Positions 1 through 64,000 of a DNA stretch of 64,000 nucleotides are shown here, one piece after another. The stretch comes from an uncultured Chlamydiae bacterium. GTDB lineage: Bacteria; Chlamydiota; Chlamydiia; Chlamydiales; JAJFMB01. Every line of letters starts with the position of its first letter. Positions within the stretch are counted from its first letter, which is position 1. Both the position numbers and the translations under genes were made by a program. The stretch lies in contig OY969110.1 in NCBI GenBank assembly GCA_963697995.1, positions 1,063,404 through 1,127,403 on the forward strand, given 5' to 3'. The notes under the pieces were generated by a model. The model worked only from the letters and a program-made list of their open reading frames with translations, ran no database searches and was not told the DNA's origin.

Positions 1-290
1 GGTCCATTATAATAACCATAGCCGGGATAACCGTAATAGCCATTATAGCCACCATACCTTACGTCTCTTCCGTACCAACCTACAGCGCCGTCGCGGTAAA
101 ACCGCCCTCTTGGATAACCGTAACTTGCTCGAACACGTACATGTTGTGCGACTTCCTTAGAGTCCTCTAATTGAGGCCTCTTAATGTGCCCCTCGAAAGG
201 GGCACTGGCAAAACCAAGTGGTAAGCTTAACATCAATGTTAAAGCGGACTTTGTTATGAAATTCATAAACAAAAGCTCCTTCTTTGCCAT
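1..290 (-). CDS. Secreted Gly/Tyr-rich protein, N-terminal part only (C-terminus runs off the window start)
   Basis: Not in the ORF track because it is open to the window edge. Minus-strand translation from ATG at 290 (alternative ATG at 266) gives MAKKELLFMNFITKSALTLMLSLPLGFASAPFEGH...SYGYPRGRFYRDGAVGWYGRDVRYGGYNGYYGYPGYGYYNG. It has a hydrophobic signal-like N-terminus followed by G/Y repeats. Confidence 0.4.
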   Translation of the reverse strand, partial: MAKKELLFMNFITKSALTLMLSLPLGFASAPFEGHIKRPQLEDSKEVAQHVRVRASYGYPRGRFYRDGAVGWYGRDVRYGGYNGYYGYPGYGYYNG

Positions 291-295
291 TTTAA

Positions 296-718
296 TTATT
301 TGCAGAGATCAGATGTGCAAGTTTTAGCCTCAGGTGCAGGTGTCAAAGCAGCTTTTCCCTCTGGAGAAGTTGTTTGATCTTGACCTTTCATCATGGCCTC
401 ATCGTCACCTTTTTTCATCATTGTTTCATCAGTAGCTTTTGTAGCTGCTGCTTTATCAGTTGTTGCAGGTGTCATTGCATTAGCATCAGCAGGAGCCGCT
501 ACATCAGTTGCAGCTCTTGTAGGATCTTGTGCCATCCCTGCATTCATGTTTTGTCCTGCGTTCATGTTTTGACCCGCATTCATATTTTGATCAGCAGTTT
601 TAAGAGCCTCAGTTTTAGGTCTGTCTGCTGTAGTTGTTCCCCAACCGAATTGAGCTGATACGTTACCAGCATAAAAAACACCTGCACATACTGTCATAAT
701 AGTTAAAAGTTTGTTCAT
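296..718 (-). CDS. Secreted low-complexity (A/T/K/D/M-rich) protein with a 3x NAGQNM repeat
   Basis: 140-aa ORF. The N-terminus MNKLLTIMTVCAGVFYAGNVSA looks like a signal peptide. It carries an in-frame 18-nt tandem repeat. No recognisable domain. Confidence 0.5.
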   Translation of the reverse strand: MNKLLTIMTVCAGVFYAGNVSAQFGWGTTTADRPKTEALKTADQNMNAGQNMNAGQNMNAGMAQDPTRAATDVAAPADANAMTPATTDKAAATKATDETMMKKGDDEAMMKGQDQTTSPEGKAALTPAPEAKTCTSDLCK

Positions 719-813
719 ATAATCCCCCTTATATTGTTTTTTGGGTTTATGGCTTAATTATATAAACGATATTTTAATTAAGTCAATTTAATTAATTCTA
801 ATAATTTAATTAA

Positions 814-1738
814 CTAATCAAAAAGTGCTGAAACAAATTGATTTACGTCAAAAGGTTCTAAATCTTCAATACCTTCACCGATACCGATAAATTTGACAGG
901 TGTGTGAAGTTGTTTTTGGATAGAGAAGACAATCCCTCCCTTAGCAGTCCCATCGAGCTTTGTTAAGACTAAGCCACTTAAGGGAACAAAGGAGTGGAAA
1001 ACATGGGCTTGGTCGATCCCATTTTGCCCGGCGGTGGCATCGAGCACGAGAAGAGTCTCGTGTGGCGCATCTGGAATCACTTTTTTGATCACTTTAGCCA
1101 CTTTTTTTAATTCCTCCATAAGAGGAGCTTTAGTGTGAAGCCTTCCTGCCGTATCTATAATGACAACATCGCAACCCCTTGATTTTCCGGCGCTTACAGC
1201 ATCAAAGGCCACAGAGGCCGGGTCGCTTCCGGCAACCCCCTTGACAAGATCGATCTTAAGTCTTTCAGACCAAATTTCAAGCTGTTCAGTAGCTGCTGCT
1301 CTAAAAGTATCGGCAGCTCCTATAAGAACTTTTTTCCCCTCAGTTTGAAATTTGTGAGCAAGTTTTGCAGTTGTGGTTGTTTTTCCATTCCCATTGACGC
1401 CGACGACGAGTATGACAAGAGGGGGTTTTTCAGGGGTATTAATCCCATTGGAGTTTTCTTTTAAACCCTCTTTTAAGTGTTTCTTTGACCTTTTCAATCA
1501 ACTCCTCTGTGGTGATATTGGGATTTTCGTTGTAGAGTGCTGTCGCTTTTTTTGAGAGAAGTGTTGCCGTATTGACTCCGAGGTCTGCTTCGTAAAAAAG
1601 GCGTTCAAGTTCATCTAACGTATTGGGATCTATACCTTTAGAAAAAAGGGAGCGCATTTTTTGCCCAAGAAGCGCTCCCGTTTGAGAAAGCATTCTCTTT
1701 ATTTTTTCAAAACGACTTTTTAAGAACTGAAAAACCAT
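814..1738 (-). pseudogene. ftsY: SRP receptor FtsY, with its reading frame interrupted by a frameshift or assembly indel around 1439-1497
   Basis: The NG GTPase domain lies in ORF 814..1497 (GVNGNGKTTTTAKLA, DTAGR, TKLDG). The N-domain helix bundle lies in the other frame (ORF 1439..1879, from internal Met at 1738: MVFQFLKSRFEKIKRMLSQTG...LDELERLFYEADLGVNTA). The two frames overlap for 59 nt in an A-rich stretch. A start at 1738 leaves a 59-bp divergent spacer to sucC. Confidence 0.85.
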
Positions 1739-1797
1739 CGATACACCTTGAAAGGAATAGTGATTATATCGGATAAATTGTTTTAAGGGAAGGTGGT

Positions 1798-2967
1798 ATG
1801 CATATACACGAATTTCAGACAAAAGAGATTTTATCAGACTTTGATATCCCTGTGCCTCCTTTTTTTGTCGCATCGACACTGGAAGAAGTAGAACAGATCA
1901 TTAAAGATAAGGGATTAAAGCAAGCTGTCGTAAAAGCTCAAGTGCACGCTGGTGGAAGAGGAAAGGCGGGGGGGGTAAAAATCGCTAAAAACCCGGAGGA
2001 GATTCTATTATTCTCTAAACAGCTTTTAAAGACCTATCTTGTGACAAAACAGACAGGAAAAGAGGGGCAGTTTATAGATAAAGTATTGATTACCCCTCTT
2101 GTTAAAATTAAAAAAGAATATTACGTGGCAGCTCTTATCGACAGAAAACTTAAGATGCCGCTTTTGATGGTATCTTCTCATGGGGGAGTTGACATTGAAG
2201 AGGTGGCTGCAAGTTCAAAAGAGGCGATAAAAAAAGTACCAATCTTGTTGAATGGGTCGATTAGGGGTTACAACATTGAAGCGGTGTTAAAATTTTTGGA
2301 TTGGAAAGAGGATTTAAAAGAGGTTGGAAAAAAGTTTCTTCTTTCTTTGGCAAAAGCCTTTATCACATTAGATGCTTCATTAATAGAGATCAATCCTTTG
2401 GTGTTGACTGAGGAGGGAGAGCTTTTGGTGTTGGATGCCAAAATGACAATTGATGATAATGCCTCCTTTAGGCAAAAAAAAATCTTCGAGTATTACGATG
2501 AATCGCAATTGTCCCCCCTTGAAGCTGATGCTAAAAGACATCATCTAGAGTATGTCGCTTTAGAGGGCACTATTGGGTGTATGGTCAATGGGGCAGGTCT
2601 TGCGATGGCCACGATGGACCTGATTAAATATTTTGGGGGCTCTCCTGCAAACTTTTTAGATGTCGGGGGATCAGCCCCAAAAGAGAGGGTTGCTGAAGCG
2701 TTTAAAATTTTGCTTTCAGACAAAAAAGTGAAAGTGATCTTTGTCAATATTTTTGGGGGAATCATGAACTGCAAAACGTTAGCAGAAGGGATTGTTGAGG
2801 CGGCAGATGAAGTTGGTTTAAAGATTCCTCTTGTCGTGAGAATGGAAGGGACAGATGTGGAGGGGGGAAGAGCTATTTTTGCAAAATCTAATCTTGAGAT
2901 AAAGAGTTTTTTGTCTTTAAGGGAAGCAGCCAAAGCATCTGTAATGCTCTCAGGAGTTAAGGCATGA
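1798..2967 (+). CDS. sucC: Succinyl-CoA synthetase beta subunit
   Basis: 389 aa. [12 protein letters not shown]..., an ATP-grasp region ([18 protein letters not shown]) and a C-terminal ligase-CoA region ([15 protein letters not shown]). Overlaps the sucD start by 4 nt. Confidence 0.95.
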
Positions 2968-3855
2968 GTATTTTAATTAATAAAAAGACGAAAGTGATCA
3001 CTCAAGGGATTACCGGAAAAGCGGGGCGGTTTCACACAGAGGAGTGTCTTAAGTATGGCTCTCGATTTGTTGGAGGGGTGACTCCTGGTAAGGGGGGAGA
3101 GACGATTTTTGGTCTCCCGATTTTTGATAGTGTCCTAGAGGCAAAAAAATACACCTCTTGTGATGCAACGATGATTTTTGTTCCGGCCCCATTTGCTATG
3201 GAGGCTATTTTGGAGGCAGAGGAGGCTAAAATTCCTCTTATCGTGTGTATTACCGAGGGAATTGCTGTTCGCGATATGTTAGAAGTCTCCTTTATCATGA
3301 GTAAAAGCGAGAGCCGCTTAATTGGCCCAAACTGTCCTGGAATTATTACGCCGGGAGAGTGTAAAATTGGGATTATGCCAGGGTATATTCACCAAAAGGG
3401 GAAAGTGGGGATTGTATCGCGCTCTGGAACACTGACGTATGAGGCTGTTTTTCAGACGACAGAGGCAAAACTTGGGCAATCGACTTGTGTGGGGATTGGA
3501 GGAGATCCGTTAAATGGGACGAGTTTTATCGATTGTCTAAAGCTTTTTGAAAATGACCCTCAAACTGAGGTGATTTTGATGATTGGGGAGATTGGGGGAG
3601 AGGCAGAAGAGGAGGCCGCTGAATACATTAAGCGACACATGAACAAAGCCTGTTGCCGCATTTATCGCAGGGGTAACAGCTCCTCCAAATAAGAGAATGG
3701 GTCATGCCGGAGCGATCATTTCAGATCGAGTGGGAGGAGCTCTTGAGAAGATTGAGGCTCTTGAAAAAGCGGGGGTTGTTGTAGCCAAAACTTCTGCCGA
3801 TATGGCAGAGGCTGTTTTAGAAGCATTAAAGAGAAGAGAGGGAAAGGATGATTGA
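2964..3855 (+). pseudogene. sucD: Succinyl-CoA synthetase alpha subunit, frameshifted near 3645-3655
   Basis: ORF 2964..3692 encodes [21 protein letters not shown]...[11 protein letters not shown]...GIGGDP and then degenerates ([16 protein letters not shown]). The +1 frame continues with the expected conserved C-terminus [50 protein letters not shown]..., ending at TGA 3853-3855. Confidence 0.85.
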
Positions 3856-4477
3856 ATTTTATTTAGGGAACATTCCGGTGAGAATCCAACCCCATTTTTG
3901 GATTTTGGCCCTATTGATTGGGTATTTAAGCTCTTACTCTATTGTAGGGACTCTTCTTTGGGTGATTGTGATTTTTTACTCCGTTCTTTTTCACGAGCTT
4001 GGACATGCCCTAACAGCTCTTTATTTTGGCCAAGATGCTGAAATTACCCTTCAAATGTCTGGAGGGGTGACTGAGAGAAGGGGCAACTCTCTACCCCTTT
4101 GGAAAGAGTTTTTCATAGTATTTAACGGCCCTCTTTTTGGTTTTTTGTTGTTTATTTTAGCTTTTCAGCTCTATCAAAGATTTCCCCTAATTCCTGATCC
4201 TTTAGTCTATATTTTGGGGGCCACGATTTTCGTCAATTTGTACTGGACTTTGCTCAATTTGCTTCCAATTCAACCGCTTGATGGGGGAAAACTTGCGATG
4301 ATCGTGCTTTGCTCTTTATTTGGATCGGCCGGAGTGACTCTCTCGTGGATCATAGGGGTTTTGGTAGCTGCCTTTGTGAGTCTTTATTTTTTCATGAAGG
4401 GGCTTTTATTTGCGGGGGCGATTTTTCTTTTTTTCGCTTTTGAAGGGGCGCAAAAGGTTTTTAATAGCCGCCGTTAA
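3848..4477 (+). CDS. Peptidase M50 family (site-2 protease-like) membrane metalloprotease
   Basis: 209 aa and polytopic. It has an HExxH motif ([10 protein letters not shown]) and [11 protein letters not shown], the M50 LDG motif. Confidence 0.7.
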
Positions 4478-4583
4478 AAAAAGTGACGGAGGTTTGATCT
4501 TTTGATTGATAAAAAGAGTTTTTTCTTCGTTAAAATCTCATTTTTAAGTTAAAATTTCCTCTTTCACAAAAGGGGTTCAGCTT

Positions 4584-5747
4584 ATGCGAAACGTGTTTTT
4601 ATGTCTTATTTTGTTATTTTCTTTTTTACAAGGTAAAGAGAAAACGATTTGCCTTAATATGATTGTTAAAAATGAAGCGCATGTGATTAAGAGATGTTTA
4701 GCTTCAGCTAAACCTTTAATCGATCACTGGGTCATTGTGGATACAGGGTCTACTGATGGCACTCAAGCCATTATTAAGGAGTTTATGAAAGGCATTCCTG
4801 GGGAGCTTTACGAGCGTCCTTGGGTAAATTTTGGGCACAACCGGAGTGAGGCTTTAGATTTGGCAAAAGGAAAGGGCGATTATGTTCTTTTTGTCGATGC
4901 CGATGAGGAGTTTGCCTTTGATCCTGGCTTTAAGTTTCGCAATTTATCGCAAGACAGCTACCTTATGGTGATCGATCATGGGGGAAGTCACTATTTTCGC
5001 AGGCAGTTGATCAACAACAAGTTAAATTGGTGCTGGAAGGGGGTTTTGCACGAGTATTTGGACTGTCCCTTAGCAAAAACGGAGGGTAAGATCGATGGGA
5101 TTTCGACGATTTACCGCTCAGAGGGAGCCAGGTCCTTAGATCCGAAAAAATATGAGAAGGATGCTGCTGTGCTTGAGAAAGCTCTTATAGATGAACCGGA
5201 CAATGTGAGGTATATGTTTTATTTAGCGCAAAGTTATAAAGATGCAGGAAATATGGAGAAGGGGATCGAATGGTACGAGAAGAGGGCAAAGATGGGGGGA
5301 TGGGACCAGGAGGTCTTTTGGTCGCTCTACCAAGTGGCGAGAATGAAAGACCGTCCTGGTGTACCTGATAACGAGATTATCGATGCTTATTTAAAGGCGT
5401 ACCATTACCGTCCAAGTCGAGTTGAGCCTTTGGCCCGTTTATCGAGCTTTTACCGCATTCGCAACCAGTACTTGTTAAGTTATTTGGTGGCAACCCATGC
5501 GATGCAAACGCCCCCATCGGATGATATTTTGTTTGTCGAGACTGATTTGTGTACTTATTGGCCTCCCTTTGAGGCTTCGATTTCAGCTTACTGGCTTGGC
5601 AAATACGACGAGTCGTTTAAGCTTTGCGAGAAGCTTGCAAACGATAAGGATCTTCCCGATTGTTTAAGAGGGTATGTTGAGGGAAACTTAAAATTTGCTA
5701 AGGAAAAGATGAATAGTGATCCTCTCTTTAAAGTGGCCATAAAATAG
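4584..5747 (+). CDS. GT2-family glycosyltransferase with a TPR-like C-terminal half and an N-terminal signal/anchor
   Basis: ICLNMIVKNEAHVIKRCLASA...VIVDTGSTDGT...VLFVDADEEF is a GT-A fold with a DxD-type motif. The C-terminus carries TPR-like helices (YMFYLAQSYKDAGNMEKGIEWYEKR). The N-terminus is MRNVFLCLILLFSFLQG. Confidence 0.7.
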   Translation: MRNVFLCLILLFSFLQGKEKTICLNMIVKNEAHVIKRCLASAKPLIDHWVIVDTGSTDGTQAIIKEFMKGIPGELYERPWVNFGHNRSEALDLAKGKGDYVLFVDADEEFAFDPGFKFRNLSQDSYLMVIDHGGSHYFRRQLINNKLNWCWKGVLHEYLDCPLAKTEGKIDGISTIYRSEGARSLDPKKYEKDAAVLEKALIDEPDNVRYMFYLAQSYKDAGNMEKGIEWYEKRAKMGGWDQEVFWSLYQVARMKDRPGVPDNEIIDAYLKAYHYRPSRVEPLARLSSFYRIRNQYLLSYLVATHAMQTPPSDDILFVETDLCTYWPPFEASISAYWLGKYDESFKLCEKLANDKDLPDCLRGYVEGNLKFAKEKMNSDPLFKVAIK

Positions 5748-6010
5748 ACATCTGTTTTGAGTTTTTTAACAAGAGATTGTGTTGAAGTGATGGAATCATT
5801 CTTTCAACTTGGCAAAGTTGCCAAGTAAATTGAAGGTTTTGCCGCAAAAAAAACATGATTGATAGGATAAACATGATATGAAGGATAACCTTTGTGTCGG
5901 GATGATGCTATTAATCCAACCTAAACGCTTCATGTACTTTAAGACTTGGGAGCTGTCGAACGAAAAGTGTATGTTTGCATGCCCCCCCTTTTTTGGGCAG
6001 AGCCCAAAAA

Positions 6011-6106
6011 CACTAAAGGAAAGGAAAAGTTTTTTAAAAAAGCAAAATCGAGAGGGGCTCAATAAAGCTTCGTTGCTTTTTTAAAAACTTTTCCTTTCCT
6101 TTAGTG
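6011..6106. repeat. Near-perfect 34/35-bp inverted repeat with a 27-nt loop, the core of a multi-hairpin intergenic element
   Basis: The left arm cactaaaggaaaggaaaagttttttaaaaaagcaa (6011-6045) is the reverse complement of 6073-6106 except for one extra T. It is flanked by hairpins at 5991-6009 and 6107-6123, and by a C7 run (5982-5988) and a G6 run (6124-6129). Confidence 0.8.
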
Positions 6107-6398
6107 TGGCGCGGTTTGCGCCAGGGGGGTAGTTCCTAAGCTTTAGGGACACCTTTGCTACTTCAATAGTGACAAGCACCCGAAAAGAGCTTGGGTAGAT
6201 GCGAAATAGGGTAAATTCTCTTTTCCTTTATCAAGCCTATCAAGTGTATCCGATTTATCATGTTTTTACTTCTTGAGGAGTAAAAAAACGTGCGCCCATT
6301 TGTGATATTTAGCAAAATTTTTGAAACTCAAATTGAAACCTTTGTAGATAGAGTACCCTTTCGAGAGAGGTCTATTTTATTCCTAATATGAGCTTAAG

Positions 6399-7940
6399 TT
6401 ATTGCGTTAAGGTGAGCGATTTTTTAACTTCGTCCACATCCACAAGGGCAATATACGCTTCTTTGTCTTCAACGCCGAGCGTTACAGCTATATGTTTTCC
6501 TTCGTGATCTAAACTCATCCCTGCGCAGTATTCGATGCCAATAGTTTTGATGTAAAATAAGGGGGAGGCTTTTGTGATTTCGAATTTTTTATTGAGGAAA
6601 ATAAAGCGATGAAGGTAGTAGCGTCTATCGGTGTAGGCCACTTCGTGTACAATAACTAGGTAGCCGTCATCGAAGGGAACAGGGCCGGCTGATCCTCTAA
6701 ATCGGGAAGTGTCTAAAAATGAGTTTGTTTCGATTACTTTTTTTGTGGTTCCCGTGATGGGATCCACTTTAAAGACAATTAAGGGATCGTATGAATAGAT
6801 CGCATGAATTTGTTGGTTTAGGACAAATGGAAGCCAGTTTTTTTCACACCGTTTTGGATCGGGTCCTTTAAGAGGAGTCATTTGCGTAATGCTTGCATCT
6901 TCTCCAATTTTACCAAGACCTATCTGAATCGTGTTGTTTGGATTGGCATCGACAAGCGAGCTTGTGAACCAATTCTCCCCATTGAACTTAAACAGGCGGC
7001 AATCCTCTTTCCCTTCGGCGTACCACCAGGGAAATTTGGGGTAGTTTGATTTATCGAGAATCTCTTCTTGCGAGAGGCGCTTAAATGATTTATCCATCGA
7101 AATAAGAAAATTGCGGGTGACGATTTTCTTGTTATTAGGATCGCGGGACCAGAAGTGTTTTGCATTTTTTTGCCCATAGTTGACGGTTCTACAAATCACA
7201 TCGTACCCATTCTCCGTCTTTTGGATCGAAGGGTTCATGGGATTGAAGTATTCAGTGTCAGTGATTTTAGGAAGCTGCACATCGACTGGGATAAGGGTTG
7301 CCTTAAGCTGCTTTGAATAGAAAATCGCGTTGTTGAGAGCCTGGTTTTTTGTGTACCAGGGAGCCTCCTTGTTGACAAGAAGGCGATTGAGCGCTTGATA
7401 CCCCTCCTCTTTGTAAGGAGTGTAAAAGCTTGCAATCGAGAGTTCCTCGTCGAGAAGGTAGCTGTAAACTTCTTTTGACATTAACGGGGTAAAAGTTTTA
7501 GGTTTTGGAAGAGCTTTTCCTTGTCTTGCATAAAAAGTGGCCATCTCATTTTGACCTTTATACCTAAAAAAACGTGCCAGCTCGTAGAGAGCTTCAGCTC
7601 TTTTGGGATTGAGTTGAAATGCTTTGGTAAACGCCTCTTCTGCGCGGTTAAGCTCCTTTTTCTCTTCATAACATTTTCCAAGGGTCAAATAGCTTCGCCA
7701 CACCTCTTCACTTAAATCTCCCCTTTCAACTCTCTTCTCAAGCCATTTCATCGAAGTATTGATGAGACCTAATTTTTTACTTGTTTCCCCCAAGTAAAAC
7801 ATCGTATGGGGATTGTTTGGATCCTTCTCAATCAGGTTTAAGAGTTTGACAAGATTTTTTTCCGTCTTGTCGGTATCTGCTAAGAGAAGTCCTGGTATTA
7901 CAAGTAAAAGAAGGATGCGGTACATGAAAAAAAGCCTCAT
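6399..7940 (-). CDS. Signal peptide plus TPR N-domain plus conserved ~300-aa C-domain (possibly a GH130/DUF377-like beta-propeller); paralog 1 of 3
   Basis: 513 aa with N-terminus MRLFFMYRILLLLVIPGLLLA. TPR-like helices are present (MFYLGETSKKLG...LGKCYEEKKELNRAEEAFTKAFQLNP). C-domain motifs are NPSI, RTVNY, EDCRLF, EKNWLPF, IYSYDP, GSAGPVPFDDGYLVIVHE, YLHRFIFL, SPLFY and GVEDK. Confidence 0.6.
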   Translation of the reverse strand: MRLFFMYRILLLLVIPGLLLADTDKTEKNLVKLLNLIEKDPNNPHTMFYLGETSKKLGLINTSMKWLEKRVERGDLSEEVWRSYLTLGKCYEEKKELNRAEEAFTKAFQLNPKRAEALYELARFFRYKGQNEMATFYARQGKALPKPKTFTPLMSKEVYSYLLDEELSIASFYTPYKEEGYQALNRLLVNKEAPWYTKNQALNNAIFYSKQLKATLIPVDVQLPKITDTEYFNPMNPSIQKTENGYDVICRTVNYGQKNAKHFWSRDPNNKKIVTRNFLISMDKSFKRLSQEEILDKSNYPKFPWWYAEGKEDCRLFKFNGENWFTSSLVDANPNNTIQIGLGKIGEDASITQMTPLKGPDPKRCEKNWLPFVLNQQIHAIYSYDPLIVFKVDPITGTTKKVIETNSFLDTSRFRGSAGPVPFDDGYLVIVHEVAYTDRRYYLHRFIFLNKKFEITKASPLFYIKTIGIEYCAGMSLDHEGKHIAVTLGVEDKEAYIALVDVDEVKKSLTLTQ

Positions 7941-9448
7941 TTGATTGAAAGATTATTTATTACAGACTCAACAGGAATAAGAGCTATAAAAGACGTTTTG
8001 TCTTCAACTCCTAAGGTGAGGACAACGTTTTTTTCCTCGTGGTCTAAAGTCATTCCTGAACAGTACTCAACCCCAATTGTTTTAAAGTAAAAGAGGGGAG
8101 AAGCTTTTGTGATGCGGAACTCTTGGTCTAAAAAGAGAAATCTGTGGTAGTAGAAAAATTTTCCTGCAAGAGCTCTTTCGTGCACGATGACAAGATAGCC
8201 CTCTTCAAAAGGGATGGGTCCAGAAGATCCTTGAAATCTGGTTCCATCAAAGGGACACTTGTGTTCTACCACTTTTTCACATTTTCCTGTGTCAAGATCG
8301 GGTTCTAAGATAATGGTTGGATCGTATGAGTAAATCATTTGGATCCGATCGTTGTGAACAAAGGGTAACCAGTTTTTTTCCGCTCTTTTGGGATTGGGGC
8401 TATTTAAAGGAATCACTTGTCCCGTCTTAAGTTTTCCTAAGGCTACTTGAGGCGTATGAGTGGGATTAGCTTCTGTAACAGCACAACTAAAAAAGTTCTC
8501 CCCATGATAAGAGAAAAGGCGGCAATCCTCATTGCCTTCCATTTCCCAAGGGAATTTGGTGTAGGTGGAGTGATCAAAGATCTCTTCTTCTGACGTGATG
8601 AGAAACTCTTTATCCGTTGTGACAAAAAGGTTGCGACTTATAAAGATGTATCGTTTGGGATCGCGGGTTAGTAAGCTTTGATTGTTCTCTTCATTGATTT
8701 TTTCATAATTGACTAAGCGGCAAATCAGTTCATACCCTGATTCTGTTCTCTGGATCGAAGGGTTAATAGGATAATACGATTCTTTTTCATCGATTTTTGG
8801 ACAGGTGACATTTAAGGGAATATAGGTGGCATCGATAGGTTTGATATAATAGCGAAGATTGCTAAAAGCTTGATTTTTGATGTGGAGGGGAGCCTCTTTG
8901 TTTAAAAGTAGTCTGTTGATCGCATGAAGCCCCTCCTCTTTTTGAGGGGAGTAGAAGGCGGCAATCGAGAGCTCCTCATCTAAGAGGTAGCTAGACACTT
9001 CCCTAGAAATGATCGATGACTCCTCCTCTGGTAGGGAGATTTTTTTTCCTTCAAGGGCATAATAAGTGCAAAGTTCATTTTGCTCTTTTTTCCTGGCAAG
9101 TTTTGCCAAATGATAGAATGGCTCAGCAAATTTGGGAGCGACTTCTCTTGCTTTAAGATAAAACCCATTGGCCTTATCGAAATCTTTTTTCTCCTCATAG
9201 GCTTTTCCAAGGGCAAGATAGGAGAGCAAAAGTTCCTTTGGAGTGCCTCCTAGGTCAATTTTTTTTTGGATCCACTTTAACGAAAGGTCTGTTAGACCCA
9301 AATTTTTGTACGTTTCAGCAATCTCTTCCATCAGATGAGCATTTTTGGGGTCGCAATCTTGCTTTTTTAGGAGCGCTAGAAGATCGTCCTCCGTTGTAGC
9401 TAGAAGAAGAGATGAGAAGGTTGAAAGGAGAAGAAAAGTTCGTAGCAT
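7937..9448 (-). CDS. Signal peptide plus TPR plus the same conserved C-domain; paralog 2 of 3
   Basis: 503 aa with the same architecture and motifs as 6399..7940 (EKNWLPF, GSSGPIPFEEGYLVIVHE, YYHRFLFL, SPLFYF, GVEDK). A 4-nt overlap with the downstream paralog suggests co-translation. Confidence 0.6.
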   Translation of the reverse strand: MLRTFLLLSTFSSLLLATTEDDLLALLKKQDCDPKNAHLMEEIAETYKNLGLTDLSLKWIQKKIDLGGTPKELLLSYLALGKAYEEKKDFDKANGFYLKAREVAPKFAEPFYHLAKLARKKEQNELCTYYALEGKKISLPEEESSIISREVSSYLLDEELSIAAFYSPQKEEGLHAINRLLLNKEAPLHIKNQAFSNLRYYIKPIDATYIPLNVTCPKIDEKESYYPINPSIQRTESGYELICRLVNYEKINEENNQSLLTRDPKRYIFISRNLFVTTDKEFLITSEEEIFDHSTYTKFPWEMEGNEDCRLFSYHGENFFSCAVTEANPTHTPQVALGKLKTGQVIPLNSPNPKRAEKNWLPFVHNDRIQMIYSYDPTIILEPDLDTGKCEKVVEHKCPFDGTRFQGSSGPIPFEEGYLVIVHERALAGKFFYYHRFLFLDQEFRITKASPLFYFKTIGVEYCSGMTLDHEEKNVVLTLGVEDKTSFIALIPVESVINNLSIK

Positions 9449-9457
9449 GTAGTGACC

Positions 9458-11436
9458 TCATTTTATGGAAAGATGTTTTTCAATCGATTCTTTTGGGAAA
9501 ATAGCAAGATACGCCTCTTTATCCTCTTTTCCAAACGAAACAATGATCTCATTTTCGTTGTGGCTCCAAGTCATTCCACAAGCAAATTCAATTCCTGGAG
9601 CTGTAAAGTAGAAAAGAGGGGAGATTTTGGTGATTTGAAACTCTTTGTTTAGAAAGAGGAATCGGTGGAGGTAGTTTCTTCTGTCGGTGATGTTGAGCTC
9701 GTGTATCAAGACCAAGTATCCATCGTCAAAAGGGATTGGGCCGGCAGAGCCACTAAAATTTGAGCAATCAAACTTTGAGTCGGTTTGGTAGGCAATTGTA
9801 TGGGAGCCCGTGTTGGGATCGAGTTTATAAATAGTGAGCGGCTCGTATTTATAAATGGCAAAGATTTCGTTTTGAAAAGCGAAGGGTAACCAGTTTTTTT
9901 CTTTTCTCAAAGGATTGGGGCTGACAAGAGGTGTCAGTTTATCGCAACAGGTGTGATCTTTTGAGATTTTCCCAAGAGCCATTTGCGTGGTATTAAGAAA
10001 ATTGCCGTCACTAATTGAGCAAGTAAACCAATCATCTCCTTTAAAATCAAAGAGATGATAATCCTCTTGTCCAATGACGGGATAGTATGGAAACCTTTCA
10101 TAAACTGCGTTGTCGACGATCTCTCTTTTTATAAGAGGAGTGAATTCTTTGTCAGTTGAGACTAGAATGTTTTTGTTGATAAAGATGCGTCCTCCTATTG
10201 GCCAATAATCCATCCCATTTTTGTGGTCATAGTTGACAAGGCGGTAATTGATGTCGTACCCCGTTTCTGTTTTTTTGATAGAGGGGTTTGTTGCAAAAAA
10301 GGGGTACTCTGGATTGAGGGGAATGGGAACAATTTTAGCTTGAAACTCTTCCATCGGCAAAAAGAGGCGGCTTGGAGTGAGCTTTTTCGAGGAGGGTTCA
10401 GAAGGGGGCGTTTTAATGAGTGTCATCATTGTGGTGATAAAATGATCTATAGTAAATACTTTTGCTTCTTCACTTTCAAGATACGCTCTAATATGAGTGA
10501 GGTACTCTTCATACTCCTCTTTATCCATGGTCTTTAAGAAGGTATAAAGATCTTCTTGGCTCTCAAAATCTTCTCTTGCAATGAAGCAATTTTTAGGAAT
10601 ATAGGAAGTGATATTTGGAGCGCCGTAATAGATAGGAACGACTCCTGCTTGAAAACAGGCGAAGATTTTTTCTGTGATATATCCTGGAATCCCTTTACAG
10701 TTTTCGTAGGCAAAAGCAAACCGGTAATTTTTTAAGACTTCGATTTTCTCTTTGTGGTCCTCCTGGGATCATTCCCTTGTAGATACTTAAGCCAAGAGGC
10801 GCCCATCCACTTGAGCCGAAAAGTTCAAAATCTTGCTTGTGGTGTGTTTCAAAAAAATCAGCCAGAATTTTTCTTTCACGCGTAGAGCGCATTTGGAGCT
10901 CGGGAGTATCCAAAACTTGCGACCATTGCGCAAAGTTTTTTGTTTTCAAAAGGGACGATGTCCTTCGTCATAGGGTAGAGGACAGGGTAGTGAATTTTGA
11001 AGTATTTATTATTGTCGACTAAGGTGTCGAGGACTGTGTAAATTTTTCCGAAATATTTGTGGTATTCAACATCGTAATCTTGCGGCATTGTCGCTGGGGG
11101 CTCCCAAAGAAATAAGATGAGTTTTTCTTTCGGATATTGGATCAAAAACTGTTCTGGAACTGATCTATCAAATGAGATCAAATAGTCGACTTGCGAGTGA
11201 TGCGGAGGGGGAGAATAGGGGTTACCTACTTGGAGATTAAACTCCTCATTTTTTGCAACCCGATAGAATTGCCGGGTCGCATCCTGATTGTAGTATATGG
11301 GAGGGCCTTCCCCTTCAAAAAGATGGTCTCCCCAAAAAAGAGGATAAAAGAGTGTGGTTTTTGTGGTCTCCACGGCGTTAAGCGTTACGAATAAGAAAAA
11401 AAACAAAATGGGCATCATCACCACCACTCTCCTCAA
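9458..11436 (-). pseudogene. GT10 (alpha-1,3-fucosyltransferase-like) domain fused to the conserved C-domain (paralog 3 of 3); the GT10 part is interrupted by two frameshifts
   Basis: Four pieces in three frames read as one protein. (1) 10876..11436 gives MRRVVVMMPILFFFLFVTLNA...ENKKLCAMVASF. (2) 10695..10949 gives RSTRERKILADFFETHHKQDFELFGSSGW. (3) The frame of ORF 9458..10528 is open upstream to about 10770 and encodes the GT10 signature EKIEVLKNYRFAFAYENCKGIPGYITEKIFACFQAGVVPIYYGAPNI (10726-10622). (4) It continues without a stop into the C-domain (NPSI, EKNWLPF, GSAGPIPFDDGYLVLIHE). Confidence 0.7.
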
Positions 11437-11515
11437 TTAAAGTGAGCCATTTTAAAGCTCTTAAATTTTTTTAGCTATAAAAATTTAAATAGGAAAAAAA
11501 AGAAGCGTTTGGGTA

Positions 11516-13508
11516 TTGTTGAAAACAATCTTTTTTAAGGAGTCTCATTTGAAACTTTTTCATCTAGTGTTGAGTCTTTTTTTCTTTTCCTATCTTGAAG
11601 CCGTGCCCTACAAGGTTGCTGTCATCTGGACAGGTCTTGGAGAGTTTGAGCTGGCACAAAGAATTGAAAAGTCTTGTCACAATTTAGGGTGGCAATGTCT
11701 TGTGGTCTATGGGGGAGATCCAGCGAATGATTTTCATAAGACGTTTGCCGATCTTGAAAATCCTCAAGACCCATCTTCCTTGATAGAGCATTTTCAACCC
11801 GATTTTTGTCTTCATTTAAAAGAAAATATGAAAATTTATCCTTATGCTCCGAATTACTTAGCTGTTACAGGTTGTTCAATTGAGTTTTTTGATGGGCATT
11901 TTGCTGTAAATGAAGAGTTATTTAAATATGATGGGTTTTTATATTCGAGTCCAAGAGTCAATTCTTTAAAGAGTTTTTTTGAGTCTTCCGGACGAAAATT
12001 TAATGGGTTACTTTGGTATGTTTCTTGCCCTAAGACTGACTATCAACCTATTGGGCATCAGACCCTTTTTTATTGTGGATTTCAGTGGGATCCAAAAAGA
12101 ACAAGTCCTGCTTTTTTAACTTTGTACACTCTTTTGAGTGGGAAAGGATATTTTGAGGTTTGGGGTCCTGAGAGTTCCTGGTCTTATTTGCCTCGATCGT
12201 ATCGAGGTTTTATTCCTTTTGGGGGAGATTTTCTTCAGAACGCGATTAGAGAGGCTGGAATAACTCTTGTATTACACTCACAACCCCATATTTATTTGGC
12301 AGCTCCCTCTTCTAGGATTTTTGAGGCCGCTGCTGCTTGTAGCGTTGCCATTTCAGACAGACACCCTTTTATTATGGAACATTTTGGCGATTCTGTTCTT
12401 TATGTTGATGATTATTTAAGGGGTGAAGAGATGTTTTCTCAAGTCGATGCTCATATGCGTTGGATTTTTGCTAATCCTAAGGAAGCTGAAGATCTTGCAA
12501 AAAGAGCTCATAATTTATTTGTAACGAAATTTTCTCTCGAGAAGCAACTTGAAAATTTAGGCAAAATGCACGAGAAATGTTTAGAGGATCGCTTTAAAAA
12601 AATCGTGATTGGGGGCGTTTGCAAAAATGTGGAATCCTGTTTGAAGAAAACGATTGAGAACATCGAAGTCTTTAGCGAGTCGTTTCTTCGATTATAGAGT
12701 CGTTATTTATGAAAATAACTCATCAGATGCTACGCCTCTTCTTTTAGCTGAGTGGGCAAGGCGTGATCCAAAAGTGAAAGTGATTTCTGAAATAATAGAT
12801 GATGTGGCCTCTTCTAGAACAGAGAAAATTTCAAACGCGAGAAATAAGCTTTTGTCTTGTATAAAAGAGTCACAATATAATGAGTTTGAAACCGTTGTTA
12901 TTGCAGATCTTGATTTTAAAACCGATTGGCCAATAGATGCAATTTGTGAAACAATTAACACTCCAGGGGATTGGGATGGAGTTTTTGCAAATGGGATACT
13001 CTCTTCTGGAGTCTATTACGATCGGTATGCTTTCCGGGATAAAGAGCACCCTTTTGGTCCTGAATTACTGGCAAATTCTTGGTGGACAGAAGTCACTGAT
13101 TGGGAAAGAGGGATTGTTTTTAAAGCTGATCAACCTTGGCATCCTGTTTATTCAGCTTTTGGAGGACTTGGGATTTATAAGAGACAAAGCCTTTTAAACG
13201 CTTTATATTCGGGTCTTGCGACCTGGGATTTACAAAAGTATATGTCTCAAATCATCCAAAAAACCTCTAAGGAAAATAAAGATTTAAAGTATTATGCTGA
13301 AATAAATGGCATCAATCTTGATTTAGATTTAAAAGATGTACCTATAGTTTTTCGATATAATTCTATCGGTACAGCGGAAAATTCTCCATGGGTCACCTGT
13401 TGTGAACATTTGCCATTTCATGCTTTGATGAGTTTGCAAGGGCATGGAAATTTTTACATTAATCCGAAAATGGTGATGAAATATTCCGATGAAGAAATAT
13501 TCCGATAA
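11516..13508 (+). pseudogene. Two-module glycosyltransferase (CgeB/GT1-like N-module plus GT-A, possibly CAP59/CMT1-like, C-module) with a 1-nt frameshift near 12680-12690
   Basis: N-module: RIFEAAAACSVAISDRHPFIMEHFGDSVLYVDD...ANPKEAEDLAKRAHN. ORF1 ends IENIEVFSESFLRL*. ORF2 continues SRFFDYRVVIYENNSSDATPLL.... This is collinear with the paralog 14248..15217 (IDNIEKLGAKFSDYRALIYENNSTDGT), so one reading frame is expected. The start codon is uncertain (TTG at 11516). Confidence 0.65.
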
Positions 13509-13526
13509 TAGAGAGGAAAGTATTGC

Positions 13527-14237
13527 ATGTTTAGAATAAGTTATTTAATCAGTTTTTTGTTGATGGCATCTAGTTGTTTTTCTCAATACTACAGTCAGAT
13601 TGGGCAAGATGAGACCGTCAATTCGAGGTATTTCAAAAATAAAAGGGATGGGGTTTTTGTCGATATTGGGGCTCACAATGGAGTGACCTTTAGCAACAGC
13701 TGTTTTTTTGAAAGGGCACTTGGATGGAAAGGTATTGCAGTCGAACCAATTTCTGAGGTTTATGAAGAATTAAAGAAAAACCGCACTTGTGAGTGTGTTA
13801 GGGGCTGCATCACAGATTTTACGGGACCTGGGGATTTTGTCAGGATTAAGTCTCCCTTTGTGAACACCGAGATGCTTTCTGGTTTACTCCAAAAATACGA
13901 TCCTCGTCATATGGAGAGAGTCAAAAGGGAGATTGAGACTTATGGGGGTTCTTATGAAATCATTAAAGTTGATTGCTATCTCATAAATGATCTTTTAAAT
14001 AAAATGGGTTTTAATCATATAGATCTATTGAGTTTAGATACCGAAGGGGGAGAGTTTGAAATTATTTCCTCGATCGATTTTAGCAAGTTTGAGATTGATG
14101 TGATAACCCTAGAGGATAACTATCATGATTCCCGTTTTATTCCTTTTTTAGAATCTAAAGGATATCGATGTATTGAAAGAAACCATTTTGATCTTCTTTT
14201 TGTTCGCGAGGCTTTTTTGAAAACGGTTCAAGGATAA
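13527..14237 (+). CDS. FkbM-family SAM-dependent methyltransferase with an N-terminal signal/anchor
   Basis: VFVDIGAHNGVTFSNSCFFERALGWKGIAVEP and IDLLSLDTEGGEFEIISSIDF match the FkbM (Methyltransf_21) pattern. The N-terminus is MFRISYLISFLLMASSCFS. Confidence 0.75.
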   Translation: MFRISYLISFLLMASSCFSQYYSQIGQDETVNSRYFKNKRDGVFVDIGAHNGVTFSNSCFFERALGWKGIAVEPISEVYEELKKNRTCECVRGCITDFTGPGDFVRIKSPFVNTEMLSGLLQKYDPRHMERVKREIETYGGSYEIIKVDCYLINDLLNKMGFNHIDLLSLDTEGGEFEIISSIDFSKFEIDVITLEDNYHDSRFIPFLESKGYRCIERNHFDLLFVREAFLKTVQG

Positions 14238-14247
14238 GGGAGGATCG

Positions 14248-15217
14248 ATGAAGTTTGCTCAAATTTTTCTCTTTTGTGTTTTTTTTGAGACGGCTTTGAT
14301 GGGAGAGAGTGTCAGTCAGAAAAAAATACTGATCTGTGGGGTTTGTAAAGATACCGCGTTTGCAGCGGTAAATTCGATCGACAATATTGAAAAATTGGGT
14401 GCTAAATTTTCCGATTATCGGGCTTTAATTTATGAAAATAATTCAACAGATGGAACAGATTTTATTTACAAGGAGTGGGCTCAACAAAATAATCGTGTCG
14501 TTTTTCAATCAGAGGTGATTTTGGAGGCCGATCTTGCGCTTTCGCGCACTGAAAGAATAGCCAATAGTCGCAATCACCTCCTTTCATGGATTAAAGAGCC
14601 TCAATACGATGAGTTTCAATACGTGGTGATGGTAGATTCTTGACTTTATCACTCCTTGGCCAATAGAGGAGATTTGCAAAACGATTGAGACTAAAGGTCA
14701 TTGGGATGTGGTCGGAGCTAATGGTCTTCACGCGGAAGGGTATTATTATGATCGTTATGCTTATAGGGGAACAGATTACCCTTTTGGTCCTGAATTGATT
14801 GGAATTACATTTTGGGACGAGGTGAGTTCTGGCCCTAAGATTCATTTTAAAGAAGAGAAGTCTTGGGTTTCAGTTTATTCTGCCTTTGGCGGATTGGCTA
14901 TTTATAAGAGAAAAAGCCTCTTAAAAGCGAGTTATTCGGGTTTAGTCACAAGTGACTTAAAAAAGTACTACAGCTATATATTCAAACTAGTTTCAATCGA
15001 TAATCCTCAATTTAAGAAATATTGTGAATTAAATGGGTTTCGTAGAGGTTTTGATCTAGGTAAATATGCAGTTATTTTTAGACAAAATAGCCAGTGGTAT
15101 TCTGCTGATAACTATTTTAAAATCACTTGTTGCGAGCATGTCCCATTTCATGCTTCGATGGCTCTCCAGGGACATGGGAAATTTTATATCAATCCAAAAT
15201 TGATTATGAAGTATTAA
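14248..15217 (+). pseudogene. GT-A (possibly CAP59/CMT1-like) glycosyltransferase module, paralog of 12591..13508, with a 1-nt insertion near 14638
   Basis: ORF1 ends ...YVVMVDS*. Removing one T in gatTcttgac restores VVMVDLDFITPWPIEEICKTIETKGHWDVVGANGLHAEGYYYDRYAYRG, which is collinear with VVIADLDFKTDWPIDAICETINTPGDWDGVFANG...YYDRYAFRD in the paralog. Confidence 0.7.
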
Positions 15218-15219
15218 AA

Positions 15220-15248
15220 GGGAAGGTAAGGGGTGGCCTTACCTTCCC
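15220..15248. terminator. Hairpin between convergent genes (12-bp perfect stem), probably a bidirectional terminator
   Basis: gggaaggtaagg-ggtgg-ccttaccttccc. It lies directly after the TAA of 14248..15217, 10 nt downstream of the 15258..16958 stop, and has an A/T run on the minus-strand side. Confidence 0.6.
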
Positions 15249-15257
15249 GATAAATAA

Positions 15258-16958
15258 TTATTCTGCTATGCGTCTAGAATCGGCATACGTTAAAATCTTT
15301 TCGACAAAGGGATCATTTTTACTTTGTTCCGAATGACGGCTTATAAAAACGGCTCCAGGGCCAAATGAAACGCCACCTGATCCCAAATGAGTTGTACAAC
15401 GAGCGTTACAAACTTTGCGCTCATTGCAATAGAGGGAGCCAATAGTGGGAAACCCATCGTATGCCACAGCTCTTCTTCCTACCCAGCGGCGTGCAATACC
15501 CTTATTTTCTAAAGATGACAACTCTTCAGAAGAAATTGTTTTGCCCTTCGTGTGGTATCCTTGAGCTAATGAAACAAATTCAGGAAGAACATCGTTGACC
15601 ATGTTCAATTGAACGAGATTCCTATTTTTAGCAAACTCTTCCTCTTTATTTGGCTCCTTGTCGCCATAAAACGCTTTTGTGCCGGCCACTCCAATAAAAA
15701 TAGAGTTTTCTTTAAATCGAGCTTGCCAAGCCAAAACAATACCCTCATTATGCACTTCCATGCAGTGTGAAAAGTTTTTATACATTTCAATCTGATCCTT
15801 TGAAAGTGGGATAGTGATTAAAAGGGAAGCCCCTGCAAAACCTGCATAAGCCGGTTCATTAAATCCCAAATGATGGAGAGTTCCAATAGATTCCCCAGGG
15901 CAAAAAACATAGCGAGATTCGATTTTGGATTGAGTTTCAATTTGCTCTGTTCCATTGCTAAACTTTAAACCGATGATGCGCAAATCGTCCGAATTGGGAT
16001 CAAACATTATTGCTGTGACTTCTTTACCAAACTGAAGCTCAAAACAATCTCGGATTTGATTGTTAGAGTCTTTGTATTGTCCCATCGTTTTTTTTAGGTA
16101 AGCGTAGAATTTAGGCAGGAAAGAGCCTGTGTCGATGCACCCACCTGGTCTCCATAAAGCGACAGAGTCGTTTTTCCAAATGCGAACTTTATTGTTATCT
16201 AAAACGGAGTGATGATCGCAAAAATCGGCGAGGAATGGATCGATTGCGATCACTTCATCAGGTGATAAAATAGCGCAGTTTTTATACCCTAATTTTTCAT
16301 AGTCAGCCTGCATATTGAGAGCGCGATTCTTAGCATTTGGGATTCCGTAGATAAGGTCAATTCGATAGCCATCATGGAGAGTTTTTTTAGAATCGTTTCT
16401 TGGTTCTCGGCAAGGATTAAAATTAGAGGCTTCTAAAATACCCTTAAGTTCAGCATCCCCTTCATCATACATCTGTTGCCACAAATCCATACTTTTTTTG
16501 CCGAGCATCAATAATGAGAGCGTGCGGTCGTCATGATTTTTATCGGAACCGTAAATCGCTACAGCTTCTTTAAAATGGATGGCAGCTTCCGAATCATTAA
16601 CTCCTGCCACATCATCTACACGTATTCCACCTGGCTGACTAAAAAGGATGGAGAGTTTTTCCACTAATTCAGATCCACGAGGCACAACACTCAATATCTC
16701 ATCAATTGTAAGGCTCGGAACAATGTTATATGAAGTGTTAGTTGAGGATTTTCCACCGTTTGATTGAGAAAGGCTGTCTCCTTTCTCGTAAACTGTTATG
16801 CAAATTTTTTCACCATTTTTTTCAGCCTCTTTATGCGCATAATACGATTCGAGGGCTCCAACAATTCCTCCACCAATGATGTGGGTTTTATAGTTAACTG
16901 CAAAAGTTTCACTAAAGCTTAAGACACATGAAAGTATAAGAAAGAATATTTTTTTCAT
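15258..16958 (-). CDS. FAD-dependent oxidoreductase (DAO-like) with an N-terminal signal peptide
   Basis: 566 aa. MKKIFFLILSCVLSFSETFA is followed by a dinucleotide-binding motif (HIIGGGIVGALESYYA). The C-terminus has a DAO-like HLGSGGVSFGPG. Confidence 0.65.
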   Translation of the reverse strand: MKKIFFLILSCVLSFSETFAVNYKTHIIGGGIVGALESYYAHKEAEKNGEKICITVYEKGDSLSQSNGGKSSTNTSYNIVPSLTIDEILSVVPRGSELVEKLSILFSQPGGIRVDDVAGVNDSEAAIHFKEAVAIYGSDKNHDDRTLSLLMLGKKSMDLWQQMYDEGDAELKGILEASNFNPCREPRNDSKKTLHDGYRIDLIYGIPNAKNRALNMQADYEKLGYKNCAILSPDEVIAIDPFLADFCDHHSVLDNNKVRIWKNDSVALWRPGGCIDTGSFLPKFYAYLKKTMGQYKDSNNQIRDCFELQFGKEVTAIMFDPNSDDLRIIGLKFSNGTEQIETQSKIESRYVFCPGESIGTLHHLGFNEPAYAGFAGASLLITIPLSKDQIEMYKNFSHCMEVHNEGIVLAWQARFKENSIFIGVAGTKAFYGDKEPNKEEEFAKNRNLVQLNMVNDVLPEFVSLAQGYHTKGKTISSEELSSLENKGIARRWVGRRAVAYDGFPTIGSLYCNERKVCNARCTTHLGSGGVSFGPGAVFISRHSEQSKNDPFVEKILTYADSRRIAE

Positions 16959-17319
16959 TTGTTATCCTTAAAGGAGTTTTTTTTTATTTGAGAGATGACG
17001 CCATTTGCAGGAAATAATTTCAAAAACTGTTCGGATCTTTTAGTGTCGATCTTCGCTATGGGGACTTATAATCACAAGAAGTAACTTTCGTTCTCCGGGC
17101 TTTGATCGCAGCCAAATTTCTTTTTATTTTGTGAATTTATTTCTGCAAATGGTATTGCTAAAATCTCTCCATCGAAGCGATTGTGGCTTAAGGGGGTTTT
17201 TATTATCAATAGACTTCTTTCAAAACTCTAATCGCTTGCTAATTTCACCCTTTTCGTTAGCATGAAAGCTAAATATTTTTGACAATCTGAATAAAAATCA
17301 CTGATTTTATCGAACAAGG

Positions 17320-17487
17320 CTAGTACAGTTGAAAAAAGTTTTTACTGAAAATTTTAATTTGAAAGCTCCCGCGGTTCGTGTATCGAAAATGGGGCTAGTA
17401 TGGAGTTAATACAACCCCATTTTCATCTGCGACCCCGGGGCTTTGAAATCGAAATTTAAGCTAAAAACTTTTGTTCAACTGTACTAG
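17320..17487. repeat. 168-bp nested imperfect palindrome immediately downstream of tRNA-Ser
   Basis: Arms 17320-17374 and 17433-17487 pair; the outer 26 nt match 25/26 (ctagtacagttgaaAaaaagttttta). An inner hairpin pairs gaaaatgggg (17385-17394) with ccccattttc (17415-17424). Confidence 0.7.
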
Positions 17488-17524
17488 TATTGAAATAAGA
17501 AAATGATTTGATAAAAGAGGGAAT

Positions 17525-17609
17525 CGGAAGAGGAGGGATTCGAACCCCCGTTACCTTACGGTAAATCTGTTTTCGAAACAGACGCAATCGGCCACTCTGC
17601 CACTCTTCC
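17525..17609 (-). tRNA. tRNA-Ser (anticodon CGA), class II with a long variable arm; CCA not encoded
   Basis: Minus-strand sequence GGAAGAGTGGCAGAGTGGCCGATTGCGTCTGTTTCGAAAACAGATTTACCGTAAGGTAACGGGGGTTCGAATCCCTCCTCTTCCG. It has a 7-bp acceptor stem, anticodon loop TTCGAAA, variable stem TACC/GGTA and a T-loop TTCGAAT. Confidence 0.9.
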
Positions 17610-17678
17610 TTATTAGAAAAAAACTATTAGTGTATAAATAGTTTCAGGAAGAATTCTCTCAAAAACAGGCTTAAAAAG

Positions 17679-19001
17679 TCAAAGGTTTTTAAGCGCTTCT
17701 ACTATTACGGAAAACCCTTTTTTTAAACGGCTTATGGAAAAATGTTCGTTTGGTGCATGGATCTGATCCCCTGGAAGACCTAACCCGAGCAGGATCACTT
17801 CGGCACCGCTAATTTCGGCAAGTTCTGAGACTATTGGAATTGATCCTCCTTGCAGAAGAGATTCGCACGGTTTTTGAAATACTTTTTCAAATGCACGTTT
17901 AAATGCAAGAGCCCCTCGGGAGTTTGGATTGGCTCGAATCGCTTTTCCACACCCCTCGTGGATTTTGATGTCGATCCCAAGCCCTGGGGGAGTTAGTTGA
18001 ATGAGAAACTTCTTTAAACTCTCCCCAATTTTTTTAGGATCCTGCTTTTCAACCAACCGACAAGACAGTTTTGCAAACGCCTTGGCAGGGATCACTGTCT
18101 TAAATCCCTCACCGCTATAGCCGCCTGAAAGGCCATTGATCTCAAGCGTAGGTCTTGCTCCCACGCGCTCTCCGGGAGAAAAAGCCTTCTCACCCCCATT
18201 GGCCACAGCTCCAAAAAGAGCCATATACTCGTTTTCATCAAAGTCTAAGGCCAAAAGTTTTCTCTCCTCCTCTTTAAGGGGGATCACATCGTCGTAGAAA
18301 TGGGGAACCATAACGCGCCCCTCTTTATCCCGAAGATGACTTAAAATTTCGACTAAGGCGTGTAGGGGATTGTAGGCAATTCCGCCGTGTTGCCCCGAGT
18401 GTAAGTCGGTGTGAGATCCCGTAATGACGACGTCGCATGTTAATATTCCCCGAACCCCTAAAGTGATCGCAGGTCTCTCTTCGTTTTTTAGGCTTAAGTC
18501 GACAATCGCCAAAGTGTCCGCTTGAAGAGCCTCTTTTTTTTGGGGGAGAAGTTTTGATAACTCATGACTGGCACTCTCCTCTTCCCCTTCGATGATCAGT
18601 TTGATGTTGACGTTTTTTGGGTTATTTTTTAAGAATTCTTTGACCGCTTTGATAGTATAGAGGCATTGCCCTTTATTGTCCTGGGCTCCCCTTGCAAAGA
18701 CGAGATCATTCTCGATCGTTGGGGTAAAAGGGGGGCTTTTCCAAAGTTCTAATGGATCGACTGGTTGAACATCGTAGTGGTTGTAGATGAGAATAGTCGG
18801 TTTATCGGGACCTGCTTTTAAATTTTTGGCAAAAACGACTGGTGGACCCTCCGTTTGCCAAATCTCTACGTCAAGAGATGATTCTTCAAGTTTTTCCTTT
18901 AACCAAAGCGCGGCCTTTTCCATTTCAGATTGCAATGATTTATCGGCACTGATTGTTTTGAAGGTAAGGAAGGTCAGGTAATCGTCTAAGAGTTCATTCA
19001 T
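17679..19001 (-). CDS. M20-family metallopeptidase/dipeptidase (ArgE/DapE/CPG2-like)
   Basis: 440 aa. PTILIYNHYDVQPVDPLELWKSPPF, GAQDNKGQ, IEGEEE and HAPNEH are typical M20 metal-binding and catalytic patterns. Confidence 0.75.
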   Translation of the reverse strand: MNELLDDYLTFLTFKTISADKSLQSEMEKAALWLKEKLEESSLDVEIWQTEGPPVVFAKNLKAGPDKPTILIYNHYDVQPVDPLELWKSPPFTPTIENDLVFARGAQDNKGQCLYTIKAVKEFLKNNPKNVNIKLIIEGEEESASHELSKLLPQKKEALQADTLAIVDLSLKNEERPAITLGVRGILTCDVVITGSHTDLHSGQHGGIAYNPLHALVEILSHLRDKEGRVMVPHFYDDVIPLKEEERKLLALDFDENEYMALFGAVANGGEKAFSPGERVGARPTLEINGLSGGYSGEGFKTVIPAKAFAKLSCRLVEKQDPKKIGESLKKFLIQLTPPGLGIDIKIHEGCGKAIRANPNSRGALAFKRAFEKVFQKPCESLLQGGSIPIVSELAEISGAEVILLGLGLPGDQIHAPNEHFSISRLKKGFSVIVEALKNL

Positions 19002-19093
19002 ATTTAGTCTAAATTTTCCTTTTTAAAATTGAAGGGAAACATGTTATTCCTCTTGTTATTTTAAAGGTTTTTTGATATAACATTAAAACTCAG

Positions 19094-20086
19094 ATGTCTA
19101 ACTGTCAAGCTTTTCTAGATTCTCATACCGATTGGCGAAAAATTTATCAGAAAAATTTTCGCAATCTCCATTCGTTGCTCTCATTTTTAGAGTTAACGGA
19201 GAAAGAGCTTCCCTTAATTTCTAAAAAGTCTCATTTTGCTCTAAATGTGCCCTTACGGCTAGCTCTTAAGATGAAGAAGCGCTCTCTTGAGTGTCCTATT
19301 GTAAGGCAGTTTCTTCCTTTGATCGATGAAGAAGTGACCCTTTCAGGTTTTACAACAGATCCTCTTCAAGAGATGAGTTGTCGAAAAGAAGCTAAATTAT
19401 TGCATAAGTATGAAGGGCGCGCTCTTCTTGTGTGTACAAGTGCCTGCGCTATGCATTGTCGCTACTGTTTTCGGCAAGATTTTGATTACGAAGTTGAGGA
19501 TAAGAGTTTTGATAAAGAGCTTAAGTATATTGACTCTCAAAAAAGCCTTTCCGAAGTGATTTTAAGTGGGGGAGACCCTCTTTCTCTCTCTAATCGTACA
19601 TTGGGTGAACTTTTTTTTAAAATTTCAAAAATGTCCCACGTTAAAAGAGTCAGATTTCATACCCGTTTTCCAATAGGCATTCCAGAGAGGATCGATGAGG
19701 AGTTTTTAAATTTGATTGAGACGGCTCCTTTCACTGTTTTTTTCGTTGTCCATGTCAATGTGGCAGAAGAGATGGACGAGGAGATTTTTAAGAAATTGAC
19801 GGCTCTTCGAAAGAGGGGTGCCATTATTTTAAGTCAAACGGTTTTGTTAAAGGGTGTAAACGATTCAAAAGAGGCTTTAAAAAACCTTTTTGAAACTCTA
19901 GTCAACGAGGGAGTGACTCCCTATTACCTTCATCAATTAGACCGAGCTAAGCGGGTTTCTCACTTTGAGGTTTCTATTGAGAGAGGCAAAGAACTTTTGG
20001 CGCAAGTGGCAAAAGAGCTCTCAGGTTATGCTCTGCCCCGTTTTGTCCAAGAGATTCCAGCAAAACCTGGAAAAGTGTGGCTTTAA
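19094..20086 (+). CDS. epmB: KamA-family radical-SAM lysine 2,3-aminomutase-like protein (EF-P beta-lysylation EpmB type)
   Basis: 330 aa with the CxxxCxxC cluster CAMHCRYC, plus VILSGGDPL and the length typical of EpmB/YjeK. Confidence 0.7.
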   Translation: MSNCQAFLDSHTDWRKIYQKNFRNLHSLLSFLELTEKELPLISKKSHFALNVPLRLALKMKKRSLECPIVRQFLPLIDEEVTLSGFTTDPLQEMSCRKEAKLLHKYEGRALLVCTSACAMHCRYCFRQDFDYEVEDKSFDKELKYIDSQKSLSEVILSGGDPLSLSNRTLGELFFKISKMSHVKRVRFHTRFPIGIPERIDEEFLNLIETAPFTVFFVVHVNVAEEMDEEIFKKLTALRKRGAIILSQTVLLKGVNDSKEALKNLFETLVNEGVTPYYLHQLDRAKRVSHFEVSIERGKELLAQVAKELSGYALPRFVQEIPAKPGKVWL

Positions 20087-20208
20087 AATCTCTACTTGAT
20101 TTAAGCTCAAATGAGCAATTTCTTTTAGAAAAATTTTTAATAAAAGGTGATTTTTTTAAAAATCTTTATGAATGATTGCAACCTTTAAAATCTCTTCTAG
20201 GCGGTCTT

Positions 20209-21504
20209 ATGTCATTTAGATTTTTTTTTCTCTGTTTTGGGATTTTAGGAATACAATTTTTAAATGCGGCAAGTTCAATAGGTGTCGTTTCTTTAGCTAT
20301 TGGAGACTCGTATAAGGCCCTTGTCGAGAATGCGATAAAAAATAAAGTGCAATACTGTCAGCTTCACGGTTACGACTTTTATTGTCCCGAACACTCTTTA
20401 GACTCCTCTCGATCCCCCCTTTGGAGCAAAATTCCAGCAATTTTAAAAGCTATGGAAAATTCTGAGCATCAGTGGATTTTTTGGACAGATGCCGATGCTT
20501 TATTTACTAATTTTGCTTATAAGTTAGAAGAATTTATAGATGAAAACTATCTTTTTATAGTTAGTAAAGATGTTTACGATATTAATACGGGTCATTTTTT
20601 TATTCGGAATTGTGAAAGGGCAAAACAGCTATTAAGAGACATGTATGCAAGAGAAGAGTGTGTCTCTCATGAATGGGCGGAACAGATGGCTTTTATTTGC
20701 GAATATCGAGAAAAACCTGAAGTGAGGGCATTTACAAAGTTGATACCTCAACGTTTGATCAATTCATACCCTCCCGAACTGCTTCTACATAGTGACAAAC
20801 CAGATATTTGTATACATAAGAAAGGAGACTTTATTATTCATTTTCCTTCCTTGAAAGGGGAGTATTTGAAAAAGTGTATTGATACTTATGTTAAGAAAGT
20901 TGTTAATTCTTACGATTTTTTGACTTTAGGTAATTATTTTAAGCTTTATGGATTTCAGAAAGAATCGATAAATTTTTATCTGGGGGAGAAAGTCTTAACA
21001 AGGCCTAAGAGGCGACAAATGAGGGAGTGTCTTTTGGGAAAATCCTCTATTAAACGGATTGCCTGCTGGGGATTACATCGGGGAGGGGTCACTGATATTT
21101 TTTTTAGAAGGTGTCGTGATTTAGATATTTTATTGAGTTTCGATGCTATTTCTTGTCCTGAGACACTAGTGGCCAAGGAGTTTTTTTCTCGAAAATATAG
21201 AGAAAAGTTTGTTTTTTGTGAAAAAGATTGTTTAGAAGAAACTTTAGTTGCGGATAAGCCTTTTGATCTTATTTATATCGATTCTCATAGAGGTGATAAG
21301 GGGTGTTTATCTGACCTTGAAAAGATCCGTTTCTTGGCTGATTCTGAAACTATTTTGTGGATTAACAATTATACAGATTCTGTTCACGAGGCCGTGTCTA
21401 AAGCGGTCGAGAACGGGTTGATAAAAATTTTAGCTATTCATCATTCTCAAAATAAAAATGATATTCGAGTTTGGTGTGAGGCTCAATATAAAATGGAGAG
21501 GTAA
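20209..21504 (+). CDS. Two-domain protein: GT34 (GMA12/MNN10)-like nucleotide-sugar transferase plus a class-I methyltransferase-like C-domain, with an N-terminal signal/anchor
   Basis: N-domain: YCQLHGYDFY...PLWSKIPAILKAMENSEHQWIFWTDADALFTN...NTGHFFIRN...EQMAF. C-domain: FDLIYIDSHRGDKGCLSDLEK...ILWINNY, resembling the 23801/24749 family. The ATG at 20209 gives MSFRFFFLCFGILGIQFLNA. Confidence 0.6.
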   Translation: MSFRFFFLCFGILGIQFLNAASSIGVVSLAIGDSYKALVENAIKNKVQYCQLHGYDFYCPEHSLDSSRSPLWSKIPAILKAMENSEHQWIFWTDADALFTNFAYKLEEFIDENYLFIVSKDVYDINTGHFFIRNCERAKQLLRDMYAREECVSHEWAEQMAFICEYREKPEVRAFTKLIPQRLINSYPPELLLHSDKPDICIHKKGDFIIHFPSLKGEYLKKCIDTYVKKVVNSYDFLTLGNYFKLYGFQKESINFYLGEKVLTRPKRRQMRECLLGKSSIKRIACWGLHRGGVTDIFFRRCRDLDILLSFDAISCPETLVAKEFFSRKYREKFVFCEKDCLEETLVADKPFDLIYIDSHRGDKGCLSDLEKIRFLADSETILWINNYTDSVHEAVSKAVENGLIKILAIHHSQNKNDIRVWCEAQYKMER

Positions 21505-21505
21505 A

Positions 21506-22195
21506 ATGAAGTCTTTTGTTTTGTTTTTTATATTAACGGTGTCTCTTTTTAAGGGGGAGTCTCTTTTTGGTAAGAGCCTGGAAGATGTTTTTACTAGCAT
21601 TTATAAGAAGGCCCATTGGGGAAAAAATGAAAATGGGGAAGGGTCTTCAGGGGGAGGATCGACTGTTGAAGTGACTGCTGAATATCGTGCTTTTTTACAG
21701 CATTTTATGGAGGAGAATAAAATCACTTCTGTTATTGATGTGGGGTGTGGTGATTGGGAATTTTCTAAACTGATCAATTGGAGAAATATCAAGTATACAG
21801 GTTATGATATTGTTAAACCGATAATTGAAAAAAACAAAATCCAGTTTGAAACAGATACAATCTCTTTCATCCATGGCAATGCTATCAAAATCGATCTGCC
21901 TGAAGCTGATTTGTTGATATGTAAGGAAGTTTTGCAGCATTTGTCCAATAAAGAGATTGCTTTGTTTTTAAAACAACTTCCTAAATTTAAGTACGCTATT
22001 TTGGTCAACGATGTCGACCGAGATACTTTAACAAGTGAGAATAGGGATATTGCCAGCGGGGGATACAGGCTTTTGGATTTAAGAAATCCCCCTTTCTCTT
22101 TAAAGGCGATGGTTGTCTTTAACTATCAAGCACCAGATCCCCATCGGGAGATGAAGCAGGTTTTGCTCTTTGTGAATGAGGGGAAGATTGAGTAA
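21506..22195 (+). CDS. Class I SAM-dependent methyltransferase with an N-terminal signal peptide
   Basis: The ATG at 21506 directly follows the upstream stop codon. MKSFVLFFILTVSLFKG. Motif I is VIDVGCGDWEF, and DLLICKEVLQHL is also present. Confidence 0.7.
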   Translation: MKSFVLFFILTVSLFKGESLFGKSLEDVFTSIYKKAHWGKNENGEGSSGGGSTVEVTAEYRAFLQHFMEENKITSVIDVGCGDWEFSKLINWRNIKYTGYDIVKPIIEKNKIQFETDTISFIHGNAIKIDLPEADLLICKEVLQHLSNKEIALFLKQLPKFKYAILVNDVDRDTLTSENRDIASGGYRLLDLRNPPFSLKAMVVFNYQAPDPHREMKQVLLFVNEGKIE

Positions 22196-22198
22196 AAA

Positions 22199-23203
22199 AT
22201 GAGTCTAAAGTATTTTTTCTTATTTCTTATTTTTATTCAGCCTTTAAGAGGAGAAAATCGATGGGAGCCCACCGAATTTGTTTGGAATTTAGGTTTGGCT
22301 TCCCTTTGTGATGAAGGTTTAGATAAAGATCCAATCGCTTATTTTCAGGGATCGATAGGAACACCTCGTTTTGATATTGATGAGTCTTCACAAGTCGTCT
22401 GGACAAGAGCTTGTTTTATGAAGCTCTTTTGTAGTGAGGTGTTGCCAAAACTTAAAAAACCGATCGTCTTAGTGATAGGGGATGGAGATTTGTCATTTCC
22501 CTCTCAGTCGATCTCTCCTTTTGAGATGTGTCAGCTCATTGAAAATAAAAATATTCTCCATATTTTTGCTCAAAATTGCGATTATAGGGGAGAAAGTTCT
22601 AAAGTTTCCCGATTTCCAATAGGGATTGATTTTCACACGATAGCGTTTAAAAATCTCAATATTTGGGATGAAAAATCAACTTCTAAGGAGCAAGAAGCCG
22701 TTCTTAAAGGTATTTTGTCTACTTTGAAGCCCACGGATCAGCGAAAATTGGGTGCCTTTGTCGATTTTCAATTAAACGATACCATGAGATCGGGTGATAA
22801 CCAAAGGTATCTAGAGTTTGGTGAAGATCGCACTTCTATTTTTAACCGTATCGGATGCTTAAAAATGATAGATTATCCTGAGTGTCCCATGAAGCGAAGA
22901 GAGCTTTGGCAAAAAAAGGGGGAGTACGCTTTTTCTATAAGCCCCATTGGAAATGGTCTTGATTGTCACAGAACTTGGGAAGATTTGGTGTTGGGTTGTA
23001 TTGTGATTGTAAAAACTTCCCCTTTGGACCCTTTATATGAGGGGTTGCCTGTAGTGATTGTAACAGATTGGGATGAGATTACTGAAGAGAATATGAAAAA
23101 ATGGCTCGAACAATACAAAGATGCTTTTACAAATCCGAAATATAGAGAAAAACTAACAAACACTTATTGGATCAATAAAGTGAGGGATGAACTAAGGAAA
23201 TAG
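22199..23203 (+). CDS. Secreted/anchored hypothetical protein (weak glycosyltransferase-like C-terminal pattern)
   Basis: 334 aa with N-terminus MSLKYFFLFLIFIQPLRG. The C-terminal HRTWEDLVLGCIVIVKTSPLDPLYEGLPVVIV only loosely resembles GT-B/exostosin-type motifs. Confidence 0.4.
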   Translation: MSLKYFFLFLIFIQPLRGENRWEPTEFVWNLGLASLCDEGLDKDPIAYFQGSIGTPRFDIDESSQVVWTRACFMKLFCSEVLPKLKKPIVLVIGDGDLSFPSQSISPFEMCQLIENKNILHIFAQNCDYRGESSKVSRFPIGIDFHTIAFKNLNIWDEKSTSKEQEAVLKGILSTLKPTDQRKLGAFVDFQLNDTMRSGDNQRYLEFGEDRTSIFNRIGCLKMIDYPECPMKRRELWQKKGEYAFSISPIGNGLDCHRTWEDLVLGCIVIVKTSPLDPLYEGLPVVIVTDWDEITEENMKKWLEQYKDAFTNPKYREKLTNTYWINKVRDELRK

Positions 23204-23221
23204 CCTTTTGGCTATTTCCTT
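23194..23221. terminator. Perfect 12-bp hairpin spanning the stop codon of 22199..23203, between convergent reading frames
   Basis: aaggaaatagcc-tttt-ggctatttcctt. Confidence 0.55.
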
Positions 23222-23233
23222 AAAAAGGGCTTA

Positions 23234-23413
23234 CTAAAAGTTGCTGCTAGCATGAACACTCATTCTAAGCTCCTCGGCAGCTCTTGTGACTCCTTTCCTA
23301 ACCGATTCCCAATACCAGTCATCCCCGCACATGATCCCATCTTCTCTTAAGTGCTTTGACCAAGCGATAATATTTTTGTATACATTTCCTTCCGCGTGAG
23401 AAGCGTCGATATA
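23234..23413 (-). pseudogene. 3' fragment (59 codons) of a class-I methyltransferase-like gene whose 5' part is missing at the MITE boundary
   Basis: Minus-strand translation gives IYIDASHAEGNVYKNIIAWSKHLREDGIMCGDDWYWESVRKGVTRAAEELRMSVHASSNF*. It has the same D..H...DDW.W pattern as 23801..24550 and 24749..25495. The reading frame runs straight into the element terminus at 23416 with no start codon. Confidence 0.65.
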
Positions 23414-23415
23414 AA

Positions 23416-23695
23416 TAGTCGGCCCTTAAAAAAGTCCTCTCCCATAAAAAGTGCCCCTTTTGACAAAAAAGGCGTTTTACTCCTCACCAAACCCCTCAAG
23501 GAGGGGTAAGCGTCGTTTACCGCTTTTTTTGTTGCAAAAGGATCGCTTTTTCTTTGGAGAGTGCGTGTTCCATTCGCGAAATTTTTAAGTTTTTCTCATT
23601 GTCATATAATTAAACCTTGCAAAATAGGCTATGTCTTTTCTCCTCGTTAACTGCAAATTTTTCTCAAGGACCCCTTACTTTTTCAGGGCGGACTA
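23416..23695 (+). mobile_element. MITE-like element, copy 1 (280 bp, orientation A)
   Basis: The termini are tagtcggccct... and ...cagggcggacta. It aligns over its full length with 44113..44392 and, in reverse, with 25593..25872 and 51943..52203. It encodes no transposase. Confidence 0.8.
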
Positions 23696-23800
23696 GTTAA
23701 GTCTTTTGGAAGTTGTCAAGAAAGGGACTTGTCTGTTAATCTATTTTTTAGTTGAATGTGAAAAAAAGGGAAAAATGGTTTTTAACTTATGGAGAAAAGT

Positions 23801-24550
23801 ATGAAACAGAAAATGGTCGCATTTATTGGAAGTGTTGTTCTTTCTTGTGGTTATGTCCAGGCAGCTTCATTTGTACCTCTTTACAATGAAGGATTTAGAA
23901 GACCACAAACTGAGGAAGAGAGTTTTTTGGTTGAGCATGTTGAAGCAAGTCTTGCAAAAGCTGAGGTTCTTGATTCTAAGCTTGAATCTTCTCAACTTGA
24001 AATTGGTGGTATGAGTAGCAATAAGGTAAGGCATGTCTTGAATGGTCTTTGCTCTCTTTCTGAGTGCACTTATTTAGAAATTGGTGCTTACAAGGGATCT
24101 ACTTTTGTTTCAGCACTTTATGGAAATCTTGAGACGCTTGCAGAAGCGATCGTTTGTGATAACTGGTCTCAGTTTGATGCCCCACGTAGTCAGTTTTTAG
24201 ATAACTGTGAAAAGCACTTAAGTGGCTATCCATTTGCTATTCACGAATGTGATTGTTTTGCTCTCGATTTGAAATCTATTTCTCATCCTATTAAAGTGTT
24301 TTTTTACGATGGAGAGAACACTTTAGAGGCCCACGAAAAGGCTTTTACCTATTTTAATGAAGTTCTGGATGATTTGTTTATTGCAGTTGTAGATGACTGG
24401 AACTGGGATTTTGTAAGAGAAGGAACCTTCGCAGCCTTTAAAAAGCTTGGATATAGAGTTGTTTTCGAAAAGAACCTTTCCGCAAGACATAATGGTGACT
24501 TAGAAAACTATTGGAATGGTCTATACGTAGCGGTTATTTCAAAAAGTTAA
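23801..24550 (+). CDS. Class-I methyltransferase-like (Methyltransf_24-type) protein with a signal peptide; tandem paralog A
   Basis: The start at 23801 was chosen by RBS analogy (ggagaaaagtATG here, aggagaaaatATG in paralog B). MKQKMVAFIGSVVLSCGYVQA. Motifs include YLEIGAYKGSTF and FIAVVDDWNW. Confidence 0.65.
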   Translation: MKQKMVAFIGSVVLSCGYVQAASFVPLYNEGFRRPQTEEESFLVEHVEASLAKAEVLDSKLESSQLEIGGMSSNKVRHVLNGLCSLSECTYLEIGAYKGSTFVSALYGNLETLAEAIVCDNWSQFDAPRSQFLDNCEKHLSGYPFAIHECDCFALDLKSISHPIKVFFYDGENTLEAHEKAFTYFNEVLDDLFIAVVDDWNWDFVREGTFAAFKKLGYRVVFEKNLSARHNGDLENYWNGLYVAVISKS

Positions 24551-24748
24551 TTCAATTAAGGTCTTTAGGCTCTAAGAAGCTTAAAGACCCTTCACTCTCT
24601 CAACAGTTTAGAGTCCTAAGAGGTTGAGACTTCAGGGTCGACTATTTTAGTGACTCTTTTGGAACTTGTCACGAAATGAGGTTCTTTGTTAATCTGTTTT
24701 TTAATTGATAACATTTCTAAAAATTGAATTTTAATCTTAGGAGAAAAT

Positions 24749-25495
24749 ATGAATAAATGGATGACTTTACTTGGAAGTGTTATGCTTTCTTGTAGCCTTG
24801 TGGAGTCCTCTTCATTTCTAACGCTTTACAACGAAGAAGAAAGAAAACCCCAAACCGAGGAAGAGTTATTTTTGGTCGAGCATGTCGAAGCAAGTATTGC
24901 CAAAGCTGAGGCTTTAAAATCTAAGCTCGAACAACAACAGCTTGATATTGTAGGCATGTCTAGTAGTAAAGTTAGACATTTATTAAATGGTCTCTGCTCG
25001 CTTAATGGTTGTACTTACTTTGAGATTGGTGCTCACAAGGGTTCAACTTTTATTTCAGCGCTATATGGCAATTATGAGTCTATTGTTGAAGCAACCGTTT
25101 GTGATGATTGGTCTCTATTTGATGGACCTCGCGATCAATTTCTCGACAATTGTGAAAAAAATTTAAGTGGTTATCCGTTCACCATTCATGATTGCAATTG
25201 TTTTGATCTCGATTTAAAGGCTATTGCTCATCCGGTAAAAATCTATTTTTACGATGGGAATCATTCAGAAGAGGCGCAAGAGAAGGCCTTTACCTATTTT
25301 AATGAAGTTCTGGATGATTTGTTTATTGCAGTAGTGGACGATTGGAACTGGCATTTTGTAAGAGATGGCACTTTTACAGCTTTTAAAAAACTAGGATATC
25401 GAGTGGTTTTTGAGAAGCATTTGCCTTCAAGGTATAATGGTGACTTAGAAAACTATTGGAATGGTCTATACGTAGCGGTTATTTCAAAAAGTTAA
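24749..25495 (+). CDS. Class-I methyltransferase-like protein with a signal peptide; tandem paralog B
   Basis: 248 aa, collinear with paralog A, including the upstream leader region. Motifs include YFEIGAHKGSTF and FIAVVDDWNW. Confidence 0.65.
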   Translation: MNKWMTLLGSVMLSCSLVESSSFLTLYNEEERKPQTEEELFLVEHVEASIAKAEALKSKLEQQQLDIVGMSSSKVRHLLNGLCSLNGCTYFEIGAHKGSTFISALYGNYESIVEATVCDDWSLFDGPRDQFLDNCEKNLSGYPFTIHDCNCFDLDLKAIAHPVKIYFYDGNHSEEAQEKAFTYFNEVLDDLFIAVVDDWNWHFVRDGTFTAFKKLGYRVVFEKHLPSRYNGDLENYWNGLYVAVISKS

Positions 25496-25502
25496 TTTTT
25501 TA

Positions 25503-25540
25503 AGACTTTAGGTCTAAATTGACCTAAAGTCTCTTTTTTT
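25503..25540 (+). terminator. Rho-independent terminator after paralog B
   Basis: agactttaggtc-taaatt-gacctaaagtct followed by cttttttt. Confidence 0.75.
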
Positions 25541-25592
25541 GCCCTTTCGGTGTCAATCTAATTTGATAAAGTCAAACTCTAGTGTTTTTATT

Positions 25593-25872
25593 TAGTCGGC
25601 CCTGAAAAAGTAAGGGTTCCTTGAGAAAAATTTGCAGTTAACGAGGATGAGAGACATAGCTTATTTTGAAAGGTTTAATTATGTGATAATGAGAAAAGCT
25701 GCAAAAATTTCGCGAATGGAACACGCTTTCTCCAAAGAAAAAGTGATCCTTTTGTAAAAAAAAAGCGGTGAACGACGACCCAAACCCTCTTGAGGGGTTT
25801 GGTGAGGAGTAAAACACATTTTTTGTCAAAAGGGGCACTTTTTATTGGAGAGGACTTTTTCAGGGCCGACTA
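25593..25872 (-). mobile_element. MITE-like element, copy 2 (280 bp, orientation B)
   Basis: It has perfect 19-bp terminal inverted repeats (tagtcggccctgaaaaagt) and is flanked by the direct repeat TATTTA when the terminal TA is included. Confidence 0.85.
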
Positions 25873-26053
25873 TTTATATTGTTTCAAACATTTAAAGGTT
25901 TAACAAACCCTTTGAAGAACAACGGATTGCTTATCCGTATCGGGAAAAAAGTTTTATGCGAAATGTTAAAGGGGAGAGGGACTTAAGCAACCCCTTGAAT
26001 CCGCGTTTGGTAAAAAAATAAGGTTAATTTGAGTGTATCGTTGGTAGGCTTCT

Positions 26054-64000: not shown

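Follow-up and report, generated by a model that had tools for sequence, protein, structure and literature searches.

The window which we have analysed, the whole stretch of 64 kb, contains two gene clusters in positions 4584–15217 and 20209–25495, with core genes between them. These include an unstranded housekeeping block (17525–20086) formed by tRNA-Ser(CGA), an M20 peptidase and an EpmB-like radical-SAM enzyme. We counted gene units in the interval 4584–25495 after bridging four single-base frame breaks. There are then 13 non-housekeeping units and all of them start with an N-terminal signal of the n-h-c (Sec) type; the M20 peptidase, the EpmB-like enzyme and the tRNA have none. Signals were called with our own rule-based sequence scan, together with the conservation of the N-termini. 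A strict rule is passed by 12 of the 13 units versus 4 of 32 ORFs elsewhere in the window (Fisher p=7e-7); three of these four are multi-pass membrane proteins. The only unit which fails has the N-terminus MLRTFLLLSTFSSLLLA, marginally under the hydrophobicity cut-off. Shine-Dalgarno-like motifs are found upstream of most signal-bearing starts, which supports these starts. A run of signal-bearing glycosyltransferases (GTs) and methyltransferases had been described here in an earlier note. Its ORFs are found at the coordinates it gave and all 13 N-terminal peptides quoted in it are present; the run is stronger than was claimed. Two ORFs without signal, 9458–10528 and 12654–13508, had been taken as exceptions, but they are frame-break artefacts. 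The former has no signal because it is the C-terminal part of a split signal-GT10-GH130-like protein starting at 11436, the latter because it is the continuation, beyond a single frame break, of the Glyco_trans_1_2 protein which starts at 11549.

The left cluster starts with a protein of 387 aa (4584–5747, forward strand) which has a signal peptide (N-terminus MRNVFLCLILLFSFLQG), a GT2 domain (Pfam Glycos_transf_2, 8e-15) and TPR repeats; it shows 38% identity to residues 6–328 of signal-less viral GT2-TPR-GH130-like proteins. Three units follow on the reverse strand. Two are paralogs (direct repeat D2/D4) with a signal peptide, TPR repeats and a GH130/GT108-like five-bladed propeller: 6399–7940, with 513 aa and TPR detected by Pfam, and 7937–9448, with 503 aa. 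The C-terminal domain of the first one is homologous to ORF 9458–10528, whose AF2 model (pLDDT 89) matches beta-1,2-mannobiose/oligomannan phosphorylases and Leishmania MPTs in Foldseek. The third unit (9458–11436, about 660 aa by three-frame translation) joins a signal peptide, a GT10 fucosyltransferase and a GH130-like domain; it has two single-base frame breaks at about 10880 and 10760. After frame correction the reconstructed protein matches PF00852 (GT10) with 3.8e-16 and the fucosyltransferases 7yro and 2nzw of the PDB with about 1e-9; it contains the motif YRFAFAYENCKGIPGYITEKIF. To judge from the model, the three paralogs previously listed as TPR/unknown end in a propeller like that of GH130/GT108 mannoside phosphorylases. 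The earlier list of domains was incomplete: the GH130-like domain, with three copies, was overlooked and so was the A075L/GT47-like enzyme of the right cluster. The resemblance to GH130 mannoside phosphorylases and to the Leishmania GT108 mannogen transferases/phosphorylases lies in the five-bladed propeller (best Foldseek TM 0.53–0.57, AF2 model). However there is no Pfam GH130 match, the identity is about 12–14%, and the chlamydial proteins differ by an N-terminal TPR or GT10 fusion and a signal.

The rest of this cluster is found on the forward strand. A unit of about 652 aa (11549–13508) has a TTG start codon with AAGGAG upstream, a single frame break near 12675–12690, and combines a signal peptide with a Glyco_trans_1_2 domain (CgeB/GT1-like, Pfam 4e-8) and a CAP59-like GT-A domain. 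It is followed by an FkbM methyltransferase (13527–14237; PF05050 1e-18, TIGR01444), whose signal peptide has a possible lipobox by the lipobox rule. The last unit (14248–15217), whose frame is broken once near 14640, encodes about 322 aa with a signal peptide and a CAP59-like GT-A domain (PF11735; repeats D3 and D5–D8), and is a paralog of the C-terminal half of 11549–13508. The PF11735 score of copy b is 29.1 bits for a cut-off of 28.8; copy a lies below the cut-off.

Next to this cluster, in positions 15258–16958 of the reverse strand, there is a signal-bearing FAD amine/amino-acid oxidase of the DAO family (weak Pfam DAO match). Its AF2 model (pLDDT 90) matches glycine, sarcosine and D-amino-acid oxidases in Foldseek. 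It had been considered part of the glycan toolkit, but it is a core chlamydial enzyme: homologs with 60–82% identity are found throughout Chlamydiae, in neighbourhoods unrelated to GTs or glycan genes. In P0233 and P0244 the homologs are fused to alanine racemase and have no signal. The signal is thus missing exactly where the enzyme is fused to a cytoplasmic partner, which we count in favour of export.

In the right cluster all genes are on the forward strand. The first one (20209–21504) is a fusion of a signal peptide, a GT34 domain (XXT/Mnn10-like, PF05637 1e-29) and a class-I O-methyltransferase; its family profile matches plant XXT5/1/2 at 5e-20 to 9e-17, as well as O-methyltransferases. 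Then comes a signal-bearing class-I SAM methyltransferase of 229 aa (21506–22195; Methyltransf_11/25/31), with a concordant gene call in L002 and a signal-bearing homolog in L017. The third protein (22199–23203, 334 aa) has a signal peptide and is an A075L-like (GT47/RXYLT1-like) glycosyltransferase: phmmer matches it to PBCV-1 A075L at 3e-11, its family profile does so at 1.2e-26 across 240 residues, and family members show weak RXYLT1_C and Exostosin matches. The cluster ends with a Methyltransf_24-like protein (23801–24550; PF13578 2e-3, below the cut-off), which has a signal peptide/lipobox (VVLSC), and its tandem paralog (24749–25495, repeat D1, 76% nucleotide identity). This pair is flanked on both sides by copies of a MITE of about 285 nt with a 19-bp terminal inverted repeat (TAGTCGGCCCTGAAAAAGT), in positions 23409–23700 and, in inverted orientation, 25593–25879; the window has four copies. 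The MITEs reported at the right edge are therefore real, and the paralog expansion is also confirmed by the paralog pairs of the interval. The family assignments of the earlier note all hold, with Pfam support of varying strength (CAP59 copy a and Methyltransf_24 below cut-off, DAO weak).

The N-termini have features in common. K or R precedes a hydrophobic region without charges, mostly of 11–16 residues, and the sequence after it is acidic or neutral. The residue in position −1 is A, S or G and lies immediately ahead of the first beta-strand, without a stem. Some members have a rule-based lipobox instead of a plain signal. They look like cleavable signals for SPase I/II, whereas a Golgi-style signal anchor, as formerly proposed, does not agree with the short hydrophobic regions, the small −1 residue, the lack of a stem and the lipoboxes.

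The conservation of these signals is directly apparent in the homologs. In the GT34 family 54 of 58 chlamydial homologs have one, versus 1 of 54 viral and none of 8 other bacterial homologs. The chlamydial proteins have an N-terminal extension of 17–29 residues, while the others begin at the beta-strand itself; at this point the chlamydial genes lack a start codon. For the A075L-like family the signal is present in 28 of the 48 closest cluster representatives versus 5 of 70 more distant ones, and the viral versions of the GH130-like family lack it. Judging by these sequences, the signal is a peculiarity of the chlamydial lineage. Chlamydia-specific cysteines at two positions of GT34 co-occur (p=0.004, a statistic which ignores phylogeny), which we also count in favour of export. 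Related chlamydial loci have signals also on GT4, GT11, GT90, GT91, two GDP-mannose dehydratases (GMD) and a UDP-glucose dehydrogenase (UGDH); the signal-bearing GMD and UGDH are in L003 and L019. The families are found at 30–55% identity in chlamydial MAGs, among them those of Parachlamydiaceae and Rhabdochlamydiaceae, with many kinds of neighbourhoods; in one Parachlamydiaceae MAG GT2_TPR and GT34 lie 7.6 kb from argS. The GT34-OMT family was found only in uncultured MAGs. A eukaryote-derived toolkit had been one suggestion, but the region is not a recent island of that origin: the families are widespread in chlamydial MAGs, the GC content is only slightly low (lower at 20–26 kb), and signal-less relatives are present in other bacteria and large DNA viruses. 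Domain fusions (GT10 with GH130-like, GT1-like with CAP59-like, GT34 with OMT, CAP59-like with A075L-like, and the viral GT2-TPR-GH130-like) suggest that the modules are tied into one pathway.

Several known systems can be compared. The lumenal Leloir GTs of the eukaryotic ER/Golgi share the catalytic families according to Pfam and to PDB profiles (GT34 Mnn10/XXT, GT10 FUT, GT47 exostosin/RXYLT1, GT69 Cap59/Cmt1, and GT90 and GT91 via related loci), an N-terminal hydrophobic signal which would put the catalytic domain past the membrane, and the combination of sugar addition with sugar methylation. However they are held by long uncleaved type II anchors with a stem, or have a signal combined with KDEL retention, whereas the chlamydial signals are short, cleavable-looking and stemless. 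In addition the chlamydial proteins branch in deep clades of their own. The glycosylation machinery of chlorovirus PBCV-1 and giant viruses (A064R, A075L and relatives) shares the family of the 334-aa protein (1.2e-26) and the fusion of GT and methyltransferase modules in multi-domain proteins; GT34-like and GT2-TPR-GH130-like proteins are present on IMG/VR giant-virus contigs. The viral proteins are signal-less and thought to work in the host cytoplasm, while those of the interval all have signals, and the single viral GT2-TPR-GH130 protein corresponds to two separate signal-bearing chlamydial genes. Gram-negative O-antigen, capsule and LOS loci also cluster GTs with methyltransferases, and the clusters of chlamydial relatives add GMD and UGDH. 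Their classical enzymes are cytoplasmic and signal-less, unlike the chlamydial units, and in the window Wzx/Wzy, an ABC exporter, an initiating phosphoglycosyl transferase and a ligase are all missing; the earlier statement that Wzx/Wzy, an initiating transferase and sugar-nucleotide genes are absent is upheld within these 64 kb. Finally, C. trachomatis uses UDP-glucose of the host to synthesize glycogen within the lumen of its inclusion (Gehre et al. 2016, PMC4829429). This is also a Leloir pathway beyond the chlamydial cytoplasm with a host supply of UDP-sugar; here export is predicted from sequence. The glycogen enzymes are type III secretion substrates of other families, without Sec signals, their product is an alpha-glucan, and the host transporter SLC35D2 is involved.

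The best reading, at about even chances, is that exported enzymes build a methylated glycan outside the cytoplasm with host cofactors. Each enzyme would be synthesized with a Sec signal peptide, which signal peptidase I would remove or, in a few cases, a lipid anchor would replace. This would bring the catalytic domains to the periplasm or the cell surface, or to the inclusion lumen if a further secretion step follows. At this site the Leloir-type GTs (GT2, GT10, GT1-like, CAP59-like, GT34, A075L/GT47-like), the GH130/GT108-like mannosyl enzymes and the SAM-dependent O-methyltransferases would cooperate; the predicted product is a methylated glycan of fucose/mannose/xylose type. We infer this export, site of action, product and donor supply from the signals and enzyme families. 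Host nucleotide sugars, sugar-1-phosphates and SAM are proposed as donors because it is through the same space that chlamydiae are supplied with the nucleotides, NAD and SAM of the host. C. trachomatis offers precedents, with its lumenal glycogen and its import of host SAM (PMC3104491). ER/Golgi enzymes are fed by nucleotide-sugar transporters; in the window we found neither such a transporter nor an acceptor nor a gene dedicated to secretion. Sec-exported cofactor enzymes fit ordinary periplasmic chemistry poorly, and the FAD oxidase, the GMD with its bound NADP and UGDH, a consumer of free NAD+, are awkward cases for export.

These cofactors would be at hand if the N-termini were uncleaved tethers of a glycan-assembly metabolon at the cytoplasmic face of the inner membrane, which would use bacterial NDP-sugars and a lipid carrier; the product, perhaps a LOS extension, a capsule or a protein glycan, would be flipped by genes encoded elsewhere. 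NDP-sugars, SAM, NAD(P) and FAD are all present in the cytoplasm, which matters most for the GMD and UGDH of L003 and L019, and some bacterial GTs, such as WaaA, have N-terminal hydrophobic anchors. Nevertheless we find this arrangement unlikely: the charge pattern predicts N-in/C-out, regions of 11–16 residues cannot span a membrane, small residues are conserved at −1/−3, and the lipobox variants fit export and not anchoring at the cytoplasmic face. The 64 kb examined are part of a 2.05-Mb genome, which leaves room for flippase or ligase genes at other places, but among the annotated genes and examined ORFs of the window and loci L003–L021 we recognised none for a flippase, a polymerase or an initiating transferase. 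To a similarly low degree we credit the possibility that the enzymes are effectors which, after Sec export, leave by type II secretion or vesicles and remodel the glycans or glycoproteins of the host within the inclusion, an ER/Golgi-connected vacuole or the cytosol, with no bacterial glycan made. Their families are those of eukaryotic ER/Golgi and giant-virus glycosylation, the TPR domains could bind protein substrates, a nearby RhoGAP-domain protein suggests an effector-rich genome, and copy number and context differ strongly among genomes, as in effectors. But the sequences give no indication of secretion past the periplasm, the lipobox variants point to retention on bacterial membranes, and many GTs with O-methyltransferases and the NDP-sugar-modifying enzymes of relatives look more like equipment for making a defined glycan de novo than for editing.

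It is very improbable that the region is a decaying, laterally acquired remnant, now without function and with incidental hydrophobic N-termini. The four frame breaks in three units, the MITEs around the right-hand methyltransferase pair and the slight fall in GC at 20–26 kb agree with decay. On the other hand ten units are intact, and signal and catalytic domain are kept together in dozens of distant chlamydial homologs. The frameshifts had been read as a mark of a fast-evolving island, but single-base breaks of the same kind interrupt the upstream essential genes ftsY and sucD, and the breaks may be indels introduced in the assembly. Should they be real, as many as three of the 13 units could have lost their function in this genome. 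If synthesis by exported enzymes is the true explanation, parasitic chlamydiae would make a glycan beyond their own cytoplasm from the activated sugars of the host.

The island ORFs lie between the M50 protease gene (3848–4477) and argS (26054–27766), which is followed by two TLC nucleotide transporters. ORF calling places them at the positions given in the earlier note, and all 13 of the N-terminal peptides quoted there are present in these ORFs. The interval also has housekeeping genes: tRNA-Ser(CGA), an M20 peptidase and an EpmB-like radical-SAM gene. Two proteins appeared to be exceptions without a signal. Three-frame translation demonstrates that they are downstream pieces of signal-bearing genes, separated from their beginnings by frame breaks. 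ORF 9458–10528 is the C-terminal continuation of a gene starting at 11436 (minus strand), which codes for a signal peptide, a GT10 domain and then the C-terminal domain common to both TPR paralogs; it is disrupted by two single-base frame shifts, near 10760 and 10880. ORF 12654–13508 continues the Glyco_trans_1_2 protein, whose start is a TTG at 11549 with a Shine-Dalgarno sequence in front; the break lies near 12680. The second CAP59-like gene (14248–15217, plus strand) has one frame break, near 14640. The Logan contigs of this sequencing run (L001, L002, L152) end before each of the break sites. Frameshifts had been taken as a mark of a fast-evolving island. They are indeed present, but they are not specific to it: the essential genes ftsY (814–1879, minus strand, one A too many in an A-run at about 1450–1497) and sucD (2964–3850, plus strand, an extra A near 3640), just upstream, are equally split by single-base breaks. 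The breaks in these two genes are due either to assembly indel errors or to a decaying genome, which bears on how the island frameshifts are read. Since essential genes carry the same kind of break, assembly indels are at least as likely as pseudogenisation.

A Sec signal for SPase I/II has a positive n-region, a hydrophobic h-region of 7–15 residues, a c-region in which positions -3 and -1 are small (or a lipobox), and a total length of 15–30 residues. We have looked for such signals with a rule-based scan. With frame breaks bridged, 12 of the 13 units of the interval pass a strict rule, and by eye all 13 have a signal. Elsewhere in the window only 4 of 32 ORFs pass (Fisher p=7e-7), and three of these four are multi-pass membrane proteins. 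Shine-Dalgarno-like motifs are found in front of most unit starts. The uncharged hydrophobic regions are mostly 11–16 residues long, with K or R before them and acidic or neutral residues after them; position -1 is A, S or G, also in the chlamydial GT34 homologs. The first catalytic beta-strand begins 0–3 residues past the predicted cleavage site, so that there is no stem region. A PROSITE-type lipobox rule fits the FkbM protein and both Methyltransf_24 proteins; among the GT34 and GH130-like families it also fits a few homologs. Judged from their sequence, the N-termini have the hallmarks of SPase I/II substrates. The comparison with Golgi enzymes made in the earlier note does not hold for this feature: in a Golgi type II anchor the hydrophobic segment has at least about 18 residues and stays uncleaved, and a stem separates it from the catalytic domain, and here the segments are mostly 11–16 residues without a stem. 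Anchors of 18–26 residues are found in a few viral homologs. The start of the GT10 gene (11418–11436, minus strand) has a peculiarity: the region of its TTG start codon is TTGAGGAGA, in which AGGAGA may be the ribosome-binding site of the ATG ATG that follows; a start there would give the signal MMPILFFFLFVTLNA, with an uncharged n-region.

The domains proposed from sequence alone have been confirmed with Pfam, NCBIfam and PDB profiles: GT2+TPR, Glyco_trans_1_2, two CAP59-like GT-A modules, FkbM, GT34 with a methyltransferase, and class-I methyltransferases. The GT34 (Mnn10/XXT) unit (20209–21504, plus strand) has 104 bits for PF05637 against a cut-off of 23 and an invariant WIFWTDAD motif. 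Its profile matches the plant enzymes XXT5/1/2 at 5e-20 to 9e-17, and the domain is fused to a CCoAOMT-type O-methyltransferase. The FkbM methyltransferase is also above threshold (PF05050, 68.2 bits vs 22.7; TIGR01444, 42.5 bits vs 37.7). The GT10 fucosyltransferase (9458–11436), which has the motif FxxxFENSxxxxYxTEK, exceeds the gathering score of PF00852 only after bridging the two frame breaks (59.7 bits vs 23.9, 3.8e-16). The reconstruction matches PDB fucosyltransferases at about 1e-9; as assembled, the gene is interrupted. The assignment to CAP59/CMT1 (GT69, PF11735) is borderline: the reconstructed second copy has 29.1 bits, barely above the gathering score of 28.8, and the first copy (within 11549–13508, plus strand) has 21.6–22 bits, below it. 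The two Methyltransf_24 paralogs (23801–24550 and 24749–25495, plus strand) have weak profile matches.

Two assignments are new. The C-terminal domain common to the three paralogs previously described as TPR or unknown is a five-bladed propeller in an AF2 model (pLDDT 89), with Foldseek matches at 2e-9 to 5b0p, 7fip, 9fj8 and 6q4w. The best fold matches are GH130 beta-1,2-mannobiose/oligomannan phosphorylases, a mannoside synthase and the GDP-Man-dependent MPT transferases of Leishmania. A sequence-profile search of the PDB with this family gave only TPR matches and Pfam gave no GH130 match; the putative assignment to GH130/GT108 came from the fold search. The 334-aa protein at 22199–23203 (plus strand) has no Pfam match, but it belongs to a large family (5425 representatives at E<=1e-3), whose profile aligns at 1.2e-26 over 240 residues with A075L of chlorovirus PBCV-1, a protein deposited as 'Exostosin GT47 domain-containing protein'. 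The link to GT47 is tentative: PF03016 matches one of 36 members weakly and RXYLT1_C matches seven of 36, also weakly. When the 334-aa protein was the sole query, a scan of viral sequences gave no matches. In the family searches we find fusions of the type signal-CAP59-like-A075L-like and signal-GT1-like-A075L-like, the latter sometimes with a methyltransferase. Such fusions would tie the glycan modules together functionally.

The signal is characteristic of the chlamydial lineage. We have located the start of the GT34 catalytic domain with an HMM and measured the extension ahead of it. A hydrophobic extension of 17–29 residues is present in 54 of 58 chlamydial homologs, vs 1 of 54 on large viral contigs and none of the 8 homologs from Planctomycetota, Verrucomicrobiota and Proteobacteria. 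These non-chlamydial proteins start with 'MKIA(I/V)VT...' at the beta-strand itself; in the chlamydial genes a start codon is lacking there, so that the signal must be translated. Chlamydia-specific cysteines also co-occur in the GT34 domain, which could be a weak indication of export. The A075L-like family has a similar distribution, with a signal in 28 of the 48 closest cluster representatives vs 5 of 70 more distant ones. The GH130-like proteins have viral relatives without a signal: chains of 635–725 aa with the order GT2-TPR-GH130-like, on the large-virus IMG/VR contigs L052, L055, L050 and L049, some of them labelled GVMAG. A single viral chain corresponds to two separate signal-bearing genes of the window, GT2_TPR and TPR-GH130, with 38% identity in GT2-TPR and 26–28% in TPR-GH130.

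Other chlamydial MAGs have loci, found through the GT34 family, with runs of further enzymes with signals. Locus L003 has a signal-bearing GT11, three GT4, an FkbM and two GDP-mannose 4,6-dehydratase (GMD)-like proteins. Locus L019 has a signal-bearing UDP-glucose dehydrogenase (UGDH), GT4 and BMT/GT91-like proteins, and L017 three signal-bearing GT90, a Methyltransf_24, an FkbM and a GT4. In the GMD-like genes (L003, 13494–14672 and 18030–19214) and in UGDH (L019, 6793–8199) a signal-like extension stands directly before the Rossmann motif; in the GMD-like genes it is less certain, as an alternative GTG start just downstream is possible.

The FAD enzyme at 15258–16958 (minus strand) is of a different nature. 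It had been included in the enzyme run, and we find that it is a conserved core gene which lies at this site by chance, with 60–82% identity across Chlamydiae. Its fold (AF2, pLDDT 90) is that of a DAO-family amine/amino-acid oxidase, with matches to glycine, sarcosine and D-amino-acid oxidases. In some chlamydiae it is a signal-less fusion to alanine racemase (P0233, P0244), in another genome (L151) it has a RidA neighbour, and in the other genomes no GT genes are adjacent. The signal is missing in this family exactly in the fusions to the cytoplasmic racemase. A role as a glycan enzyme (such as UDP-galactopyranose mutase or a sugar oxidase) was rejected in view of the DAO fold, the racemase fusions, the RidA neighbour and the lack of GT neighbours; the fusion and the RidA neighbour suggest oxidation of D-alanine or amino acids. 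With its predicted signal it would be a flavoprotein that is exported although it has no Tat motif, which is unusual in itself. Together with the tRNA/M20/EpmB block, this gene splits the region into two glycan clusters.

The MITEs reported at the right edge are real: an element about 285 nt long, whose 19-bp terminal inverted repeats are perfect (TAGTCGGCCCTGAAAAAGT), is present in four intergenic copies (23409–23700, 25593–25879, 44113–44406 and 51938–52203) with 84–90% identity. Two of them, in inverted orientation, bracket only the Methyltransf_24 pair. The element has no Rfam match; in the window Rfam detects the tRNA and one borderline SNORD36 match, almost certainly due to chance (39589–39671, plus strand, inside secDF; 31 bits vs 30, E=0.59). 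There are also two near-perfect intergenic palindromes, one at 6010–6107 with 31-nt arms (97% complementary) and one at 17320–17487, self-complementary over about 170 nt, beside tRNA-Ser. Outside the interval, an ORF with a RhoGAP domain (31297–32250, plus strand) codes for a putative, eukaryote-like effector; its neighbours are pdxS and a UPF0259 membrane protein.

A recent, eukaryote-derived insertion appears unlikely. The families are widespread, at 30–55% identity in Parachlamydiaceae, Rhabdochlamydiaceae and unclassified chlamydial MAGs, in different contexts and often in tandem arrays; in one Parachlamydiaceae MAG GT2_TPR and GT34 are found 7.6 kb from argS. The GC content of the interval is only slightly lower (0.35–0.41 vs 0.36–0.46 elsewhere in the window), and tRNA-Ser lies inside it, away from the edge. 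We regard the gene set as old, variable and paralog-rich. As the earlier note says, it is also unlike a classical LPS/O-antigen locus, and unlike a capsule locus: we found no Wzx/Wzy, ABC exporter, initiating phosphoglycosyl transferase or NDP-sugar synthesis genes among the island ORFs, nor, by inspection, among the other ORFs of the window. The loci of its relatives do have GMD and UGDH, but with signals.

Taken as a whole, the interpretation given in the earlier note is partly supported, and its proposal of exported enzymes which use host cofactors is the best-supported reading. The enzymes would be exported by Sec and processed, and their place of action would be the periplasm, the surface or the lumen of the inclusion. 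There they would assemble and methylate a glycan of the fucose/mannose/xylose type, with donors from the host. We infer export, compartment, donors and product alike. Chlamydiae import nucleotides and NAD via NTT transporters. The supply of donors is plausible because Chlamydiae take up host SAM (PMC3104491) and because the glycogen of C. trachomatis is synthesised in the lumen of its inclusion, with UDP-glucose supplied by the host (PMC4829429).

Loading and supply of cofactors is the main difficulty for exported enzymes which depend on FAD, NADP or NAD, and it keeps two other explanations live. The anchors may remain uncleaved and hold the enzymes at the cytoplasmic face, although the N-termini look like SPase substrates; or the secreted enzymes may be directed at the host and remodel its glycans. 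Carried to its limit, export would mean that environmental chlamydiae run complete Leloir-type glycosylation in the periplasm or the lumen of the inclusion instead of their own cytoplasm, as a bacterial counterpart of the Golgi lumen. Such a pathway would extend from nucleotide-sugar interconversion (signal-bearing GMD and UGDH) through glycosyl transfer to sugar O-methylation, and the host would provide the nucleotide sugars, SAM and NAD(P) for it. The access which parasites have to host metabolites would make this possible, yet we consider it rather doubtful.

In the textbook view of bacterial glycan synthesis, the steps which depend on nucleotide sugars and SAM take place in the cytoplasm, and the donors used beyond the inner membrane are all lipid-linked. 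Full-text literature searches gave no earlier account of Leloir GT/MT clusters with signals in Chlamydiae. Among GTDB representatives the GT34-OMT family is found only in uncultured MAGs, which may explain this gap. The enzyme families are known ones in an unexpected topological setting, an observation which is confirmed and generalised here; its weight depends on export, which is predicted. The same modules are signal-less in viruses and free-living bacteria, have a signal anchor in eukaryotes and a putatively cleavable signal in chlamydiae, a clean comparison which bears on the debated gene traffic among chlamydiae, giant viruses and eukaryotes. If export is true, a phylum-level set of exported Leloir glycosyltransferases, methyltransferases and NDP-sugar-modifying enzymes would break the cytoplasm rule. 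It would point to a new way for intracellular bacteria to exploit host metabolite pools, and it would define a glycan of the surface or the inclusion with a possible part in the interaction with the host.

Follow-up and report, generated by a model that had tools for sequence, protein, structure and literature searches.

Three tandem genes of an uncultured chlamydia share a predicted five-bladed propeller of the GH130/GT108 superfamily

The window, a stretch of 64,000 nt from an uncultured Chlamydiae bacterium, contains a tandem array of three genes on the minus strand. Copy 1 (6399..7940, P0001) is an ORF of 513 aa with a signal-like N-terminus, a TPR region and a propeller domain (residues 214-513, 6402..7301) which serves as reference for all domain residue numbers. 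Copy 2 (7937..9448, P0005, 503 aa) has the same build, its propeller domain lying at 7940..8833. The propeller domain of copy 3 (9461..10345) belongs to an ATG-started ORF of 356 aa (9458..10528, recorded as P0453), in which the C-terminal tail of a GT10 domain is in frame ahead of it. The GT10 (fucosyltransferase-like) part of gene 3 covers 10346..11436 and likewise begins with a signal-like N-terminus. These N-termini were read from the sequence by eye. The gene boundaries are tight, as described in an earlier note on this DNA: copies 1 and 2 overlap by 4 nt (7937..7940) and copies 2 and 3 are separated by 9 nt (9449..9457). A promoter/terminator scan was uninformative, promoter-like sites being rarer than in shuffled sequence.

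The C-terminal domains of ~300 aa are collinear in the three copies, with domain-only identities of 53%, 48% and 44%. They share the motifs that had been noticed before (NPSI, R.VNY, ED(C/Y)(R/H)LF, EKNWLPF, GS(A/S)GP, HE, Y.HRF, G(I/V)E(Y/F) and G.EDK). Over the whole protein, copy 2 is 51% and copy 3 42% identical to copy 1, and when 5.8 billion sequences were searched with the copy 1 domain, copy 2 matched with E = 3e-98. The TPR/linker region of copy 1 (residues 22-194, 7359..7877, minus strand) matches TPR_17 (40.4 bits, cut-off 24.4) and TPR_8 (32.1 bits, cut-off 25.7) in Pfam, while the TPR matches of copy 2 stay below threshold. The copy 1 region has its homologue in the C-terminal half of a neighbouring protein of 387 aa encoded on the plus strand (4584..5747), a stand-alone GT2 + TPR protein with a signal-like N-terminus (Pfam Glycos_transf_2, E = 8e-15); the aligned region there is residues 186-358 (BLASTP E = 7e-17). 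Other genomes have ~700-aa GT2-TPR-propeller ORFs, whose first ~390 aa align to this neighbour. The window's own proteins are unnamed in databases, and most homologues are nameless or called 'hypothetical protein'.

Positions 6066..9682 of the window recur with 100% identity in an independent Logan contig, and a related JGI contig, L079, shows the same gene order as the array. A collapsed or expanded repeat, about which the earlier note had been concerned, is ruled out by this reproduction together with the 44-53% identity between copies. The L079 counterpart of copy 2 has lost the whole propeller whereas its TPR part is still an open frame. Values of pN were 0.14-0.17 against pS of 0.73-0.81 (copy 3 versus its L079 counterpart: 0.17 and 0.81), indicating that the propeller domains are under strong constraint at the sequence level. 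Nothing finer can be drawn from dN/dS, which does not separate the paralogues, since synonymous sites are saturated both among them and towards L079.

Gene 3 is more complicated than the single GT10-propeller gene proposed earlier, as 9458..11436 is not one ORF. Its GT10 part is distributed over three frames (10876..11436, ~10757..10877 and ~10756 downwards) by two single-base insertions, an extra T at ~10878 and an extra C at ~10756-10757; the frame of the propeller takes in just the final ~140 aa of the GT10 domain. PF00852 is matched (59.5 bits, E = 4e-16, cut-off 23.9 bits) only by the hand-corrected translation; the separate GT10 fragments are unmatched in Pfam. In tblastn the GT10 part is collinear with an intact stand-alone GT10 of 349 aa in L040. 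Further single-base frameshifts occur in sucD (~3648) and in a second transferase gene (~12686). Four frameshifts within 13 kb, one of them in the housekeeping gene sucD, make assembly error the likelier cause, and those of gene 3 are probably assembly errors. Alternatively, gene 3 could be a decaying pseudogene with real frameshifts rather than a GT10-propeller fusion. The two +1 insertions are uncompensated, lie 120 nt apart and neither is in a long homopolymer. Moreover, of the three copies, copy 3 is the one most often substituted at conserved sites, and among 120 listed GT10 homologues a GT10-propeller fusion is absent apart from the window's own ORF. Two metagenome scans did not find further such junctions, and exact-sequence look-ups of the 180-aa and 356-aa gene 3 products gave no match. 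However, besides the frameshifts elsewhere, the copy 3 propeller is strongly constrained and the GT10 tail stays in frame with the propeller in L079. We thus consider a pseudogene possible but rather doubtful.

The domain of copy 1 was modelled with AlphaFold2 from an alignment of 71 sequences, which yielded an all-beta structure (pLDDT 96.6, pTM 0.93). Every chain on ranks 1-20 of a Foldseek search against the PDB is GH130 (E down to 1e-9, TM 0.60-0.67, probability 1.00, identity 11-16%). Nineteen of these are chains of characterised mannoside phosphorylases or a synthase, the remaining one being TM1225, deposited as a predicted glycosidase. GT108 chains (6Q4Z, 6Q4X, 6Q4W, 6Q50 and 2B4W) match less strongly (E 1e-6 to 4e-5, TM 0.52-0.57). 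GH43 chains also rank below GH130 (E 9e-7 to 1e-4, TM 0.47-0.56), hence GH43 or clan GH-F was rejected as closest structural relative. As modelled, the domain common to the three copies folds into a five-bladed beta-propeller and belongs to the GH130/GT108 superfamily, in line with the GH130/DUF377 or GH43-like fold suspected from the sequence.

PF04041 (cut-off 26 bits) matches none of the three copies at E ≤ 0.1, and the copy 1 domain has no match to it even at E ≤ 10; weak, sub-threshold matches are found in 17 of 71 homologues (best E = 3.8e-4). No NCBIfam model matches the propeller domain. Searching PDB sequences with a domain-only profile gave chance lysozyme matches and no GH130 chain, and a profile of the three complete copies gave TPR proteins only. 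The connection is provided by an intermediate. The window propellers belong to a large, divergent clade of 6,694 cluster representatives, here called family A. A neighbouring paralogous family found elsewhere, family B, has some members that score well enough for PF04041 (38.1 and 34.5 bits, cut-off 26) and matches GH130 chains of the PDB with E = 1e-4, and hhalign joins families A and B with a probability of 99.7% (E = 3e-25). Because family B matches both, the domain is tied to GH130 of Pfam. Aligned directly to the single sequence of Uhgb_MS, families A and B together match over the C-terminal 120 residues only (hhalign probability 69%).

Members of family A are found in Chlamydiota and on giant-virus contigs, including contigs from IMG/VR, in agreement with the viral connection hinted at in the earlier note. 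The usual form, present in most Chlamydiota loci, is GT2 + TPR + propeller, and the GT2-less TPR-propeller form of the window is a derived state. Among family members, GT2-TPR, GT10, FkbM and HtrL-like modules are all found attached to the propeller. The suspected domain shuffling is thus real but family-wide and not peculiar to this array. Giant-virus contigs show the architectures HtrL+propeller+GT2+TPR, HtrL+GT2+propeller and FkbM+propeller, and a Solivirus 'alpha(1,3)-fucosyltransferase' of 1279 aa contains the propeller fold inside. Stand-alone propeller genes occur as well (P0013, P0022 and P0050). The identified partner domains (GT2, GT10, FkbM and HtrL) are all biosynthetic; degradative or uptake domains were not seen among them. 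The giant-virus ORFs inspected (on L084, L085, L087 and L088) have no hydrophobic segment at the N-terminus.

Conservation was evaluated on 284 family A domains. The start of blade 2 carries D100 (99%), at the position of the invariant catalytic Asp of GH130 (UhgbMP D104, BT3780 D142). Similarly conserved are E257 (100%), H219 (99%), K154 (98%), R232 (98%) and D279 (96%), followed by R38 (92%), E99 (90%), E220 (89%), R202 (88%) and R227 (87%). For comparison with GH130 the sequence of Uhgb_MS was rebuilt from a gut metagenome contig (L082), and its numbering agrees with the published residues. N23..R38 of family A corresponds to Uhgb_MS N32..R47 with a spacing of 15 residues in both; E99-D100-C-R is aligned by MAFFT to E136-D137-C-R (residues 136-139), and K154..F159..P173 matches K184..F189..P203 without gaps. 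Low-scoring HMMER segments align the EDAR of family B to EDPR/EDCR of GH130 chains from the PDB. Owing to the ungapped anchor K154-F159-P173, R202 of Uhgb_MS falls at position 172 of family A. Roles have been described for R47, E136, K184, R202 and R242 of Uhgb_MS, R202 being the Arg that all GH130 phosphorylases possess for phosphate (PMC12814180). This Arg, located where loop L2 begins to rise from the propeller base in phosphorylases, is missing across family A: position 172 holds D (55%), S (11%), E (9%) or N (9%), and Arg is not among the top residues. It is acidic (Asp/Glu) in 64% of the family and in all three window copies. In the model, DSSP strands 164-171 and 174-179 leave a loop of two residues at the L2 position. 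The acidic residue at 172 resembles E227 of BT3780. In GH130_3 hydrolases, which also have a signal peptide, a Glu pair (E227 and E268 of BT3780, residue roles from PMC4599007) stands in for the phosphate-binding residues; the region of E268 shows Arg or Gly in family A. Blade 4 is less clear. Here hhalign, MAFFT and motif matching place R242 and R268 of Uhgb_MS at different family A residues, such that the exact GH130 equivalents of the conserved R202 and R227 are ambiguous. H219 in strand 2 of this blade is shared with phosphorylases, while the hydrolase-like chains 3R67 and 4ONZ have Asn.

The propeller of copy 1 holds every conserved residue examined (R38, E99-D100, K154-N155-W156, R202, H219, R227, R232, E257 and D279). 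In copy 2, two of the conserved basic positions are changed (Q202 and F227), and copy 3 has S202, N200 and H102 where the consensus is Arg. With one or two conserved basic residues lost, donor or activity has probably diverged in these two copies, judging from their sequences.

From fold, homology, residue conservation and architectures we derive a proposal for donor type, chemistry and product. Family A propellers may be GT108-like inverting glycosyl-transfer modules that work beside the fused transferases, a reading we hold with evenly balanced confidence. The propeller would perform an inverting, single-displacement glycosyl transfer in its central funnel. D100 of the EDCR motif would be the catalytic acid, acting via the substrate-assisted relay described for GH130. 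R38, E99 and K154 would form an acceptor (+1) subsite of beta-1,2 type, and K154, R202, R227 and H219 would grip the phosphate of the donor, either a sugar-phosphate or a nucleotide sugar. A transferase of the GT108 or Uhgb_MS type would be likelier than a phosphorylase because the phosphate Arg is absent and the blade-3 loop, which blocks nucleotides in pure phosphorylases, comprises only two residues. A published decision tree leads from a short L2 with fewer than four phosphate contacts to transferase activity. Beside a fused or adjacent GT2, GT10 or methyltransferase, the propeller would act as second catalytic module in building a beta-linked glycan, the TPR repeats serving as linker or scaffold. 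An ancestral GT2-TPR-propeller gene may have given rise to the two GT2-less TPR-propeller genes and the one GT10-propeller gene in tandem.

Several observations count against a transferase. The blade 4 alignments are ambiguous, and the acidic position 172 recalls Glu227 of BT3780. The chlamydial N-termini resemble signal peptides, and secreted GH130 members are hydrolases, phosphorylases being cytoplasmic (PMC4599007); by analogy this would speak for hydrolysis, and a transferase would require donor supply outside the cytoplasm. Moreover, nothing in characterised GH130 or GT108 enzymes corresponds to the invariant E257. The main rival is an exported inverting glycoside hydrolase, similar to the GH130_3 beta-1,2-mannosidases BT3780 and BACOVA_03624, whose task would be the trimming or remodelling of a glycan outside the cytoplasm. 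Apart from the N-termini and the exchange of the phosphorylase Arg for Asp/Glu, the retained Lys as beta-1,2 determinant is compatible with it, and the conserved E220 and E257 could activate water. However, E268 of BT3780 lacks an acidic counterpart, its region having Arg (R202) or an invariant Gly. H219 is of the phosphorylase type, the four viral ORFs named above lack a hydrophobic N-terminus, and none of the identified partner domains is degradative. On this balance a hydrolase seems rather unlikely.

A non-catalytic propeller, binding a glycan or protein partner and merely positioning the attached transferase, would agree with the basic residues lost in copies 2 and 3 and with the L079 gene that kept its TPR frame without a propeller. 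We regard it as improbable, as polar and charged residues of the predicted pocket, including the motif of the GH130 catalytic Asp, are 96-100% conserved in an enzyme-like pattern, and the propeller also occurs as a stand-alone gene. A canonical GH130-type glycoside phosphorylase using inorganic phosphate is about equally improbable: GH130 phosphorylases are the best structural matches and the basic K154, R202, R227 and H219 are conserved, but the Arg universal to such enzymes is missing family-wide, the chlamydial members look exported and the window copies fail PF04041.

Returning to the transferase, a wider scenario can be put forward tentatively, which we consider rather unlikely. Family A would be an unrecognised family of glycosyltransferases with GH130 fold, the bacterial and viral counterpart of GT108. 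Linked via TPR repeats to a GT2 domain, the propeller would make up a synthase with two active sites for a beta-linked, possibly beta-1,2-mannoside-containing, glycan, and environmental chlamydiae and giant viruses would have exchanged the whole cassette in the amoebal hosts that they share. In chlamydiae these enzymes would leave the cytoplasm along with GT10, GT34-like, CAP59-like and methyltransferase enzymes, which, if true, would place glycan synthesis in the periplasm, in the inclusion lumen or in a compartment of the host.

GH130 and GT108 at present serve as the test case for the switching of a single fold among the chemistries of a hydrolase, a phosphorylase and a nucleotide-sugar transferase. 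Family A is suited for testing the published switch rules: it has thousands of members, keeps the catalytic Asp and a beta-1,2-type subsite but not the phosphorylase Arg, and is mostly fused to classical transferases. Amoeba-associated chlamydiae and giant viruses both possess the GT2-TPR-propeller cassette, a sign that machinery for building glycans has been exchanged within a common host niche. Apparent export signals (N-termini read from sequence) are found throughout an island of transferases and methyltransferases, which raises the question where environmental chlamydiae build glycans. A domain model for family A would annotate several thousand sequences.

Among known systems, the GH130 enzymes of beta-1,2 type (Uhgb_MS, Lin0857 of GH130_4, Teth514_1788/1789 of GH130_6 and BT3780 of GH130_3) share the five-bladed propeller with family A. 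Common to both are the E-D-C-R identical to residues 136-139 of Uhgb_MS, the Arg, Glu and Lys of beta-1,2 specificity (R38, E99 and K154), a His that follows strand 2 in blade 4 and, towards the C-terminus, Gly-x-x-Asp. In contrast, identity is only 11-16%, family A has no Arg at the phosphate (H/R-switch) position and an L2 of two residues, and it has an additional invariant E257 and an H231-R232 pair. Moreover, its domain is mostly C-terminal or internal in multidomain proteins of 500-1100 aa, while the GH130 enzymes characterised so far consist of one domain. GT108 (Leishmania MTP1-4, GDP-mannose-dependent beta-1,2-mannosyltransferases/phosphorylases) has the same fold (Foldseek E = 1e-6) and is the precedent for this propeller as a nucleotide-sugar transferase; its strict transferases lack the switch Arg as does family A. 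It is structurally further away than GH130, though, and its members are single-domain, cytosolic and eukaryotic. The switch residue is neither His nor Arg in family A, and family B has a His just past the conserved Pro. Fungal GT91 (Bmt/Wry beta-1,2-mannosyltransferases, PF12141), whose fold is unsolved (PMC8476585), gives weak, non-significant matches in 3 of 71 homologues (best E = 0.02). These fall around the EKNWLPF region and are a lead only; a signal-anchor with a luminal or exported domain is common to GT91 and family A. The broad class is already recognised by automatic annotation: P0023, P0040, P0046, P0051 and P0052 bear the JGI label COG2152, 'predicted GH43/DUF377 family glycosyl hydrolase'. 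Very close structural relatives are found in Pithovirus-labelled metagenomic bins and in one 'uncultured Caudovirales phage' protein (TM 0.86-0.93, identity 26-35%), the Solivirus match being weaker (TM 0.81, identity 23%). Finally, VSC_11007 of amoeba-infecting giant viruses is an unannotated five-bladed GH130-like propeller (bioRxiv 10.64898/2026.08.04.742344), likened here to family A by description. The preprint presents a hydrolase-like fold and docking; it makes no mention of the chlamydial family, the glycosyltransferase fusions or the missing Arg.

Three tandem genes on the minus strand, copy 1 (6399..7940, 513 aa), copy 2 (7937..9448, 503 aa) and copy 3 (9458..10528, 356 aa), each end in a propeller domain of ~300 aa. 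As claimed in the earlier note, these C-terminal regions are collinear and align without rearrangement. Every motif quoted there was found in the copies, and the tight gene boundaries (a 4-nt overlap and a 9-nt gap) are both correct. Identity to copy 1 over whole proteins is 51% and 42%, domain-only identities among the three copies are 53%, 48% and 44%. Chance similarity is excluded, since the copy 1 domain matches copy 2 with E = 3e-98 in a search of 5.8 billion sequences.

A repeat-assembly artefact was considered for the array and is ruled out. In the Logan assembly of run ERR11563597 one contig is 100% identical to window 6066..9682, and the gene order is the same in L079, a JGI contig of a related organism (63-77% protein identity). 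Against the L079 counterparts pN is 0.14-0.22 and pS, which is saturated, 0.72-0.81. Purifying selection has acted on all three genes, the copy 3 propeller included. The proposed dN/dS comparison among the copies was run, yet it adds nothing beyond constraint because dS between the paralogues is saturated. In L079 the copy 2 counterpart (L079:1086-1685) retains the signal and TPR part but, through an in-frame deletion, lacks the entire propeller, so that only the final residues follow (...YYIKPIENTLSIK*). In evolutionary terms the array is labile.

The propeller domain of the window copies matches nothing in Pfam or NCBIfam, and a PDB sequence search with a domain-only profile found no solved relative. 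The AlphaFold2 model, based on a 71-sequence alignment, is all-beta (pLDDT 96.6, pTM 0.93). Using Foldseek against the PDB, ranks 1-20 are all GH130 chains (Lin0857, Uhgb_MS, UhgbMP, TM1225, RaMP2, BfMGP and Teth514_1789; E 1e-9 to 2e-7, TM 0.60-0.67, identity 11-16%), followed by GH43 enzymes and Leishmania GT108 mannosyltransferases. PF04041, the Pfam family of GH130, is weakly matched by 17 of 71 homologues (best E = 3.8e-4). The window copies themselves lie below GH130's own sequence threshold and hence are not members by PF04041.

A second family, B, links the two. Its members are ~340 aa long, begin with a signal-like segment and are encoded beside or near the GT2-TPR-propeller gene; 45 such ORFs were found, in ~40 of 77 related loci (e.g. 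L009:675-1703 and L055:8967-10412 among L003-L077); within the 64-kb window no copy is present. Its hhalign probability against the window domain is 99.7% (E = 3e-25). Some members pass the PF04041 cut-off of 26 bits (38.1 and 34.5 bits), and the family B profile matches GH130 PDB chains with E = 1e-4. In its switch region a His directly follows the conserved Pro. Family B thus stands between the window domain and Pfam GH130. Given the Foldseek ranks, the weak PF04041 matches and this bridging family, the window domain is a true but remote GH130 homologue. The five-bladed, GH130-like propeller suspected earlier is thus supported, and fold and superfamily identity are near certain.

The earlier note put the third propeller behind a GT10 domain. 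Translation of 9458..11436 shows that this gene 3 is not a single open frame, its GT10 part being spread over three. Frame 0 (10876..11436) terminates at ...NALYA*, a middle piece of ~40 codons lies in the next frame, and the third frame is open from ~10756 downward through the GT10 C-terminal motifs YRFAFAYEN and GYITEK into the propeller. The intact stand-alone 349-aa GT10 of the related locus L040, used as tblastn query, matches all three pieces collinearly and traces the breaks to a T inserted at ~10878 and a C inserted at ~10756-10757. The Pfam GT10 family PF00852 matches the hand-corrected 660-aa translation (59.5 bits, E = 4e-16), and a Pfam search of the separate, uncorrected fragments gave no match to it.

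Other genes nearby are broken as well. The gene sucD (succinyl-CoA ligase alpha, 2964..3692, continuing to ~3845) has a frameshift at ~3648, its conserved C-terminus being in another frame. A GT1-like ORF at 11516..12697 (+; PF13524) has the first GT-A domain strand at its end (KIVIGGVCKNVESCL...), and the overlapping 12654..13508 (+) begins mid-domain (DYRVVIYENNSSD) with weak CAP59/GT2 matches. Both are probably one two-domain GT1-like and GT2-like gene, split at ~12686 by an extra C. With housekeeping sucD and this gene also broken, and four single-base indels (~3648, 10756, 10878 and ~12686) within 13 kb of an assembly consisting of a 2.05-Mb single contig, the data suggests that the breaks in gene 3 are assembly errors. 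That gene 3 is a real pseudogene is less likely. The GT10-propeller fusion looks real. Read from the edge of the L079 contig, the frame stays open across the GT10 tail (EEYLSCIKAFLLSDEAKKF...TMMTLM) and on into the propeller.

The three window propellers belong to a larger clade, family A. When 1.84 billion cluster representatives were searched exhaustively with a profile, 6,694 proteins reached E <= 1e-3, among them 1,498 with E <= 1e-30. Among species-representative genomes, Chlamydiota MAGs (Parachlamydiales, Rhabdochlamydiaceae, Waddliaceae) supply nearly all close relatives; a few others carry the label Verrucomicrobia, one Chloroflexia and one Saccharimonadales. Typically a hydrophobic N-terminus is followed by GT2, TPR and propeller, ~670-770 aa in total; the closest genome relative (63% identity) carries it in one 667-aa ORF (L002). 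The copy 1 TPR region shares homology with the C-terminal half of the neighbouring stand-alone GT2-TPR protein (4584..5747, E = 7e-17), which makes copies 1 and 2 GT2-less derivatives of this architecture.

The suggested occurrence in giant viruses was found in both BFVD and IMG/VR. Of the seven best BFVD matches by Foldseek (TM 0.86-0.93, identity 26-35%), six are uncharacterised proteins from Pithovirus-labelled metagenomic bins and the seventh is an 'uncultured Caudovirales phage' protein. TM is 0.81 for a Solivirus protein of 1279 aa that bears the name alpha(1,3)-fucosyltransferase. Relatives are also present on twenty IMG/VR contigs, many of which are giant-virus MAGs, arranged as GT2+TPR+propeller, HtrL_YibB+propeller+GT2+TPR, HtrL_YibB+GT2+propeller or FkbM methyltransferase+propeller. 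GC of the giant-virus contigs (L083-L099) falls into two classes, 31-36% and 56%, and the four viral ORFs read through (L084, L085, L087 and L088) lack the hydrophobic N-terminus. Domain shuffling, as proposed earlier, extends beyond this array, family A propellers occurring with GT2-TPR, GT10, HtrL_YibB and FkbM partners.

The array lies in a glycan island (4584..25495, ~4.5-25.5 kb) in which nearly every transferase or methyltransferase gene has a Sec-signal-like start. Signal-like N-termini are seen in the GT2-TPR gene (4584..5747), the three propeller genes (gene 3 with GT10), the GT1-like gene with its CAP59/GT2-like part (11516..12697 and 12654..13508, +), FkbM (13527..14237), a GT34-like gene (20176..21504; PF05637, E = 1e-29), a class I methyltransferase (21458..22195), an ORF without family assignment (22199..23203) and a tandem paralogue pair of ~250 aa each (23789..24550 and 24749..25495, +). 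The pair has no Pfam match and represents a second local duplication inside the island. Several island families are typical of eukaryotic Golgi enzymes. If exported, as predicted from the signal-like N-termini, the GT-A, GT10 and SAM-dependent enzymes would need a donor supply outside the cytoplasm. Two tandem TLC ATP/ADP translocases (34389..36005 and 36262..37830, +; E = 1e-191 and 1e-177) lie elsewhere in the window, as does a RhoGAP-domain protein (31297..32250, +); such genes are hallmarks of obligate intracellular, eukaryote-associated bacteria and fit a chlamydia of this lifestyle. An Rfam SNORD36 match at 39589..39671 (+; 31 bits against a gathering score of 30, E = 0.59), located inside a 1479-aa ORF (37892..42331), is almost certainly spurious in a bacterium.

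For the active site, the sequence of the characterised GH130 enzyme Uhgb_MS was rebuilt from a gut contig; its numbering agrees with every residue named in PMC12814180. On the human gut contigs the Uhgb_MS-like gene (L081/L082:1625-2677) is called as two pieces (284-290 aa and 58 aa) owing to a stop codon in frame and a minor local deviation from the PDB sequence. Equivalences were set by motif spacing and are numbered by the copy 1 domain. N23..R38 corresponds to Uhgb_MS N32..R47 (15-residue spacing in both), E99-D100-C-R to E136-D137-C-R (identical motif), K154..F159..P173 to K184..F189..P203 (ungapped), and, by motif, H219 to the His of YHG and D279 to the Asp of GASD.

In GH130 the Asp is the invariant catalytic residue, and beta-1,2 specificity is marked by the Glu before it and the blade-1 Arg, R47 in Uhgb_MS (PMC12814180, PMC4599007), with a Lys as further mark (PMC4599007). 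Donor phosphates are held by Uhgb_MS K184, R202 and R242; the R202 arginine is present in every GH130 phosphorylase, and hydrolases have Glu227 and Glu268 in place of basic residues (PMC12814180, PMC4599007). Across 284 family A domains N155, W156, G203 and E257 are conserved to 100% each, D100 and H219 to 99%, K154 and R232 to 98%, D279 to 96%, R38 to 92%, E99 to 90%, R202 to 88% and R227 to 87%. Copy 1 has the full consensus at the conserved basic positions, copy 2 has Q202 and F227, copy 3 has S202, N200 and H102. Family A R202 and R227 are candidate phosphate ligands, not established ones, since the blade 4 equivalences disagree between hhalign, MAFFT and motif matching. Position 172, the equivalent of Uhgb_MS R202, is D in 55%, S in 11%, E in 9% and N in 9%. 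The loop at the L2 position has only two residues in the model, between strands 164-171 and 174-179. L2 blocks nucleotides in pure phosphorylases, and in the published scheme a short L2 with <4 phosphate contacts points to a transferase whose phosphorylase activity is low or absent (PMC12814180).

Three features of family A point to glycosyl transfer: its catalytic Asp and basic residues are conserved, the phosphorylase Arg is absent and L2 minimal, and in two unrelated host groups the domain is constantly associated with biosynthetic modules. For the chemistry of family A we infer a GT108/Uhgb_MS-like inverting transfer module, which would act on a beta-linked glycan alongside the GT2, GT10 or methyltransferase modules that are fused to it or encoded nearby; the chances that this is right are about evenly balanced. 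An exported GH130_3-like hydrolase is rather unlikely. In its favour are the N-termini, which resemble signals, and an acidic position 172; as family A has no acidic residue at the Glu268 position, the hydrolase signature is only half present. A non-catalytic binding module is improbable, and a classical phosphorylase, for which the R202-equivalent arginine is missing, slightly more so. Taken together, the domain, with inverting transfer as its favoured chemistry, is a widespread, divergent and uncharacterised clade of the GH130/GT108 superfamily. It was partly anticipated by automatic labels, some homologues being already labelled 'GH43/DUF377' by JGI, and by an August 2026 preprint independently noting unannotated GH130-like propellers in amoeba-infecting giant viruses (bioRxiv 10.64898/2026.08.04.742344).

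What the first reader, a model, noticed from the sequence alone, without database searches (positions are those of the whole stretch)
9458..11436. GT10 fucosyltransferase-like signature fused to the propeller-like domain, but split by two frameshifts
Seen in sequence. The frame of ORF 9458..10528 stays open upstream of its first Met to about 10770. There it encodes EKIEVLKNYRFAFAYENCKGIPGYITEKIFACFQAGVVPIYYGAPNITSYIPKNCFIAREDF (10750-10570). This matches the diagnostic alpha-1,3-fucosyltransferase motif Y(K/R)F.(L/F)A(F/Y)EN....(D/G)Y(V/I)TEK. The preceding GT10-like segments (ENKKLCAMVASF; RSTRERKILADFFETHHKQDFELFGSSGW) lie in two other frames (ORFs 10876..11436 and 10695..10949). Frame changes fall near 10880-10945 and 10745-10760, at short runs (T4, A3) rather than long homopolymers.

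Established knowledge. GT10 enzymes are mainly eukaryotic Golgi enzymes, with a few bacterial examples such as the Helicobacter Lewis-antigen FucTs.

Inference. This is either a decaying gene or a full-length 659-aa bifunctional enzyme masked by assembly indels. Both the fusion architecture and the presence of GT10 in this lineage are noteworthy.
Basis: partly seen in the sequence, partly recalled or inferred. Interest (0 to 1): 0.6.

Follow-up and report, generated by a model that had tools for sequence, protein, structure and literature searches.

The report
Fucosyltransferase–propeller fusion gene, probably mis-assembled
A chlamydia-like bacterium carries one long gene that joins a fucose-adding enzyme to a propeller-shaped sugar enzyme. 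The two breaks in its reading frame are most likely single-base assembly errors, not gene decay.

Summary
On the minus strand, 11424..9458 reads as one gene split over three frames.

- **GT10 part.** The piece carrying YRFAFAYENCKGIPGYITEK scores E 3.6e-16 against Pfam GT10. Intact ~370-aa chlamydial GT10 proteins tile collinearly across all three frames.
- **Breaks.** Both are one extra base, at ~10879 (TACGC[G]TGAA) and within 10748..10757 (CCACAAAGAG).
- **After repair.** Removing one base at each site gives a ~654-aa ORF that keeps all 26 family-invariant residues. The GT10 half models at pLDDT 92, with H. pylori FucT as top fold match.
- **C-terminal domain.** It models at pLDDT 95 as a five-bladed propeller, closest to GH130 beta-mannoside phosphorylases and GT108.
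- **Why I favour artefact.** The first 15 kb holds four more frameshifts of the same polarity, including in ftsY and sucD. An independent read-derived contig, 99.6% identical, lacks the extra bases there and encodes intact FtsY and SucD. No independent sequence covers the GT10 sites, so this rests on analogy.
- **Fusion.** It is real and rare. A 72%-identical ortholog keeps the junction in frame, yet none of ~190 propeller relatives or 58 GT10 relatives shares the architecture.
- **GT10 in this lineage.** It is common, not noteworthy.

The parts
9458..11424 (-). Whole GT10-propeller gene. After removing one base at each of two sites it is about 654 codons from ATG 11424 (alternative TTG start at 11436).
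   Evidence: Intact homologs tile across the three frames. The frame runs from the GT10 motif into the propeller without a stop.
10876..11424 (-). Fragment 1: N-terminal hydrophobic segment (MMPILFFFLFVTLNAV) plus the N-terminal (acceptor-side) half of the GT10 GT-B fold. It ends at the artificial stop TGA 10878..10876.
   Evidence: On record as a separate 182-aa product, P0055, from NCBI and ENA only. It aligns to residues 1-209 of P0003.
10878..10881 (-). Frameshift 1: one extra base in TAC GCG T GAA. This is not a homopolymer. Repair gives ...PNALYAERKILADFFETHH...
   Evidence: Homologs read PNE[IL]Y[TS]ERRK.I.FFE across this point. Family-invariant R182 is restored.
10758..10877 (-). Fragment 2: the middle GT10 segment, ERKILADFFETHHKQDFELFGSSGWAPLGLSIYKGMIPGG, read in the second frame.
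   Evidence: tblastn matches residues 201-238 of P0003 at 53% identity.
10748..10757 (-). Frameshift 2: one extra base within CCACAAAGAG. Repair gives GGPQEKIEVLKNYRF (or GGPQKKIEV...).
   Evidence: Homologs read GG..[QAK]K[VI].K[LIM]K.YKF here, with the same spacing after a one-base removal.
10667..10726 (-). Alpha-1,3-fucosyltransferase donor-site motif YRFAFAYENCKGIPGYITEK.
   Evidence: This is the core of the PF00852 match. It aligns to plant FucTA, H. pylori FucT and human FUT9 chains at E 2e-9 to 7e-8.
10403..10750 (-). C-terminal (GDP-fucose-binding) half of the GT10 domain, up to the point where stand-alone homologs end (..MMTLIKTPP).
   Evidence: 59-64% identity to residues 240-356 of intact homologs. 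The model of the repaired GT10 half has pLDDT 92.3, and its top fold match is 2nzx at E 2e-12.
10367..10402 (-). Short Ser/Pro/Lys-rich linker (SEPSSKKLTPSR) between the two domains.
   Evidence: It lies between the end of GT10 homology (10403) and the start of propeller homology (10366). It is conserved in frame in ortholog L003.
9461..10366 (-). C-terminal five-bladed beta-propeller of GH130/GT108-like fold. Family-invariant residues are S37, E109, D110, E164-K-N-W167, G214, H230, Y240, S257 and E268, numbered on window:9461-10390:-.
   Evidence: AF2 model pLDDT 94.6, pTM 0.91. Foldseek against PDB puts GH130 phosphorylases and Uhgb_MS first (E 4e-10 to 1e-8, TM 0.59-0.66) and GT108 MPT-4/MPT-1 at about 3-5e-6.
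6399..9448 (-). Context: two tandem paralogs, each with a signal-like N-terminus, TPR repeats and the same propeller domain (7937..9448 and 6399..7940).
   Evidence: 42-47% identity to the propeller domain. TPR Pfam hits. Logan contig L001 is 100% identical over 6066..9682.
11549..13508 (+). Context: a divergently transcribed two-domain glycosyltransferase gene (Glyco_trans_1_2 plus a CAP59/GT2-like GT-A domain). It is also split by a +1 frameshift near 12685..12695.
   Evidence: Pfam hits. The two frames join as ...IENIEVFSESF[L/F]DYRVVIYENNSSD..., inside the first beta-alpha-beta of the GT-A fold.

Best explanation
Region 11424..9458 (minus strand) is a single gene of an environmental chlamydia. 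It encodes a two-domain glycan-building enzyme of about 654 aa.

- **Layout.** An N-terminal hydrophobic segment is followed by a complete GT10 (alpha-1,3/4-fucosyltransferase-type, GT-B) domain, a short linker, and a five-bladed beta-propeller of the GH130/GT108 fold.
- **The frame breaks.** Both are single extra bases, most probably introduced by the genome assembly. In the organism the gene is probably intact.
- **Inferred mechanism.** The GT10 domain transfers fucose from GDP-fucose, using the conserved E106 and the Y-x-T-E249-K250 donor site. The propeller uses its invariant G-x-E109-D110 and E-K-N-W motifs to make or remodel a beta-glycosidic (mannoside-like) linkage on the same glycan. 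The two domains would therefore act on one product within the surrounding glycosylation island.

Shown: domain identities, collinearity, fold, conservation of the fusion junction, and error-proneness of this stretch of the assembly. Inferred: that these two particular frameshifts are artefacts, and the substrates and order of the reactions.
For: GT10 identity:
- Pfam PF00852 at E 3.6e-16.
- 51 homologs at E 2e-88 to 5e-43.
- Matches to PDB fucosyltransferases.
- The repaired half models at pLDDT 92.3 and its best fold match is H. pylori FucT 2nzx, E 2e-12.

One gene:
- Homologs tile the three frames in order.
- Apart from the two breaks there are no in-frame stops over about 654 codons.

The fusion is real:
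- In the 72%-identical ortholog L003, the frame runs from the GT10 tail (EEYLSCIKAFLLSDEAKKF...) straight into the propeller.
- dN is 0.21 with dS saturated.
- In L006, an intact GT10 gene overlaps by 4 bp a GT2-TPR-propeller gene.

The frameshifts as artefacts:
- Six frameshifts lie in the first 15 kb, all +1: ftsY, sucD, two in this gene, 11549..13508 and 14248..15217.
- Logan contig L009 matches window 708..4373 at 99.59%. It has 12 SNPs, 10 of them synonymous, and exactly three gaps where the window carries an extra base.
- Two of those three are non-homopolymer G insertions, in ftsY and in sucD. L009 encodes intact FtsY (307 aa) and SucD (296 aa).

Propeller:
- pLDDT 94.6.
- GH130 and GT108 are the top folds.
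- The G-[LI]-E-D-C-R motif aligns to Uhgb_MS E136/D137.
- E136 is the beta-1,2 specificity residue according to PMC12814180.
- Other family members are fused to GT2, FkbM methyltransferase and HtrL_YibB domains.
Against: - No independent sequence covers 9683..11436. Logan contig L001 stops at 9682, and none of the window's proteins from 9.7-17 kb is found in Logan. The artefact call for these two sites therefore rests on analogy.
- L009 comes from a slightly different strain (synonymous SNPs), so the window's indels could in principle be strain-specific.
- Frameshifts cluster in 0.7-15 kb, and none was detected in 15-64 kb. That does not fit a uniform error rate.
- Glycosyltransferase genes are often truly inactivated.
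- The propeller does not hit Pfam GH130 (PF04041) or any NCBIfam model. Its link to GH130 is fold-level only, at 11-14% identity.
- The N-terminal hydrophobic segment raises the question of where a nucleotide-sugar donor would be available.
Confidence: 0.65

Rival explanations
1. True, very recent pseudogene. Two real single-base insertions inactivated the fusion gene in this strain, so at most fragments are made (a 182-aa N-terminal piece, and possibly a 356-aa propeller protein from ATG 10528).
For: The frameshifts are in the deposited sequence, and the fragments are on record as separate products. Two lesions lie within 130 bp of one gene. Two further glycosyltransferase genes in the island are also split. 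The island appears strain-variable, since Logan lacks identical proteins from 9.7-17 kb. Neither site is a long homopolymer.
Against: Lesions of the same polarity and type hit essential ftsY and sucD, and both genes are intact in a 99.6%-identical read-derived contig. All six frameshifts are +1, which is unexpected for natural indels. There is no other decay: about 654 codons are open after repair, all 26 invariant residues are kept, and both domains give high-confidence models.
Confidence: 0.22
2. Regulated expression. The breaks would be bypassed by programmed +1 ribosomal frameshifting or transcriptional slippage, or they would represent phase variation, as in the Helicobacter fucosyltransferase genes.
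For: From my own knowledge, H. pylori fut genes are switched by poly-C tracts and a slippery heptamer. Both breaks here have the same +1 polarity.
Against: There is no repeat tract or long homopolymer at either site: GCGTGAA and CCACAAAGAG. GCG-U is not a +1-slippery context. The same kind of break occurs in ftsY and sucD and is simply absent in the Logan contig.
Confidence: 0.02
3. Not a fusion. GT10 and the propeller are two neighbouring genes whose frames happen to be continuous, with the propeller protein starting at ATG 10528 or later.
For: Gene callers report a 356-aa product here and a 318-aa product in L003. In L006, GT10 and a propeller protein are separate adjacent genes.
Against: The frame is open from the GT10 motif (10750) through the propeller with no stop. 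ATG 10528 lies inside the GT10 C-terminal helices that all homologs possess. In L003 the same frame is open to the contig edge and encodes the GT10 tail.
Confidence: 0.04

Closest known systems
Helicobacter pylori alpha-1,3/4-fucosyltransferases (FutA/FutB; CAZy GT10; PDB 2NZW/2NZX/2NZY)
   Same: Both have the GT-B fold, and H. pylori FucT is the top structural match (E 2e-12). They share the donor-site motif Y-x-F-x-x-A-x-E-N...Y-[IV]-T-E-K.
   Different: Identity is only about 14%. This protein has an N-terminal hydrophobic segment instead of the C-terminal heptad repeats and amphipathic tail (my own knowledge of HpFucT). It carries a C-terminal propeller domain. It has no poly-C phase-variation tract.
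Stand-alone and multi-domain GT10 proteins of Chlamydiales, Parachlamydiaceae, Verrucomicrobiota and Babeliales-type assemblies (e.g. P0003 at 366 aa; GT2+GT10 proteins P0009-P0011)
   Same: 42-54% identity over the whole GT10 domain, collinear, with an N-terminal hydrophobic segment. They sit in glycosyltransferase clusters.
   Different: Their fusion partners are GT2, a GT92-like domain or unassigned GT-A-like domains, never the propeller.
GH130 beta-mannoside phosphorylases and mannoside synthase (Uhgb_MS, Teth514_1788, Lin0857, TM1225) and GT108 Leishmania mannosyltransferase/phosphorylases (MTP/MPT)
   Same: Five-bladed beta-propeller: TM 0.59-0.66 at E 4e-10 to 1e-8 for GH130, and E 3-5e-6 for GT108. 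The G-x-E-D motif aligns with E136/D137 of Uhgb_MS. Within this clan the same fold supports phosphorylase, hydrolase and nucleotide-sugar transferase chemistry (PMC12814180).
   Different: Identity is 11-14%, and there is no match to Pfam PF04041. The phosphate-binding residues were not mapped. The domain is always found with export-like N-termini, TPR repeats or glycan-modifying partner domains, rather than as a cytosolic catabolic enzyme.
TPR-propeller protein family (about 500 aa; a few members labelled by JGI as 'predicted GH43/DUF377 family glycosyl hydrolase')
   Same: The same propeller domain at 35-53% identity. Two paralogs sit next door. The family is large, with 2,880 50%-identity cluster representatives at E<=1e-3.
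   Different: Here GT10 replaces the TPR module. This was seen only in this window and in its ortholog L003.

Membership tests
CAZy GT10 / Pfam Glyco_transf_10 | Significant match to the GT10 C-terminal (donor-binding) domain profile PF00852 | tested here: met
   E 3.6e-16, 59.8 bits against a gathering cut-off of 23.9; profile positions 47-140 of 182.
CAZy GT10 / Pfam Glyco_transf_10 | Alpha-1,3-FucT motif Y-x-F-x-[LFV]-[AS]-[FY]-E-N ... Y-[VI]-T-E-K | tested here: met
   YRFAFAYENCKGIPGYITEK at 10726..10667. It aligns to the same motif in plant FucTA, HpFucT and FUT9.
CAZy GT10 / Pfam Glyco_transf_10 | Complete two-lobed GT-B fold collinear with characterised or intact members | tested here: met
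   Met only after removing one base at each of two sites. The alignment to 28 intact homologs is gap-free at both junctions and all 26 invariant columns are kept. pLDDT 92.3. 2nzx, 2nzw and FUT9 are the top fold matches.
CAZy GT10 / Pfam Glyco_transf_10 | N-terminal domain profile PF17039 (Glyco_tran_10_N) | tested here: not met
   No hit at E<=0.01. The intact bacterial homologs also carry only PF00852, so this profile does not describe this clade.
CAZy GT10 / Pfam Glyco_transf_10 | Uninterrupted reading frame (a functional gene) | tested here: not met
   Two +1 frameshifts are present in the assembly. They are judged probable artefacts by analogy with ftsY and sucD.
CAZy GT10 / Pfam Glyco_transf_10 | GDP-fucose-dependent fucosyl transfer | not testable with these tools
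   Requires an enzyme assay.
GH130 / GT108 clan (five-bladed propeller beta-mannoside enzymes) | Five-bladed beta-propeller fold superimposable on GH130 or GT108 structures | tested here: met
   Model pLDDT 94.6. Foldseek gives 5b0p, 1vkd, 9erg, 7fip and 4udg at E 4e-10 to 2e-9 with TM up to 0.66, and 6q50 and 6q4w at about 3-5e-6.
GH130 / GT108 clan (five-bladed propeller beta-mannoside enzymes) | Sequence membership (Pfam PF04041 Glyco_hydro_130, or a significant profile hit to GH130 chains) | tested here: not met
   No Pfam hit. The family profile against PDB sequences gives Uhgb_MS only at E 0.31. No NCBIfam hit.
GH130 / GT108 clan (five-bladed propeller beta-mannoside enzymes) | Catalytic Asp in the G-x-[EY]-D-[PC]-R strand | tested here: inconclusive
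   Family-invariant E109-D110 in G-x-E-D-x-[RH]-L aligns to G-I-E136-D137-C-R of Uhgb_MS, but the alignment itself is not significant. No residue-level structural superposition was available.
GH130 / GT108 clan (five-bladed propeller beta-mannoside enzymes) | [quoted passage not shown] | not tested
   Model coordinates cannot be inspected with these tools. Candidates are K165, H230, H242 and R243.

The most novel reading that the evidence does not exclude
The gene is intact in vivo, and its propeller belongs to a large, undescribed bacterial family of GT108-like beta-propeller glycosyltransferases. These would use a sugar-1-phosphate or a nucleotide sugar and would be recruited as a module next to GT10, GT2, FkbM methyltransferase or TPR domains. 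In this fusion the propeller would work in tandem with a fucosyltransferase to build a fucosylated beta-mannoside-type glycan on an exported or surface structure of an environmental chlamydia.
Probability: 0.25. Interest if true: 0.6.

Novelty: new variant of a known kind. Interest (0 to 1): 0.35.

Why it matters
There are two practical lessons and one biological lead.

- **Assembly quality.** This stretch of a 'closed' 2.05-Mb chlamydial assembly carries single-base insertions that break even ftsY and sucD. Apparent pseudogenes in it, this one included, should not be scored as gene decay without checking reads.
- **GT10 distribution.** GT10 fucosyltransferases are widespread in chlamydia-like and other amoeba-associated bacteria, usually as modules of multi-domain glycosyltransferases. 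They are not an oddity of Helicobacter.
- **The lead.** The propeller is GH130/GT108-like, invisible to Pfam and NCBIfam, and has about 2,900 family representatives at 50% identity. It is repeatedly fused to, or adjacent to, glycan-building enzymes. That suggests a biosynthetic rather than catabolic role, which the GT10 fusion could be used to test.

Tried and rejected
Searches for an intact ortholog or an independent copy of 9683..11436:
- The genome-contig scan gave only a distant WOR-1 GT10.
- Two metagenome-contig scans found nothing.
- A protein search with the N-terminal 230 aa found nothing between 50% and 100% identity.
- Exact look-ups of the fragments show them only in NCBI and ENA.
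- Exact look-ups of repaired neighbouring genes, and of intact genes from 11.5-17 kb, showed that Logan holds no identical protein there.
- Look-ups of PGK, the GT2 at 4584 and EF-G were not on record, probably because of start-codon choice.

Hypotheses rejected:
- Phase variation or programmed frameshifting, because neither site has a repeat or slippery sequence.
- 'Two separate genes', because the frame is continuous here and in L003.
- My first guess that the sucD and ftsY errors were A-run expansions. The Logan contig shows that two of the three are non-homopolymer G insertions.

Limits of the tools:
- The first PDB profile search was swamped by TPR hits, so I repeated it with a trimmed alignment.
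- A literature search for chlamydial GT10 found nothing specific.
Full report
**The observation**

On the minus strand three overlapping open frames follow one another.
- ORF 10876..11436 holds ...FENKKLCAMVASFGYSRAPNALYA*.
- The frame of 10695..10949 holds ...RSTRERKILADFFETHHKQDFELFGSSGWAPLGLSIYKGMIPGG....
- The frame of ORF 9458..10528 is open up to 10768. From 10750 it reads EKIEVLKNYRFAFAYENCKGIPGYITEK....

The last piece scores E 3.6e-16 (59.8 bits, cut-off 23.9) against Pfam PF00852, the GT10 C-terminal domain.

A protein search with a joined sequence returned 51 GT10 proteins at E 2e-88 to 5e-43. Many are stand-alone proteins of about 370 aa, and sources name some of them Parachlamydiaceae, Chlamydiales, Verrucomicrobiota or Babeliales.

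In tblastn these intact proteins tile the three window frames in order. For P0003, residues 1-209 map to 11418..10852, 201-238 to 10877..10758 and 242-356 to 10747..10403.

**Position and nature of the breaks**

Homologs read ...PNE[IL]Y[TS]ERRK.I.FFE... where the window reads ...PNALYA* in one frame and ...ERKILADFFE... in the next. The first break therefore lies in TAC GCG T GAA, at about 10878-10881.

The second break lies in CCACAAAGAG (10748..10757), between the conserved GG and KIEVLKNYRF.

Each break is one extra base. Removing one base at each site gives an ORF of about 654 codons from ATG 11424, which is the start used for the 182-aa product on record.

The repaired GT10 half behaves like an intact family member:
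- It aligns to 28 intact homologs without a gap at either junction.
- It keeps all 26 invariant columns, including E106, R182, E238, E249 and K250.
- It models at pLDDT 92.3, pTM 0.88.
- Its best fold matches are H. pylori alpha-1,3-FucT (2nzx, E 2e-12) and human FUT9.
- Sequence matches to solved fucosyltransferases are at E 2e-9 to 7e-8.

**The C-terminal domain**

Pfam and NCBIfam see nothing in it. Relatives are mostly proteins of about 500 aa with N-terminal TPR repeats, and JGI labels a few 'predicted GH43/DUF377 family glycosyl hydrolase'. Two such paralogs lie immediately downstream, at 7937..9448 and 6399..7940.

An AlphaFold model built on 43 sequences has pLDDT 94.6 and pTM 0.91 and is all-beta. 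Foldseek against the PDB ranks the folds as follows:
- GH130 beta-mannoside phosphorylases, the Uhgb_MS mannoside synthase and TM1225 come first (E 4e-10 to 1e-8, TM 0.59-0.66, 11-14% identity).
- The GT108 Leishmania enzymes come next (about 3-5e-6).
- GH43 comes after that.

The family profile hits Uhgb_MS only at E 0.31. The aligned stretch, however, is the invariant G-x-E109-D110 motif against G-I-E136-D137-C-R. According to PMC12814180, E136 is the beta-1,2-specificity residue. The same paper reports that beta-1,2 GH130 phosphorylases also have weak GDP-mannose transferase activity, and that GT108 shares the fold.

The family is large, with 2,880 50%-identity representatives at E<=1e-3. 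Its members are fused to TPR, GT2+TPR, FkbM methyltransferase or HtrL_YibB modules. That points to glycan biosynthesis or remodelling rather than catabolism.

**Is the fusion real?**

Yes, and it is rare.
- The closest relative, P0056 (72% identity), lies on a 2.7-kb JGI contig, L003. There the reading frame is open to the contig edge and encodes the GT10 C-terminal helices (EEYLSCIKAFLLSDEAKKF...TMMTL..TPP) directly before the propeller.
- Between the window and L003, dN is 0.21 with dS saturated.
- In a 3.1-Mb chlamydia-like genome, L006, an intact GT10 gene overlaps by 4 bp a GT2-TPR-propeller gene. The two functions are therefore linked elsewhere as neighbours.
- None of about 190 propeller relatives contains GT10, and none of 58 GT10 relatives contains the propeller.

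**Decay or assembly error?**

I looked at the rest of the window. Four more genes in the first 15 kb are split by frameshifts, all of the same +1 polarity:
- ftsY: the SRP54_N domain lies in 1439..1879 and the GTPase domain in 814..1497.
- sucD: the CoA-ligase domain is cut at profile position 76 of 128, and the rest lies in the next frame.
- The two-domain glycosyltransferase gene 11549..13508.
- A GT-A paralog, 14248..15217, split inside its DxD region.

None was detected among the Pfam-covered genes of 15-64 kb.

Exact look-ups then gave the key result. A repaired FtsY of 307 aa and an intact SucD of 296 aa exist in the Logan read-derived assembly of run ERR11563597. The contig carrying them, L009, matches window 708..4373 at 99.59%.
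- It has 12 substitutions, of which 10 are synonymous, so it is a natural sister strain.
- It has exactly three gaps, and in each the window carries the extra base: CAATT[T]AATT, TTTTAA[G]TGTTT (ftsY) and CACAT[G]AACAAAG (sucD).
- Two of the three are non-homopolymer insertions, like the first GT10 break.

A second Logan contig, L001, is 100% identical to window 6066..9682, and that stretch has no frameshift.

A viable organism cannot have a broken ftsY. The simplest reading is that this part of the deposited assembly contains spurious single-base insertions, perhaps where co-occurring strains differ. On that reading the two GT10 breaks are of the same kind.

This is not proven for the GT10 sites. 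Logan breaks at 9682 and holds no identical protein from 9.7-17 kb, and no other ortholog covering the sites exists in any collection searched. I put the artefact reading at roughly 0.7-0.75, a true recent pseudogene at about 0.2, and regulated frameshifting or phase variation at a few percent, since neither site has a repeat or slippery sequence.

**Mechanism**

This part is inference. The N-terminal hydrophobic segment is shared by the GT10 homologs and by the TPR-propeller paralogs. It suggests membrane anchoring or export.

The GT10 domain would transfer fucose from GDP-fucose through the conserved donor site. The propeller, with a GH130-like acid (D110) and the E-K-N-W motif, would form or remodel a beta-linked, mannoside-like bond on the same glycan.

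The gene sits in an island that also holds a GT2, two TPR-propeller genes, a GT1-like/GT-A gene, a second GT-A gene, an FkbM methyltransferase, a GT34 and further methyltransferase and radical-SAM genes.

**Comparison and novelty**

The propeller is fold-level kin of GH130 and GT108 but fails sequence membership. The GT10-propeller combination is a new architecture, seen only here and in L003.

I rate the finding a new variant of a known kind, with modest interest (0.35). Its main value is twofold: a caution about assembly-induced pseudogenes, and a handle on an uncharacterised propeller family.

Noticed in passing
window 814..1879 (-): ftsY is split by one extra base (TTTTAA[G]TGTTT at 1477) into an SRP54_N ORF and a GTPase ORF. 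Logan contig L009, from a 99.6%-identical strain, encodes an intact 307-aa FtsY.
   Followed up: yes
window 2964..3853 (+): sucD is truncated at 3692 by one extra G (CACAT[G]AAC at 3641), and its C-terminal 50 aa continue in the next frame. Logan L009 encodes an intact 296-aa SucD. A third window-only extra base (T3 against T2) lies in the intergenic region at 787.
   Followed up: yes
window 11549..13508 (+): A two-domain glycosyltransferase gene (Glyco_trans_1_2 plus a CAP59/GT2-like GT-A domain) is split by a +1 frameshift near 12685..12695, inside the first beta-alpha-beta of the GT-A domain. Exact look-ups of two repaired versions were not found.
   Followed up: partly
window 14248..15217 (+): A paralog of that GT-A domain is split into 131-aa and 169-aa ORFs by a +1 frameshift at GAT[T]CTTGAC (about 14636). 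Repair restores the D-L-D (DxD) motif.
   Followed up: partly
window 6399..9448 (-); L003 1086..2671: There are two tandem TPR-propeller paralogs with signal-like N-termini. In the orthologous contig L003, the first paralog is only a 199-aa TPR protein (its propeller half is missing), followed directly by the second paralog.
   Followed up: partly
L006 10001..13260 and 16060..17604: In a 3.1-Mb chlamydia-like genome, an intact GT10 gene overlaps by 4 bp a 720-aa GT2-TPR-propeller gene. A further propeller protein lies 3 kb away, next to DDE transposase fragments.
   Followed up: partly
proteins P0247, P0250, P0226: The propeller domain also occurs fused to FkbM-type methyltransferase and HtrL_YibB domains, so it appears to be a mobile module of glycan-modifying proteins.
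   Followed up: partly
L004 3954..5043; L005 833..1922: The 53%-identical propeller homolog P0057 (283 aa) is preceded by an overlapping 89-aa ORF, which may be another split N-terminus. It lies between a GT90 gene with a methyltransferase gene and an AbiEi/AbiEii toxin-antitoxin pair.
   Followed up: no
window 31297..32250 (+): A 317-aa protein carries a eukaryote-type RhoGAP domain (E 8.5e-21) and is a likely host-targeting effector candidate.
   Followed up: no
window 34389..37830 (+); 27885..28607 (+): Two tandem TLC ATP/ADP translocase genes and a DUF2709 gene (E 1.5e-121) mark the genome as a chlamydia-like intracellular bacterium.
   Followed up: no
window 11377..11424 (-) and N-termini of P0001-P0051: The GT10 proteins of this clade nearly all start with a hydrophobic, signal-like or anchor-like segment. 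If they are exported, it is unclear where GDP-fucose would come from.
   Followed up: no
window 20176..22195 (+): A GT34 (GMA12/MNN10-type, mostly eukaryotic) glycosyltransferase ORF overlaps a methyltransferase ORF by 47 nt in another frame. I did not establish whether these are two genes or another split fusion.
   Followed up: no

Follow-up and report, generated by a model that had tools for sequence, protein, structure and literature searches.

The locus examined here raises the question of how a methyltransferase gene came to lose its 5′ half beside a repeat element, and whether that element belongs to a mobile unit. The window, i.e. the whole 64-kb stretch of DNA analysed, carries copies c1 and c2 of the element in inverted orientation on either side of the tandem paralogues A and B, and a minus-strand ORF encoding the C-terminal part of a methyltransferase-like protein (60 aa) runs directly into the terminus of c1 at 23416 (Table 1). 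Both features had been described in an earlier note on this DNA and are borne out by the coordinates. The same note held that the gene was not simply interrupted, and this remains so: the loss of the 5′ half is best explained by a MITE-linked deletion.

Table 1. Features of the methyltransferase locus and copies of the repeat element within the 64-kb window.
Feature	Position	Strand	Description
Hairpin GGAAATAGCC-TTTT-GGCTATTTCC	23196–23219		Over the stop codon (23201–23203) of the 334-aa gene, before the convergent remnant
3′ remnant of a ~215-aa Methyltransf_24-type gene	23234–23416	-	60 codons (23237–23416) plus stop 23234–23236
Left flank of c1, TAAATA	23412–23417		Preferred target hexamer, inside the coding sequence of the remnant
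MITE copy c1	core 23418–23693	+	Left flank TAAATA and right flank TAGTTA (23694–23699) unmatched
Leader of A	23694–23800	+	Homologous to the leader of B from MITE tip to start codon
Paralogue A	23801–24550	+	Predicted class I methyltransferase fold, N-terminal hydrophobic segment; start in public record (P0272) at 23789
Solo MITE tip TTCAGGGTCGACTA	24631–24644	+	Upstream of B, where the right end of c1 sits upstream of A
Paralogue B	24749–25495	+	74% protein identity to A, dS 0.96
MITE copy c2	25589–25876, core 25595–25870	-	Perfect 6-bp duplication TATTTA on both sides
MITE copy c3	44108–44397, core 44115–44390	+	7-bp duplication TAGATTA
MITE copy c4	51939–52211, core 51945–52205	-	Duplication TAAATA; 18-nt internal deletion; one altered tip

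The ORF at c1 lacks a start codon and is cut inside a conserved (L)IYID motif. It aligns with positions 72–105 of the 105 positions of Pfam Methyltransf_24 (PF13578), the last third of the domain only, with a score of 23.0 bits that falls below the gathering threshold of 26.3. A word-indexed homologue search with the 61-aa stub returned no matches, but exhaustive phmmer did identify homologues (348 at E <1e-3, best E 2e-18). The remnant is collinear, without interruption, with residues ~148–208 of relatives of 213–220 aa (47–57% identity), which at full length carry ELGSWxGxS, IDAxH and GDDW motifs. Homology to these relatives stops at 23416, exactly at the element tip, and an in-frame stop codon is reached three codons into c1. 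The first ~150 codons of the gene are absent from the 64-kb window, including the far side of c1 and of c2, which agrees with the earlier report that the N-terminal half does not lie beyond the element; tblastn with residues 1–147 of seven relatives gave weak matches inside gene A (E 0.005–0.04), and all others had E >0.5. No second copy of the stub was found within the window. An assembly made independently from different reads (Logan ERR11563597, L001) shows the identical fragment/MITE junction, so the junction is not an assembly artefact. L001 was the only further DNA found for this organism, and exact look-ups of A, B, ArgRS and DnaK had no match on record. The hairpin between the remnant and the convergent 334-aa gene probably acts as a bidirectional terminator. 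The 60-codon ORF is best annotated as a remnant of a pseudogene.

The repeat is a 276-nt element (GTCGGCCCTGAAAAAGT…ACTTTTTCAGGGCCGAC) with four copies in the 64-kb window, and two invariant internal words match in these four copies only (expected matches 0.00 and 0.07). The copies have in common terminal inverted repeats of 19 nt (TAGTCGGCCCTGAAAAAGT / ACTTTTTCAGGGCCGACTA), with perfect inverted termini of 17–19 nt in c2 and c3 and private changes in both tips of c1. They diverge from one another by ~10%, and c1 is ~90% identical to the others. Matching target duplications, all perfect, flank c2, c3 and c4; c1 alone lacks one (TAAATA on the left, TAGTTA on the right), as had been observed previously. 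The c2 copy is located between the terminator of B (25503–25532) and the 3′ end of argS, and c4 is inserted at the stop codon of a 457-aa ORF. For c3, a nearby paralogous copy of the insertion site (44514–44760) is empty and consistent with a duplication of 7 bp. The copies are overlapped by ORFs of 41–66 aa only, and neither a longer element with the same termini nor an autonomous IS5 copy was found within the 64-kb window. A search of Rfam yielded no family matching the element, and an internal 18-mer searched against a collection of species genomes, in which the source genome is not included, gave 19 chance-level matches only. The element is thus short, has inverted termini, is flanked by duplications (c1 excepted), occurs in dispersed copies, has no transposase and shares its termini with an autonomous element. 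Judged from these sequence features, it is a MITE that is non-autonomous and derives from an insertion sequence of the IS5 family.

The family assignment draws on metagenomes, where the exact 18-nt terminus is present in >120 contigs. It bounds both MITEs of 113–373 nt and longer elements of 1409–1569 nt, each of which contains a single ORF of 426–480 aa. Two of these ORFs were tested against NCBIfam NF033578 (IS5 family transposase) and scored 556 and 527 bits, with a cutoff of 275 bits; the Pfam domains of the partner transposases are DUF772 and DDE_Tnp_1. Complete metagenome elements are flanked by repeats of TATTTA, TAAATA, TATCTA or GAGAATA. Among elements of transposase size, L131 (1481 nt) has TATTTA on both sides, while L106 (TACTTA/GACTTA) and L117 (TAGATA/TAGCTA) show one mismatch each. 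Both TA dinucleotides of a TA(N2-3)TA target are found in 72 of 104 unique flanks of metagenome copies, 15 of the 104 being TAAATA/TATTTA. This hexamer also flanks c4, the element in L140, and an annotated IS5-family element on the Methylomonas koyamae plasmid pLM6 (NZ_CP023670.1, 23282–24800), which has TATTTA on both sides. As read from these flanks, the family duplicates 6–7 bp at TA(N2-3)TA targets, with TAAATA/TATTTA the commonest. A duplication of TA only, as in the IS630 type, was rejected since the empty site of c3 and 10 complete elements have repeats of 6–7 bp. The terminus of a Pseudohalocynthiibacter IS5 element (L147) differs from that of this family.

No description of the terminus, of a 6–7-bp TA(N2-3)TA duplication or of relevant chlamydial MITEs was found in the searchable literature. 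One MITE lineage, found in the source genome and several metagenomes, has an internal module composed of CTCCTCAC, a hairpin and CGTCGTT, and the hairpin stem exhibits compensatory differences between lineages. Such changes would point to selection on structure, e.g. a hairpin bound by the transposase or used by the host, and not on sequence alone. We tentatively raise the possibility that the MITE and its partners form an undescribed and widely spread IS5 subgroup with a near-invariant 19-nt terminus across very different elements and habitats and an unusual 6–7-bp TA(N2-3)TA duplication.

The target preference also bears on the symmetry of the outer flanks. The 9 nt at the outer side of c1 (ATATAAATA, 23409–23417) are indeed the reverse complement of the 9 nt outside c2 (TATTTATAT, 25871–25879), as pointed out in the earlier note, and this symmetry could have been a sign of rearrangement. 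It does not serve as one, because six of the nine bases are the preferred hexamer and the other three are coding bases of the truncated gene, from its conserved I-Y-I-D codons. The counter-suggestion, that insertion-site preference alone accounts for the symmetry, holds for the six hexamer bases only. The full 9-mer occurs in none of the 104 other flanks, and the three additional bases are thus best read as chance.

Paralogues A and B, taken alone, fall below the Pfam threshold (E 2e-3), and PF13578 is present in many members of their family according to family profiles. An AF2 model of A built from a 40-sequence alignment reached a pLDDT of 93, compared with 36 from a two-sequence alignment, and the top 50 PDB matches to the model are all SAM methyltransferases (E ~1e-7, TM ~0.5). 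A and B are accordingly modelled with a class I SAM methyltransferase fold, which is a structural prediction. The description of the stub as a third member of this family is not supported, its relationship to A and B being remote: profile–profile comparison gave an identity of 20% (hhalign probability 97%, E 7e-11), and BLASTP gave one 29-aa match with an E of 1e-4. By sequence comparison, the stub and A/B are remote homologues and not close paralogues.

The A/B pair goes back to an old local duplication in tandem (dS about 0.96), which gene conversion has since homogenised in part; B contains tracts identical to A at A coordinates 24342–24388 and 24488–24553. Both leaders contain TTGTCA-N18-TAATCT, a candidate promoter of the two genes, and a consensus promoter scan identified no plus-strand promoter in either leader. 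The solo MITE tip upstream of B is the sole such match outside the four copies (0.19 expected for all matches). A MITE body was sought beside it and scored no better than shuffled sequence, and 14 nt remain.

The only syntenic relative, and the closest relative found (L141), encodes an M20 peptidase, a radical SAM protein, a methyltransferase, a 335-aa gene and an A/B orthologue in this order. The 334-aa protein is 66% identical to its L141 orthologue, and the A/B orthologue (61% identity) directly follows the orthologue of the 334-aa gene with overlapping stop and start codons and no MITE between them. Neither the Methyltransf_24-type gene nor a MITE is present at the locus in L141.

These data are consistent with a history in which the methyltransferase gene lost its 5′ half through a MITE-associated deletion at c1, a reading that we consider probable. 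A complete methyltransferase gene would once have lain at the locus: in the ancestral state, a full Methyltransf_24-type gene of ~215 aa would have been convergent to the 334-aa gene, with a MITE ~100 nt upstream of A. The deletion would have joined the left tip of this resident MITE to a TATTTA site within the IYID codons of the gene, with the loss of the first ~150 codons, the promoter and the intervening DNA, and what remained would have been a dead stub of 60 codons beside a MITE lacking a matching target duplication. This could have occurred if the resident MITE recombined with another copy that had inserted in the gene in direct orientation, or if the left end of the resident copy attacked the nearby TATTTA site intramolecularly; both routes would fit the one available sequence equally. 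The left junction of c1 lies at the preferred target hexamer, as expected for a junction made by transposase. The c2 copy is a separate simple insertion downstream of B, its perfect duplication showing an independent event.

The order of events at the right end of c1 is less straightforward. Since the 14-nt tip and the leader recur upstream of B, the junction at the right end of c1 should be older than the deletion. Such an age sits poorly with the ~90% identity of c1 to the remaining copies, given the dS of 0.96 between A and B. The conflict would disappear if gene conversion later carried the leader and tip to B, or if recombination replaced the body of c1.

As L141 lacks a methyltransferase gene at the corresponding site, the fragment could also have arrived already truncated, and this observation favours two further explanations. 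In one, c1 results from recombination between MITEs at two distant loci, through inversion or translocation, so that the 3′ fragment was imported and the 5′ half lies beside another MITE elsewhere in the 2.05-Mb genome. The missing target duplication of c1 and the abundance of the element, with four copies in 64 kb, fit such an exchange, but it is unlikely: the 334-aa gene and A flank c1 in the order and orientation of L141, which a single inversion with a breakpoint in c1 would break, and the perfect duplications of c2, c3 and c4 mean that none of these is the partner. Import of a ~0.2-kb fragment would in addition need two exchanges, and the hairpin common to the stub and the convergent 334-aa gene suggests long residence. 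It is less probable still that the stub was never a full gene here and that aberrant transposition or a partial duplication copied it or carried it in along with a MITE end. Such capture would fit the stub stopping right at the tip of the element, but its left boundary, with stop codons and a hairpin, is that of any ordinary gene and not the edge of a repeat, and a second copy of the stub is missing from the window. To our knowledge, carrying flanking DNA by transposition is not a property of IS5-type elements, which further counts against capture.

The remaining explanations concern c1 and c2 as a pair, or c1 as a simple insertion. An inversion between c1 and c2, as considered in the earlier note, is ruled out by c2, since either a homologous or a replicative route would unmatch the duplications of both copies and that of c2 is intact. 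The proposal that c1-A-B-c2 moved as a composite unit, inserted into or duplicated within the methyltransferase gene, has in its favour the 1.9-kb cargo between two inverted copies and the mutually reverse complementary outer 9 nt. It is nevertheless highly improbable. The outer flanks TAAATA and TATTTA are reverse complements that form no direct repeat around the unit, and they reduce to the preferred target plus three coding bases; the same hexamer inside and outside c2 indicates that c2 inserted on its own. Beyond c2, where the end of argS is 183 nt away, there is no 5′ half of the gene, and the solo tip between A and B shows a local duplication starting inside the element. In L141 the cargo orthologue occupies this position natively, and because it already follows the 334-aa gene there, the module did not move in. 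With c2 independent and A/B an old local duplication, the inverted pair is a coincidence of two events and not a mobile unit. The least credible explanation is a simple insertion with a decayed duplication, the ORF being a chance frame. TAAATA and TAGTTA do agree at four of six positions, and a difference of ~10% among MITE copies would allow for decay, but the four agreeing bases are the TA…TA demanded by the target rule and both free positions differ. The right flank moreover runs into the leader of A and not into the gene, and a chance frame would not have 348 homologues.

The locus illustrates neatly how, in a chlamydia-like genome, a gene island related to glycans or methylation is eroded and rewired by a MITE. 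One gene was decapitated, the formerly overlapping pair of the 334-aa gene and A now stands apart, and insertions occurred precisely at gene ends. With the element family and its target rule in hand, insertions in related genomes can be located and dated.

The event is ordinary transposon-driven gene loss and calls for no new mechanism. Deletions caused by insertion sequences arise by recombination of directly repeated copies or as intramolecular 'adjacent deletions' (IS1, IS903, IS26). The c1 locus resembles these in retaining one element with unmatched flanks, one junction at a fresh target and a one-sided loss of DNA; it differs in that the event is deduced from one genome, and neither a reciprocal product nor the parental state nor an active transposase was seen. 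Composite transposons of the Tn10 or Tn5 type likewise have two inverted element copies around cargo genes, but c1 and c2 are non-autonomous, no duplication surrounds the whole unit, c2 has its own duplication and the cargo genes are at their native locus. Bacterial MITEs that stem from insertion sequences include the Correia elements of Neisseria, RUP of Streptococcus, Chunjie of Geobacter and Nezha of cyanobacteria. The 276-nt element is similar to these in its small size, inverted repeats, duplications, lack of convincing coding capacity and several copies per genome, as well as in window insertions mostly just after genes and termini common to a transposase-encoding element; it differs in its chlamydia-like host and in an autonomous partner that is known from metagenomes only. 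The IS5-family element of pLM6 has related termini (GTCGCCCCTGAAAAGCC… / …TTTTTCAGGGACGAC) and the same TATTTA duplication. In comparison with NF033578-type IS5 elements, the window copies lack a transposase, which is encoded by the metagenome elements with the identical 18-nt terminus. IS5 subgroups in ISfinder generate duplications of 2–4, 8 or 9 bp, and set against these lengths the 6–7-bp duplication may mark a separate IS5 subgroup.

Repeat mapping of the whole window identified four copies (c1–c4) of a 276-nt element, with the element ends defined as GTCGG…CCGAC for the copy coordinates. Pairwise identity among the copies is 84–90%, and the termini form an inverted repeat of 17 nt, or 19 nt including the adjoining TA. 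Two invariant internal words have matches in the window only within the four copies (0.00 and 0.07 expected). The 14-nt tip, allowing up to two mismatches, has nine window matches against 0.19 expected; eight are element ends and the ninth is a solo tip (24631–24644) with no MITE body beside it.

Coordinates of the MITE copies and neighbouring genes, and direct repeats flanking the window copies and metagenome elements
Feature	Position	Strand	Direct repeat	Remark
c1	23418-23693	+
c2	25595-25870	-	TATTTA (plus strand)
c3	44115-44390	+	TAGATTA
c4	51945-52205	-	TAAATA	18-nt internal deletion, one altered tip
Truncated gene	23237-23416	-		left of c1; stop 23234-23236
A	23801-24550	+
B	24749-25495	+
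L059, L113, L131			TATTTA	metagenome loci
L140			TAAATA	metagenome locus
L046, L095			TATCTA	metagenome loci
L053			GAGAATA	metagenome locus

A metagenome scan found the 18-nt terminus in at least 120 contigs. The exact string, AGTCGGCCCTGAAAAAGT, is common to many unrelated element bodies (loci L021–L140) from soil, sediment, lake and marine metagenomes, and its conservation across such divergent elements is unusually strict. Among the matches listed, most are preceded by T and many are close to a contig end, at a distance of approximately 100 nt, which is what a repeat that breaks assemblies would give. Pairing the ends of these listed matches gave complete MITEs of 113–373 nt and ten elements of 1409–1569 nt; among the MITEs, one of 274 nt in L140 shows clear homology to the window element. 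Each long element contains one ORF of 426–480 aa. Two of these ORFs scored 556 and 527 bits against the NCBIfam IS5 family transposase model NF033578 (cutoff 275), and Pfam identified DUF772 and DDE_Tnp_1 in one of the two. The window element is therefore non-autonomous and derived from an insertion sequence of the IS5 family. The MITE has no matching family in Rfam; a SNORD36 match elsewhere in the window (39589–39671, plus strand; 31 bits, just over the gathering score of 30, E 0.59) is, in a bacterial genome, almost certainly due to chance.

One MITE lineage retains an internal module composed of CTCCTCAC, a hairpin and CGTCGTT (23475–23530 in c1 and equivalents in c2–c4; also L140, L062, L021 and relatives). 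The hairpin stem is CCAAACCC/GGGTTTGG in c2, CCTAACCC/GGGTTAGG in L140, CCAATAGC/GCTATTGG in the Ga0180437 family and CCAACCC/GGGTTGG in L062, and is degenerate in c1, c3 and c4; the differences between lineages look compensatory. Within the MITE copies there is also a GTG-started ORF of 45–66 aa (MPLLTK…FHSRNF…), at 23451–23588 (+), 25638–25838 (-) and 44147–44347 (+), which probably just reflects how alike the copies are. Copy c1 has a terminator-like hairpin with a T run on each strand (23453–23473, minus; 23505–23525, plus); none was called at the equivalent c2 positions. If functional, these hairpins would make c1 an insulator between A and the 334-aa gene to the left of the truncated gene; the orthologues of these two genes overlap in metagenome contig L141.

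The insertion sites follow a common rule. Among the matches listed, 88 of 104 unique metagenome flanks have T at -2, completing the element-adjacent TA (the A at -1 belongs to the search pattern), and 72 of those 88 also have TA at -6 or -7. The most frequent hexamers are TATTTA and TAAATA, which jointly account for 15 of the 104 flanks listed. The recJ 3' end and downstream terminator region are duplicated approximately 0.5 kb apart (44012–44114/44526–44628, 87%; 44427–44481/44681–44735, 96%), and as c3 lies in the first copy only, the second shows the site unoccupied. Removal of the MITE and one TAGATTA renders the two copies collinear, so the c3 duplication is 7 bp and not TA alone. The insertion point of c4 coincides precisely with the stop codon of a 457-aa ORF (50572–51945; flanks 51939–51945 and 52206–52211). 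The original TAA lies within the duplicated TAAATA, the ORF now stops at a TAG made of the duplication's TA and the element's first G, and its former terminator hairpin (52212–52240) is displaced by 270 nt.

The truncated frame encodes TIYIDASHAEGN…SSNF, with an in-frame stop three codons into c1. It matches positions 72–105 of 105 of Pfam Methyltransf_24, the last third of the domain, with a sub-threshold score because it is only a fragment. An exhaustive search with phmmer recovered 348 homologues (best E 2e-18, 55–57% identity); full-length relatives are 213–220 aa, and the stub corresponds to their residues ~148–208. With seven relatives, tblastn against the window gave alignments at 23416–23237 only, all stopping at the element tip, and residues 1–147 had no match anywhere in the 64 kb. 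The gene therefore lacks approximately 150 codons, which lie beyond neither c1 nor c2. The junction is real, since it is identical in an independent assembly of another read set (Logan ERR11563597, L001), whose contig breaks off inside c1. Database proteins P0123, P0124, P0141, P0150 and P0182 (80–85 aa) contain nothing but this C-terminal part of the methyltransferase and begin at the conserved Met of RMxSxEAA; they may reflect comparable truncations in other genomes or start-codon artefacts.

The inverted copies c1 and c2 bracket the plus-strand genes A and B, whose proteins are 74% identical. Their dS is 0.96, compared with 1.26–1.34 to the gene of L141, the closest relative found; being closer to each other than to that gene, they stem from an old duplication that took place locally, within this lineage. 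The A/B homology starts in the MITE tip (TTCAGGG…, 23682 and 24631), spans a leader of ~100 nt and ends just past the stop. By the time of the leader's duplication or conversion, a MITE end was thus already in place upstream of A, and the right junction of c1 is older than the event that made the left one. Perfectly identical tracts (24342–24388 and 25287–25333, 47 nt; 24488–24553 and 25433–25498, 66 nt) against the background dS of 0.96 indicate later, recent gene conversion. Both leaders contain TTGTCA-N18-TAATCT, a possible promoter that a consensus promoter scan did not call. Many of the 347 homologues of A/B carry PF13578, and a structure model from a 40-sequence alignment (pLDDT 93) had SAM methyltransferases as all of its best 50 PDB matches; A and B accordingly have a methyltransferase fold. 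To the truncated gene's family they are remote relatives only (20% identity, hhalign probability 97%, E 7e-11). Duplicated genes abound in the region, with three more tandem paralogue arrays at 6826–9939, 12684–15215 and 34605–37670 (periods ~1530, 1730 and 1845 nt; 70–77% identity).

The earlier note had correctly described the inverted copies around A/B, the stub ending at the c1 tip and the lack of its 5' half beyond, and had suggested a composite transposon, an inversion or a deletion; of these readings, the deletion is supported. A composite insertion would give one direct repeat round the unit, with the 5' half of the gene on the far side of c2. The hexamers outside c1 and c2 are not direct repeats, the 183 nt separating c2 from argS contain nothing of the truncated gene, and c2 is flanked by TATTTA both inside and outside the bracket, as a simple insertion would leave it. 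The order in L141 is that of the window (M20 peptidase, radical SAM, class I methyltransferase, and a 335-aa gene 66% identical to the 334-aa gene), followed directly by a 247-aa gene, 61% identical to A, whose start overlaps the preceding stop (ATGA), with no MITE and no convergent gene at that junction. A therefore sits at its ancestor's place, and the composite reading is not supported. A 442-aa GT34 glycosyltransferase gene (20176–21504) is absent from the syntenic L141. By standard strand-transfer geometry, recombination between c1 and c2 or replicative intramolecular inversion would swap the flanks on the inner side, so that neither copy had a matching pair; as c2, c3 and c4 all retain matched duplications, none took part in an inversion. 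The outer flanks ATA|TAAATA of c1 and TATTTA|TAT of c2 are reverse complements, which had been taken as a possible sign of rearrangement. Six of the nine symmetric bases are the preferred target, present at three of the four window copies, and the c1 9-mer is native gene sequence, as it falls within the ATT TAT ATC codons of a conserved I-Y-I(D) motif. The 9-mer occurs in none of the 104 other metagenome flanks among the matches listed, and the c1 and c2 flanks are unrelated outside it. The three extra A/T matches, picked post hoc in 40% GC DNA, have by our estimate a probability of roughly 0.03 and are read as chance.

A MITE-associated deletion at c1 probably truncated the methyltransferase gene, as supported by the junction at the element tip and preferred hexamer, the unmatched c1 and the absence of the 5' half from the 64 kb. 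In the simplest history, a full methyltransferase gene of ~215 aa would have been convergent to the 334-aa gene, with a common hairpin at 23196–23219, and a MITE would then have been present upstream of A. A transposon-associated deletion would have fused the left tip of that MITE to a TATTTA target site within the gene, either by recombination with a second, directly oriented copy already inserted at this site, or by intramolecular attack on it by the resident copy's left end, an adjacent deletion. Adjacent deletions have been described for other IS elements. Under either route, in line with what is observed, the junction would coincide with the element tip and a preferred hexamer, the element would have no matching duplication, and the intervening DNA, for a minus-strand gene the 5' half and promoter, would be lost. 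The main rival, an exchange with a distant MITE copy that left the 5' half elsewhere, is unlikely and at odds with the fact that the 334-aa gene and A have kept their order and orientation.

The event at c1, read as an IS-type deletion, is of a well-known kind, and so is the element itself, a bacterial MITE of an IS5-family element. The terminus string is absent from the searchable literature, in which this particular terminus, the 6–7-bp TA(N2–3)TA duplication and the chlamydia-like host appear to be undescribed; the host was assigned from the names of homologues, which are Rhabdochlamydiaceae, Parachlamydiaceae and Chlamydiales MAGs. A related terminus, with TATTTA on both sides, is found in an annotated IS5-family element of the Methylomonas koyamae plasmid pLM6.
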